A stretch of DNA of 64,000 nucleotides. Source: Mytilus edulis (taxonomy: Eukaryota). How positions within the stretch are numbered: the first letter of the stretch is position 1; every line of letters starts with the position of its first letter. Position numbers and translations under genes: made by a program. The DNA lies in assembly GCF_963676685.1 (NCBI RefSeq), contig NC_092352.1:61380001-61444000 (forward strand). The letters are read 5' to 3'. Of the stretch, positions 1-64,000 are shown one piece after another. The notes beneath the pieces are model-generated. The model saw only the letters and a program-made list of their open reading frames with translations, ran no database searches and was not told where the DNA came from.

Positions 1-234
1 GATGTCGAATTTTCATTCCTTGAATAAGAGCTATTATTATGTTGTATACAGGGTTATGAATTTGGGCGTGTCTTTCTGTGATCAGCAATGTATATAGATG
101 TAGGCGAATCAAGGAGAAACATTGGTTGATTATATAGGGAATCACTGAAACATGACTGCAGCGGGCGCCTCTTTTGCTTGTCAGTACCAAACCCTTTTCA
201 CCAAATATAACAATTTCTGGATCTGCCCTTCATA

Positions 235-445
235 TGCTGTGGATTAATTATAATTTGTTGGATACCAATTTTCGTGGGTTTCGTGGATACAGGTAAACCA
301 CCAATTCAAATGTTCAACGAATAAAATACATTCAATAGGCTTTGTATACAGAGATTGGCAAAACCACGTAATCAAATATCCATGAATATGAAAGTTTAAG
401 CAATCGACGAAACTTAATCCCAACGTAATAAATGAATCCACAGCA
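235..445. mobile_element. ~210-bp MITE (ctgtggatt.att TIR)
   Basis: tgctgtggattaatt ... aatgaatccacagca; homologous copy at 42182-42399. Confidence 0.7.
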
Positions 446-566
446 CTTACTTTCTTCATCATTTAAAAAATAAAAGTCCGTTCTTGTATAAACACATGAT
501 AAAGTCACAAATAACTTTTACTTAATTTTTTTATTTTTTCATTTCTAATAAATTATCTTTAATAAC

Positions 567-1232
567 AGGGGCACTAGCTACAAGATGCATAATACATTTA
601 AATTCGGATTTGTTTTGTTCTATTATTAATGAAATTGAAATAGTGGAGAATAATACAAGTTTATCATTATAAGCTAAGAAAAATCGTTGATGCATAATTC
701 AAATGCAATGAATAATTAGACCTCATTGAATCCGTATCCTTGCGAATGCCAATTGAACCCCTTAGCTACAGATGGATTACACATGACTGGTGTCTGTTCA
801 GTCATTAGAAGAAAAGAATGTCAACCTTGAAATTAAAACAAAGGTAAATCATTGAATGAATTATTCCATCCACAAAAAAAAACATTCTTATAAGGGTCAA
901 ATCGAAAGTTTAGCCTATTTTTTAACCTAAAACATGAAATTAAGTAGACATAAAAAAAATCATTTGCACGAGGACCATGTCTTTTTATATTTATGTTTAT
1001 GTTTATATTGTGTTATGTGACCGTCTGTAGTTTTCGGGATCGTCTCGAGAATTAATTAGATGGCATCTAGGCTAAAATACACAAAATATTCTGATATATA
1101 TCCTCTAGTAAATACACTGTTTACTGTTTATTTTAAACTTGGTATAAGTTGGATATATGTTTAAGTATGTTATAAAAAAAAATAAGAATTTGAGTCAAAC
1201 CGGTGAATATGATTTTGACAGCTAGTGCCCCT
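567..1232. mobile_element. MITE with a 13-bp TIR aggggcactagct
   Basis: aggggcactagct at 567 and agctagtgcccct ending at 1232. A matching solo right end occurs at about 6760-6844. Confidence 0.7.
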
Positions 1233-2279
1233 TTTAACACAATTTTATAATTGAATAATAAATATACATTTATAATGTTAACTGGCTCGATCGTACAAGA
1301 GTTACTCTCCTTTGCATACACATAATACTTTAAACTGATAAAAAGAGAAACATTTGTTTATATACATAAATTCGCAGAACGACATTCCATACTAAAAGAC
1401 AAAATTGAGACATATGGTCCAGCTTTGTTTCATGAAAAAAAGGCAAATACATAGTATTTTTAAAGAACACGTTTGTACAAGTATATTGCTAGTACGAAGT
1501 CAATATGTGTTGATACTAAATGATTTAGACGTTGTTTCGAACATGTAATGATGTCTGCTCTAAAATTCAAAATGTTACAACTTCCGCTTATTGAATAAAT
1601 TTTTCTAATGACCTATGGCAATAAAAAAGTTCTTTTTTGTCATTTTCATATCCCTTATATCAATTGAAATCAACATTGCCTGGAACAAATGAGCTGTAAT
1701 TTGATAGACGATAGACAACATGTGAATTTTAAATTAATCTTTACACATTAAAACATTCAGTTTATACCAAACGTGTTTAAAGTAGAATGCGATTGTATGT
1801 TGCTGTTGTTAGATAAGATCAGCCAGAATGTGTTGACCATTTACATTATTTAAGTTGAAACTTGTGATGTCATTGTGACGTTATTAACATATCAACAATA
1901 TGTATTTGGTATAACTGGTCAGTCAATGCTAGATTGTTGAAAAATGTTAAAACCCGTCTAAAAAAATATTTTTGCGAAATGTTAGTCGATCGAATCTTGA
2001 ATCTTTATGTGAAATTTAATAAAGTATAACAACTTCTACAAGCAAAGCCGTATATGAACATTAAAAAGGAAAACCTGTTGTCACGAAAAGATATGGATAA
2101 ATCAAAACACATAAAAATCTGAAAAAACATATAATTAATTGCATAAGTACATGTAGTTGTACATTAATGTTAAATAAAGTATACTTGAAAAAGCAATGTT
2201 CAAAGTTTCCTTCCTCATCTATTAAAAACATTTGTCCACGCGCAATCCCGGAAATCATTGTTTCTCATATCGATATAAA

Positions 2280-5200
2280 ATGAAGTATCAAATCATACTT
2301 TTTTTTTGTTTTGGAATAAGATATTCCTCTCAATTAGATCATCTCTGTTATGATAAGTTTACAAAGTAAGTGTCTATTATATCAGGGAAAATTTAAGTTC
2401 ATTCTCATCATGTTAGAACAAATATTTCCTTACGCAATCGACAATTTAACATTGACAATTTCGAGTTTTTGATGGGGTTCGTTAGTTTAAACTAATTTTA
2501 TTTTGTGTGCTAAAGCAAAATGGATTTGTTACAAGTAAATCACACTTATGCAGTATTTTCCATAATACAATATAAATTACAATAGTAGTATAATCCATAA
2601 ATGGGGCTCGTGTTACTAAGTCTTCAGTTTTCTAAGTTGTGTTATGTATGCTATTGTTTGTCTTTTTCTGTTTGGTCAGTTTATTTTCGACTAACGAAAA
2701 AACAGTCCACTGGTATATTTCGCCTCTCTGTTACCTTTATAGCACACTTGAGAAATTAAAAAAAACCCAACATTTTCAACCTTTGATTTAAGTTGGAACA
2801 TCCTAGTTATCATTTTTAATATTCAACTTGATAGTGTGGAAATTAATTCTGCGATCGATGTCTCTGTGACATCATGAACATGTAAAAATATAAAAACATT
2901 ATGACAGTAACTGCATTGCGAAAAAGTATAAATTCACACACTGTATGTCTCTTATCGTGATTAAAAACAAATTTGCTGCAATCAAGTAAATTCAAATATT
3001 AGTGAGTTGAACTTATAAAAGTTTCTAGGTTAATTTTTTGGTATATTATTGTGAGGGATGTACAATCATACTCGGCTCTATCAACAATATGACATCCTAG
3101 ATGTCACTGCGTATATGTAAACTAAAAGTTTAAAAGAAATATATATACTATGATATTATGTCAAAGCCATTTACACCGTCATATACAGGATGTTTTCAAA
3201 ATTTCTAATGGTACATGAAAAAATTCAAAGCTTTACTGTTTACATGAATCGTCTGTTATGTTCAATGGTGAGGGAAGTTATAGATGTTGTAAAGATGGCA
3301 GACTGCAGATACCGCAATGATATATTGTGTTCTGCAAAGATTTGTAGGGACATAGTATCCTATTTTAGTGATCCCATAAAAATTGAATATTCTTTAACGT
3401 CCTTGTTTATGCTAACCTGAGCCAAATGGCTTTAGATTTGTATGGGTTACAAACAAGGCAGCACATATTGAATGTATTATGTCTTATTACAGTATTAAAG
3501 TTCAGAAATATCATTCCAACGAGAAAGTTTTAAGGTCCTTAAATATATTTTTTTATCACTCCAGACGTCGTGACGTATGCTGCGATAACTACGAATGGAT
3601 TAACCGAAAGTGCACCAGTAAGTTTCATGTAAACCACTTTTGACTTTAAATTGTGCGTCAACATTGATACCACTCAGCAAATACTACTGTTGTACACAAC
3701 AGATTTCTGTTTGCAATTTTTTCATTCAAACTGGAACTATTTCAAATAATACACCGGTTTTCTTTTTGCATGGCGTTCTCAGTTTATTTTCGACGTATGC
3801 GTTCAAATGTCCCTTTGTAATCGGTCGCCTCTATTCAATCTAAAGATTTGTTGAACTAAATTCCAATTAAAAGACAACTTCGAGGTCAATCATGCAGCAC
3901 AAACCCTAGAAATATGTAAGAGGAAAAAACGGAAGTTATATTAATGTCATTGTTCTCACTTACCCTACATGGATTGGGTAGTGATTGATATTGATGTAAT
4001 TATTGATTTTTTTTTTATCCCAATTATAGTTTTTATATTGATAAATCAACAGGTAAATATGAAGTTGACTCTTTAATGCACACAGGTCACTATGACGGCC
4101 ATGTTGAACACCTGTTGAAATGAAATGCCATTTTACTCATTATAGTCATTTGTAAATACAAAATGTATACTGTAGATATATTTGCCAGATCTAAATGTTT
4201 GGGTCATTTACATTGCTTGTGGTATTACATAAACCTGAAAAGTCTGAATAGAACATATAATTAATTGGTAATGCGTTCCAATTACATGAAGCAAAGGTGC
4301 CTTACTTACATGGAATTGACAATCCACGATATTTTCCTTTTTTCTGTCATAGTTCCTAAATATGTATACTAGGATGCACTATTGATTTTCAATTTATAAG
4401 TGAATTTCGTTGAATGTTTTTCAAACGTCAATTAAGCTACATATTCACATTAACAAAATACAGAAATTGTATTAACAAATATCTAAATGTAGCTAAGTAA
4501 ATGGTACATTATTTTCCCGTAATTATGCAGGTAAATACACGCAAAATGTTATCGTTACATGTATGGCAATTCGTCAAATACTTCTTTTTTCTGAGAAAGT
4601 ATTATAACATTTAGTAATACTCGTATTGCAGTTTGATTTAGACAAAGTTATAGCAGCCTATTCAAAAGACAAAATAAAATCCCCATTATATTTAGCTTCA
4701 AACAAAATGCAAAAAGTAAAATTAAGAGAGAAGAAGAAACACAAGACGAATAACATTATGCTTTCATGGTACTATAAATTGTAAGGGATTGACAAACTAT
4801 CTGATTTATAAATTAGAGTGCAAAATTGGAACGACTGCGGAGGCTGGAGGTCGATGTTTGTCATGCCAAAATGACACGTATGGTGAGAAGTGCGGTAAGA
4901 AGTGTGATTGCAATCAGACACAGAGGTATATCTATATGTTTAAAGTTAAAATCTAACATCGTCACTTACACATGTAACATAAAAAACTTTTATTATTTTC
5001 ATATTTAACTTTCATTGACTCCCTCTTGCTTTTATTGTGAGACACCAATTTAACATGTTTTTTGGTTAGATTATTGTAGAAACTCATTTAACTCACAAAA
5101 GATTGTCCGATTTAAGTTTGAGTACATTTCGTTGAATAGAAGTATGTAAACACGGCATCAGACCAATGTTCTAAAACTCAATTCTTCTGCATTTGACTCA

Positions 5201-8200
5201 GCTCACCATCTGGGCTGTAATCAAAATTGGCTGAAAGCCGTATCCGAAACGCATTGAAACAAAATTTTAAACAATATGTACCAAATACGACTAAGCATAA
5301 ATGTTCATGCGGGATACAACAATTTTTAAGCAGCATAATTAATAGCTTAATGTTTATTTTCTTATACTTAGACAGTCAGCTTATTGCTGCGTCGTTTATA
5401 CTTCCAGGTTAGGTTCATTTATACCATCTTTTGTACTGCAACCTTATTGTTTTATTTTAAATTCGTAATAACATGACACAGGATGACTACAATATTAAAA
5501 TCAACTGATCGATTATTTTCACTACAGGTGTGATGCTATAGTCGGGTGCATTCCAAACACTAGCACCTCTACAATAAAAACTACATATACAGGTAAACGT
5601 TACCACCATTCAGTACTTCGAAGCTTTGTTGTGCTGATGGTTCACACAATTGGTTTATTTTCGTTTGTTTTGTTAAAGCTTTGATACATATTATTATTAT
5701 TAGAGAAAAAATAGCAATTTATACTGTAATCATTTTTTTCTGTTTACTAAGATGAATACTAAAATACCATATTCTGCTGAGTTTGTTTCAAACTGCAATG
5801 CATTTCTTTTTTATTTTACATTTGTTTTATCAAACGTAAAGTAAAAGACATGTGACAAGTATAATTGGTATACACAAAATCTTCTTCCACAGAACTTTCA
5901 ACGTGGTTGTTTTGATAAGATGAGCTAAACGAACCAACGCCTGTGTAACATTTACTATTAATAAAACAAACAAAATTATAAACATTGAACACCTCTCGAT
6001 AACTAAAAAGAATGTTCCTATCAAACCCTTTGGTGAAATCGGGTGCTCATGACACATTGTGAGTGTATTTACAAGTGACAGCCGTCAATACTCCTGCTTA
6101 TAATCTTAAACTGTATCTATTTTTTTTAATACACCTGTGACGTCACGTTTGCGGCATCTATCGATGGATCGATGGTTAGTTACCACTTCGGTGTTGACAT
6201 GAATATCAATCATATGGTAATTTTTATATTTTTTTAATAAAGGCAAGGATAAATTATTCTAAATATTGAGGAATGTCTTGTCCCAGGCATGGATAACCTT
6301 AGCCGTATTTAGGACAACTTTTTGAACTTTTGGTCATCAATGGACTTCAACTTTACTTGACTTTCTTTACTATTGAGCTGAACGTCACTGATGAGTCTTA
6401 TATAGACGAAACACGCGTCAGCGTATTAAATTATAAGCCTGGTATCTATGATACCTATTAGAATGTCGAAATGTCCTTGTTTTGTTCATTTGTGAATTTC
6501 TCTATCCTGAATGTTCTTGCATTTATTTGTACAGTAGTCCTGTCATGTAATGTTGTCATTTAAGTGTTTTATCTAACATTTCCATAAAAGCACGAGGTCC
6601 AGCAGAGGAGCCTTACTTACATGAAATTGCCTCTTCATGTTATATCCCTTTTTGCTTCAGATCTCCTGAATGTATCATACATCATACATCATACAATATC
6701 GGCTTTCGATTTATTAGGTTTCAAATGCGGGATTATTTGGATGCAAAAAAATTAATTAAAAAAATGTATTACATGGGTATAAATCAAATATAAGAATGTG
6801 AATCAAATCGGTGAAAAAGAATTTGACAGCTAGTGCCCCTTTAAATGAATCAATGATTGATTATATATCATGTTTACGTGACGTTAAGTAGGCAGATTTA
6901 TAAATCATAATGACAGTACCTGCATGAATTACGCCTGTTTATCGATATCGGCGCACAATACGTGAAATTAAAATATATACCAATCGAAGAATGCAAGTTT
7001 TGGTTACGCGCAATCGACTTTATTAAAAAATCAATTAATCTTAGTAAAAAAGTTAAATGCAAAATAAAGGGGGGAATTTAAGCATTAAATAATTTTGCTT
7101 TTGAAAATATTCTTAAAATACCCAGAAGCAGCAACTGTTATAATATGTATAACAAGTGGTAGGTAAACCAGAAAAAGGGTCATAGTATTTATATACTCAT
7201 AAGTCTAAACGTATCACTCTTCAAATATAGGGCTGCATCATATGCAAAAAAAAAAAAATATTAAGTCTTGCATGCAAATTGATGACTTTTTGTATGAATT
7301 GTTTTTTTGTAGTGACACATCTTTAAGTTAATAGATGATAGTCCAAACGAAAGCTTCCGTGTTCGTGGTATCTTTTTTTGCAAACCAACGTATTGCATAG
7401 CGGCGCAAAACTGGTGATAGTAAAATAAAAAAGCTAGCGCATGTTATGATTATGTGTATCCCTTTTATCGTTTTTCAAACACCAAATCAAAAATGAAAAG
7501 AAATGTTTTACACATTAAATATTATCTCTACAGGACCCATTGAACCAACTTTACTTCCGAATGAAAAAGACACTTCAAATGAATCAACATTAACAAGGAA
7601 TGGTAAGCAAAAACACATGCAAATGATTATTATTGTTGTTTCTCGATTTTCTGATGAGTTTAATCAATCTTGCATTTAATTAACATAAGAACATACTATT
7701 GGTTGACAGAAAACGGTCTTATACTTAAAGATGCAATTATATAGTCTGCTATATGAATATACGTATGTAATTAGTCTAAACATTTTTATTTATAATGGAT
7801 TGCATTGAGAAACAAGTTTTGCAACTTATATTAATCCCTTTTCACTTTACGGGTGCCAGTACTGCCTTGTAGCGGCATTAGCCTGCTCTTTCCGAATCTA
7901 CAAGGGTGTCTTTAACGTGCATGAGATATGGCCCTCTCTGAACACGGGTAAGCCATTTATCGATTATACAGATGTTATTGCTTTCAAGATCGATACACAT
8001 AAATTAATCATTGTGTTATTTTCAAGACGATAGGGTCAGAAAAATATCGGACTAATGATCAACTTTATCCCACGGTATATGTGATATCAAAGAAAAAAAG
8101 TAAATGTGTGTGAGTTTGTATTTGCATGTGAAATAAGATATATATATTTTTTTATATTTGAACCATTATATTGTATTTATTCTTAGTAATCATTATTTCA

Positions 8201-11200
8201 GGAGCTCCTGATGACTGGATAATTTATACACTGTGTATTACTAGTTGTTTCTTTGTTACTGGCTTTGGACACCTTTTTCGTATATACATAAAACGTCGAT
8301 CACAAAAAGTTGGAATCATCAAGAAAAAAGGTATCCCGGAACCTTTCACGTCATCTATTGGTGACTTTAATCAAGAAGACAAGACGCCAATACAATTTGT
8401 AACGACGGGATCAAATGTAACACCCAAAGCATCTCATGAGGACACTATTAACTTTGTTTGTCATGAAAGACAATCTTACATAACATTGATGAAGATGATG
8501 AAGATGGTAATTTTGACCTTTATTTCGATATGAAGGAAGACGTTGATCACCAAGTAGAACACCATGCATTACAAAAGGAATGCCTTTCAACAAGTTCTTT
8601 CAACTCAATCGTTGTTAGTCAAGATAAAACAGAAATTGATGAACCGCTATCAGATTATTGCCAGGAAGATGCACATGCGTGTGAGGTATCCGTTACGGTT
8701 CATGAAAGACAATCTTATACAGCATGTAATGAAGATGATGGAGTTGATGAAGCTGGATATTTTGATCTTTATTTTGATATGAAAGAAGACGTCAATCACG
8801 AAGTAGAACACCATGCATTGCCACATAAAAGCCTTTCAAATAATTCTTTTAACTCAAACGTTGTTAGTAAAGATAATACAGAATTTTATGAACCGCTATC
8901 AGGGTATTGCCAGGAAGATGCACATGCGTGTGAGGTATCCGTTACCGTTCATGAAAGACAATCTAATATAGCATGTAATGGAGATGATGAAGTTGAAGAA
9001 GCTGGATATTTTGATCTTTATTTCGATATGAAAGAAGACGGCAATCACCAAGAACAACACCATGCATTGCCACAGAAAAGCTTTTCTAATAGTTCTTTTA
9101 ACTCAAAAGATGTTGGTCAAGATGATACAGAGTTTCTGAAACCGCTTTCGGAATACTACCAAGGAGATTTAGATGCGTGTGAAGAATCTCTTTCGGTTAA
9201 TCAGTGCATCGAACGTTCTTCATTGTCTAAAGAAGACACTGCAAGCAATGTATATGTTAATGTGTACCAACTGCTGCAAAATGATAGGCAAAAGAATAGT
9301 TAGCTGGCGAATGGAAACCGGCTGTCTCCAGATAGTTATTCAGCTCGTGATAAACACTGAAGAAAGCCATTCCATCACGATATCGAACAAGTTATTCACA
9401 GTATTGCACAAACAAGTATGCTGAATCGGAGATAACGATTAATGCTTGTGGTTCAATTGAATCTAACAATGACAAATCAATTACTGAGGAAAAGTCGAAG
9501 ACAATTTAAAAGTAAACACTTCGAAGATGAGTAAGCAGAAAATCTTTCGAACATTCTGTTTTTTTATATCCTAAACGAGATGCAAGTATAAGATTTTAAT
9601 AATGTAAGAACATGTTTGTGTTTGTATTATTGACTTCTAATCATCATCAATTCGGTTGCTTTTATATGTAAAGAAAAAATTAAAAACATATTTTGTTGTA
9701 TATCAAATGTAAATCTTGTAATCGAGGTTGACATTGTGACACAGACTGATTGAAAAGGACTTTAAACTTATCATTCTTTATTCAATAATGTATGTGTGCA
9801 ATGTTTTATTAAGCCTTATAGTTTTCTAGAAATAAATTTAACTTAACATGGTTAATGTCTCATTTGATTCAATCAAATATTAAGAATACAATATATTTTG
9901 AAAATAGTTTGAAAACATGTCACTTTTACGTGTCACGGTTTAACAGTGCCGCAACATCATATTGATTCACATCGTATACATGACCTCTGGATACCCGTTT
10001 TACTTGAAACATTTTACTTTCCGATTGTGCACTTTGTAAAAAGCATTTTTATACACCTTTTACCTAATTCAATAACCAAATAACATCTTTTTATAGTAAG
10101 GTTGTTTAATTGAAGGGGAGTATTAAATACTATCCTGATTTTCATTTTTTAAGAACACACTTTAAATCATAACTTGTGTAATGCCTAGCTGAAAGAAAAA
10201 CTTTAAGGATGTACACCTCTGAGAATTCAAAAATTTCTAGAATAAATCTTTTTTTCTTAACCTGATTTTTGGGTTTATAAGACTGTAACAAAATAATTGG
10301 TGAAGAAAAAATCATATGGTGGTGCACTTCTTTTTTAGCTACGGCCCTTTAAAAATGCCCAATTTTGATGATTTTCCCATTTTTCATCGATTTTTACCTA
10401 TTTTATTGAAAAAAAAACCACAGTTCCACAATTAAACTTTTTTCATACTTTCTATAAAGATGAAGTGGACCAATCTAAATAAATTTTACTTAAAAAAAAC
10501 TATAGGTAGGTGTTAATATAAAAAAGTTTTATAATATTTTGACGCTTTTTGGTGTAAAATTTACCATGCTGTCAATTTTGTATTTTTGTGATTTTTCTCA
10601 GTTTTAAGAACAAAATACATATTATTTCAACTTTTTTGTTATAAATAATTGAAAAAATACATATCTAAGAAATTTGAAAAGACCAAAATGATAGGGGATG
10701 TACAAGATTCTTGAAAAATAATTTTTTGTATCCCTCACCCATTTTCTCAAAATTTGGGCTAAAAATACAGACTTGATTGGTCGTAAAATTTGAAAACTTG
10801 ATTACTCAAAAACCATTCATTGTAAATACACAAATTTTTCACAGAGTTATGTTTGATAATAATATTTTTAAAATTCATTGATATTTTCCACTTGTATAAC
10901 ATGTTTTGGAAATAATTCAAGAACGAGATTTCAACGAGACTGAACGAGACTGAAAAGTCAGAAGAATACACCCTTAAATCGAAATTTGTGTACTGCTAAG
11001 CTGAAAGAAAAACATAGAATCGATAAAATAATATTCATTGACGGTATTTAAATCAGAAAATGCTAATTTCAAGGCTGTTTATGTCGTATAACACATCTTG
11101 AAGTGTCACTATTGTCAAAGAAAGAACAGTTGACGGTCAATCATTCATTTGATAAATTCTGACACCACTCGATATGTTAAGGACAAGAAATACCATCTTT

Positions 11201-14200
11201 CCTGGAATATAATGGGAACAAAATAACAGCCAGCATTGCATTATTTAAACAATAGCGGCACAGCATTAGTGGTAGCAAAATTAGAAAGAATTCGGATTAA
11301 TGTTATGTTATGTTATGCTATGTTTTTTTTTTTTTTTAACTTAATCAGGTATAAAACATGCAAAAACAATGTTTGTAACCATTAGACAATTCCTCTGTAG
11401 GGAATACTGAACCAGCAATACTTCTGAATAAAACAATCACTACAAAAGAAACAACGGTTATGAACAGTGGTAAGTACAATCACACATATTTTGTTTGTGC
11501 GTCACCTTCGAATAAAATAAATCATTGCATGAAAATTTCTAAATATCATTAGATAAACAGATGATATATTCTTCAAAACGTAAATGTATTGTGCTCTAAT
11601 AATAACTGGTCGATATATAAATTAAAATAGAAGTCTTAGAATAAAAGCGAAATATACCAATGACCTTTTAGCGAAAAGGCAAATAACTGTTTACAAAACA
11701 CAACATAGACAAACTAAAAGGAAACAAACACCTTCACAACCGGAGTGATCGTCTGTGCTCTGCAAGTGCTAGCAGATAATGCTCCAAGTGGAACCTTTCG
11801 TGTTGTTCTCAAATAAATGTCCTTTTATTGAAAATATAGAAATATCTCATATACAGATAATATTCTGAGATTGCTCTGACGCTAATGGCATTCTATAGTA
11901 GTTATTCGGATTGTTGGATGTCAGAGCGCAGTATATATAAATTATATAATTGCCGATCATGACTGAAGGCGGCCAGTTATGTCTAGAGATAGAGACATAT
12001 CCATTTACCAGCAGAATACATTTTCGCTCTCATTAATATTTTTCATCTTCAAGCATGTTTATTCTATTCAACGACTACCATCTGATAGCACAGACAATCG
12101 CTGTATTCTAGTAGGCTCTTAGTTCAGGATCTATCCTGTCATTTTGATCAAATTATGACTGCGTTATGGCATTTGATGCAAATATATTTGCTGATGTAAT
12201 TGTATATGTAAAGCCGTCGTTGAATCACAAAGGTAATCACGATTTTCTTCCTCCACTCAAATACAAACGACTCGTTAACCAACTCATTTGCATAAAGAAG
12301 CTCAAATGAGTACAAATAGTTCAAAGAAATAACGATACTTTGCAGTGATAAGCATGCGCTTATCATGTATTGGTATGAGGAATGACATTGTCATTTATGC
12401 TAATGGGTTGTAGTCGGGCAATAAAAAAGTACATATTTGTGTAAAAAAATAGTGATATAACGAAATATCATAAAGGATTTATCTGCTTACACAAAATCTT
12501 TAAAGTTATCTAAACATCTACTTGTCACTGCAAGTGTCGGCGATTAACATATTTTATATGGAATGAGTTCTGAAATTCAGCGGACTAAGCGATCCATACA
12601 TTAGTCTTCCGGACTAAACATTATACCACTTTGTGTCAACTATGTTGTGAAAACAAAACGATATGGACATGCTAAACAATATCAGTTTTCTACGTATGAC
12701 ACTCTCTGACAATATGAAATATGTGTTTAAAAAATTCCGAAAGGTAATTCACCAGAAGAACTGTAAAAAGGTAAAAAGTTCATCCACCAAGAAAAGTGAT
12801 GTAAAGTAAAAATAAAAGATGTTGTATGATTGTCAAGGAGACAACTGTTCACAAAAGACCAAATGGTACAGAAATTATCAACTATAGGTCACACAGAACG
12901 GACTTAAACAATGAACAAAGTCAATACGGCATAGTCAGCTATAAAGGCCCAGAATGACAAATTTAAAGCAGTTCAAACAAGCAAACTAACTGTTAATTTA
13001 TGTATAAAAAACGATAACCTCTGAATTATTGGCTACTGACAGGCATATCATGCATCATAAACTAGATAAGCAATCATTGCACATCCCACTTCTTATAAAT
13101 TTGTTGTAAAGACGTCCTAAAAGATCAGAGAAAAAATGTGACCTTGTGCAATGCCAATATACAGGTCCATGAGAGTGTATTTGCATGTGTTATTAGGCTC
13201 ATACACTATTTTAACAGTTATTGATATGTTTTAATATAATTGAAGGAACGGCAATATCAGAATGGATCATTTTGACAATATGTATAACCGGTTGTTTCAT
13301 TATGGCTGGTTTTGGTTATTTGATTTGTACATTCAGAAAACGACTGTTTATGGAATCAAGAATCACAAATGAAGACGTGATATTAGAACCCTTAGAACCT
13401 TCTCCTTATTTTGGCGTCTATGATGAGATTGATGAGAATCCATTAACATTTGACACGACGGATATAAACGTACCATCACAAGAATCTCATTACGAAACTA
13501 TTGATATGGTTTCTCAAGAGAGTCTTTCTATTGCAACCAGTTCTGAACATGGTGACACAGGATACCTCGATCCTTATTTCACAATAGAAGAGGATGAAAA
13601 TTACCAATTGCAAGATAAAACATCACAGGCAGAATGTAGTTCATTTAATTCGTCCAACGAAGACGGTGTAGATCAAGACAATAAAGCATATAACAATCTA
13701 TATCAACCACTTCAGGAGAATTGGCAACTAGATTCACATGGTTACGAAGTCCCTGTGATGGTTCATAAGAAATTCAAAATTTCTGCAAATGAATATGTCA
13801 CAAATAATGCATCTTATAATCATGATAATGTGAACAATCCACTACAAAAAGACAGGTATATGAACAATCCCACATATGAAAATCAGAAGTTTCAAGAAAC
13901 AAAAGCAGGCAATGATAAAACATTGGTTGGAGATGATTCATCATATGTATTAAAAATTGGAAACGTACATGATTACATAAACATGAAAGCTGAATCTAAT
14001 ATATCAATGATTAATTGTCATACAGTGGAATCGTGCAAACCGACTGATCGAGACAAGTCAGCGGCAACTGAACAGAAATCATTTCGTAGTGAAATTGATT
14101 TAAAAGATGAGTCAACGAAAGCAAATTCAAACAAAATATATTTAAACAAAATATATCGGGACGAAAATGATAGTAACTCGAACAGTTATGAAGACGCCAA

Positions 14201-14213
14201 ATCATGTGTTTAA
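2280..14213 (+). CDS. Receptor gene 1, isoform B: spliced type I membrane protein (signal peptide, EMI/EGF-like Cys-rich ectodomain, Thr-rich stalk, TM, Tyr-motif tail), 449 aa
   Basis: Exons 2280-2365 (MKYQIILFFCFGIRYSSQLDHLCYDKFT), 3565-3617 (RRDVCCDNYEWINRKCT), 4817-4925 (CKIGTTAEAGGRCLSCQNDTYGEKCGKKCDCNQTQ), 5528-5592 (CDAIVGCIPNTSTSTIKTTYT), 11401-11469 (NTEPAILLNKTITTKETTVMNS), 13246-14213. All introns are GT-AG with phases 2,1,2,1,1. Total 1350 nt, open throughout. Exon sizes and phases match the paralogs. Confidence 0.8.
6382..6424 (+). ncRNA. Minimal type I hammerhead ribozyme within a degenerate retrozyme-like repeat (about 6165-6460)
   Basis: acgtca CTGATGA gtc ttatata gac GAAA c acgc g TC| agcgt. 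Core at 6388-6394 and 6408-6411; the 3' strand of stem I is damaged. Confidence 0.75.
7534..9303 (+). CDS. Receptor gene 1, cassette A: stalk exon 7534-7602 plus TM/tail exon 8202-9303 carrying a 1-nt frameshift near 8486
   Basis: Exon 7534-7602 (PIEPTLLPNEKDTSNESTLTRN, cag|...|gtaagc) is in phase with exon 4. The exon from 8202 gives GAPDDWIIYTLCITSCFFVTGFGHLF (TM), homologous to the other TM exons. The frame stops at 8533 (237-aa isoform), while the homologous tail continues in the 8488/8530-9303 frame. Confidence 0.7.
8462..9190 (+). repeat. Coding tandem triplication, 249-bp (83-aa) unit, inside tail A
   Basis: Units begin catgaaagacaatct at 8462, 8701 and 8950. Protein unit HERQS...G[YN]FDLYFDMKED...HHAL...EPLS.Y.Q. 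Unit 1 is 239 nt, 10 nt shorter than unit 2, which gives the frameshift. Confidence 0.9.
10207..10973. mobile_element. Probable TTAA-flanked MITE
   Basis: ttaa|ggatgtac ... atacaccc|ttaa; short imperfect TIR. Confidence 0.45.
13246..14213 (+). CDS. Terminal exon B of gene 1: TM helix plus acidic cytoplasmic tail
   Basis: ORF 13221-14213 with acceptor tgaag|G at 13245/6. TM WIILTICITGCFIMAGFGYLICTF followed by RKR. Motifs YDEI, SHYETI, YLDP, YQPL, YEVP, NPTYEN, YINM. Confidence 0.88.
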
Positions 14214-14933
14214 ATTGTGTTTGATTATAAATAATCACAAAAATTAACCAATCAATCAGTTTACATGTCATGTTCTGTATATAATTAATAATGATTCGTA
14301 CTTCATTTGTACTTATGATGACAACACTATAAGTAGTGTCTGTATGTGGTATTTGAACATAACTGAAATTATCCGTAGTCGGAAAGGAGGTATACCTTTT
14401 TTTAACTTGTGTGTTACTTATATTTGATTAATATTAAAGCATTTCCGACTGCTTTTTAATTATGCACATATTTGGCCATACTTCAATCCAAAAGTTTAGT
14501 AGTAGGATCACTGTTCTCAACTATATGTTTACACTTTTCAGACCAGAAGCTGCACCGGAATAACTTTCAAAAATGTTTGAATATTTTCTTACAGAGAGTT
14601 GGAAGAAAAATTAGTAGGTTTTAGAACTTAGAAAAATAGTAAGGAACCTTGTTTTTGAATGACACATATAAATGATTTTCGTATTTTTGGGATATATTGT
14701 ATTAATTTGATATATTTGACCGTTTCTCTTACTTTGGACTATATCCATACTGTATGTTGCCCTCAAGAAACTAATTGTTCTTTAACTGTTTGCTCGTTTC
14801 GGTTGTTTTCTAATATCTTTTTATTCCTCGATAAAACATACCACACTAGCCTTTTTTTAGAAATACCAATTCTCAAGTACTCAAGAAGGGTTAGCAGACT
14901 CTACTCAACATGTGACATCCATCATGTTACTCA

Positions 14934-16477
14934 TTTTTGTCGAGCCTGCAACTTTTGTTGCAGAAAGCTCGACATAGGGATAGTGATCCGGCGGCGGCGG
15001 CGGCGGCGGCGACGGCGGCGGTGTTAGCTAACTTCTTAAAAGCTTTATATTTTAGAAGGTGGAAGACCTGGATGCTTCATACTTCGTTTATAGATGCCTC
15101 ATGTTACGAAGTTTCTGTCAGTCACATGTCCAATGTCCTTGACCTCATTCTCATGGTTCAGTGACCACTTGAAAAAAAAGTTCAGAATTTTTGTAATGTT
15201 GAATCCTCTCTTATTATAAGTAATAGGATAACTATATTTGGTATGTGCGTACCTTGCAAGGTCCTTATGCCTGTCAAACAGTTTTCACTTGACCTCGACC
15301 TCATTTCATGGATCAGTGAACAAGGTTAAGTTTTGGTGGTCAAGTCCATATCTCAGATACTATAAGCAATAGGGCTAGTATATTCGGTGTATGGAAGGAC
15401 TGTTAGGTGTACATGTCCAACTGGCAGGTGTCATCTGACCTTGACCTCATTTTCATGGTTCAGTGGTTATAGTTAAGTTTTTGTGTTTTGGTCTATTTTT
15501 CCCATACTTTGTGCAATAAGTCTACTATATTTGTTGTATGGAATGATTGTAAGGTGTACATGTCTAGCGGGCAGATGTCATCTGACCTTGACCTCATTTT
15601 CATGGTTCAGTGGTCAAAGTTAAGTTTTTGAGTTTTGTTCTTTTTATCTAATATTATATGCCAAAGGTCAACTATATTTGGTGTTTGGAATTATTTTATG
15701 ATCTATATGTAAGTCCCGCAGGTTTTATTTGACCATGACCTCAATTTCACGGTTCATTGCACAGTGTTAAGTTTTTGTGTTTTGGTCTGTTTTTCGTAAA
15801 CTATAAGTAATAGGTCAACTATATTTATTGTATGGAAGCATTGTTAGCTGTACATGTCTGCCTGGCATAGTTCATCTGACCTTGACCTCATTTTCATGGT
15901 TCAGTGGTTATAGTTAAGTGTTTGTGTTTTGGTCTTTTTTTCCCATACTTTGTGCAATAAGTATACTATATTTGTTGTATGGAATGATTGTAAGGTGTAC
16001 ATGTCTAGCGGGCAGATGTCATCTGACCTTGACCTCATTTTCATGGTTCAGTGGTCAAAGTTAAGTTTTTGAGTTTTGGTCTTTTTATCTAATATTATAT
16101 GCCAAAGGTCAACTATATTTGGTGTATGGAAATATTTTATGATCTATATGTAAGTCCCGCAGGTTTTATTTGACCATGATCTCAATTTCACGGTTCATTG
16201 CACAGTGTTAAGTTTTTGTGTTTTGGTCTGTTTTTCGTAAACTATAAGTAATAGGTCAACTATATTTATTGTATGGAAGCATTGTTAGCTGTACATGTCT
16301 GCCTGGCATGGTTCATCTGACCTTGACCTCATTTTCAAGGTTCATTTGTCTTTGTTTAACTATCTTGGTTTATGTTAAGTTTATGTGGCAGTTGTTAAAG
16401 CTTTATACTTAGGACTATCAACATAATATCAATGATTAGTAAAGAAGGCGAGACATTTCAGTGTGTGCACTCTTGTT
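14934..16477. mobile_element. Non-autonomous Helentron-like (HINE / pearl-type) element with an internal ~147-bp satellite array
   Basis: 5' hairpin GTCGAGC..TGCAACttttGTTGCA..GCTCGAC, then a (GGC)n microsatellite at about 14989-15020, about 9 monomers containing tgaccttgacctcattttcatggttca, a subterminal inverted match aggcgagaca, a 3' palindrome agtgtgtgcact, and T-rich ends. Confidence 0.75.
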
Positions 16478-16557
16478 AATATATATGTTGATAAGATATA
16501 TGAATTACTAAAATATCACGCTCTGATAGAGGGCAAGAGAGATCAGATTTGTCTTAA

Positions 16558-17255
16558 AGTCATATTAAACGAGCTTCTTAAAATTTTAGTGTTATCGAAA
16601 TTATTGAACCAATGCATGCATATATACTAAACTAAGTCTTACATGCACTTTTTTTATATTTTTATTTCACATCTATAACGTATAATCGACAAATATTTTT
16701 CTATTCACTGGTTTTGGAAAGCAAGCTTATACATTTTCGAGTTTGTTGCCGAAGTTTACCGGATCGTGATATTGATACAAATAAAAGCAGAACACGTGGA
16801 AAGCTCAACATATAAGAGAATTGTAAAGAGCCATGACATTTGTTTCTATATTTTCCAAGCGTTCACGTGTGTTAATTAATCTACTCCTTGACAGCTGATA
16901 AATGATTTGGTGCATCAAATTTGCTCTATAAGAATCTGTTATTTTTAATTATCTTCAAGAGCACTTATGTTTATATTCTTTCATCACGGTTTTTCTCCTC
17001 GTTCTTCGATATGTGTTTGCCGAAGCTATAACGAGAGGTATCCTAGTTAAGGTCACTGCATGTGGGAAAATATCGCCGAATTAGTGCATAGGAACGGAAT
17101 AATACAATATTGGTACGTTTATTAAAAATTTTATATTAATGATTTTTTTTTAAATTCACTTTCACTTCTGTAGTGGTAAAACTTAGCAATTTAAGTATTA
17201 AAAACTTGAACATGTTTAACGTTGTTTTTTTTTTATTTTGAAGTTTCATATGACT
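16558..17255. mobile_element. TTAA-flanked non-autonomous DNA transposon (Kolobok/piggyBac-like)
   Basis: ttaa|agtcatattaaac ... gtttcatatgact|ttaa. Confidence 0.7.
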
Positions 17256-18148
17256 TTAAACGCAAACACAACTGACATACAGAAAAAAAGACACAGATCA
17301 AAAAGTTCAGTTTGTTAAGAGGCTGTCCAAGTAAATTTTCAGGCAAATCCTATGATATGGGTGGCAAAACATAATTTCTTCCCATTGAATTTTTGGTTCC
17401 AATCGGTGTTTATATCATACAAAGGAGATATATGTCAAAGATATTTTTGAATCAACAGTGGATGGCTCAGAAAATAATTTTAAAGTTCACTAACAATGCA
17501 ACAAAATTTTGTACAAAATGAAGAGTTATCTCTCCTTTTCAATGAATTTTCAGTGCTTTCTATGTATTGTTTTTCTCTTTATTTGTTGCAGTTAATAAAA
17601 AAAAAACTAAATTTAACTTTGAGAAAGAATGAATTTGTAATATGAAATAGATGAACAAATTTTGAAAACAAAATATATCATGTGCCATCCACTGCCTGGT
17701 TTTTCCATTGACACCCTATTAAAAAGTCGAATTTAAATGCAAACCCATATAAGGATATTTTTTTAATGTGTTTCCTAAACCTGTTTGTACTGGAGTCTCA
17801 TTTGTATGAGAAATAAATTATACTTAAAATGTCACATTGTTCATATAACTCTTCCGCAATTATTCAAACCATTTTTCTACTGGTACTTCCGCAAATCAAT
17901 TTGATTTCCCATATGAAACTTTCATGAATCATCAAGGGATCTCTGTAGTTATTTGTGGAATCTGAAATTCAACATCATTTGGTGTTTGGTATTCTGTCAC
18001 AAATAACAAATACATGTATGTTTTTTGTTTATTCCAATACAATTTTAATCGAATACCACATCTTACATGTAGCCACGAGTTCTTCTCTCCGTAATAGATC
18101 AGTTTCTTCATTATTAACAATAATTCAATTAAGTAAAAAGCTCCACTG

Positions 18149-18516
18149 TAAAAGAGGGACGAAAGATACCAGAGGGACAGTCAAACTCATTAATCGAAAA
18201 TAAACTGACAACACCTGGCTAAAAATGAAAAAGACAAACAGACAAACAATAGAAAACAGGACACAACATAGAAAACTAACGAATAAGCAACACGAACTCC
18301 CCCAAAAACTAGGGGTGATCTCAGGTGCTCCGTAAAGGTAAGAAGATCCTGCATCACATGTGGCATTGCGTGTTGCTTATGTTATAACAAATCTGGTATA
18401 GTTTAATAGTCTAATTCGGTAGGTCATTCATGATAGTGAAGGGGATTGTAGTTACGACGAAAAGAACATATCTGATATCATTTGTGAAACGGTTATTCTA
18501 TAACGGTCAACCAACT
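18149..18516 (-). mobile_element. Penelope-like element 3'-end fragment
   Basis: High similarity to 23514-23875 (aaagagggacgaaagatacc...ggttattc.ataacggt.aaccaact). Confidence 0.8.
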
Positions 18517-19639
18517 TAAATATTATCTTTGTAGTTTAAATATTTTGAAAAAAGGCCTTCAACACGACTCTTAAATATGACATAGTCAAACTGCGGAATG
18601 ATGTGGTCGTATCAAGCATTTAGTTTTTTTCGTTTCAACATAATGGAATATTTTTGATTATTTTTTTTTTAGCTCAGAAATCTTTTAACGTATTTGTGCT
18701 GTAAATTAAGGTCATGATCATGATGTTTGAAGCATGTGTTTACTTTCAAAAACACGTTAAATCATGGAAATCACATTTGAGTATAGTTTATAAAAAAATG
18801 AAAATTGTTGGATCGACTTACTTATTTTTTTTTCTATTTTTTTAGACAATGTCAGCATATTGTTTTCATTCAGTAATTCAATATTCACACTTAAATGAGT
18901 AATTGCCTTTTAAAGAAACCGTTTTTGGAAATATGAACTGCGAGTTTAAAATTCTTCCATCATCTCTTAAAAGAACATTCCACTAGCTCACGATATCTAC
19001 TTTCAGATTTATTTTTTAACTTCAATTGATTTGATATAAGCTCCACTGACTATTCTTATGGCGATCATTATTTAGTTGAAAGGGGTTGGCTGCTATCTAG
19101 AAACATAATTTCCTCAAATGGTTCCTAGTTGTCTTTTTAAAACTTGCATAGACGACATCACGGGTTGGTTGATTGTTGTGGAGTATTATGATGACCACGT
19201 ATGTGTTTCAATAGTCGTAACCACACTCCTGACCTCATGTCTTCGATTGTGACTGATAACCAAACATACCATTAGCAACACATTAAATGCCACATGTGCA
19301 GCAGAATCTATTTACCTTTACGGAGCACCAGATATTGTTCCAGGTTTCCGTTGGGTTCGTGTTAGTTTGCTAGAATGAAACAGCATACATTCTTCATTTT
19401 TCGCAATTTCATTGTTGCTAAAATGTTTAAATTACGAAAGCACTAATTTAAAATTTCTGTTTCAAGCGCCACAGTTGAGTCCTGTGTTGACGAATCCTAC
19501 GTCTTGCTTTTAACATAATTATCCGTGTATCTTTGGTATTTTTGGTTATTTGTACACAGTAATTGTTAAGCAAAATTACCGACTGCAAGTTTTGTTTCAA
19601 TTTCAATCATTATCTTTAGGTAGCCTAATATAAGTGGTA

Positions 19640-20180
19640 AATAAAGGCAACAGTAGTATACCGCTGTTCAAAACTCATAAATCCATGGACAAAAAACAAA
19701 ATCGGGGTAACAAACCAAAACCGAGCGAAACGCATTAAATATAAGAGGAGAACAACGACACAACATCGAAACGCAACACACACAGAAACAGACCAATCAT
19801 CAGACAAAACACCACGAGAATAACAAATGTAACATGAAAACCAAATACATGAATTTGGGATAGACAAGTACCGTGCCACGTCTTATCTCAATATCTCAAA
19901 AATAAGAGAAAACACAAACGACTCAACGTTAAAATGCAACACAAAGAGAAACGAACAATATATAACAATGACCATCTTCCTGACTTGGTACAGGACACTT
20001 TTAAAGGGGAATAAAAGTGGTGGGTTGAACCTGGTTTTAAGGCATGCCAAACCTCGCACTTTAATGGCAAAGTTAAATATAACATTGAAATGACAACATA
20101 ATATTACAGGACTACAATACAAATAAATAGGAGAACATATTAGACACAGAAAAACATGATTAATAGATAACAAAAAGCAT
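19640..20180. repeat. Interspersed repeat (aataaaggcaacagtagtataccgctgttcaaaactcata family)
   Basis: Identical start at 41750-41789. The cctgacttggtacagg segment is shared with about 25670-25815 and 43320-43500. Confidence 0.6.
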
Positions 20181-20189
20181 CAGGTTTAA

Positions 20190-20710
20190 AATTCAATACG
20201 CCAAAAACGCGCCTTGCCCACACAAGACTCACCAGTGACGCCCAGATATAAAAGATCGAAAGTGAAAAAAGTACAAAGTTGTACAGCACTGAAGATCAAA
20301 AGTTGAAAAGGTTTCGCAAAATACGGCATTGTTTTTATGCCCGGGATAAGAACATTCTTATTATATAGAACAATTCATGCTATTGCAAACAGTAAATTTT
20401 ATCAAATGAATATGAAAGAGATATACACAAAGAAACTAAAGTATTTACTAATTACAGAAAACTAAACCTGAATACATAACGCCTAGATATAAAAGATCGA
20501 ACGTGAAAAAGGTACAAAGTTGTACAGCACTGAAGATTAAAAGTTGAAAAGGTTTTGACAAATACGGCATTGTTTTTATGCACGGGATAAGAACATCCTT
20601 ATTATATAGAATACTTAATGCTATTGCAAACAGTAAATGTTAACAAATGAATATGAAAGAGATATACATAATGAAACTAAAATATTAACTAATTACAGAA
20701 AACTAAACCC
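20190..20710 (-). repeat. Diverged retrozyme-related sequence with a degenerate hammerhead and a 241-bp tandem duplication
   Basis: Minus strand gcgtca ctggtga gtc...ggc aagg at about 20198-20241. Units start gccc/tagatataaaagatcgaa at 20240 and 20481. Confidence 0.65.
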
Positions 20711-21299
20711 AAGTTTATCACAAAATAGACACACATCCGAATCAGTCCAAGCGTCAACGTTATTAAAAAAATTGTGACGTCACATACGATGGCGAAAAGG
20801 CAGAAACGTTATGCCACATTTGAATTTATGAAATTTAGAAACAGCATGACGTCACATATGAAAAACTATCATTCAAAAATGAGATAGAATTAGGATTGAT
20901 TTAGAACTAAATACTGATAATTCATTTAAACAAAATGCATATTGCAATACTTATTAATAGCAATTAACAGTAATATATATATGTCCAGTTTGTAATGAAT
21001 CCAACTTCAAACGTAAATAATCGTACAAAATTTAATATAATTAATAAAGAGGAGGTGGTTAATTTTTCTATACGTCATACCTAAATATATAATAAGAAGA
21101 CGTCAACACATTTGACAAAATCTGATGAGAATTACAAATATAACATTAAACATGTAAACTAAATACATGAATTTGGGATAAACAAGTACAGAAACACGTC
21201 TTATAGTAATGCGAATTCACATTCAGCAAAACGGTCACAATCGGGAATAAGTCACGTTTGGTAATTAAAAGATTAGACGACATAATGACAAACCACAAT

Positions 21300-21506
21300 C
21301 TACCATGTGGTAAAAATGTCCTTAGCTAGTTTGGTTAAAGAGACATTATATGGATCAACCAATTCGTGATGGTGTCCATAAAATTTACGGAGTGTCAATT
21401 TTAATCTGTCCTCCTCATAACTTTGTTGGAGCAGTTTCTGCGTAAGGAGCACACTCCTGTATATGAAGTCCGTATAGTGTGAACAAGCACGTGAATAACG
21501 TATCAA
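21300..21506 (-). mobile_element. Penelope-like RT C-terminal fragment (different subfamily)
   Basis: LIRYSRACSHYTDFIYRSVLLTQKLLQQSYEEDRLKLTLRKFYGHHHELV is homologous to the end of ORF 23811-24236. Confidence 0.75.
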
Positions 21507-23099
21507 GGTTAATATGATCATCAACCTAAATAAAATTTTCCTAAATTTTCACAAAAAAATTACATAATACATGTTATACTTCAGAACGGACATAAAACAA
21601 ATGTCTTGCAAATTTACATTTGAATACAAACTTAGTTGTCTATCTTCTGTCAATCAATGGAATAATTTTGCTAAATATAATTGTTTATGATTGTAAAGTA
21701 TAAATTATTGATGCTGTTCCTTATTTCCCGTATAGATTATACTCGATTATTTTTTGGACCTTAGAACTTTTCGCACAAAAATACTGCAATGAGAGACTTC
21801 AAAAAGTGGTGTTATGGAAAAAATATCTGTGATTTCCCCAAAAAATTCTAATAGATGTGAGCAAAATCTTAGAAGATTTTGTAAATTAAAATCTATGAAA
21901 AAAAAATATTTTGAAAGATATATAAACAATTAATTATTAAGCATTGTTTTAAAAGAGTTTAAGATATTTTATCTGGTTATTATGAAAAATATTATTATCT
22001 GAGAGTTTCTTAAACTTAATAATTAATAATCAACCACTTATTTACTTTTAGGCTAGATATATAACCATGACTGTTTACAGTGACAAAAAATCCTATTATA
22101 AAGATTTGACAGAACACACAACAGAGTACATGGAAACAAATATGAAAATCAACATTCAATAAGTAAATGTTTTGATAGACACTAACTCAAAATTATTTAA
22201 CGGTCTAAAACATAAAAATATCGGTGAACATTTCTACAGCTTATATCTTTTATGTACGTATACATAAAATCATCAGCTGTTAAAAGCCCAATGCTATGAT
22301 GACCTATTTAAACATAAGCGCATACATTATTTATGACGAACTTACATGACTTTTGTGATATCCTACTAAATTATTGATATACAAGTCGGTGAGGGATACA
22401 ACGATTCCTATAACTTAAACAATAGTATTCACTTTACATGTACATTGTTGTTGTATATAAGAACCGAGAAGAGACATCCCTTGTTAAATATTCGTACGAT
22501 ATATGACACAAAACAATTTATATATCACCTTTCGAAATATGGAAAGAAACGTGTACCTTTACTTTAAAAGATACTTCGGTTTGATTTTGGACTTCTTGGT
22601 GTAAAAATACACGATTTTATGTTTCAATATTTTGCCGGCTAAAAACACTTTCAAACGAAAGATATATGTCCCTCTGTCTTTCGTTCAGTGTTCTTAATGT
22701 AATACAATTTGAATTAACTTAAGGTAGTTACCAAATTAGGATTAAAAGAAGATAATATTGTTGCAACATCATAGCAGACTGCTTTCCTGCCAATACAAAT
22801 GCATGAAGAAGCGTATATTTTTTCCTTGCAATATTTACAAAACATTCTAGAAGCAGTACTCAATCGAATGCCCAAGAAAACAAATAGCTATCGCCATTTA
22901 TTGTTTAAAACAAAGTAAAGTATTGTTTATTTAACTCAAACATTATGTATGTCCGAGTCAAATTAATGTACTTTCATAAACAAGATCTATGTTTTCTTGT
23001 GAAATTGATTCAAAATTCTCGCAACAGGGTTAATGATGTTAGTCCGTTTTCCATCAAAAAGTTACAGTTTCGACCTTAATGATATTTTCAACATTAAAG

Positions 23100-23149
23100 A
23101 ATTCCAGAGTGTAGCTTAAACTACGAAACTATCAGGTGTATATGCACAG
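23100..23149 (+). pseudogene. Orphan exon 2 of a decayed fourth receptor paralog
   Basis: aag|A ATT CCA GAG TGT AGC TTA AAC TAC GAA ACT ATC AGG TGT ATA TGC ACA G|gtaatt = IPECSLNYETIRCICT. It is 50 nt with the same phases as exon 2 of genes 2 and 3 (LEDCCHNYEDIKGICR, LHDCCFNFEAIKGICK). The upstream intron resembles gene 3 intron 1. Confidence 0.7.
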
Positions 23150-23376
23150 GTAATTTGTAAAAGACTTCCGGGCTGAAATCTTTATCAAACGGTTACATTA
23201 TTAATTTCGGTCGTTGCTGTTGCTATTGGATGGTCATTTCACAAGAGTATCATTGCCATTCATGTACTAGAAGTTTTGAAGGATGGTTGCTACTGGAAAT
23301 TTGTCAGTGAATCTTTTTTTCCTGAAAGGAAGATAACACCAAATAGTAATCAAAGGTACCAGGATTATTATTTAGT

Positions 23377-23420
23377 ACGCCAGACTCACGTTTCGTCTAC
23401 ATAAGACTCATCAGTGACGC
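23377..23420 (-). ncRNA. Minimal type I hammerhead ribozyme
   Basis: Minus strand gcgtca CTGATGA gtc ttatgta gac GAAA c gtga g TC| tggcgt: intact core, stem II, 1-bp stem III, GUC cleavage site, stem I. Confidence 0.85.
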
Positions 23421-23513
23421 TCATATCGAAATATATATAAGTCAAACAAGTACAAAGTTGAAGAGCATTGAAGATCCAAATTCTAAAAAGTTGTGCCACA
23501 TACGGCTAAGGTA

Positions 23514-25091
23514 AAAGAGGGACGAAAGATACCAAAGGGACAGTCAAACTCATAAATCTAAAACAAACTGACAACGCCATAGCTAAAAATGAAAAGGACA
23601 AACAAACAAGAGCACACACGACACAACATAGAAAACTAAAGAATAAACAACACGAACCCCACCAAAAAACTAGGGGTGATCTGAGGTGCTCCGGAAGGGT
23701 AAGCAGATCCTGCTCCACATGTGGCACCCGTCGTGTTGCTTATGTGATAACAAATCCGGTAAATAGTCTAATTCGATAGGTCACATTCATGAAAGGGAAG
23801 GGAATTGTAGTTACGACGTAAGGAACATATCCGATATCATTTGTGAAACGGTTATTCCATAACGGTTAACCAACTCGTTATGGCGTCCGTAAAATTTACG
23901 AAGGGATGATTTCAACTTCACCATTTGGAACTCTTGGTTTAATAGCTTCCTTGTGAGCAGCAACCCTCTATCAAGAAAATCATGATAGGAAATGCAAGCA
24001 CGGGAATATCGTATCAGTTGGGAGATATATACCCCGTATGCAGGTGCTGCTGGAATGTTGCTACTTAGAAATGGAAAGTTCACAATTGGAAAGCTGAAAT
24101 CATCTCTTTTGTCGTAAAGTTTTGTTTTCAACCGACCCTCATTGTCAATTTCTAGATGTAAGTCAAGATATGAGGCCGACTTAACTGTATCTGTAGTATC
24201 CTTTATATCTAGCTCGATTGGATAGATGCGTTCCACATAGTCACCAAATTTTGAATTATTTAGTTAAAGAACATCATCTATGTAGCGAAAAGTAGAGTTA
24301 AAGGATATTGCTAACTTCTTATCTTTCTTCCTAAGAAGTTCTTGCAAGAAGTCAGCCTCATAATAATAAAGAAACACGTCGGCAAGTAGAGGGACACAGT
24401 TTGTTCCCATTGAAATGCCGACAGTCTGTTGAAAAACACGTCCTCCGAACGTAACAAATATGTTGTCAATCAAGAAATCAAGCATCTTGATGATATCAGT
24501 TTCAGAGAATTTTTTGTTCGAATCAGAGTGATCCTTTACAATGTAGGATTTATCCCTCCCTAAGACAAGATACTTGTATCTACGTTGGCCATTCTCTTTT
24601 ACGAAGCAAAGCAATACCAACTCTTTGAATTTGTCTTTTAGTTTGGAATGTGGAATACTAGTGTAAAGAGTAGAAAAGTCAAATGTTTTAATACTGTTAC
24701 ACGATGAAAGAGAGTTAGATTGTATGTACTCTAAAAGATCTATGGAATTTTTAAGTATCCACATCTGATTCACGCCCCCTCTAGAATAGGCAGTTTCACA
24801 ATAACTTTGAAGCCCGCCTGTGATTGCTGATAAAATAGATGTTAATAATTTCGAAAGAGGTTTTGTGGAGCACTTGGAAGACCCAGCAATATACCGTTGT
24901 TTGTAAGGACACTTATGTAGTTTAGGTATCCAATATAGTGATGGCAGATCCAGTTCTTCATCTTTGGTTGAAATTCCAAAGGAACACAGAACAGACCTAT
25001 GATTATCCAGGATTTCCTCTTTGGTAAGTGTCGTGAGGGTATATGTTGAGTTTCCAAGTGAATTGTAAATACCTAATTCGTTTATCAAGCA
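23514..25091 (-). mobile_element. 5'-truncated Penelope-like retroelement (probably Naiad-type): reverse transcriptase pseudogene plus 3' UTR
   Basis: ORFs 24264-25190 and 23811-24236 are in the same frame, separated by one TAA. PLE-type RT motifs LYWIPKLHK, FDFSTLYT, GISMGTN, FRYIDDVL, YLDL, LYDKRDDF, SQLIRYSRAC. No GIY-YIG domain follows the RT. The 3' UTR at 23810-23514 recurs across the window. Confidence 0.85.
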
Positions 25092-27642
25092 GTTATCTAT
25101 GCCTGGAATAAGAAAATCCTTAGTTTTTCGAAAAATTCGAAGTTTTGTAAACAGGAAATTTATAAAAATGACCACATTATTAATATTCATGTCAACACCA
25201 AAATGTTTACTACTGGGCTTGTGATACCCTCGGGGACGAAACGTTCACCAGCAGTGGCATCGACCCAGTGGTTTAAATAGTTATCAAAGGTACCAGGATT
25301 ATAATTTAGTACGCCATACGCTGCAGACACCAGACGCAAAAACTGCAATTAAACAGTTAAATAGAAAATAGACAAACATATTCCAAATAAAACTATGAGT
25401 GAAAACAAAATTCTCATTAAAAGTGGGTGATCCACTGAATGGCAAACAATTCCTTCTACGTGTGAGAGGTTAAGTTTAAAGCAAAGCAAGTTTAAAACAT
25501 TATGAAAGATCCAATTTGGTGACAGCTAAATGATCCTTATCCTAGAAGTTCAAAAATGATTTAATGGTCTGTTTCCACACTTAATGATAGATGCAATTGA
25601 TTTGGTCTCAATCATTTAAAAGTGGTTCAAAGTAAATGACACAAATATCGAACTTGAAGTTAAATTCAAAACGGAAAGTCCCTTAACAATTGGCGAAGTC
25701 AAAAGCTCAAATGCATGCAAACAAATGGAGAGCAACTGTCATATTCCTGACTTGGTACAGGCATTTTCTTGTGTAGAAAATGGTGAGTGTAGCCTGGTTT
25801 TAAAGCTAGCTAACCATTTCGAAACGTCCACCAGCAGTAGCATCGATCCAGTGGTGTGAATAGTTGAATCAATGGTACCAGGATATTGAATATAATATTG
25901 AAAAAAATAAAGTTCAGACATCTTTTGGCGGTCTCGTGCTGTAACTTGAGTACATGCTTGGTTCTAATACGTGTATAAAATATTTATATACTGTCGAAAC
26001 ACAATCAACCATATAAGGCACCTTAGGATATATTTTACCAAATAAAATGTTGGATCGACTAGCCTATATTTTTCAGACAAGTCGTTTTTGGTTCTTTTTA
26101 AGATGATTTAGTTGGTGCTTAAGTTTATGAATCAAAAAGACCTTACAAGAGTTGAAATTCAACATACAGATTTGTGCTTCTATTTTTTTAACACAATGTC
26201 TTTGTTTTGTTTTTTATATATATATATTATGACAATAAGTATAAGAATATTTAGTAAGTATGAAAAGGATTGAAATAATTTGAATTAACTATTTTCAATG
26301 AATAACCTTCTTAAACACGTGTGTTCTAATAAAGTAGGCTTTATACGTTAACATCTAAACATGTGTTGATCTGCTATATTTAATATACACCTTGCATAAC
26401 TTTGTAATGAGTCATAATTATTTTAGTAAAATATATATAAGATATATAAGATGAGAGACCTGGAATGTCATATAGAGGGAAAAGAGGGCACCCTCCTAAT
26501 ATTTTTATTTTATAAATATATTTTATAAGTCTGCTTATTTTAGCTATGCAGTGTAGGGGATAGAAATCTTTATGTACATTACAACTGTTCGCGAAACGGT
26601 TACTTGAAATAGCTGCTTGAAAGTATAACCAATTTTATTTGCTAATTGAAAATCAAGCGGAATAAAATAATTTAAGACAGCAGAGAAGATAATTCTGTTT
26701 TAATTGGTTATTTTTAACCGACTTAAATAAAAGAGTCAGCTTTAAATACTGTAAATGTATGATGTCTCTAGTTTGGTCAAAGGTCAGAGTGTCCTACTTA
26801 ATTAAACGATAAATTGTTGAAATTAGATAACATGTTTTCACGTGCAGAAAAAAATCACTTATGACCAATGCATGATTGGATATCATCTTTCTTATTGGTC
26901 AATGATCTTGCGGGTCAGTACGAGTTCACGTGTAAGTGTATTGTGGTCACTTCCTTTTATCATCAGCATTTGATGTGTTAACTTGTGATTCTTATCAAAC
27001 AATTTGTTCAAAATTCCCACCCACATACCGCCCTTATTGTTATATTTTGAAGTAGATATCTATATATGTTTATTTATGGGGCAGATTTTTCTCCCCACCT
27101 TTGCTATTCTTTGTCATTTATTCAATTGACATGATATTAGTTGATGTAATTTCGTATTAATTATGTATTATTATTTCATATGAAATATGAACTTTTATGT
27201 CAAATGTTTTATTTGCAAAATGTATTTTTTGCATTTTATGATTTTGAATAAATGACCTTTTTTCGTCAGTTTAGTTTTTATATCATAAAGCAAATCAAGC
27301 TCAGACTCTGGCATGTGTATACATAGTATGTTTATGGTATCTAGCTGTCTGTCTTAAAAACAAGTAGACGTAAAATTATGTGTTATCAATACGAAAAAGA
27401 TCTACGTGAAATTAATTCCAAGTTGCAGCTAAAAAATCATCCGAATACGTTTTGTTATAACTCCCGGGTGCTGGGAATTCGTATTGCTCCGCCTTTAGTG
27501 TGCTGGATTGAAAAAGTTTTCATATGATATTTAATCTTTTTCTATTGTTTATAGATTGTTTAAATATTCTAAGTTTTTGATCCAAGCACCACTGTCCTTT
27601 GTAGACAAATCGCACGTCTGGATTTTAACATAGTATTCAGTG

Positions 27643-27824
27643 TACAGTGAAACCTGATTAAACCGAACCCTGAATAAACTGGAAACCTATCTAATCCAAA
27701 CTTTTTCTGAAGACAATTATATAACAGTTTATGCATTGTGAACCTGATGAAACTGAATACCTGCCAACACCGAAAAAAAATTGGCAAGTCCCTAAAGGGT
27801 TCAGTTTAGTAAGATTTTACTGTA
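27643..27824. mobile_element. Tc1/mariner-pogo-type MITE
   Basis: ta|cagtgaaacct ... agattttactg|ta. Confidence 0.55.
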
Positions 27825-29885
27825 TAATAAAAAAAAAATATTTTTAGTGTTTTTTGTATTATTTGTACAAATTTTTTTTGTAAAGCAAAATCACCGACAG
27901 CGGGTTTTGATATATCTTCAGTTATTATTAAAAGCAGCCTAATAAAGTTTTCTGTATGAAAAAAGAAGGGGTAAACATCAGTTCAATCATTAAACTGAAT
28001 AACATTTTCCTACACAATCTCAAATTGACAAAACAATTTAAACAACACATGCTATACCTCAGAACGGACATGATACATTCACTTTACTCTTCGGAAGTTA
28101 CGACTAAATCAGATCTTAGACAGTTTCCTTTATTGCATTATGGTCAGGTATTTAGGATTCTTTTGCCAATGCAAACTGTTTCGAAGACAGTCGATCAATT
28201 TAGAGGACGCTTTAAAGTTATGACTTGCCCTTTTTTTTTCAAAAGAAAAAACGCTGCGTGACAGAAGGATATGTATAGTTCTACATTATTGCCCGACTGA
28301 AATCGAAATCTTGCATTTCATTACCACCATCTGAATATTGAAGTTGTTACTGAACAGCCAGTCACTACAGTAACAACCAAAAATATGTGCACATTCTTAC
28401 TAGCATAAATTGCATTGAAAAATAAATTTCTGATAATATTTTAATTATTAGGCATTCAAAGGAGAGAAGATCACATGGAAGCAGAAAAAAATCTTTGATC
28501 GAGGGAAAACCACAAAAATACAATGTAATCTAAAGAGATGAAAAAAGAAAGATGAACAGATAAATAACTGTAAAAAAGGACAAAAACAACTAAAGTTTGA
28601 ATATATATATATATATATATAGTGTTACAGCCTGTCAATACATTTTGATGATTAGCTCATATAGACCTATTTCATTTCCATGAAGATTGTTAGCCTCAAT
28701 CCCCATCAGTCATGGCGTATCCTCGTGTCTTGTATTTTCTACCTACTCGCATATTTTTCCAAATTTCCCTTTTATAGATTACACTTTGTAAATACAGCTG
28801 TTTCTCAAAACACGCCTCTTTTGGGGAGATCTTGAATATTCATAGAAAATTAATTTTGTTTACATACTGGTTCCCAGTTATGCTCTCTGTTTTCCATCTC
28901 ACAGAGGCATAACTTGGGAATGTTATCAGTAAATATACACGTGCATATTGTTTACATTGAAATCTGTGGTAACCTTTCGTTCGAGGTAGGGGTAGTTAAG
29001 AAATTTAGTGTTTGTTTAAACTCCGAGAAGTGCAGGGCATATAAACATTGAAAATATGCCGCACTGTCCTACATTTTGATTTTTAAAAAAAATTGTGGTG
29101 CATATGAACTTTAATTCTAGGATAAGATTTTTTTCAAAACTTCATAGTAAAAGTGGTACAGTTTTAGCCGTAAAAGGAAATCCTATGGGAAATTGCATTG
29201 CCAATATTTACAGAAATGCAACCTTATATGTTTGAACATAGATATGCCTAATATTTTGAGTCACTAGTATACTTTTGCATAAAACAATTGTATCTGAAAT
29301 ACATTTCGATCTATATTTTTTTTTATTTGAATACATTGCATCGATGGCACCTTTGTTGACAAAAAAAGCGTCTTGTGTTTTTTTCTCTAAGAAACGGGTC
29401 TATAATCGGAAATGACATGTCGTACAGATCCGGAATTGGTTATAAACTTGATACCAAAGTTTATATCAAAGTGGAAGAGGTGATCAAACTTATAACTTAA
29501 TGAATTAAATGTTTACATATACAACTATAAGATATCAAATATTATTTTGATATCTTTTTTGGACAAGTTGTACACATTTCAAAATTAGGCACATGGGAAG
29601 CCTTGTATGGTCTTGTATATATTCATATTTTTGTTAAATACTTTAGTTTTACTTTTAAATATTAAACATCTTTAATCATGGTTTTATTAATTGTCAATTC
29701 ATAAAATAAGTTGTACAACACATTTTTAAGCGATATGAGAAGATGCGTTGTGTACATGTATCGTGTCAATCTATCTGGAAACGTTTTGAGTAATTTTATA
29801 TATAACCTATCAATCAAATTATAATGTTAAAATTCTTCCTTATGTTGTTACTGTTGAAAACGATTTCATCTGTTATCGATTTAAA

Positions 29886-32800
29886 ATGAAGAACCTAGTG
29901 ATTGTGTTACTTATTTGTGGAATTATAAATTCAATGGACGGGATTTGTATCAACAACGAAGGGTTAGTTTCAATTAATGTCAAGTAACATTTAAACAAGA
30001 CATATCACCTTGTATGATCACTTTTAAACGCATTAGATCAATCACATTGTTCTATCTCAAAAGTAAAAAAAATAAAAATACCGAACCCATAGGAAAATTA
30101 AAAACTCAGACACATCATATGAATGGAAAATAACTGTCAAATTCTTGCCTTTGCATTGTCTCATGAAGAAAAAGAAAACCGTGGTTCAATATGGTTTGAA
30201 AATTCAGATTTTGTCATGATATTTATCACCTACATGTATGTCAACAAAAAAGAACCAAACTAATTAAGTTAAAAACGTAACGATAGAGATAAATCCATTT
30301 GATTCAAAAGCTGTTCAGATATATGTTAAATGGCATATAGAACTGAATATTAGATTCGAGTACTGTCTGCATGTGGTGTCATTTGTAACTGATACAAAGA
30401 CAAAGTATTTCGGAAACACATAATATGTTGTGACTCTACCTATTGCTTGGATATGCCCGACGAGGCAAAGATGTACAATTTGTACATATGTATATACTTT
30501 GCTGGTTTCGACTATTTAAATGATACTTTACAACTATATTCAGTTTATTCCAAATTTAAATGGAACGGTGAATAACAATTAGACTTTTCATTTAGAGCAA
30601 GGACCCCTTACTACTCAATTGTATATGACAAAAATGAAACTAGCGTAAAATGCGGGCATTATGAAGATATGTACCCCTAAAGAAGAAAATATTAATGTCA
30701 AATTATTTGTACAACTTCGTAAATATTTCTTAATGATGAATACATTGATGATCTCAATAAAACAATGATGCAAACCATAAAGTAAAAAAATTAATGACAT
30801 GTATTTAAATATAAAGTAGAATAATTGTTTCTATTTAACTACTGATTCTCGGGAACCAATTTTGGGAAAATCTAAAATTGTTTACTAATTATAAAGAGCT
30901 GTTTCAGTTTTCAACTTTACTGATGTTAACAGTAACTTTACCACACCTGCTGTACGCTATAAAGGATAGATAATAATGAGGTGAAAAAAGTATTGATGAC
31001 GATATTGATTGTAAATGATTTTTTGGAAATCCTTCTAATATTAGAGATGGCGGTGAGCGATGCAACGATTTTCGTGGTAAAAACGACATTGTACATTATT
31101 CTTTAGAATCGACTCAAGGTCGTATGATACAGAAGACATTCCTCGATGAAAATGTTTAAAATGTTCGACTCAACGTCAATTTCATTGGACAGATCGTCAT
31201 TTCAATATAGACGAATATTTTACTGAAGAAATTATTTAATATCAGTTTTTCACCCTGAGCGATAGCGATTGGTAAAATACGAATACAACGGGGAAACCCA
31301 TAGTTCAACTAAATTTGGATAGTATGCGTTTGCACAAAAGTAGAAATAATATAATTATACTTGTTAATAATAATAGGGGTTGTCATACTAGAATTTCAGT
31401 TATATGTTGTTTTATTTTGTACTGTTTAAAGTAAAGAAGCAAGTTATTATTTCAATATTTCGTTGAAAAATAGCATAACTTTCAATGGACAATATACTTT
31501 CACTCCATTTTTCTTTGTGTTGTAAATATAATTTTACATGCGTAAAGCAGTAACCAATTTTTTTAGTTACAGCGTATATAATAAAACATTCTTGACGCTG
31601 TGCACAATCGATTTCACACAAAAAAATAGAAAAACATCTTATATTTATTGAAATTTGGATAACACTTTGAAACCATAATCGAGTCGATTTCGCAATTAAT
31701 TGAAATGGTGTTCCGCGAAATAACAAGCATTCAGATCAGGAAGTTAAGTTCCTGTTTTGTCTGAGGCGGTATTTTGCACATAATGATGCCTATAAATGCT
31801 GATAACTTCTAAGTTTAAAAAAATATCAGCTTCAATCTTATTTTTTTTTATTAGAAAACTCACATTTATTTCAGTTCTGGTCATTTTTTTTTTTGCATTT
31901 CAGACTTGAAGATTGCTGCCATAACTATGAAGATATCAAGGGTATATGCAGAGGTAAATTACATAATTACTATCGATTGCATACGTATACAATATTAATC
32001 TTGGTCGTTATTGTTGTTAACGGTTGATTTGATTTTTGATTTTTGGAGTTTTAACACCACTTTTAAATACTGCATTTAGGCTACTTCGTGGCGGCCACTT
32101 TTTATTTGCAGAGGAAGCCGAAAAAAAACACCGACCTTCGAAAGAAAAACTGACAATCCTAGTCAATTAAGATTGGAGTCGAGGGCACCCACACGAGCAG
32201 GGTTCGTACTCGCAACCTCAGTGTTGACTAGCTAGTGATTACAGTAGTAGAACTGTTGTTAACAGATAGCCAGTTAACGAGAATACCACAAACGCTCCTG
32301 TACTGGATAGGTTTAGTTTGAATGATGGTTGGGTTCGTGTCATACATTTTTCGGTGAATAAACTTTTTTCCGAAATAAACCGGACACCAAGGCTGCAATC
32401 AAAATAGAAAAAAAAACGAATAAACAGACAAAATCATATTTAAATTAAAACAAAGCGCTGAAAACATCAGTCCCATGTGTGCTCTACTATTAGGTACATC
32501 TAGTTCCTTCAGTGTGTGACAACCTTCGTGTAATCAGTCGTACAATACACATTTGCACCTCACACGTTCGCCCCAATTTTTATTTAAATCCCAATTGAAT
32601 AATTTGATATTTTTTATAAGTATATACCAAAATAAACTGCGAATTGGTATTTGAACTCAGCTAAGTTAGTATAATTGTGTGTGTTTGAAAATCATGATTG
32701 TTGTTTAAACTTGCTTTGATGTAAAATCGGTGTTTTGTGGGTTCTCGATACTCAATCGCTGGTTTCCCGTGTATTGATTTGTAGTCTGTTATCATAATTC

Positions 32801-35800
32801 TGTCTTTTTCGATCGTCTATTTGTCCTTTTGTTTCATCTTAAATATCTGTTTTCTCCGTCTTGGTGGGTTTTGTATTTGTGGCACTATTAATATCTTCCG
32901 TCGACTTTATGTAACAACAAAAAACATTTTTTTTTTCATTCAAAAATGTTTTTTGTAGTAAAAATATCAAAACTATTTGTTCGTATTTATATAAAAAAAG
33001 ACTTTCATAGATCGAAGGATGGCTAGACTTCTAACCGATTGAAGGTTTTATTTTAATATCGTTTTGAAAATGTGTAGGAGATACCATGGGTTGTTCAAAA
33101 ATAAAAATTGGAGAAAAACCAATCAGAGTCCGAATAAAAAAAGACAAAAAGGCAATTTGTTTAACAGTCATTATATTTTCAATACAACAAAGTGTTTTTG
33201 AATAAAATAGTCAGTTTTGTTGTTACCTAAAAGTGTCTACAATATACTAATTAAAAAAATATATGGAAGAAATGTATGAACAGCACCAGATAATTAGTGC
33301 CAACTCTGGTTTATTGCTCGGGAAGAAAAGAGAACAGTCCACAAAAAATGTCACGAAAAAAAGATTGAATAACTTTTTCTTTTTGTATATGGATTTGAAA
33401 TATGGAAATATGGAAATATATATATATATATATATTGTATTAAATTTAATTGACAACACCGTTTCTTTTAGGGACATTTTCAAACTCATGTATTTTGTTT
33501 GGCTAAAAATGTAATTTTGAAAACCTTATTTTGTATTTATGTTTGGAAATTGTTTTTTTATGAACTTATCAGTATTTTTCTATTTTAGAATGCAAAATTG
33601 GAACTACAACAAGAATCTTCGGTGGTAGATGTCTTCCATGTACAAACTATACGTATGGTGTTGAATGTTTAAAAACATGTGACTGCAATCCTATCGAATG
33701 GTATGACTTCAAGTTGCAATCTAAATAGGTGTAATACCACCATTGATTTTTCCCTATTAGTCTTTGTTAAATTGGCACTTTTAAAAAAATCGTACAGTAT
33801 TTACCTTTATTTCAACCAAAGAAATACTTTGCATGTGTAAAGTTCAATCCTTTCCAGTGATACAGTGAAAATTTCACACTACATTTCATTGCATATAAGA
33901 AAGTAACCACCGCCGAGGGTAGACAACCCAATTTTTACACTGTTATTTACTGGTTACCTGCTTTGGTAACTATGTAACCTGAACGTTCCAAAATATTTTA
34001 TAAGACCATCAAATAAAAAAAGAATGATGCTTTCAGACACCCAACATACATATTTACGACTCAGAAAAATTTAAGTGCATTGAAATGCAGGGTTAATTTT
34101 CTACAACTGTCAAATTCAAGGGAATATTTTTTTAGGCCTACTTTCGTATGCAACCGGATGTGACATACCATGATTTGGTGGTATTACACCTAAAGAACAC
34201 CTAAATGTCAAATAAACTTAATGCAATTTTTTCCCCTCCAATTGCAAGTTATTTCAAGCATAACTGTCAAGTTTTGTCTCAGTCAGAACTATAGTTTCAG
34301 AGAAAATCACTATAATGTAAGGCCATATCCTACGGCAATTTCAGTCCAATTTCTTCGAAAAATCCTAATTTCAGTGTATCATTATAAAATGCAGTTTTGA
34401 CTAATATCTGATCATAATCTCATGATATTATATGCATCCAAACAATTAAATAGAATACAAAAGACAACTTTAAGATGATAAACAATTTTATTGCACCTTT
34501 TAGAGTTCATTTGAAGGTCTGTTTTGGTCTGTTTTGGTCCATTTTCCCTCCTTCCTTCCTTTTTCATCAAAACTTGATATCTTTTGTCTAAAAAATAAAA
34601 CAAATGTGATTATTTTCCCACAAAAATGAAATAAATGTAATGTTAAATCAATAATTAAAGTGTTTTAGCTGAAAGAACTGTCTCTATAAATGTTAACAGT
34701 CTACACGGAAGTTTCTATAAGCCCTTATGTGTAACTTGAGTTTTTGGTCTGTTCCCCTAGTGTGAGAAATAACGGTTCCCTTTCAGTCAATCATTTATTG
34801 CTACTGGTATCAAAGTCTTTTTATTTACTCATAACAGTATATTTCTAATAGATTTACACAAAAAGTCCACTTTCTTGTATTTTACATTAGAAAATGGGGA
34901 GAAAGAGTAATAAAAAAATACCTCAAAATTTTTTTAAAAAGGGTTATGTCCCTTGGAATGCTGGTACAAAAAATAATTGGTAAGAATTATAAAGTTTAAG
35001 TATGTGAGACTGGATTCTGATGTGTATAAATCCAGGACAAATAAGTGTTTAGATGAGTTATTCTCTGTGCAAAATGTAGACGGCACAATGGCAAATTGTA
35101 AACTTTTGCGGCCAAAACAAAAAAAAACATGATGATAGTTGATACATACTTTAATGCTGAAGTGTCATCTGCAGACCAATTCACATATAAGATTTTTCAA
35201 CAGAATGCTCTTCAGAACATGGTTAACACTGAAATAAAAAATTCACATGTTGTATAAACAAAACAAAAACTGTAAGGGTAATTTAAAATTTAACACAGTA
35301 ATCTAAATACAGCTTTGTCTGTCCACCCATTTGACTAAGAAAACACCCGTAAACCCCCATTTCAATGTAATTTTACCTCAAACGTACTTTCTGTGTCTAA
35401 ATCCATTCCGAAAAGTCCATGTTTACAATGTATGAACTGGTTTATTAATAACTTTTAAAAATGAAAGTACAATAGGGTCACGAGTGCACATTTTGTTTCC
35501 CTAAATAGGTGTAATACCACCATTGATTTTTCCCTATTAGTCTTTGTTAAATTGGCACTTTTAAAAAAATCGTACAGTATTTACCTTTATTTCAACCAAA
35601 GAAATACTTTGCATGTGTAAAGTTCAATCCTTTCCAGTGATACAGTGAAAATTTCACACTACATTTCATTGCATATAAGAAAGTAACCACCGCCGAGGGT
35701 AGACAACCCAATTTTTACACTGTTATTTACTGGTTACCTGCTTTGGTAACTATGTAACCTGAACGTTCCAAAATATTTTATAAGACCATCAAATAAAAAA

Positions 35801-38800
35801 AGAATGATGCTTTCAGACACCCAACATACATATTTACGACTCAGAAAAATTTAAGTGCATTGAAATGCAGGGTTAATTTTCTACAACTGTCAAATTCAAG
35901 GGAATATTTTTTTAGGCCTACTTTCGTATGCAACCGGATGTGACATACCATGATTTGGTGGTATTACACCTTAAACATAAAGATAGCGTTGTCTTGTCTT
36001 AAACAAAAGTTAAATGTTACGTAATTGACAAATATATTACACTTACCTTTACCTTGACGGACACTTTAAACATGTAAATCTTTCATTCGGATGTAGTTCT
36101 CTTTTTTCATTGCTGATACATATTAGAAACTTATTATCATGTCTTTGTGCATGTTTAATTTTTTAGATGTAAAGAAACAATACAAAAATGATTAATACTT
36201 TTTTTTACAAAACAGGTGCGATGCTGAGGTTGGGTGTATTTTAAAAACAACCATCTTAACAACACATTTGAAGAATGCTGGTAACTATAATTATCTTTCA
36301 CAAGTCTAAAGTATTAAGACATTTATTTAAACGTTTCAAATATGAGAAATTATTTTGTTGACCATGGATGTTTGAATTGGTAAAATATAATCAACATAGT
36401 AGCACTTTTTTCTTCAGAGTCAACAGATGTCAAGATTCTAAATTTGTAAGTTTTTGTATTCTACGAGCCGAAATCATGTAGTATAATCCTGATGATAGGT
36501 GTTTTTCTATCATATCTTTTAACTGGAATAAGTTAAATCAGGCAGTTTACTCTCTTTCTAAAATTGATTATCATTTTGTCGTCGAATTTATGTTTTGTAT
36601 GTCTTAATGTAAGTTTATGTTATATAATTATATGCATACTGTCACCTTTACAACCTTTTCCTTATGTCTCTTTTGTTAACATGCCGAATTCATATTATTA
36701 AGTTGAATACATGCTGATATAGCATTTGCATTTAGAGCTAGCTCAAAGTATGTTGATTTTGTTGAACGAGGAATACTGCTTTCTCAAAAGTTGATAAGAC
36801 AGGGTTATGAATCAATCAAATTAAGGTCATCACTCAAGAAATGTAACGGTCGCCATCATGAGCTCAATGGCCATTATCATAACGTGTGTCAGAAATCATA
36901 CACTGATGTTCTTCCTCAGTCATAATAACCTTCAATCATTACCAAACTGAACAAAGTAATAACACGACGGGTGCCGTATACGGTGCAGGAAATGTTAACC
37001 CTTCCGGAGAACCTGATTTCACTCCCGGTTTTTAGTGGAGTTTGTATTTTTTCTTATTTATTATTTATAACTGTTGATGTAAATGTCCTTTGGTTTTGCG
37101 AGTATTTGTTTACTCCTTGGTGTGATTTTTATTTTTCTTAGAACAGGTTCACAATTTCAATGTAAAAATCTTTATCCTAACAGACGGTTTGCCATGTACT
37201 GTATTTATAATAGACTTTTCTTTTTGTTATCAGTCACTTAAGTTTGAAAATATGAAGTATAAAACTCGTATCAAGTATAAATGTCCATATATGTAAAGTG
37301 TTGTTTACACGTTAATCAAACTTATCTACGTTACTGTCTTTTTTTTTTGAAGATACAACAGATGCAGATAAGTCTGTCTCATTTTTGACTTTATCAAACT
37401 GAATCAGATATTTTCTTGTCAAATCTTCTCACACACATCACTGATCCGAAGAATCAGATATTCGTCATTATTTTTTCTATGCATATTCTGATTGAATTGT
37501 GTTCCCAGTCTCTACAACGATAGTTGCACTCAAAGCACTCTTTGATTGTTTAAAGATTATCTGCTGACGATTAACTGCCTCTTGTTTTTCAAATAGAACA
37601 CGATACAATGTTTCATTGATGGTTCAAATGCTGTTTGGTGCTAACGAACATCTTCCTGGTATCGCTGTGAATACATTTTTATACATCTTCGTACGCCAGG
37701 CACTATTCTCTCAATTGAGACCTCTCTTTATTGATGAGCTGCTGATACAATGTAAAAGAATATTACCTGCTTGTTTAATATCGGTTTAATTGACTAATAT
37801 TTCTTCAGTTATATTATCCTTCAAAATTTCAGTAGACACTCTCCCCTTCATTAGGAAAATAGACAGTTATGAAATGGAAATAAACTCATCATAAATACCA
37901 GGACTGAATTTTGTATATACGCCAGATGCGCGTTTCGTCTACAAAAGACTCATCAGTGACGCTCGAATCCAAAAAAGATAAAAAAAAAAAAAAAAAACGC
38001 CAAATAAAGTACAAAGTTGAAGAGCATTGAGATCCAAAATTCCTAAAAGTGTTGCCAAATACAGCTAAGATAAACTATGCCTGAGGTAGAAAAGCCTAAT
38101 TATTTCAAAAAAAATTGTAAACAGTTAATTTATAAATGTAACAATATCAATGATTATTCATGTCAGCACAAAAAGTGCTGACTACTGGGCTTGTGATACC
38201 CTCCGGGAAATAAATCTCCACCAGCAGTGGTATCGACCCAGTGGTTGTAAATAAACTTATCATAGATACCAGGACTAAATATTGTATATACGCCAGACGC
38301 GCGGGAAGGGAAGTATTTTATGGTACACTGATTTTCAACTTTCTATATTAGAAAACTGTAACGCTTAGTTTAACGAAAACAATTGTTTTCGGTTAGTTTA
38401 TTAAAAAATTTGAATTTTCGGCATTGAAAGTGTAATTTTACAAGGGAGCACACAAACAATGTTGAGTAATCATGACACTACTTGGTATTTTAAACTCAAA
38501 ATGTGTATAACGGAATTATGATAGCACTCAAGAAATTGCCAGTCAGCATTGTATTCATCGAACAATTGCATCATTACATCGTTTATAGTAATTTAGAATA
38601 AAAGACAAATACGCATTTAAGATAATTTTTCATATAACCTCATCATGTATAACACAAGTAAAACATGCAAAAACTATGTTTGTAATCATTTAACATTTGC
38701 TCTTTGCGAGAAAATATTGAACCAGTTTTATTTCCAGATGAAACAATCAGAACAACAGAAGCAACTGTTATAAACAGTGGTGAGTAAAACATAACACAAT

Positions 38801-41268
38801 TTGTTTCGGAGATTAACTTTCGAATATAATGAATTATTACATTTCAGTTCAATGTCTTACAACATGTACAAGACACATTCTTAATTATTTGACATTATAG
38901 AGTAAAACATTGCGCTTTACACAAAATTTTTCTTGATATAAATTGAATAAGAAATTTGAAAAAAACAGCGATCGATACCAAAAGATTATCAAATTTTATA
39001 AGTCGAAAGACTACATTTGTACATAAAAAAAGACAATAGACAAAAAGACAAATACTAGTTTACAAAACGAAACATAGAAAACAAAAGATCACGAAACACG
39101 AACCCACACAAAACATTGGTGATTTAATTTGCTCCAGAAGTGTAAGCAGATCCTGCCCCCTAATGGCAACCCGCCATGGTGTTCATGTCAGTTCAAATCC
39201 AATGGTGACTCTAATTGGCATTCGTTATTTTACATTCATGCAACTGTGCATGTAGTTATACCAATTGAAAGTTATCCGTCGTCATCTGTAATACAGATAT
39301 TTCCTAACGGTCTACTGACTCTTGATGGCGTCCGGGGACTTTGGAAGGACGATTTCAACTTCACCACTTCTGTCTAGAGATCGTAGATATCCCTCATCAT
39401 GCAGATAACTCATACATCATGTTTTCAATTTTTAACTGTTTTATGTATAAAAAAGAAGATGTGGTATGATTGCCAATGAGACAACTGTCCACAAGAGACC
39501 AAAATGACACATACATTAACAACTATAGGTCATCGTACGGCCTTCAACAATGAGCAAAGCCCATACCACATAGTCAGCTATAAAGCTCCCGATAAGACAA
39601 TGTAAAACAATTCAAACAAGAAAACTAACGGCCTTATTCATATATAAAAAAAATTAACGAAAAACAAATATGTAACACATAAACAAACGACAACCACTAA
39701 ATTACAGGCTCCTGACTTGGGACAGGCACATACATAAATAATGTAGCAGGGTTAAACATGTTAGCGGGATCCCAACCCTTCCCTTACCTGGGACAGTAGT
39801 ATAACAGTACAAAAATCAGTTGAAAAAGGCTTAACTCATCAGATGGAAAAAAATACAAGTGGACTTGCCGGGTACTTGTACATCCCGTCACAAAAAGACA
39901 CAATGAACAGATCTGAGAGTACTCGCAGTTATCAGCCAGCTAGTTCAAAGCCACTAACATCTAATAAAAAAATCATGCATCTAAGACTGATGTAATTCAT
40001 TTTACATATATTTTATGTTGTAACAACCGGCCGTTAACACGTGTCCTACTTCCTCCGCTCTTTAGTATGCAAATGCAATGCATGCAGTTGTCCGGGGATA
40101 TAAAGTATATAAAATTATATTTGTTGAGAAAATGACTGAGATAGCGATTTATAATAAACGATTTATCTGCTTATTCAATAATCAATTCAAATATCTAAAC
40201 ATCTACTAGTCACCGCATGTGTCGGCATCGGGTTCTGATTTCATTTGATCCCTTTAAAGGTCCTAAGCTGTTTTCGGCTTAAAATATACCACTTGTCTGT
40301 CAACTGTGTTTTGAAAACTAAACGATATGAAAATACTAGGCAAAATCAGTTTTCTTTTATTTGCCCTCTCTCACAATTTTAATTAGAAGTTACAAACATT
40401 CTGTAACTAAAGGTAATTCACCAACAGTGTTATTATTCAGTCAAAGTTAAAACACAAAACAGTGGTGTGACGGACAAATGGCAATATGTGTGTATTTGCT
40501 TGCATAATAATGTTCATTTTATTGTATTAAATAATTAAAGCAGTTATTGTTATTTTTTTTATCATTATTGAAGAAACATTCATATCGGAAAGACTAATTT
40601 TGACGATATTTATAGCTGTTTTTTTCGTTCTGACTGGATTTTGTTATTTGATTCATACACACATTCAGATATCTTTGAAATTAAAAATCAAAACTCAAAA
40701 AGTGATATTAGAACCTTTAGAACAGTCTCAATATGTTGGCGTCTATGATGAGATCGATGAGATTCAATTAACATTTGACACGTCTGATTTGAACGTTACA
40801 TCACCAGAATCTATATACGAAACTGTTGGTTCTGTTTCTCAGGAGAGACTTTCTATTACAACAAGTACTGAACATGACGACACAGGATACCTTGATCCGT
40901 ATTTCGCAATAGAGGATGAAAGTGACAAATTACAAGATCGAACATCAATGACAGAGTGTAGTTCAACGAATTCGTCCAACTCAGACGTTGTAGATCAGGA
41001 TATTATGGCATGTAAAAACATATATCAACCACTTCAAGAGAATTGGCAAAACGAATCACATGGTTATGAAGTACCTGTGATGGTTCATAAGGGTTTCGAA
41101 TGTTCTGCAGGGTTTGATGAAAAAAATACCAGTAATGCATACTTTGATGTGTACAAACCGTTGCAGAGAGACGAGGATATAACGAATCCCACGTATGAGA
41201 TCCAGAAATCTCCAGAAACAAAAGCAAGAAATGATAAGAGTCTTTTGGGGAATGCTTGCTCATCTTAA
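29886..41268 (+). CDS. Receptor gene 2: spliced EMI/EGF-like type I membrane protein, 355 aa, C-terminally truncated tail
   Basis: Exons 29886-29962 (MKNLVIVLLICGIINSMDGICINNE), 31904-31953 (LEDCCHNYEDIKGICR), 33589-33700 (CKIGTTTRIFGGRCLPCTNYTYGVECLKTCDCNPIE), 36216-36280 (CDAEVGCILKTTILTTHLKNA), 38711-38779 (GAG acceptor; in-frame CAG alternative at 38738), 40574-41268. Total 1068 nt, open. Confidence 0.82.
33721..34191. repeat. 471-bp MITE-like unit, copy 1 (15-bp TIR ggtgtaataccacca)
   Basis: TIRs at 33728-33742 and 34176-34190. Appears identical to 35501-35971. Confidence 0.85.
35501..35971. repeat. 471-bp MITE-like unit, copy 2 (direct repeat, offset 1780)
   Basis: No mismatches to 33721-34191 seen when compared block by block. 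Confidence 0.85.
36725..37045 (+). mobile_element. Penelope-like RT C-terminus plus 3' UTR fragment
   Basis: Translates as RASSKYVDFVERGILLSQKLIRQGYESIKLRSSLKKCNGRHHEL, followed by acacgacgggtgcc...cccttccggag. Confidence 0.7.
37878..38303 (-). mobile_element. Retrozyme-like repeat, 371-bp monomer plus partial repeat, hammerhead at 37919-37962
   Basis: Direct repeat at 37878 and 38249 (offset 371). Minus strand gcgtca CTGATGA gtc ttttgta gac GAAA c gcgc a TC tggcgt. Confidence 0.82.
38975..39367 (-). mobile_element. Degenerate Penelope-like 3'-end fragment
   Basis: Contains taagcagatcctgc and gatttcaacttcacca, matching 23520-23925. Confidence 0.6.
39446..39990. repeat. Interspersed repeat (aaaagaagatgtggtatgattgccaatgagacaact family)
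   Basis: Related copies at about 12812-13045, 45935-46060 and 46315-46620. Shares the ctcctgacttgggacaggc core with 62310-62665. Confidence 0.7.
40574..41268 (+). CDS. Terminal TM plus Tyr-motif tail exon of gene 2
   Basis: ORF 40600-41268 extended to the acceptor tgaag| at 40573. TM LILTIFIAVFFVLTGFCYLI; motifs YDEI, SIYETV, YLDP, YQPL, YEVP, YKPL, NPTY. Confidence 0.88.
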
Positions 41269-41864
41269 ATCACAACATGCAATTAACATGATTGCTTAAA
41301 TATGCATACTGAATCTAAAATATCAATAAAAAATTGTGATGAAATGGAATCCTGTAAGCCGTTTGATGAGGATAATGTGAGGAGAATTGATCAACACTAG
41401 TTCAGTGGTGACATTCAAAGAGGACTTAACAAACTTGTATTTAAGCAATATATGTTGTTCTCAAGAAGATAATATCAAAAAGGTGAATGATAATAAGCAG
41501 TGGCAAAATCATGCAATTAAATGGGTGTTATATTACATGTACATAGTTATTAGAATAAATTAACCAGTCGGTACCATTATGTACATTTCGAGTACTTTTT
41601 ATATTACATTATGCTTTGTACTTAAGGTGAACATAACTATAATTCGCCTCTGAAGAGCTTTGTTTTAATATAACTTTAGACAATTTCAGACTTCTCATTA
41701 ATTTATATGCAATTTTTATCCTACAAGTTGTGTCCTTGAACGTATACCCAATAAAGGCAACAGTAGTATACCGCTGTTCAAAACTCATAGATGCCAACAA
41801 TGAATACCTTTTAGACTAGTAACTACCCAGTGAGAAACTTCTTAGCAAAAAAAATAGCATAGGC

Positions 41865-42080
41865 AACACGACGGGTCCGCATGTGGAGCAGGATCTGCTT
41901 ACCCTTCAACAGTACATGGCATCGCTATCAGATGTTGGTGGCGTTCTTGTCGCTAAATCTTTATTTTTATATGTTAGGTTGTGTGTACTATTGTATGTGT
42001 TTGTCTTTTTCTTTTGTAGTCATGGCGTTGTCAGTCTATTTCTGATCTATGAATTCCCTCTGGTAATTTCGCACTTCTTT
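41865..42080 (+). mobile_element. Penelope-like 3' UTR fragment
   Basis: caacacgacggg...atgtggagcaggatctgcttacccttc is the reverse complement of about 23695-23740. Confidence 0.65.
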
Positions 42081-42181
42081 TAAAAAAATGTTTGACTGCT
42101 GTATATTTATTAATAAAATTGGAAAAGGTGGTCAGCGGGAATTTCGAAAACTAGCTAGGAACCTTATCGGTAGTTTCCAAA

Positions 42182-42399
42182 TACTGTGGATTCATTATTA
42201 TTCGTTGAATACCAATATTCGTGGGTTTTGTGAGTAAGGCAGAACCAAGAATTCAAATGTTCAACGAATAACATATTTTCAAAACGTCTTGTATATAGAG
42301 AATAAACGTAGCAAAACCACGAGATCAAATATCCACGAATATGCAAGTTTTAGCAATCCAAGAAAATTGATACCCAGGAAAATAAATGAATTCACAGTA
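42182..42399. mobile_element. ~215-bp MITE, same family as 235-445, TA-flanked
   Basis: tactgtggattcatt ... aatgaattcacagta. Confidence 0.7.
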
Positions 42400-43881
42400 T
42401 CATATATTGATGTTTTGCGTTATTTTTCTTATCGTTGACTGTTTCTGTTAAATTTATTGATTAAGAACTTGACATTCTAAATATTGCCCTAGAAATGCTT
42501 TTTAACTACTTATGACGTTCGGTTGTTTTTTAATTGAATTATACCATACATTTTCTTTAATTAACTATAAAACATTTCACACTAGCTTTTTTGGCAACAT
42601 AAACATGATGAAGACGGTTTAGAATGAAAATAAATAATATACAATCAATTGATGTTGTTTTCAATCTCAGAACTGTAGTAAAGCCTTCATAAATTTGAAC
42701 TTAGACATATAAACTAGATTAAGTTCAAGACGCCCTAAGTATCGGTATACATTTGTCATGAATTCTCTTTCGAACTTGTTTCGGCCTTATTCGATACATT
42801 TATGTAAACATATTCGATTTCAATAGATCGATTTTAAAAGAGAGAGATCTGGAATTATTGCTTATGATACAATTTTTCAATAGAAAATTTAAGGACACGA
42901 ATGATAACAACTTCTAATTACCATAAAGCATTCAACAATCAGAAAAACAATTACCATGTAGTAGGCTTCAAAATGCTCTGCACAACAAAATGTTAACATT
43001 TTAACAAGTAAACTATTACTGAATATGGTTGTTACTAACTAGGTCTCACATTTGACAATTTAAAAACTGCTCAACATAATAAAAACCAATGTGAAAATGA
43101 GTTGGAGAAGAGAGACAAAAGATATCAAAGGAATATATAAACTCATTAGTAGGAAATAAACTGACATTGCTTTGGCAAAAACGGAATTAAAAAGATAACA
43201 AAATGTGGATAAAACACAATATATATGAAACTAAAGAGTGAGTATACTACATACCGGGGTTAGTATTGCCTACTCCACATGTGACATCCGTCGCCTTTGA
43301 TCGATAAGTAAAATAACATAAATAACGAACTCTGAGAAAAATTCAAAACAGTAAGTTCTTATTTAAATAATTGCAAAATCAAAAGTTCAAACATATCTAA
43401 CGAATTAAATAACAACTGTCATATCATTGACCTGGTACAAGCATTTTCTTATGTTAAAATAGTTGGCTTTAATCTGGTTTTATATCTAGCAAAATGTCGT
43501 TTGTATAACAATCGCTTTAAATTCAATTATATTGACAACGATATCAGAACAAAACAGACATAACAGCTAGAAATGTAAAACAAATAGGGGTTCATCAGTC
43601 AACACTGTGTTTTATTCATAATCATTATAAAATAACAAATATGTAACAAAGAAACACAATGAATTATATAAAAATTCCCATTAGCGAAATTCAAGATGTG
43701 TATACAAATAATTATAATAGCACAACAACACAAAGGGATTTATAAGTAACGAACAACGTCATCTGTAACACATAAACACAAAACGGTATATAGAAACAAT
43801 ACTTAAGCAAAATTGAAAAACTAGAATAAAAATGTGTTTACCATAACACAATGACGAGATGTATAATTGCGAAGCCATGTT

Positions 43882-44058
43882 AATAGTTATCAAATGTACC
43901 AGGATGATAATTTAATACGCCAGACGCGCGTTTCGTCTACAAAAGACTCAGCAGTGACGATCAGATCAAAATATTTTAAAGCCAAAAATGTTCAACGTTG
44001 AAGAGCATTGAGGACCCAAAATTGCAAAAATGTTGTACCAAATACGGCTTAGGTAATC
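43882..44058 (-). mobile_element. Partial retrozyme-like repeat with a core-mutated hammerhead (43917-43959)
   Basis: Minus strand cgtca CTGCTGA gtc ttttgta gac GAAA c gcgc g TC tggcgt; flanks match the other copies. Confidence 0.75.
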
Positions 44059-44992
44059 GATATCACAAAAAACAGACTATCAAAAGAATACTATCAAACG
44101 TATAGATTCGTTAATAAATAAATCAAACGATTATATATATTACTCAAAGGTGAAAAGGGCATGAGAGGTCCAATCAATCTCAATTACAAAACACTAACAT
44201 ACACATAAGAAACAGATCAAAGTGTCCAGCTAGTCGAAAAGTGTTTTTTTTTTTAAAGACATCACTTATAAGACAGGTTTCCCACGCAAATGAAAAACAT
44301 GTTTGTATGCAATCCATTATGAGTGTATTTGTTATATCTTCCCTTAATCTGTCTACATTGATGCCCTTTCGGTTTAACTTTTAGACTGTTATTTTGAATT
44401 TTACAAAAGTGACTATAGTTTGGTAATATCCTTTTACATTGTGATGTTGAGTTGTGGTCATTTTTCTATTCTTGTCTTTCACTTCGCTTATGTGCTTTGT
44501 CTATATGCCTTTGTTTACATTTTGCTTTGTTTTTATAATTATTTGGATAATAACACAATGTGGACTGCTGTTCTCCCTGTATTACTTTTTTTACCTAATA
44601 TGTCTGTTTGTTTATTTCACAGCTATAAAACCATTATATATCAACAGTTTTCTACATGAGGAAGTGCATTTGCCTACTCGGGAACATGACAGTTTTTTTA
44701 CCAATTGTATGATCATTTTTTTACGTTTTATATTTCCCCATTTGATAAGGGGCTTCCCGATTTGTGTTTTTCTTGTATTATATTTGCTATTTTACTTTAT
44801 TATATGCCTTATTTTATAAAATAAATCCAATTGATCAAATGATTCTTCCGCAATCAGTTTAACAGTGATGACTCGTTATTCCGGAAATCAATTTAATTTC
44901 CGTAATTAAAATATATTGAGGTTTTGTGGTCTGGTGTAGAATATGACACTCATTTATACTAAGCATTAAGTGATATGTTTCAACAACAACAT

Positions 44993-47326
44993 CACTCCGT
45001 ATAACCCCGATACAAATGAATCCGGACGTTGAGGCGTTCGACGCGATAATAAGGACAACATTTGGTATGACAACAATTTCGAATGCCTCTCTAGAACTTG
45101 AACTCTCTTGAGTATATATAAATATGTCAATGTGCATGTTAGTTTATTTATTCAATTATACAGTTGTTGTAAGTTTTAAGTATTGCATAGAACGTTTGAT
45201 AAAACTGCTAGATGCAAAACGCACAGACATGGTGCAATTTCATACGTTTTATGAGGTAAACAATGCTGAATATCTTTTCGTGCATACACCTTTGCATATT
45301 AATACCTTAAGCAATAATAAATAACTATACGTTGAATTACTACGTGTCTTCAAATGTTCCCTAGAACTTAGAATAAACGCAATATCACACTAAATAAATG
45401 TTCTCTTACTGTATTGTTCGTTCAATCATATGTGTCGCGTTCGTTGTGCGTTTTTAAATAATCACTGTACAGTTCGTTGACAAAAACCGTCACAAATCCC
45501 TTTCTTGTCAAGGTATTCCAGATGGTGTCAGCGACCCTGTTTTTGTATTTTATTGTAAATGTTTATCTGTTAACTTAGTCAAACTTAAAATATCTGTCAT
45601 CCAAAGCCAAAATTGCAATATTTAACCAGCATGACATCTGATAGGAATGCTTCTATTGAAAATTGGGACTTTCAACGTTATTCCAGATGAAATGAACAGT
45701 TAATAAATATATTCCAGTAGAAATAAAGTTTCAAAAAGTAAAGTACAGTCAATAAAGCTTTAATGACTTACTTTTCACAATTCGAGACACTTCCAAATGC
45801 CGATGTTGGTCCAAATTCGCCTAGACGAAAGCAGACATAGGAAGTCGTTGAACTTAATTTGCCGAATGCCATAAATGGCTTTCCAACTGCTTTATTTTTT
45901 TCATTTTTTTTTTATATATATAAAGCTTTGTAGATGCGATGTGGTGGCCAGTGAGACAACTTTTCACCAAAGTTTAAATAAAGTGGGTGTATAAAGCAAT
46001 TATTATAGTCCAATGTACAACATTTAACAATGAGGAAAACTTATACCATAAAGTCGGCTAAAAAAAGTAAACAAACAAAAAAACATAATTGAAAAAACAA
46101 GTCAGTTATAATTAAGAATTATCTCTTCATTATATCTTCACATAAAAGTAACTGTATTACTATTGATGGCTATCAGTTACATGTTTATTGTTTACCTATA
46201 TTCTTTAGCCTTAATTTAACTCTATTGTAATCTATAACCCCTAGGACACGCCTCTGAGATTCAGGTCAAAAGGCTTCACCTATAATCCATTGATTGTTTT
46301 TGATTGCTGTCTATATAAAAAAAAATGAGGTATTGAAACAACTCTTCCCAAGAGACCAAACGAAACAAAAAAGGAACCACTATAGGTCACCGTACGGCCT
46401 TCAACAATGAACAAAGCCCATACCGCATAGTCAGCTATAAAACACACCGAAATGACAAATGTAAAACAATTCATACGAGAAAACTACCGGTCCAATTTAT
46501 GCACAAATCAGTGAACAAAAAAATATATATAACCACTGAATTACACGCTCCTGGGTTTGGACAGGCACATACAGAATATGGCGGGATTAAACATGTTATT
46601 GGGCGCCCAACCCACCACCTTACCGTACATTAAATGTCGTATGATAAAAACTTTTAAAAATGCTATCAAATTAGAAATCGGACGTGTGTATCTGTATGCT
46701 TAGCCATATTTGCATCTGTCGATATTATGGGTTGCTGTCTGCTTGTTATGGTGGGAAATTATTATTTTCATACATGCATATTGGTTATAATCATACCAAA
46801 GCATAATTTAATACATGCAAAATTCATTGACAAACGCAATATTGTGTCAACGAAGCGTACGGTATAAAAATGTTTAACGACAACGAAGCGTACACAACAT
46901 GAAAATAAAGACACTTTAAAACATGTATTTTTTTGTTTCTAGATACAACATGTACAACATAAACAAACGATCTTTATAAGTTTGTTAATCTATACTATGA
47001 AATTTTCAAAAATGTATGGTTTAAAAACTATGAGGTACGAGAAACATTAAGTTTTGAATATTTAAAAATACCAAGCACGTTTTATCATTGATATCGTCGT
47101 GCGTTTTTTTTATATTTGTATATAAAAATGGCACACATTTGAAAAACCTTTTAGTTACTAATGAGTATTATGGCAAAGAATATATTAGAGCAAAATATCC
47201 GAAGAATAGATATTGGCTTTTCTTTAAAAGTATTAATTCCTTACTGTCTGAACTCAGTGTTACACAGTGTGTTCGATTCGAACGCGTCAACGTCCGGTTT
47301 CATCTGTATCGGGGTTATACAGGGTG
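44993..47326. mobile_element. 2.3-kb non-autonomous DNA transposon with ~50-bp TIRs and CAC...GTG termini (EnSpm/CACTA-like)
   Basis: cactccgtataaccccgatacaaatgaatccggacgttgaggcgttcga at 44993 is the near reverse complement of tcgaacgcgtcaacgtccggtttcatctgtatcggggttatacagggtg ending at 47326. Confidence 0.6.
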
Positions 47327-50300
47327 AGCATACGTATTTTCTTTTATCAACTAAAATTTAAATGGACAACAGAAAAGTGCATGGAATCTATAATGTGTTG
47401 CTACGTTTATTCCTGTACACACAGGCTATACTTTGTGTTCTTTTTACCATTAACTGAGTAGCATTTTAACAGCTTGATTGTAGAATTATATCTTTGTGGT
47501 ATATGTTAAAAGAATTGAATTAAAAATAACTAAAAAAGGCTTGAGTTAGGTGGCGGAACTAAGCATGTAGTTCTGTCGTTTTATAAGAATGAAATATTGG
47601 CAAACAAGATATTCCAGGAATCTTTTGGAGAATGTTTGTGCTAGAACTTAAGTACATGATCGGTTTCAAAACATGTAAAACGCATATGAACTGTTGATAA
47701 ACAAGTTCAACCATGGAAATCATATTGGTTGATTTTTGTTTTACAAAAATTGCATTGAAAATTGGTTAGATCGACTAACATTTTTATTCATTTTATTCAA
47801 TATTGACACTTGAAAGATTACTTTAACTTTTTAAAAATCCAATTTTGTCTCAAAATATGAACCCCTAGTCCAGAAAAAAATTAAATATTGTCATAACAGA
47901 ACTTATTGTTATCAAGATATATTTCATAGAGGGTGGTTGCTAACTAGAAAATATTGTGTCCAGGGATTATAAGTTGTATCTTATTATACATTTTAATGGG
48001 CCCTTTCACTGCTTGGTTGACTATTATGGAATATGGGTGACAAAGATGACTACAAAGTTATTCCATTTTTCGTCATCACACTCTTGAACTCTTTCCCTAT
48101 CATTACTATCCCTTGGAAAATCTTTTTTTCACACTTAAAATGCTTTGAAAATTTTGTACTTTGAATACATTATATTTCTCCAAAGTTTTTACCCATTCAT
48201 TTTATGATTCTCTACTTTCTAAATCAAAATAAATAGTTCAGCTTAGTAAGTTGTTAAAATTAGAAACATGTTTAAAATCACAACACAACATTCTTTTTTG
48301 TTAAGTACAACTTTTGATAGCCTCACTTTGAGGCGCATGAGGAATATTGAACCATATTGAAATCCATAGTTTTGCTTTTTCCAAAACTCTTGTGTGATCT
48401 TCATCGGGATGACTTTCTGAATAAATCAGCGTGTCCATTTCTGAACAACTATCAAAAAGTGTAGGCATTCTAAGGCAATAACATTTTTATTGCTATATTT
48501 ATTTATTTTGAACCTAATATAAAAGTTTCATTGATTTCTTTCAGAATACCTGGACAAGTAAAACCTGGATAGCACATCTAATGATAAACTTCAATTACAA
48601 AATGCATACCCTGCGGATTAAGTAACATTTTCAGATGCCTAAAAGTGCATTTTGACTAACAAATATGCAAAAATATAGATTTAATAAAAAAAAAATAGAA
48701 ATTACTTATGAATCTTTACCGCGGTAAACTGCGGTGAATGTCATACATATCATATAATCAAAGTGTAATAATGTGCAAATTTTCATATAAGCAGATAGTA
48801 TTAATCAATTTAAAATATACTTATTAACTGTATTTAAATGAACATTCTTTATCAGGGAGAAATGCGCATTAGGGTTTTTATGTGAACATAACTAGATCAC
48901 ACGTTTTATGACTTTATTAAGTCAACGATATTCGATATGCAGTTGTAGAAATATTTGCATATTTCACTCCCATAGAGATTGTTTGCCTCAACCACCCTCA
49001 GTCGTGGCATATTGACTTTGCAAGTTTTGTATAGGTTACATAATGAAGCTAATGAGCAGATCAGTTTAAGCGATATCGGTTATGATATGTCTTTGATATT
49101 TTGCATGAAACCATATTTATACAAGCATTTGCACGTCTCATTGCCATTGTCACGAATGTGTTTAATGTACCCAGCCATATCAGTCATGGTCTATAAATTT
49201 TGAAACTTTTGAGTAAATTTCTTGTTCGAGTGTATTTTTATGTCAGTTTAAGATAAAACTAATATGCAAAGTAACTGATATTTTGAATGCAGTTGCATTA
49301 CTATTAACATAAATTTTGTATCTTATTTCGAGGAAATTATTTGTCTATGCACCTTCTGTCACTCGGTTTTTATATAATTTACTCATTCAAGGTATTGCTA
49401 TTTGAATTTCAACATTCGCATTAACCTTTTATATTCTAAATCGCCAGCTCAAACGAATATAAATTATCTAATAAATAAAACATCACATAAATAGGATAAG
49501 TGTGCCTACAGGTGTATTAGCCTTTAACATAAATTATATTCAATATGATTCTCAAGCTCAAGTTCTTCACTATAAATTCAGGAACAATACTAATCCAGTC
49601 ATACAATAGCACAGTAATATACAGTAACACAATCAAAAACTATCTACAAAAAAGGATAGATTTATATTAAGATAATGTAATATATGTATATACCCACATT
49701 AACGATAACCATCTCATAAAAAGTTGGGCGGGTGGGTAAACATAATAACGTGTGCTACGTTTAACTATAGGCAAACTTTGAATAACTTTATTTTCGCAAA
49801 CTAACCCCTTAAGTAAAACTTAATCATGCTTTTCACGAATCTCATGAGCGCATATACCCGTCATTGCGGGTAAATGAAATCCAATCAAGTTAAACATAAA
49901 CACACACGATGTGTTTGATATAACACACACACACGTGTTTATAGTAAACAATCACTTGACCGTTTCTACGTCATGTGACCAATACATTTAATAAATATAT
50001 TTACACCGATGGTTTTTTAATTCAAATGAATATAAAGGGTTTTAAAACATGGGCAAAGGCTTACGATTCAACGCATGATAATTATGGTGCTGAAAGGGTT
50101 GGTAACGATGCTATGCAATACATTGCAAAAACTGTTGGTTCTATTTAATATTTTAATATTTTGGCTCATGTTTCATCAATTTGTGTTTTTTTTATAATTT
50201 AATAGCACGTTTTACAAGCGATATTTATACTAAAGTGAGAACATCCGATGTGTCAATCTATTTTGAAACTTTAGGAGAAATTAAACATAAATTTACTTCA

Positions 50301-50385
50301 TATTATAGTGTTCAAATTCTTCCTTATTGTTAAAACATGCTTGTATGGGTACTTTGGTAATGACTTATTCTGTTATCGATTAAAG

Positions 50386-53300
50386 ATGAAATATCAAGTG
50401 ATCATTTTACTTATTTGTGGAATAAGAAATTCCTATCACAGAAATTCAACAGAAGGTGTGTGTTACAACAACAAAGGGTACGTTTCTATGATGTAAAGCG
50501 ACATCGTATTTCAACACATGTACATGATGTTCCATCTAATGTTTCAATATGTTGTCGAAAAATAACAACACTTTCAAGGGGACATTAAATTTTACATGTG
50601 AAAGGTATTAAAAGAGGGACGAAGATACAAGAGGGACTGTCAAACTCATAAATCGAAAATAAACTGACAACGCCAATAATTTAACCTTACAGTTACTACA
50701 TTATATGAAACATTCTCGAAGCGGTGCACAATCGATTGCACAATAATGATATTAATTGAAAATTTGATGTCACATGGGTATGATGTGTGAGTCCATTTCG
50801 CAATTAGTTGTCCCACAAATACATAAGCACGCAGATCCACAGTTCACGTTTTGTGTAGAACGATATATGCACATAATGAAGTCTTGACATGACGATCCAC
50901 TTAACGTTTTATAAAATATCAGCTTCAATCGTACTTGCTTTGAATAGAATTAGAATGGGAACACTTATTGAACTTATTCTTTTCAATAATAATTTTGACA
51001 CTAGTTTACTATAACATACAGTTTTGGATATTAATGCTATCTGTTTACATTTCAGACTTCATGATTGCTGTTTTAACTTCGAAGCTATCAAGGGTATATG
51101 CAAAGGTAAATTTTGTTAACTATTTTTCATTTTTAATCGACTTGTAACGTTTATATTCACTTATATCATGTTAAAAAGGGGTATTTGCCCCAAATAACGG
51201 TTGAGGGATCAACCAATTTCTAAACACCGTTAAGCGTGAGAAAAAATATGCTTACCTCGAAACCAGTATTTTTGGCAGATACATCTTGCAAGCATGACAT
51301 AATTGTGTTATACCACCGAATGTTCTTTATATACATCTTGACATTCTGGACCTTATATTTTTTATTGTATCAGGTATCTCATGACGTTTCTGCGTGACTT
51401 AAAAAGAAATTGTATTATCTGAATCTAATTGCATTGACCGTAAAAAAAAGGGTTTTTTTTATTTTTTTCTCACAATATCAAATTTTGTTATTCAATTATT
51501 TCCTGATATATAAATACCTAAGTAGCCAGGGTCGCATACTTAGGGAGGACCCCTGTATTTTAACAGCCTCACTTGATCAGGGAAAATATCAAACGAGTTT
51601 AAACTTCCCATAGTTTTACACAGCTATATTTGAATAACCAATACAATTGATTTTACCTGAAAAGCATCACTGACACTGTAATACATAACAATTATCGTAT
51701 ATTCGGTTTACTGACTATCATCACACATGTGATTGGGAAAATAAAAGTTATAATTTCATGTTTTGAAGTACAGTCACAGACCGTGAATCGACTTATTAAT
51801 GCAGTTGAAAATGCGTTCCTGCAGAGCTTTATTTCGGATGTCATTAAAAATACAGGTAGAATGTCTCTCGCTCTAAATACAAAAATGATGTTTAAATTTC
51901 CTAAATGTTTCACTTCTTACATTTGAAAGAGATGCATCATATAAAGAATAGCCATAAATTTTACTACAAATATTTCATGGGATGATTTTTTAATATTGTA
52001 TCCCCCCCCATCTTCAATGGTATTTGACAGCAAATACCCCCGCACATGGAATTACCTTATGACAAATACACCGACAAAGAAACTAAAATCTCAAAAAAAT
52101 AAAACAATTGTGCAAAATACCAATTATCTCATTGAATCAAAATACAAAGTTATAACATCAGGTGCAATTGCATTGTTAATCTCGGACATTGCTGTTGATA
52201 GTAGATTATCAGTTTACAATCGTATCATCACCTCTCCTGCAGTCAGGGGCGTTACTTTTTTAAGTTACTTATATAAGTAATTTTGTTTTAATTTTAATAG
52301 AATCATATACTAAATGTAGTTTGAATGACTTTTTATATCATATTATATCATCAAATAAAGATTTAATTAAATTTGAGAGGAGTATAGAGGTAAAGGGTTA
52401 CATTAAAAATAATGATAAAAACATTACATGAATAGGTTATGTTATACATTTCAAATTTGTAATAAACTTTTTGAAGGAACATATGAAGTTTATTTGGGTT
52501 ACCAGTTATAAATAACTTCAAATCTTAATTAATTCACAAGTGTCTATTTATTTATATCAATCTACTTTCAAGATTGTGGATAATTTAATAGTCCCAACAG
52601 ACCAATATTTGACCCAAAAGAGTCGGTATGAAAGATAAGTGCGTCAGAAAGTTCATTAGTGTTTCAGAAAGCATAAATCTTTCTTTTTTCAAACTGATTT
52701 AAGCGAATATGTGTGTTTAAATTCACTTTAAACGGGACATTGATTTGATATAAATATTACACATCCTTTTGGGTTTTTTTTTTTTTTTTTTTTTTGTATT
52801 CATGTATTCAATTATAGTATTGTTGTTCCTGTTTCCTATATTACAATGCACACCCTTCCGGGATGTTTCAATAAACATTTAATTGTCCATATACCTTTTG
52901 ACTGATTTATTTTTTTAACAATATTAAATATATTGATTCGTCACCCGAAGATAGATGTATATGCAAAAAGAATTATGAATTACTCGATTCCACTCTTAAT
53001 CATACTCGACTGTACTTATTTGTACCTGACTCTTATCGTTGCCATTGAAAATAGTCTGAACTATTACTCGACCAGTCTGAAACAGTCTCAACCCATTCTC
53101 GACTTGCACTTGACCAATACTTGACCAGTTCTTAACCTATATCTTTCAGGCTTATTCATGCTCAACCAAAGGTCTGGGCAATACTTGACCAGTCTGAATC
53201 TTACTTGGCCAAATTATTTCCTTTTAACTGACATGAGAACAGCCACAATAAAATAAAGATATATGAATATATATCATCAGATTTTTAAATCGTACATGAT

Positions 53301-56300
53301 TCTTAGATTTATCAAAAAAAGATTGTTTATTTATATTAATAATAAGCATAAATTTTAATCTTGTAATGAAACAAGATTTTCTTTTACCTGAAACCACATC
53401 TATACCGAGGATAACAACACTTTGTTTATGTGCTTCTTAGTTTCATGCGGATTTCTTTTAACTTAATTTTTCTCAATTCCTGAATAAAAACTACATAGGT
53501 TTCATTCATGGTTAAATACACCAGTTATATATCTATCTTTTTAATGAGGTAACAACAGCCAACAAAATCACTGAAATTGTTTAACCTCATATTAGAATTA
53601 TATCTATTCCTATTATAATTTGGGATAAATCATATAGTTACATGAAATATAATATTTCATGTATAACATGTATAATATTTATCAAACGGGAATACAAAAT
53701 CAAAGAAAGGAATAAACAAGTTCTTCTTATTACTTGTAAAGTAATAAATTATTCTCTCCTGGTCAAAAAATTACAAATTTCAAATATTATCCATTCAAAA
53801 TTATAACATCTAGTAAAACTTTGATCGTAAAGCCTAAAGATAAGTAAAACACGAGTTTAAGAAAAAAAGTGCTTTCTTTTAATCTGTAAAACACGCATGT
53901 ACTGAGATAATTGAACTTGATTAAAGTACTATGAGTATGCCATGTCTAAACTTTTGACAAAACGTTTAATTTAATTGAAATCAATGTTCACTCCAACTTA
54001 TAAAAACATTTCCTTTCTTAAAAGGTTATCAAGGATTGATATCGATTTTTTATTATAATGATTTCATTTAATTTTTGATTTTACAAAATAAATGTGTCAC
54101 TTTATAGATTTATTAAGTTACTTTTTATAATGTTTTATATATATTTTGTAAAAAAACAATGTTCACTGCATTATTAACTAAACTCAACTCACACTAATGC
54201 TATAATAGGCTTAAATGATAGTGTGTGGTAACTATGATATCATTTTGTGAGGAATTTCGATGTTTGCTATACCACTGCTAATTTCAACAGACTTAATAAC
54301 AATACTACTACTTTATTATATCAAATAGAATGAATTTTTGGCATTGTTTTAAGAAATGATTCTACTTTGAAATCATGTATCATTTGTGATACATTAAATG
54401 TATAAAAAGGACGAATTTTCATAATAAATTCAATACTTATGTAGACTTTTAAAGCCCAACTTTTTATCGCTTCAAATATATACGCAAATGAAAAATTTGA
54501 AAACTATACCAATACAGAACGACATGTTTTTGTACTTAGAACAAAATATTTAGTTTACAATTTATTTTTCGTTTTTGCAAAATATCAACTTAAAATATCT
54601 ATCATTTTCTTCCAACCCCTATTACTTATTATGATGTGGACCTCTCATTGTTATTGAATCTTACGCAATTTACTTGGATTACATTATTATTAGTTTACCT
54701 TCAAACTGGTTATGCTTTTCAAACGTGTATATTGTTTAATCAGACCATGCATGAATGTGTAAAGTAACTTAAATGACCTTACAAACGTACACTGTACGAG
54801 CTCATATTACGTTTTATCAATGAATCGAAAAGTATAAAGGTTGAAAGGTAAGACTGACCACTTCTTATATTTTCGCAAATTTTCCCAGATATACATTAGA
54901 TGAATTGTTTTACATAGACTATTGTGGAGATAAAAGACAAAATTTACTAATAAAACGTTTTATTCCATTAAAAAAGTAATTGTTTGTAGAGAAATGCCGA
55001 AATATAGTTTATTTACGGTTACGCAAAATTAAATATTGTTTATCTTTATAAAAAAAATCAGTCCCATTGCAATATTATAATTATTATTAATCCCAAACTT
55101 ATGAGTTCAGAAAATAGTGTCGAAAAGTGTCCGATCATTCTAATATTGGACATCAAAAGTCAATACGATCGTTGTAAGGTCTACCTCACCCAATTTTGTT
55201 AGGCACAATAATGGTGAAAAATTTCCAGTCTTAATCTATAAAATATATCTGAAAAATTAAAAACATTTTGAATAAGGTTGAGAAAATATAAGTCCAGTTC
55301 AGTTAATTTGAGATTATTTGATCGCCTTATTTCATTTTTATTTGAAAGTTGATATGTATGTATGTTTATAACAGGCGAAAATTCAGTTGAAATAGAACAA
55401 AAGAATGGAAGCTCTTTGTTAGAGAAGGCTTACAGTAATGTTTACTATATTAACAAAATTTTTAAAAATTAATAGAAGCAAATTAAATGACAGTTTTTGG
55501 TTAAATCACGAAGTATTTTTTCATAAAAAAACACCATTTGCATACGTTGGCAACTATATATTGCATAACTAAGCAGAACAATTAGATAGTAAGTCGACGA
55601 CATGGGTGTCTATTCAGTCGTTTGTAAAATAAAATGCATAACGTCTGATTTTTAAAATAAAATTACCACAGGCGGAAAACATATTTTCTATTTGTCCCTT
55701 AATTTTCGTTTCTAAACTTCCATTATGTGACTCAAGAAAATATTCCAAAAATGAGAAACAATCGTCGAAAAGAGAAAATCGAGTGCACCTTTATTTGTTA
55801 GAGCGTATTTGGGTCGAATATTTTGTATGATACATCATCTCGCTTCATATTCTATCATTTTTATATGTCAAGGCTTCAGGTTGACTTTATAACATCAAAA
55901 ATTCACAGTACTAAAAAAATGAGACATATGGGTAAAGTGAAATATCTTTCTAATGAATTACAAACACAGAGTAGATGCGTTCGAATAGCAAATTTTTACT
56001 AAAAGTACTTGAGGACAGACTTTCAACAATGTTTAAGTTGTATCTTTAAAATGCATATCTTCGAGAGAAAAAAACTTCATTGTTTGTGTGTGATAATTAT
56101 GGTTTATAGTCTTCAACCGCTGAAAATGTTTAGTCTGCCCCTCCACAAATTATTTTATTTGATTTTTTTAAATGTTTTTGAATTTTCGAAAATTACACCC
56201 GACAACCGACCAGACAATAGTTTTACGTTGACTGAATACAGACAAGTACATTAACTGATGCTCATTAGCTATTTGTATTTCAGCGCGTCATCCCTACAAT

Positions 56301-59300
56301 GGCGTCAAATTTTTAGATTGTAAAAATGAACTGGCGTAATGGGGAGATAACTTTGACGAAGTAGAATTCTGACTGTATAAGTCTTTATGTATGGTGTTGA
56401 AGTTATATTATGACAACGGGTGCCACATGTCAGCAGAATCTGCTTACCCTTCCGGTGCACCTGAGGTCACCCCTAATTTGTTGGGGTTCGTGTTGTTTAT
56501 TCTTTAGTTTTCTATGTTGTGTCATGTGTACTATTGTTTGTCTGTTATTCTTTTTCATTTTTAGCTTTGGCGTTGTCAGTTTATTTTCGATTTATAAGTT
56601 TGACTGTCCCTCTGGTATCTTTCGTCCCTTTTTTTATGTTTATTGTGAAATTTTAGTTTCAATGCTATATTGAATGCATTTTTAATTCAAAATTGTTGTT
56701 CAAATTTCAAACAAGGGGAACTACATGTGTAGCTGTTGTTAAAAAAAGTTTATTATTGATGAAATACAATAGATAGATACAAATGGATAGGTCTCGGTTG
56801 GTTAAGAGTTGGTCCAGTATGGTTCAGACTAGGTCTAGCATAGTACAGTCAAGTACAGATATAGACCATGCTGTTATAAAAAAAAAACTTAAGGATGTTC
56901 GCTGCTCAGTTTCAAAATAAATAACTTTTCATAAAACTAGTATGCATTGATACGGAATGAATTGAGGAATCATAAAAGCAAAAAAAAATATAGGGGTCAA
57001 TGTGATTGTTTTCGAGATATTAGCCATTGTAATTTTGGCGGGACAATGTTCTCTCTTGATTTTTCATAGCTTTATCATTGACCAGTTAAAGTTCTCAAAT
57101 AATATTAAAAAATAAATAAAATTTTATAAAACTTTTACAAATGATTTATAATTATACATGTAAAAGATTAATAAAAAGAAAAATGGGGGTTTCTTCGGGA
57201 TTTTTTTTAAGGCATTCAAATGAATAAAACTAGAGGATTCCGAAAATCTGACAAAAAAACATGACAAGCAGACATCCTTAATGTTACATTTAATCGAACA
57301 TTATAATAATTACAAATAACTGTCGAGTATTTGAAAATATACTCAATTACCATTCCATATTATGATTATCCAATCCTTGTTATATAAAATGATTTTGGAT
57401 TCACTAGTGTTTTGATTTGAATATTGATCTTTTTTCGTATAGATTGCTCTATCGTCGTGATTCTTCCTCTATAAGACCATTTGATTGATAACGCCGTCTC
57501 AGTCTCAACGTTGTGCATTAACATTTACCACTTTTACAGTTTGTTCGGTTTGAAAATAATTGACAATAAATGAATTATCCGTGAATGTTTTATATTATGT
57601 TTTAATGTGAGATAATGTTAAACGAACTGATTAAATACTCTTTTAGAATGTCGAAATGGAACAACATCAAAACCTGGAAGTACATGTCGTCCATGTAAAA
57701 AAAATATGTATGGCAATCTGTGTATTCAGAAATGTAACTGCACTCAGTTTCAGAGGTATCTTTCTTATTTAGAGGCGCAAAGTAAAAGAAATTGTGATCG
57801 CCAATCAAAGATAATATGGTTTACGGAAAACCTTCTGATTTACATTATATTGTCATACTTTGATTCAATTTTTTTTTCAGAGAATGATCTAAATACATAA
57901 AATCACATATGTTAGAACGCTCCATCTTTAAATGTACTTTAGATGCTTTGAACATTTCAGACAGTTTTTGTCAAAAATGAAAGTGGCCACATCCGTGTTC
58001 ATTCTCAACCTTTTTATATGGTATGTATTATCATCAAATACAACTTACATTTAAATATTAAGATTGAACACGAATGCGGTTTCTTCCATTTTAGAAGAAA
58101 ATCGTCAACAATTAAACAAAATGCGAAAATTTTGAAGATTTCGGTAATTTAGCATTACTTTATTATGGTAGTACCCGATACGTGTGTATTTTATTGCTCA
58201 TAGGTATGTAACAGAAGTATTCTTCCTTCCAATTAAAAGCTTAAAGTTTACATTTGATCAATTTTGACAAACTGCTATATCTTAGGGCCTTCTACTTTAC
58301 TATTTATTTGTGGGTGGTTCAAATGTGCAGTTTGTTTAGAAGCTTTAAATAATTGTTTGAATAGTGCAGATCGTCGTGCATGCAGCATATATAAGCATAT
58401 ACTTACGATTTCACACTCTGCCGTCCAGAATTACCTCGATTCCTGTTCTTTTTGTATATTTTTTTAAAACTTGGTGTCATATATAATGAGTCTTTTGATA
58501 ATATGTTTAATATACAAAAAGATATCAAGAAAAAAACAATAAAGGTTTTTTTTAACAAATCATGTACTTTGAAGACAAGCATTTCATCAACATATTCGAC
58601 AAATACAGGTAACAGAACTGAATATAAATTTATTGCGACTATGGTCATTTTTTTAAACTGACGATGAATGACAAATTTGTCTGTCAATCAAATAAGTTTC
58701 CAATCCGTAAATTTGTTTTTACACTTACAAATTCATTTCTCGAAGACTGATAAAATTATGTATCATATGTGTTTGGATTTTTACACAACAAAGAGCGGTC
58801 TGTCTTGAGCCAGGGGCCTGTATTCAAAAGTTATTAGACGTGTTTTCACATTTCTTGTTTATGGATGTTACTAAAATCAGGATGTTTGTTATCCTTGTTT
58901 TATTATCAAAAATGTTGTCATCGATGCTGTTAACTTCTCTGAGGTTTACTATACGGAATGGTTTTGCTAATTGTTGAAGGCTATTCGATGACTTTTAACA
59001 ATTTACAGTGTTTTCCTTTTGGTTTAATTGATATCCATTCCGAATTATTGTTAATATTTTAGATGCACACTGATACAGCGTATTTTAATTTGTAACGCAT
59101 GAAAGACTTTAATTGACAAAACAAAGATTTTGTGATGTTGTATCTTGGTAACAATGTGTTGTTTTTGCAAGATTTCATTCGAGTTTTTGAAAAATTTTCT
59201 GTTTATATTGTTTTAAATTATAAAGCACTAGCATTGCACTTACCTATGTTGTTTTCTTTGTTTTTGCAATATACATGTATTTAATCAACCAGCCGAGGGG

Positions 59301-62300
59301 TGTGTGGTACGTGACATGAAACGCTCTTTCTTCAATCCTGTTAAATGGTGTATAGTTATGTAACAACCTTCATACTTAATCATATGAAATATCATTTGAG
59401 AGACAATCAATCTAAACATCATTTCCGATGCAAACAAAAGTTACCATGCCTTTTTAAACAATTGTACTTTTGGTTTTGAAACCTGAAATTGTCAACTACA
59501 CAAAAGACCAAAAGTAATTAACACCACAGGGAGAATCCTCATTGTCATTGTTATTGTGTTGAAAGGTAATGTTAAAAACTCCAATAAACTATCACTGCAA
59601 GTTCACGACGGTCCCCAATATCGTCTTAAGTGTTATTCCTCAAGTACTGATTGTCAGAGTGAAATCCTTACAAGTACCCAAATAATTCAAACAGCTCTAA
59701 AAATTGAAGAGTTACCTACCTATTTTTTTCACAAAAGTATTCACTTTATCTGCAATATTTTTTTCTTTAATTTATAACACATACATGTAGGACTATTGAC
59801 AAAACCTTTCACAAAATAAGTGTTGAATGCTGGCTGTGATTCAATATCACATTGCAATGTCTGCTTATTTTTCAGAAATTTCGCCAATATGGCTTTGTAC
59901 GTGGAAAAAAAGTCAGTGTCACGTTACATCTACTTTAACCAAACAGTTGCACTCGATTACGTAGGAAATATACAACACAAATGCATAATGTACGTGTATG
60001 ACTTTCTAAAAGAAGGCTTAAATAACTTTAATAAAGCTAATAATGCCAAATCAATAGGCAAAGGTTCAATTCGACTGCTATTGATGGTCTGTTTTGGAGT
60101 TTTCATCATATGTTATTTGTCTTGACTGACACACTGGCTGTTGGAAAGATTTAACAACCAACGAATTCGATTAAGTCCTATAATTAGGTCTTTCCGATGT
60201 GTATGTTTATGTTACATCTAAAGGGCAGACTTAGGCCGTGTTCACAGCAAACGCCGTGTACAGTAAACATGTTTACATTTGGTTTAATGTAATGTACACT
60301 AGTTTCACATTAATTTTGTTCACATCTATACACCTTTTTTAGCTACCTGTACATAAGACTTGTTCACACTTGTAAACTATATGTCATTTAAATGTTCATT
60401 ACGTAGAACCGAATTCAAATTTTCGAACAACTTTTCTAGCAGTTAGGGAACGACCATTTGACTTTAAAAAAAGGGGGGATGGATTTTCCACAATTTGATT
60501 AAAAAAACATCGGGTCATTCAGATGATTAGAATAAACAAATATTTCTGAATCCAAAGTTTTCTCATACATTATAGTGTTAAATATTGAATTGGTATCATC
60601 GAAAAAAAAACTAATTATAATATAAACTTCGCACGAGAAAAAAATCTGACTTAGACCACCCCCCCCCCCCCCCCACCTTTTTTTTTAAGAAAAGTGGTTG
60701 CACCTTTAAGAAAGTCATTTTGGATGATTTGCAGTAGTTTAAAGATGTATCGGTTACCGCATTAAAAACGTCTAGTAGGCTTGCCATCAGCCTGCTTTCA
60801 GACGAAGAAAAATAATTGCAATGTTAAGGATCACTACATTTCTATCTTTTCTGTTTGTTTAATACGGTATTTTTTCTCCAAGGAGTATTTGGCAAGGAGT
60901 ATTTGGCAAGGAGTATAATGGGGTAATAAGTATATACATAGGAAAATTAAAGTTCTGAATGCCTAGGTTTGTGTACACTTAACATACACAAGGCCTACAT
61001 CGACTATCGACTGAATGTAGACAAAGCATGATTTAAACTACATGTGAACATTGAGTTTTATAAATGGGAACGTAATTATGTTTAGTTTATGTGTGAGTTA
61101 CACTAACACAACACCGAGTTTAGGTCAATGTGAACACGGCCTTATAAGACAATAAAAAATCACGGCCATTTATTGAATATGTCTAATTGAAGCAGCGATA
61201 GTCAAATAAAAAATGTAAGCTCAAGTTGATTAAATAATTTAATTATGAACTCACACTGCTAAAGAAATAAATGCTTTACAACACTTATCAATATCTCTGC
61301 AGGACCTACTAAACAAGCAATGTTTCCAAATGAAACAGTCATTGCAAACAAAACGACAACTTTAAACGATACAACAGTTATAACGTATGGTAAGTAAAAT
61401 CATTTGATATTCATTGTTTCTCCTCGACAATCAGATAAATGCAATCAAATATTAATCTTTACTGGTATTAAACTGATAACCGTAACTGGAATTACGTATA
61501 TCCCAATATGGCGACGGCAGAAATAGGTAAAATCTTGACAGTCATTTTTTCTGAAATGTAGCATGTTTTTGTCAATAGTTACTCAGCTGCAAGGTTTTCC
61601 TATACCATTATACCATATTTGAATCGTAACGGTGCACTGGAATTGTCTGAGCGCTTTGAAATTTGCCGTTGAAAGATTCGGGATGATAATTGTAACGTTA
61701 TGGCATTTTTCTTGTTTTAATATCGTAATTTTTTTATCGGATAATAGTAACTGAAAAAATAATAGATGTGGCTTTCATCATTTCAATCGTATTTTGTGTG
61801 TTAAAATGCAAATGCAAATGTCCAGTTAAACGATGACGTTAACGCAAATTAAAAATAAATGAAGAAACTTACAGGTTAATATCTAGGACAATTTACTTAT
61901 ATATCGATTGTTATAACTGACAACACTATGCATAACCTGTTACTATATACATGTACCTGTTAAAGATATTGAAAATGAAGCAGGTGTTGAGTCAGTTATT
62001 GTGGTATCTTACCATCTAAATTTGTATTTTCTATAACGTTATTGTCTATCACTGTAGCCAAAGGAAATCAATTTTACTGTTTGCTTCACATAATATTTTT
62101 ATTAAAGTAACAAAAATTGCTATAGGACAGCAGACACATAAGCGTATTTTAGTTTTCATAAATCTTCATTTTTTATGAGGTGACTTTTTCGAATACAATA
62201 AAACGAAAGCAACTGTTTTTGATAATTTGCTTTCTCAGTCATTTTTCTCTACAAATATGAACTATCACCCGACTACCATCTCTGGAGTTATTTCGTTGAC

Positions 62301-63694
62301 GCATTTGTAATATAAAATTGAGAAAGGAAATGGAGAATGTATCAAAGCGACAACAACCCGACCATCGAGCAGACAACAGCCGAAAGCCACCAATGGGTCT
62401 TCAATGTAGCGAGAAGATTCCGCAATCGGAGGCGTCCTTTAGCTGGGCCCTTAAAAATATGGATACTAGTACAGTGATAATGGACGTCAAACTAAACTCC
62501 GAATTATACACAAGAAACTTAAATTAAAAATCATACAAGACTAAAAAAGACCAGAGGCTCCTGACTTGGGACAGGCGCAAAACTGCGGCGGGGTTAAATA
62601 TGTTTTTGAGATCTCAACCCTCCCCTATACATCTAGCCAATGTAGAAAAGTAAAGGCATAACAATATTTTTTGAGCTTTTTTTATCTCAATAAGTTGATA
62701 AAAGCTGCGTTTGCATACTATAGAATTGAATTGAAGGAAAATTAATAGATTTGCATATGTTTAATAATGTATGTCATCTGTTTTTACTAATTATAGCAGT
62801 TTATTTTTGCTTATTATTGAAGGAACGTCAATATCAGGATGGATAATTGTGATACTATGCATAGCTGGTTGTATCATTCTGACTGGTTTGGGTTATCTGA
62901 TTAGAACATACAGACAACGACTATCTGTTAAATCAAGAATCATAAATGAAGGCGCGATATTAGAACCTTTAGGACCCGCTCCATATATTGGCGTCTATGA
63001 TGAGATCGACGAAAATCCATTAACCTTTGACACGACAGCTTCAAACGTAACACCACAAGAACCGCATTACGAAACTGTTGATTGTGTTTCTCAGGAGAGA
63101 CTTTCTATTACAACAAGTTGTGAACATGACGACACAGGATATCTTGATCCGTATTTCGTAATAGAAGATGAAAGTGATAAATTACAAGATAGAATATCAC
63201 AGACAGATTGTAGTTCAACTAATTCGTCCAACTCAGACGTCGTGAATCAAGATATTATAGCATATAAAAATATATATCAACCACTTCAGGAAAACTGGCA
63301 AGACAAATCACATGGTTATGAAATCCCAATGATGGTTCATGAGGGTTTCGAATGTTCTGCAGGGTTTGATGAAAATACTACCAGTAATTCATACTATAAT
63401 GTGTATAAACCGCTGCAGAAAGAAATGGATATAACGAATCCCACGTATGAGAACCAGAAGTCTCCAGAAACAAAAGCAGGAAATGATAAGAGTTTTTTGG
63501 GGGATGCTTGTTCATCTAAAATCACAACAGGCAATTTACATGATTACATAAATATGCATGCTGAATCTAAAATATCAATTAACAATTGTGATGAAATGGA
63601 ATCTTGTAAGCAGTTTGATGAAGACAATGTGCAGAAAATTAATCAACAATCGTTCAGTGTGGTGACTTTTAAAGTGGAATCAACAAACTTGTAA
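50386..63694 (+). CDS. Receptor gene 3: spliced EMI/EGF-like type I membrane protein (exon 4 not found)
   Basis: Exons 50386-50477 (MKYQVIILLICGIRNSYHRNSTEGVCYNNK), 51056-51105 (LHDCCFNFEAIKGICK), 57647-57755 (CRNGTTSKPGSTCRPCKKNMYGNLCIQKCNCTQFQ), 61303-61389 (PTKQAMFPNETVIANKTTTLNDTTVITY), 62823-63694. A phase-2/phase-1 exon is required between 57755 and 61303, and I could not locate one. Confidence 0.7.
56412..56633 (+). mobile_element. Penelope-like 3' UTR fragment
   Basis: Reverse complement of 23514-23735, ending ggtatctttcgtcccttttttt. Confidence 0.8.
56893..57277. mobile_element. TTAA-flanked MITE
   Basis: ttaa|ggatgttcgct ... agcagacatcc|ttaa. Confidence 0.6.
60234..61141. mobile_element. 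PIF/Harbinger-type MITE with a nested smaller element (about 60445-60705)
   Basis: TIR ggccgtgttcaca / tgtgaacacggcc with a TTA target duplication on both sides. The nested element has agggaacgaccattt..G-run / C-run..aagtggttgcacct ends. Confidence 0.8.
62310..62665. repeat. Interspersed repeat sharing the ctcctgacttgggacaggc...ggggttaaa core
   Basis: The core matches 39708-39790. Confidence 0.55.
62823..63694 (+). CDS. Terminal TM plus Tyr-motif tail exon of gene 3
   Basis: ORF 62771-63694 with acceptor tgaag| at 62822. TM WIIVILCIAGCIILTGLGYLI; motifs YDEI, YETV, YLDP, YQPL, YEIP, YKPL, NPTYEN, YINM. Confidence 0.88.
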
Positions 63695-64000
63695 TTAAAC
63701 AATATATGTTGTTCTCTGCATGAAGATTAAAACATTTATACTGCACTTGTTCTATTTCAGCAGTCAAAATGCGTTGACTGTATATTTCTATGTCATATAT
63801 AGTCATATATAGTCACTGACCCGATATCACTTTTCCTCATTAATATTAAAAAGAAGTTGCCGAAACTATATATTTAATTATTCATACGACTTCGTCAACC
63901 TGTTTCCAATGTATACAATGAAGCGTTCTTTTACAATTTTTGGAGAAAAAAAAACATGTTTCGCTTGTTAATATTTTTTGTTTAAAACCTATAAATCGTT

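Follow-up and report, generated by a model that had tools for sequence, protein, structure and literature searches.

A partly decayed tandem array of miniature receptor genes from an uncharacterised, lineage-specific family in Mytilus edulis

The window analysed here, a 64,000-nt stretch of Mytilus edulis chromosome DNA (C9:61.38-61.44 Mb), contains four open reading frames (ORFs) that encode a transmembrane (TM) segment and a tail, in units denoted A, A′, B and C. These are accompanied by paralogous repeats of exon 1, exon 2 and the tail (families D15, D17 and D2/D4/D5), and all of the receptor-gene elements in the window are on the forward strand. The exons follow one order, with sizes of 77-92, 50-53, 109-112, 65 and 69-87 nt and then a TM+tail exon, and the window paralogs share the phases 2,1,2,1,1; gene A has exons of 86/53/109/65/69 nt, gene B of 77/50/112/65/69 nt and gene C of 92/50/109/-/87 nt. 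AG/GT borders (GT-AG sites) flank every proposed exon except exon 4 of gene C, which is a remnant without an acceptor. The same 50/109/65-nt plan appears in two genes on contig C6, another chromosome, and is therefore not a chance arrangement. The micro-exon architecture with identical phases that an earlier note on this DNA had described is thus present both in the window genes and in the two C6 genes. Its view of the locus as a tandem cluster of small receptor genes also stands, supported by the TM+tail ORFs, the paralogous repeats, the cysteine pattern and the splice borders. The small membrane-receptor genes form a real tandem array, and they are part of a large uncharacterised bivalve family.

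Gene A begins with an 86-nt exon (positions 2280-2365) that encodes the start codon, the signal peptide and the first cysteine and ends in phase 2. Exon 2 (3565-3617; 53 nt) encodes CCDNYEW and three cysteines, exon 3 (4817-4925; 109 nt) encodes an EGF-like core, CxxC....YGxxCxxxCxC, with six cysteines and a weak Pfam match to EGF_LMN_ATRN (E = 0.014), and exon 4 (5528-5592; 65 nt) encodes CDAIVGC and the beginning of a Thr-rich stalk. These four exons were identified from the sequence, and the cysteine pattern falls at 3578, 4855-4911 and 5529. A 69-nt stalk exon with an N-glycosylation sequon (7534-7602) was located by tblastn with the public protein P0008. The TM+tail exon (8187-9303), with alternative acceptors at 8187 and 8202, was defined by its ORF, repeats (D3), contigs and alignment. 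A 1-nt deletion near 8485, as judged against the 99%-identical database protein P0021, which is in frame there, cuts its ORF short at 8533 (109 codons); past 8533, the homologous frame extends as far as 9303, across three 249-nt repeats (8487-9233).

Unit A′ consists of a 69-nt stalk exon (11401-11469), whose phase fits gene A exon 4, and an intact TM+tail exon of 321 codons (13246-14213; ORF and homology) with 18 tyrosines in its cytoplasmic part. The stalk exon was recognised by tblastn, by its phases and by the homology of the gene B stalk-to-tail intron to the A′ interval; upstream of it we found no Cys-rich exons belonging to A′. The A′ tail shares about 61-63% amino acid identity with the B and C tails. 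Both A and A′ are ~99% identical to their closest M. galloprovincialis proteins, and the closest proteins to the two tails are encoded on one M. galloprovincialis contig, so that the order of A followed by A′ appears conserved.

Two relics were also found. The first, of exon 1 (17924-17970), matches exon 1 of gene C at 81% identity, and a stop interrupts its signal-peptide frame; the second, of exon 2 (23063-23161; repeat family D17 and alignment), has CC changed to CS and lacks an in-phase acceptor. Gene B comprises exon 1 (29886-29962; 77 nt), exon 2 (31904-31953; 50 nt, CCHNYED) and exon 3 (33589-33700; 112 nt, EGF-like core), all identified from the sequence, followed by exon 4 (36216-36280; 65 nt, CDAEVGC), for which alignment was also used, a stalk exon (38711-38779; 69 nt, homology and phases) and a TM+tail exon (40574-41412; ORF and homology). 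Its cysteine pattern lies at 31914, 33630-33686 and 36217. The ORF of the B tail ends at 41268, homology continues past this first stop to about 41412, and the tail carries three in-frame stops relative to C. Gene C has exon 1 (50386-50477; 92 nt), exon 2 (51056-51105; 50 nt, CCFNFEA) and exon 3 (57647-57755; 109 nt, EGF-like core), again identified from the sequence, with the cysteine pattern at 51066 and 57685-57741. Alignment and frames indicate that a 20-bp deletion stripped its exon 4, now a remnant (58563-58608), of the acceptor as well as of the CDAxVG codons, including one cysteine; no in-phase acceptor is left, and gene C therefore has no usable exon 4. Its stalk exon (61303-61389; 87 nt, three sequons; homology and frames) holds the Met at which the public M. 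edulis model P0001 begins, and its TM+tail exon (62823-63694; 289 codons) is an intact ORF to which P0001 is 99% identical. The closest M. galloprovincialis protein to the C tail is only 91% identical.

Three of the five gene A junctions were recovered in transcript-like contigs. The joints 2365>3565 and 3617>4817, with GT..AG ends, occur in contigs of run X1, which has the same organism label as the DNA runs that best cover the region and is presumed to be RNA. The stalk-tail joint leads from 7602 to 8187 in run X1 and from 7602 to 8202 in run X3. An X1 contig also continues past the exon-3 donor to 5043, retaining intron 3. The junctions between exons 3 and 4 and between exons 4 and 5 were not found in the reads and contigs examined, and two raw RNA runs had no exon coverage.

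In this assembly every window copy bears a lesion: A has a frameshifted tail, B a shortened tail, and C lacks exon 4. With no intact copy here, the locus itself may be non-functional. The earlier description of three spliced paralogs and one relic was correct as to the micro-exon plan, the phases and the relic, but it overstated the spliced status of the three, since C has no usable exon 4, the A tail has a 1-nt deletion and the B tail stops. The proposed birth-and-death process is evident in the relic, the tail-only unit, the frameshift, the premature stops and the destroyed exon. The array is turning over in this manner, and the locus is a partly decayed example of an uncharacterised lineage-specific family.

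The same lesions could indicate that the locus is essentially dead, with pseudogenes (transcribed or not) and fragments in the window, working family members elsewhere (C6, C8) and no functional receptor made here. The A frameshift, the three stops in the B tail, the deleted acceptor of C exon 4 and the exon 1-2 relic all fit this explanation, as do in-frame stops in other C9 tail units, the very low RNA depth (with intron 3 retained in X1 and zero exon reads in two RNA runs) and the public gene C model P0001, whose first residue is an internal Met and which lacks a signal peptide. However, a 257-codon open frame persists past the A frameshift in 30%-GC DNA, and the 99%-identical P0021 is in frame; both argue for a very recent mutation, an allelic variant or an error in the assembly. 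Moreover, all tail motifs conserved in the family still precede the stop in B, the A′ and C tail ORFs are long and intact, spliced contigs exist, and the tail dN/dS of 0.45-0.54 implies past constraint. We consider a dead locus unlikely, if still a serious alternative. Our preferred reading, held with moderate confidence, is that the window contains part of an M. edulis array of at least 145 kb, and that its miniature type I receptors come from a family expanded in this lineage and have a tail proposed to be a phosphotyrosine scaffold.

The canonical gene encodes a signal peptide, a head, a Thr-rich N-glycosylated stalk, one TM helix and a tail. The head measures ~70 amino acids and has 12 cysteines, with CCxN[YF]E followed by ~1.5 EGF modules, probably of the MEGF/PEAR1/Tie type, that end at CDxxxGC. 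This supports the type I single-pass design with a tiny 12-Cys head (12 ectodomain cysteines in each of A and B) on a Thr/N-glycan stalk. In the family alignment the 12 Cys columns are invariant or almost so (mean entropy 0.03 vs 2.62 in other columns); Cys and Gly are the sole conserved residues of the head, and the core motif occurs in 34 of 39 members. A few relatives (P0058, P0078) have 2-3 units.

Profile comparison suggests a kinship of the head with EGF repeats. Against PDB sequences the family profile matched 6u11_A (E = 2.9e-5), Tie2 EGF3 (E = 1.2e-3) and the Eph cysteine-rich domain (CRD; E = 0.05), and the segment C..C....YG..C...C.C.....CD...GC aligns column-wise with Tie2/MEGF repeats. 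In the relatives P0031 and P0038 the EGF ending, GCxCxxGxxGxxC, is complete. No Pfam EGF domain was detected in the 39 members (neither EGF_laminin nor EGF_PEAR1L), EGF_laminin reaching E = 0.011 in P0038 only. The nearest Atlas clusters are mollusc 'MEGF10' (score 0.87), which serves as a lead only.

Fold searches on the head gave matches that are all weak (Foldseek E>1e-3, VIA-align Z at most 4.6). The top Foldseek match was an N-terminal SCARF1 fragment (residues 20-132; E = 7.6e-3, probability 0.93, TM 0.24), which gave Z 2.6 over 44 residues in VIA-align, and the EphA2 CRD ranked third. VIA-align scored ELAPOR1 highest (Z 4.6), followed by the TNFR CRDs of DR6 and DcR3 (Z 4.2-4.4), with Tie2 at Z 4.0 and the highest identity, 29%; TNFR CRDs, Eph CRD, ELAPOR1 and Tie2 are in effect tied. 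These searches are ambiguous among the SCARF1, TNFR and Eph cysteine-rich domains. The head might accordingly be a TNFR-type or ephrin-receptor-like CRD and no EGF relative, in which case these would be cytokine-type or decoy receptors. Such CRDs would share the elongated disulfide-ladder fold (VIA-align Z 4.0-4.6, with ELAPOR1, DR6 and DcR3 the best). Pfam matches are sporadic, three of the 39 members hitting TNFR_ELAPOR1_6th (best E = 5e-5) and one of the 39 Ephrin_rec_like, and the TNFR values lie below the range in which folds can be told apart; EphA2 ranks high in Foldseek, and one UniProt member is named 'TNFR-Cys domain-containing'. Yet the profile ranks the EGF repeats above the Eph CRD, the alignment to Tie2/MEGF repeats is column-wise, two members finish the EGF ending, Tie2 has the top identity, and no death domain or TRAF-type feature of TNFR-type signalling was found in the tails. 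A CRD head therefore seems improbable to us, and we favour the EGF relationship. In Tie2 and 6u11_A ('EGF-like domain-containing protein'), where CxxGxxGxxC..C....YG..C...C.C....CD...GC aligns column-wise, this repeat is one small part of a large multi-domain ectodomain, and signalling by Tie2 depends on its kinase domain.

The earlier note had called the receptors Draper/CED-1-like. Receptors of that class serve in engulfment through CED-6/GULP or Shark/Syk. Like the engulfment and adhesion receptors MEGF10, MEGF11, PEAR1, Draper and CED-1, the mussel proteins are type I single-pass receptors with a CC-x-[G/N]-aromatic motif near the N-terminus, a probable EGF module of the type C..G.YG..C...C.C....CD...G.C and a long Tyr-motif tail (with NPxY and YxxL in the local mussel subgroup), and automatic pipelines name their relatives MEGF10_11, MEGF10 and PEAR1. 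The EMI domain (IPR011489; Pfam PF07546) has been used to define MEGF10 (PMC9334734). No EMI match was found in P0008 and P0014 at E<=10 (Pfam) or in the 39 members at E<=0.01, which have no more of it than the short CCxN[YF] motif. MEGF10-type receptors combine EMI with 10-17 EGF modules, whereas the mussel family has ~1.5, the last cut at CDxxxGC, and a tail unrelated in sequence with its own motifs, YDEIDE and GYLDPYF. The resemblance thus holds for the EGF part, at the profile level, but not for EMI (0 of 39) or multiple EGF repeats; with one truncated and one half EGF module, membership in Draper/CED-1 was rejected. Nimrod proteins (Eater, NimC1) are defined by CCxGY and NIM repeats with the consensus CxPxCxxxCxNGxCxxPxxCxCxxGY (PMC4073527). 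They resemble the mussel family in being a clustered, lineage-specific gene family, and perhaps in having a signal peptide followed by a CCxGY-like motif directly N-terminal to EGF-like repeats. Among the 39 members, none matched the NIM repeat with a strict or a relaxed regular expression, 25 have CCxN[YFH] and three have CCxG[YW]. The tails of Eater and NimC are short, in contrast to the long Tyr-rich mussel tails. In SCARF1 the EGF-like domains are numerous and the tail is rich in Ser and Pro. This class F scavenger receptor (SREC-I; structure 8hn0, PMC11563577) would share with the mussel proteins a disulfide ladder of tandem EGF-like type carried by a single-pass protein.

The tail is probably disordered, and is acidic and 200-380 amino acids long. 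As first proposed, it is Tyr-rich: the A′, B and C tails have 10-18 tyrosines and a pI of about 4.3-4.4. Conserved Tyr motifs are PYxGxYDEIDE, SxYETI/V, GYLDPYF, YxxxYQPL and HGYEV; an ITIM-like motif is also found, and no canonical ITAM occurs in the tails examined. Each tail of A′, B, C and the further units D and E has 5-8 copies of YxxL/I/V, and the truncated A tail has one. NPTY and YINM mark the local subgroup. The NPxY motif known from Draper-type receptors is confined to the A′/B/C subgroup and lacks conservation in the family as a whole, NPTY being absent from D, E and P0008. With such a tail, the small head would bind a ligand or partner, clustering could lead Src-type kinases to phosphorylate the tail, and the phosphorylated tail might act as a docking scaffold for SH2/PTB adaptors, to activating or (given the ITIM-like motif) inhibitory effect, making the whole a one-module analogue of MEGF10/PEAR1/SCARF/Draper-type receptors. 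Were they to signal in this way, no smaller relatives of the MEGF10/PEAR1/SCARF/Draper class would be known than these proteins, reduced to one EGF-type knob, a mucin stalk and a phosphotyrosine scaffold. Expanded to dozens of mussel genes, the family would suit asking how little ectodomain such receptors need, and it would also reveal how head and tail cassettes get shuffled.

Heads and tails have different histories, since A and B are 54% identical in the ectodomain vs 31% in the tail, and B and C 47% vs 71%. Sequence comparison thus indicates exon or cassette shuffling, and the match of the B stalk-to-tail intron to A′ is part of this mosaic history. A rapidly evolving ectodomain, as had been proposed, is not supported by the data: no credible dN/dS above 1 was obtained, the sole exception being one saturated 42-codon comparison, and between distant paralogs ectodomains have diverged no further than tails. 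These values bear on whether this is a hyper-diversifying immune or self/non-self locus like Hydractinia Alr or Biomphalaria GRC, with ectodomains under diversifying selection and presence/absence variation. The clustering, lineage specificity and quick turnover would suit such a locus, as would a head that conserves only Cys and Gly, the B-C contrast, and a C tail 91% identical to its M. galloprovincialis counterpart against ~99% for A and A′. But beyond the absence of credible dN/dS above 1, most paralog pairs have a better conserved ectodomain than tail, the gene A region is present in all six DNA runs listed (share of words 0.49-0.94), and an additional contig, C1573, represents this same haplotype at 99.76% identity. 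The chance of a recognition locus of this kind appears slim. Mussels are hosts of transmissible cancers. A very long shot is that these are cassette receptors, polymorphic between individuals and serving non-self or conspecific recognition, in which A exons 1-4 would be alternatively spliced to the stalk-TM-tail of A or A′, giving one specificity with two signalling outputs, and intron retention would yield soluble heads.

The family, defined by its ~70-aa 12-Cys ectodomain, comprises at least 90 protein clusters, nearly all from Mytilus and a few from oyster. Its profile retrieved 156 representatives at E<=1e-3 among 1.84e9, of which about 90 match the ectodomain; the longest match is 749 aa, and canonical long MEGF proteins were not retrieved. 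Of the clusters whose taxonomy was looked up, 17 of 20 were Mytilus and 3 of 20 oyster, one oyster cluster carrying the names PEAR1 and MEGF10. The family is already modelled in RefSeq and UniProt, under 'uncharacterized', 'MEGF10_11' or 'PEAR1', and full-length public models (P0008, P0105 and P0165) have the same order of parts. As once described, the cluster is hidden from the ORF track, and A, A′ and B seem to be missing from the protein set of this assembly, but the family itself is not hidden. Micro-exon heads are easily overlooked in annotation, and public models in or near the cluster (P0001, P0021 and P0005) are truncated, in the wrong frame, or fuse neighbouring units. This genome contains 29 tail and 31 ectodomain matches.

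Apart from four exons, each encoding a transmembrane segment and a tyrosine-rich cytoplasmic tail (8171-8533/8530-9303, 13221-14213, 40600-41268 and 62771-63694), the forward strand of this AT-rich window (C9:61,380,001-61,444,000 of Mytilus edulis, G+C about 31%) holds no long open reading frames. Direct-repeat and BLAST comparisons showed the four tails to be mutually paralogous, and upstream of them, always in the same order, exon 1 recurs at 2280, 29886 and 50386 and exon 2 at 3565, 31904 and 51056. By reading the flanks we derived three genes on the forward strand: gene A (2280-2365, 3565-3617, 4817-4925, 5528-5592, 7534-7602, tail from 8187), gene B (29886-29962, 31904-31953, 33589-33700, 36216-36280, 38711-38779, tail from 40574) and gene C (50386-50477, 51056-51105, 57647-57755, 61303-61389, tail from 62823). 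All their internal exons have AG/GT borders and identical phases. The heads of genes A and B alike carry 12 cysteines in about 70 residues, and regular-expression scans of the translated window found the cysteine pattern of the earlier note on the forward strand only and upstream of tails only.

Two genes on another contig, C6 (loci L038 and L039), repeat both the phases and the exon sizes of the window genes (50, 109 and 62-65 nt), and the micro-exon architecture must therefore be inherited rather than a product of chance. Together, the borders, the phases and the C6 genes bear out the shared cysteine-rich micro-exon architecture that the earlier note had described. A public full-length model with matching part order, P0008 from M. 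coruscus (450 aa), could be aligned to the window exon by exon. For searches and folding, P0008 and a second public protein, P0054, served as full-length stand-ins, and the window exons were used individually, unjoined.

RNA evidence was sought over the gene A region (window 2270-8269). In sequencing run X1, which bears the organism label of the best DNA holders and whose contigs are RNA by software guess, a 356-nt contig joins 2293-2365 to 3565-3617 and on to 4817-5043, with GT..AG at the joints. A second X1 contig joins 7529-7603 to 8188-8268, which we interpret as canonical 7602|8187 splicing plus a SNP in the first base. In run X3 a contig uses an acceptor 15 nt further 3' (7602|8202), also in frame; the gene A tail exon thus shows two in-frame alternative acceptors, 8187 and 8202, one in each run. 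Three of the five predicted gene A junctions are thereby confirmed, but those between exons 3 and 4 and between exons 4 and 5 found no support among contigs and reads over 2270-8269, because the first X1 contig reads on past the exon-3 donor and low coverage extends over intron 3, exon 4 and some of intron 4. In two raw RNA-seq runs whose organism label is a related one, all reads over this region derived from transposons. Expression of gene A is low in the data examined.

Gene A introns 4 and 5 contain repeats (6070-6870 and 7670-8070) at which all four runs reach very high depth, the reads showing numerous variant letters and loose ends; this signal comes from expressed, multi-copy transposon-like elements and not from gene A. 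The 123-aa public model P0054 (M. californianus, XP_052074218.1) takes its C-terminal end from the intron after exon 4, and the gene A X1 contig extends beyond exon 3 into the following intron (4926-5043). Both readthrough forms would encode predicted secreted heads lacking a stalk, and soluble isoforms made by intron retention may be a feature of the family, or the readthrough may simply be unprocessed RNA.

The copies differ in their state of preservation. The gene A tail frame meets a stop at 8533, and the homologous frame resumes in another phase for 257 codons, across three 249-nt repeats. A protein labelled M. galloprovincialis (P0021) is 99% identical to this tail and runs uninterrupted across the frameshift site; the window is therefore missing one base near 8485, which could be a recently arisen allele or a fault of the assembly. 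The gene B frame stops at 41268, with two further stops in the homologous remainder, and every tail motif conserved in the family lies ahead of the stop. In gene C a 20-bp deletion took the exon-4 acceptor together with the CDAxVG codons (alignment A3), leaving no in-phase acceptor for exon 4; accordingly, the public M. edulis model P0001 (NCBI, from an 88.3-Mb contig), whose tail is 99% identical to that of gene C, begins at a methionine within the stalk exon.

Between genes A and B lies A', an intact forward-strand unit of stalk (11401-11469) and tail (13246-14213) that lacks its own head exons and whose phase fits exon 4 of gene A. Since the stalk-to-tail intron of gene B is homologous to the A' interval, this comparison suggests that gene A exons 1-4 and A' made up the ancestral gene, the stalk and tail-A cassette being a probable insertion or partial duplicate. 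Sequence comparison also revealed forward-strand relics of exon 1 (17924-17970) and exon 2 (23063-23161). The array continues on both sides of the window: further tail units lie about -35 kb, +84 kb and +109 kb from the window start, and several of these outer units contain in-frame stops. Within the family, this is a locus in decay.

An unplaced 24-kb contig, C1573, duplicates window 53697-63699 in its first 10,000 nt (L041) at 99.76% identity. We asked whether it might be another allele of gene C and rejected this: over 10 kb it differs by 1 mismatch and 23 indels, so its haplotype is that of the window, and an assembly duplicate is the likely explanation.

How far does the family extend? 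An exhaustive HMMER search with a profile of P0008 and P0014 against 1.84 billion representatives (E<=1e-3) returned only 156 proteins, the longest of 749 aa, and among the matches listed about 90 covered the head region. Mytilus (edulis, galloprovincialis, trossulus, californianus and coruscus) accounted for 17 of the 20 clusters looked up and oysters (Saccostrea, Magallana) for three. The M. edulis genome itself gives at least 29 tail and at least 31 head matches, on C1, C3, C6, C7, C8, C9, C11 and C12. Database names vary from 'uncharacterized' to 'MEGF10_11', 'EGF-like domain-containing' and 'TNFR-Cys domain-containing', and a Magallana member is named 'platelet endothelial aggregation receptor 1' or 'MEGF10'. 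Queried with the P0008 ectodomain, a word-indexed search returned nothing but that protein, and we found no published description of the family in the literature on Mytilus or bivalve MEGF10, on mollusc Nimrod/CCxGY proteins or on EGF presence/absence variation. This is a real and large family, essentially centred on mussels and uncharacterised in function.

Several public Mytilus models of the cluster are visibly wrong: P0021 begins out of frame within exon 3 and omits exon 4, tails A and A' are run together in P0005 and P0012, and P0003 is a fusion of two tails.

In an alignment of 39 family members the conserved head columns are cysteine and glycine only, the 12 cysteine columns having a mean entropy of 0.03 versus 2.62 elsewhere. 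CCxN[YFH] occurs in 25 of the 39 and CCxG[YW] in three. Pfam EMI and EGF domains were found neither in P0008 and P0014 nor in any of the 39; the sporadic Pfam matches were TNFR_ELAPOR1_6th (three members) and Ephrin_rec_like (one). AlphaFold2 on P0008 with a two-sequence alignment reached a pLDDT of only 30 and was replaced by P0054 with 39 sequences, whose head (residues 31-100) folded at pLDDT 90-97. Foldseek found nothing in the PDB at E<=1e-3 for this head; its weak best matches were an N-terminal fragment of SCARF1 (8hn0, E 7.6e-3) and then the EphA2 CRD. VIA-align likewise left ELAPOR1, TNFR CRDs (DR6, DcR3), the Tie2 EGF (Z 4.0, 29% identity) and Eph CRDs tied at Z<=4.6.

With P0008 alone phmmer had no match among PDB sequences, and the family profile matched 6u11_A, an 'EGF-like domain-containing protein' (E 2.9e-5), and Tie2 EGF repeat 3 (E 1.2e-3), with Eph CRDs reaching just E 0.05. 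In the alignment to 6u11_A and Tie2 every column of CxxGxxGxxC..C....YG..C...C.C....CD...GC is paired, and in P0031 and P0038 the module is prolonged to a full EGF ending. The closest ESM Atlas clusters, a lead only, are mollusc 'MEGF10' (0.87). The head is thus probably a CCxNY motif followed by about 1.5 EGF modules of the MEGF/PEAR1/Tie type. The earlier note had described these genes as Draper/CED-1-like. As those families are defined, the head belongs neither to the EMI plus multi-EGF Draper/CED-1/MEGF10 family nor to Nimrod, which is defined by a NIM consensus that none of the 39 family members contains. On this reading the genes encode miniature single-pass receptors of EGF type rather than members of Draper/CED-1.

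A tail-related gene at L035 (G000:C6:53070500-53080499, about 1683-1703 and 4700-4771) has more canonical, complete MEGF-type EGF exons, with the pattern C..G.YG..C...C.C..C..CD..TG.C.C, and could form a bridge from the mini-receptors to multi-EGF relatives.

On the cytoplasmic side, A', B and C have acidic tails (pI 4.3-4.4, about 19% D+E) with 10-18 tyrosines and no Pfam match. At least 80% of 15 aligned tails share PYxGxYDExDE, ET...V (part of an SxYETI/V ITIM-like site), GYLDxYF..ED, Y...Y..L.E and GYEVxVxVH; YDEIDE-like and GYL[ND]PY-like motifs are found again in many distant members, and NPTY and DYINM occur in the A'/B/C subgroup only. The tail profile alone matched a 750-aa protein named NRCAM. 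From these motifs we infer that the tail would act as a phosphotyrosine docking scaffold.

The earlier note had also taken the family to be rapidly evolving, and Nei-Gojobori estimates for each exon set do not show this for the ectodomain. Genes B and C share 47% of amino acids in the head (dN 0.34, dS 0.61, omega 0.55) and 71% in the tail (dN 0.16, dS 0.30, omega 0.52). No paralog pair gave a reliable omega above 1 or a signal of positive selection, most pairs being synonymously saturated (dS above 1). In other pairs, including the further paralogs D and E, identity was higher in the head than in the tail (A-B 54% and 31%, A-D 51% and 30%, C-D 55% and 39%, D-E 49% and 36%), and therefore heads are not generally faster than tails. 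Heads and tails differ in their histories, a discordance that indicates cassette shuffling or conversion. An immune or allorecognition role for the locus is speculation.

The window also contains other elements. The interval from A' to the relic holds a tandem satellite (15114-16347; repeat families D1 and D7) with 6-8 copies of a unit of about 147 bp at 62-87% identity. Beside the exon-2 relic, neighbouring reverse-strand reading frames of 141 and 308 aa (23811-25190) have no significant Pfam match, and Rfam at gathering scores found nothing over the window, and no ribozyme. Finally, two 100% identical 471-bp direct repeats (33721-34191 and 35501-35971) lie 1780 bp apart, the first beginning 20 nt past exon 3 of gene B; they resemble terminal repeats, as if an LTR-type or TRIM-like element had inserted into intron 3 very recently.

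What the first reader, a model, noticed from the sequence alone, without database searches (positions are those of the whole stretch)
5528..14213. One ectodomain, two alternative stalk+TM+signalling tails (possible paired receptor encoded by one gene)
Seen: exon 4 (phase-1 donor at 5592) is followed by two complete phase-compatible cassettes, 7534-7602 + 8202.. and 11401-11469 + 13246... I found no signal or Cys exons between 9303 and 11401, so cassette B can only use exons 1-4 of gene 1. The tails differ sharply. A has repeated G[YN]FDLYFDM (YxxL/YxxM) and no NPxY. B has ITIM-consensus SHYETI, NPTY, YxxP and YINM. Known: Drosophila Draper switches between activating and inhibitory tails by alternative splicing. 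Inference: alternative last exons could couple one ligand specificity to different outputs, and inclusion of both 69-nt stalk exons would also vary stalk length in frame.
Basis: partly seen in the sequence, partly recalled or inferred. Interest (0 to 1): 0.8.

Follow-up and report, generated by a model that had tools for sequence, protein, structure and literature searches.

The report
Mussel receptor gene with two tails
A blue-mussel surface-receptor gene is followed by two complete copies of its membrane-anchor-plus-signalling-tail end, but only the first copy is seen spliced, so a single-gene paired receptor is possible and unproven.

Summary
The anatomy is real. Four 5' exons (signal peptide plus a small Cys-rich module, 2280-5592) are followed by two phase-compatible stalk + TM/tail cassettes: A (7534-7602, 8187/8202-9303) and B (11401-11469, 13246-14213). 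No ectodomain-like exon lies between them.

The genome is Mytilus edulis, and the locus sits in a same-strand tandem array of six paralogs on C9.

There are caveats:
- Tail A is frameshifted here at about 8486. Its TM frame stops at 8533, so the repeated Tyr motifs are out of frame. A M. galloprovincialis allele is in frame.
- A and B are homologous full-length tails, not unrelated ones.
- The ITIM match in B is no better than chance.
- Of 19 TM-proximal tail matches genome-wide, only A2 and B2 lie within 5 kb of each other.
- In reads from 4 runs, one contig joins A1 to A2, using an acceptor 15 nt upstream of 8202. No displayed joint enters B1, and one contig runs from the intron into B1.
- No database protein joins the ectodomain to either tail.

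In favour of function, B2 is fully open and keeps the ancestral C-terminus that its close neighbours have lost.

Verdict: a birth-and-death product with a duplicated or orphaned 3' half. Alternative last-exon use is untested.

The parts
2280..2365 (+). Gene 1 exon 1: start codon and signal-peptide-like N-terminus
   Evidence: Translation and GT donor. It is related to exon 1 of paralog g3 at 50386.
3565..3617 (+). Gene 1 exon 2 (Cys-Cys motif exon)
   Evidence: AG/GT flanks and the correct frame. Paralog matches lie at 31902 and 51066.
4817..4925 (+). Gene 1 exon 3: small EGF-like Cys-rich module
   Evidence: Translation. The AG is at 4815-4816. Homologous exons occur in 7 other loci. The Pfam EGF_LMN_ATRN match is only E = 0.041, below the cutoff.
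5528..5592 (+). Gene 1 exon 4: end of the Cys module and start of the Ser/Thr-rich stalk. The donor leaves 1 base.
   Evidence: Paralog exon 4 lies at 36217.
7534..7602 (+). Cassette A stalk exon (69 nt)
   Evidence: AG/GT flanks. It is joined to A2 in one X2 contig (joint 7603>8188, 75 letters on this side).
8187..9303 (+). Cassette A last exon: TM helix and tail. The TM frame stops at 8531-8533. The frame is lost at about 8486. Three ~249-nt modules at 8487-9182 lie in the +1 frame.
   Evidence: The in-frame allele is P0016 = VDI39456.1.
9831..9836 (+). AATAAA after cassette A. The 3' UTR is covered by contigs up to about 9760-9960.
   Evidence: X6 contigs cover 9304-9531 and an X2 contig covers 9559-9760.
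9304..11400 (.). Spacer between A2 and B1. It has no ectodomain-like exon. 10120-11119 is a high-copy repeat and 11321-11338 is a T run.
   Evidence: The segment matches contig C2122 at 92% in reverse orientation.
11401..11469 (+). Cassette B stalk exon (69 nt)
   Evidence: AG/GT flanks. With its flanks it is 75% identical to the g2 stalk exon region 38659-38842. An X1 contig covers 11348-11470 and includes 53 nt of the upstream intron.
13246..14213 (+). Cassette B last exon: TM helix and a 321-codon canonical tail, open to the family's ancestral C-terminus
   Evidence: It is the best genome-wide match to the full-length M. coruscus protein P0007, covering residues 131-450 with no stops. It is 99.7% identical to VDI39455.1.
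14433..14438 (+). ATTAAA, the only canonical-type poly(A) signal within about 800 nt after B2

Best explanation
Gene 1 belongs to a Mytilus-specific family of small single-pass receptors. The family plan is a signal peptide, one EGF-like Cys module, a Ser/Thr stalk, a TM helix and a Tyr-rich tail. The family sits in same-strand tandem arrays that evolve by birth and death.

The 5' half of gene 1 is followed by two homologous 3' halves. Cassette A is the one shown to be spliced and polyadenylated, so I take it as the default terminal cassette. In this haplotype a 1-nt loss truncates its tail.

Cassette B is the 3' half of a B-type paralog that has no 5' exons. I think the most likely origin is a deletion or unequal exchange that removed the neighbour's 5' half. 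B2 is still intact either because that event is recent or because read-through transcripts sometimes splice into B1.

Shown: the anatomy, the homology, the array context, the A1>A2 splice and the frameshift.
Inferred: the origin by truncation, and that B is not a regular second output of gene 1.
For: - Array: six loci on C9, each with one exon 3 and one last exon, except gene 1, which has two last exons. Three C3 loci and C2122 also have one each.
- Genome-wide, 19 TM-proximal tail matches were found. A2 and B2 are 5.0 kb apart and the next closest pair is 21.9 kb apart.
- Cassette B is colinear with the 3' half of g2, intron included: 11352-11530 with 38659-38842, 12421-12754 with 40107-40423, and 13215-14048 with 40541-41367. 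The homology stops 49 nt upstream of B1.
- Decay is common in the array. The g2 tail has 3 stops and g3/C1573 has 2. Exon 4 of g3 was not found, and its RefSeq protein XP_071133295.1 starts in the stalk exon. A2 is frameshifted here. The B2 allele P0033 changes frame inside the TM region.
- Reads: an A1>A2 joint is seen in X2, and contigs in X6 and X2 cover the A2 3' part and UTR. No displayed joint enters 11401. The X1 contig reads from the intron into B1.
- No protein in the 5.8-billion-sequence set joins an ectodomain to B2 (15 hits) or to A1/A2 (1 hit, P0016 itself).
Against: - B2 is stop-free over 321 codons and keeps the C-terminal end seen in M. coruscus full-length relatives. Its close paralogs g2 and g3 lost that end.
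- Under neutral drift the B2 frame would stay open with P = 0.20 at 3% divergence, 0.07 at 5% and 0.007 at 10%. Any orphaning must therefore be recent.
- dN/dS is about 0.5-0.6 against g2 and g3 at dS about 0.55.
- Relatives of B2 at 88-90% identity (P0002, P0034, P0032) are also open.
- In this haplotype, e1-e4 + B1 + B2 is the only path to a full-length canonical protein of about 449 aa, by exon arithmetic.
- The read evidence is thin. Depths are 2-7, 10 joints were not displayed, and the raw RNA run X24 had zero depth on every exon.
Confidence: 0.45

Rival explanations
1. One gene uses alternative last exons, so the same ectodomain is coupled either to tail A or to tail B. The two tails carry different Tyr motifs and hence give different signalling outputs.
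For: All splice phases match and both cassettes have intact AG/GT sites. There are no 5' exons between A2 and B1. Each cassette has its own poly(A) signal. B2 is intact and constrained. The same A-then-B neighbourhood appears in M. galloprovincialis as consecutive gene models, VDI39456.1 and VDI39455.1, on one 466,689-nt contig. In X1, the contig's match to B1 stops at 11470, one base past the predicted donor, and 16 further letters do not match. That pattern would fit use of the B1 donor (those letters were not shown to me).
Against: No joint into 11401 was displayed for any of 4 runs. No spliced protein appears in the databases. The arrangement is unique in this genome. The M. galloprovincialis haplotype is 98.5-99.7% identical at the protein level, so it says nothing about how old the arrangement is. 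Frameshift alleles exist for both A and B. The tails are homologous throughout, and the ITIM pattern is at chance level.
Confidence: 0.3
2. Cassette B is its own transcription unit. Transcripts start in the 9.9-11.4 kb spacer, run through B1 and splice to B2. They would give an ectodomain-less TM + tail protein starting at the Met near the end of B1.
For: X1 contigs cover 11081-11231 and 11348-11470 at depth 2.5-2.8. This is intron-plus-B1 sequence, unspliced at the acceptor. There is a precedent in the family: the RefSeq protein for g3 (XP_071133295.1, 313 aa) begins in the stalk exon and lacks any ectodomain.
Against: X1 is only guessed to be RNA. It also covers A1 together with both of its intron flanks, so it may hold DNA or pre-mRNA. 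The g3 model may simply be the longest ORF of a broken gene, since its exon 4 was not found. No promoter evidence can be obtained with these tools.
Confidence: 0.12
3. B is the native 3' end of gene 1. Cassette A is a partial duplicate of an A-type paralog that landed in the e4-B1 intron, acts as a premature terminal exon, and is now decaying.
For: e1 to B2 spans 12 kb, similar to g3 at 13.3 kb. B2 is intact while A2 carries a frameshift, and a stop cuts off a C-terminal extension that relatives P0018 and P0019 still read. At the protein level, exon 3 is closest to loci with B-type tails: 61-64% to the C3 loci and 62% to g2, against 50-57% to g4 and g5.
Against: At the nucleotide level with flanks, exon 3 is about equally close to C3 (67%), g5 (66%) and g4 (63%), and less close to g2 (58%). 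So the exon-3 tree does not follow tail type. Tail A is in frame in M. galloprovincialis and is the cassette seen spliced.
Confidence: 0.1

Closest known systems
Drosophila Draper isoforms (Draper-I ITAM form, Draper-II ITIM form)
   Same: One engulfment-type receptor ectodomain is coupled by alternative splicing to tails with opposite signalling. An NPXY motif is also present. I read passages of PMC4503800.
   Different: Draper has many EGF repeats, and by my recollection its isoforms differ by internal exon choice rather than by a duplicated TM + tail cassette. Here there is one small Cys module, and Pfam finds no EMI or EGF domain above threshold. There is no ITAM spacing and no junction evidence for the second tail.
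CEACAM1 paralogs in the horse (tail diversification by alternative splicing after gene duplication)
   Same: A rapidly expanding immune-type receptor family in which duplication, followed by stops in the TM exon and alternative splicing, changes or removes ITIM tails. I read the abstract of PMC5856374.
   Different: That is a vertebrate Ig-superfamily family with cloned cDNAs. Here no cDNA shows the alternative form.
Read-through / conjoined transcripts and orphan 3' gene fragments in tandem arrays. This is general knowledge that I recall; I read no paper on it.
   Same: A same-strand 3' gene fragment lies about 1.5 kb beyond the upstream gene's poly(A) signal and has phase-compatible acceptors.
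   Different: Whether read-through splicing happens here is unknown.
Mytilus presence-absence variation and dispensable genes
   Same: A lineage-specific, tandemly arrayed family whose alleles differ by loss-of-function lesions between individuals. For PMC7653742 I saw only the search listing and the start of the abstract.
   Different: I did not test presence/absence of this locus. The supplementary gene lists of that paper, which could say whether VDI39455.1 and VDI39456.1 are dispensable, were not seen.

Membership tests
MEGF10 / Draper / CED-1 receptors (UniRef labels the relatives P0007 and P0013 'MEGF10_11') | EMI domain plus a long series of EGF-like repeats in the ectodomain | tested here: not met
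   Pfam found 0 families for P0007 and P0013. Exon 3 matched only EGF_LMN_ATRN at E = 0.041, 14.4 bits against a cutoff of 27. The ectodomain is about 105 aa with one Cys module.
MEGF10 / Draper / CED-1 receptors | Cytoplasmic NPxY plus YxxL/ITAM motifs | tested here: inconclusive
   B has one NPTY (shuffle P = 0.06) and five YxxL/I (P = 0.06), but no ITAM spacing. NPxY is kept in g2 and g3 but not in M. coruscus P0007 or P0005.
Paired activating/inhibitory receptors | The inhibitory form carries a conserved ITIM | tested here: inconclusive
   SHYETI fits the pattern, but the pattern count is at chance level (P = 0.19). The -2 residue is Pro in g3 and in several relatives, and Tyr is Phe in P0004.
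Paired activating/inhibitory receptors | The activating form has an ITAM or a charged TM residue for an ITAM adaptor | tested here: not met
   Tail A as encoded here is about 110 aa with one YxxL. Its TM stretch has no Lys, Arg or Asp. In the in-frame allele the modules give YxxL/YxxM pairs, not ITAM spacing.
Gene with alternative last exons | Two terminal cassettes downstream of shared exons, each with a poly(A) signal | tested here: met
Gene with alternative last exons | Transcripts joining the shared donor to each cassette | tested here: inconclusive
   A1>A2 was seen once, in an X2 contig. e4>A1 was not resolved: the contig ends 5 letters into an ambiguous match. No displayed joint touches 11401 (10 joints were not displayed).
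Birth-and-death tandem receptor array with partial copies | Same-strand paralogs with a shared exon plan, plus members carrying stops, frameshifts or missing exons | tested here: met

The most novel reading that the evidence does not exclude
A single mussel receptor gene couples one ligand-binding module to two anciently diverged tails (dS about 0.5 or more) by choosing between two complete stalk + TM + tail cassettes. Loss-of-function alleles of either cassette segregate in the population: the A frameshift here and the B TM frameshift in P0033. Individuals would then differ in which signalling output that ectodomain can drive.
Probability: 0.25. Interest if true: 0.6.

Novelty: new member of a known kind. 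Interest (0 to 1): 0.35.

Why it matters
If the B cassette were really spliced to gene 1, this would be a clear invertebrate case of one recognition module wired to two outputs by swapping the whole TM + tail. It would be testable with a few RT-PCRs, and it would bear on how lineage-specific immune-type receptor families diversify in mussels.

On present evidence it mainly shows how birth-and-death evolution in a tandem array can build an alternative-last-exon layout by accident. It also shows that annotation splits or ignores such loci. The M. galloprovincialis annotation has two partial models here. I found no M. edulis RefSeq protein covering either tail within the length ranges searched.

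Tried and rejected
1. I tried to assign the 'native' cassette by exon-3 affinity. The protein and nucleotide comparisons disagree, and the exon is only about 110 nt. This was inconclusive.

2. I compared introns to find duplication breakpoints. Only cassette B is colinear with a paralog (g2). The e4-A1 intron matches nothing except repeats.

3. I considered C2122 as a possible second haplotype of gene 1. I rejected this: it is a separate, diverged family member, with exon 2 at 4889, exon 3 at 5330 and a tail at 7907-8528. C1573 is a near-identical second copy of g3, not of gene 1.

4. Pfam scans of both tails and of relatives gave nothing above threshold, apart from a borderline ITAM hit in the relative P0027.

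5. Database searches for a protein joining the ectodomain to B (15 hits) or to A (1 hit) found none. Length windows were 0.55-1.75 times the whole query protein: 321 aa and the 408-aa P0016. The Logan-derived B2 proteins start inside B2, in intron-derived residues (P0034), or in a shifted frame (P0033), so they are unspliced.

6. Gene models that fuse an A-type tail to a B-type tail exist in other assemblies (P0004 M. coruscus, P0009 M. edulis, P0012 M. galloprovincialis). I considered them as evidence for a conserved A-then-B order. I set them aside because such models can skip small 5' exons and their contigs could not be fetched.

7. A paper search for 'Mytilus' plus 'MEGF10' returned 8 papers, 7 of them listed. 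None is about this family, judging by title and the start of the abstract. A search for bivalve/ITIM/ITAM/alternative splicing/cytoplasmic tail found no bivalve study among the 10 listed. I make no claim beyond these searches.

8. I left the third big protein search unused to save cost. It would have been a full-length family query to look for RefSeq isoform pairs.

9. I did not search or fold a joined spliced model. Exons were handled separately, and protein lengths were obtained by arithmetic on exon lengths.
Full report
**What the sequence shows**

The window is G000:C9:61380001-61444000. Contig C9 is 88,296,451 nt long. That is the contig length recorded for the RefSeq protein XP_071133295.1 of Mytilus edulis (P0008). 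P0008 maps at 99-100% onto the window's third gene. So the genome is M. edulis.

Reading and translating exon by exon confirms the following exons:

| Exon | Coordinates | Note |
|---|---|---|
| e1 | 2280-2365 | start codon, hydrophobic N-terminus |
| e2 | 3565-3617 | |
| e3 | 4817-4925 | AG at 4815-4816; I first set the start one base early |
| e4 | 5528-5592 | |
| A1 | 7534-7602 | stalk exon, 69 nt |
| A2 | 8202-9303 | last exon |
| B1 | 11401-11469 | stalk exon, 69 nt |
| B2 | 13246-14213 | last exon |

All are flanked by AG and GT. All phases fit, so e4 can join A1 or B1, and each 69-nt stalk exon keeps the phase.

By adding exon lengths, the B path would give about 449 aa. The full-length M. 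coruscus relative P0007 is 450 aa and has the same exon-by-exon layout.

No ectodomain-like exon lies in 9304-11400. The best tblastn E-value is 0.13, on a poly-T-coded Phe run, using gene 1's four exons and five family N-termini as queries.

**Caveats to the observation**

The frame that carries the A TM helix ends at 8531-8533. The three 249-nt modules at 8487-9182 (2.8 copies, 85% matches), which hold the G[YN]FDLYFDM motifs, lie in the +1 frame. Repeat 1 has a 10-nt gap relative to the other two, that is nine bases plus one.

The M. galloprovincialis protein P0016 (VDI39456.1) reads straight through. On the window it switches from frame 2 to frame 1 at 8485-8488, at 98.5-99% identity. So this haplotype has lost one base.

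The shifted frame is still open for 257 codons. It would stay open with P = 0.67 at 1% drift but only 0.13 at 5%. The lesion is therefore young, or an assembly error.

**The tails are relatives, not opposites**

The A modules align with the central part of B: GYFDLYF with GYLDPYF, and so on to the ...VTVHE/...VMVHK block, at 31-35% identity. A-type relatives (P0018, P0019, P0023) continue past the point where the window's A2 has its stop, into a C-terminal region that is also homologous to the end of B.

The motif counts in B are not striking for a tail with 19 Tyr. The ITIM pattern occurs twice against 0.81 expected (P = 0.19). NPxY occurs once (P = 0.06) and YxN five times (P = 0.025). Several Tyr sites are kept across paralogs and species (GYLDPYF, YxxLYQPL, HGYEVPV, DYINM). 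The -2 position of the 'ITIM' is not kept.

**Context**

All on the + strand of C9 lie six loci: g0, gene 1, g2, g3, g4 and g5. Each has one exon-3 match and one last exon, except gene 1, which has two last exons.

- g2 and g3 have B-type tails, at 74% and 77% nt identity to B2.
- g4 and g5 have A-type tails, at 64-71% nt identity.
- Three loci on C3, and C2122, each have one exon 3 and one tail.
- A six-frame search of the whole genome with P0007 gave 48 matches. Of the 19 that cover the TM-proximal part of a tail, A2 and B2 are 5.0 kb apart. The next closest pair is 21.9 kb apart. These counts are lower bounds, as the tool states.

The double cassette is therefore a one-off in this genome, not a family design.

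Cassette B is colinear with the 3' half of g2, including an intron segment. That homology begins only 49 nt upstream of B1.

**State of the copies**

- B2 is the best match in the genome to P0007. It covers residues 131-450 with no stops and ends with the same C-terminal motif as M. coruscus P0007, P0005 and P0013.
- The g2 tail has three in-frame stops. g3 and its second copy on C1573 have two and end early.
- C3c has a stop in the TM region.
- Exon 4 of g3 was not found, and its RefSeq protein starts in the stalk exon.
- dS between B2 and g2 or g3 is about 0.55, with dN/dS 0.5-0.6. Changes specific to B2, at sites where g2 and g3 agree, are 32.3 synonymous and 62.7 non-synonymous.
- A neutral B2 would stay open with P = 0.20, 0.07 and 0.007 at 3%, 5% and 10% divergence.
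- One B2 allele from a Logan contig (P0033, 97% identical) changes frame at about 13311, inside the TM region. This may be a real loss-of-function allele or a contig error.

**Transcript evidence**

The look-up of sequencing runs listed 24 runs. 20 hold part of the stretch, and none of those holders is on record as RNA.

I laid X2 and X6 (organism B contigs, guessed RNA), X1 (organism A contigs, guessed RNA) and X24 (raw RNA-seq, organism A) on 5520-11519 at 90% likeness.

- Most depth falls on repeats at 6120-6900, 7720-8119 and 10120-11119.
- X2: one 331-nt contig, depth 4.5, joins 7603 to 8188. It has 75 letters on the A1 side and 256 in A2. This is within one base of a GT..AG pair (7603-7604 and 8185-8186), 15 nt upstream of 8202 and in frame.
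- The five outermost letters of that contig fit both the end of e4 and the intron before A1. So e4>A1 is not resolved.
- X6 contigs cover 8843-9531, and an X2 contig covers 9559-9760. So the part of A2 beyond the frameshift, and the 3' UTR, are present in these runs.
- X2 also has some intron cover (5720-5919; 6925-7015 joined to 7156 and onward).
- None of the 15 displayed joints touches 5592, 7534, 11401 or 11469. Ten further joints were not displayed.
- X1: one 151-nt contig matches 11348-11470 without a mismatch. That is 53 nt of intron plus B1. Its last 16 letters do not match the following intron, which is what a B1>B2 splice would give, but I could not see those letters. Another X1 contig covers 11081-11231.
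- X1 also covers A1 together with both of its intron flanks, by my arithmetic on the depth bins. It may therefore be DNA or pre-mRNA.
- X24 had zero depth on all exon bins.

**Database evidence**

The B2 query returned 15 proteins. Those at 88-100% identity are P0001 and P0002, plus their cluster members P0032, P0033 and P0034. They all start inside B2, in intron-derived residues, or in a shifted frame.

P0001 (VDI39455.1) and P0016 (VDI39456.1) are consecutive accessions on one 466,689-nt M. galloprovincialis contig. So that annotation splits the locus into two partial models. The A model starts in exon 3 in the wrong frame and skips e4.

A search with the A1 + TM part of P0016 returned only P0016 itself. 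So no M. edulis RefSeq protein holding either tail of gene 1 was found within the length ranges searched.

**Reading**

The most economical account is birth-and-death evolution in a tandem array that left one 5' half followed by two 3' halves.

A is the cassette seen spliced, and it lies first. Co-transcriptional splicing and its poly(A) signal (AATAAA at 9831) should favour it; that step is my inference.

B looks like the 3' half of a B-type neighbour whose 5' exons are gone. Its intactness means either that the loss is recent or that B is used.

An independent ectodomain-less transcript (0.12) and 'B native, A intruder' (0.1) remain possible.

**Comparison with known systems**

Draper-I and Draper-II show that one engulfment receptor can switch from an ITAM tail to an ITIM tail by splicing (passages of PMC4503800). 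Horse CEACAM1 paralogs show tail remodelling by stops and splicing after duplication (abstract of PMC5856374).

This family is not a Draper/MEGF10 member by domain content. The 'MEGF10_11' label on P0007 and P0013 is the source's own.

Mytilus is known for gene presence-absence variation (PMC7653742, listing and start of abstract only). Its supplementary lists, which I did not see, might say whether these two models are dispensable genes.

**Verdict**

The interpretation cannot be decided with the data I could reach, and I lean against a designed paired receptor. Interest is 0.35.

Noticed in passing
window 31902-41415 (g2): This paralog has exons 2, 3 and 4, a stalk exon and a B-type last exon. 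The tail has three in-frame stops, the first right after 41268, and alignment to B2 continues past them. It is probably a pseudogene or a truncated allele.
   Followed up: partly
window 50386-63694 (g3) and G000:C1573: This paralog has exons 1, 2 and 3, a stalk exon and a tail, but no detectable exon 4. Skipping a 65-nt exon would break the frame. The RefSeq protein XP_071133295.1 begins at a Met in the stalk exon. A near-identical second copy of the tail lies on the 24-kb contig C1573.
   Followed up: partly
window 23811-25190 (- strand): Two adjacent ORFs of 141 and 308 aa look like a reverse transcriptase.
   Followed up: no
window 14989-15021 and 15290-16344: A (CGG)11 run is followed by a 147-nt satellite (7.2 copies, 76% matches) with a 441-nt higher-order period (95% matches).
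   Followed up: no
window 6120-6900, 7720-8119, 10120-11119: High-copy repeats lie inside the gene 1 introns and the A-B spacer. Summed contig word depth reaches about 55,000, and the raw RNA run also covers them on both strands. The 10256-10978 segment matches C2122 at 92% in reverse orientation.
   Followed up: no
window 7016-7155: One X2 contig skips this 140-nt intron segment, with one other letter in between. It is probably an indel polymorphism in the e4-A1 intron.
   Followed up: no
window 8187-8201: The spliced A1>A2 contig uses an AG 15 nt upstream of the acceptor at 8202 that the M. galloprovincialis model uses. This adds five residues next to the TM helix. The two may be tandem alternative acceptors.
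   Followed up: partly
window 9301-9510: Past the A2 stop, the sequence still reads, with stops, like the C-terminal extension that relatives P0018, P0019 and P0012 translate. So the A tail of gene 1 also lost about 65 C-terminal residues to a stop codon. The M. galloprovincialis allele shares that stop.
   Followed up: partly
G000:C3:37376516 and 37491564: Two B-type family loci about 115 kb apart give identical scores for exon 3, exon 4 and the tail. This suggests a very recent segmental duplication or an assembly duplicate.
   Followed up: no
protein P0027 (family relative, not in the window): This 547-aa family member has two tail modules and a Pfam ITAM hit just at threshold (22.6 bits against a cutoff of 22.2).
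   Followed up: no
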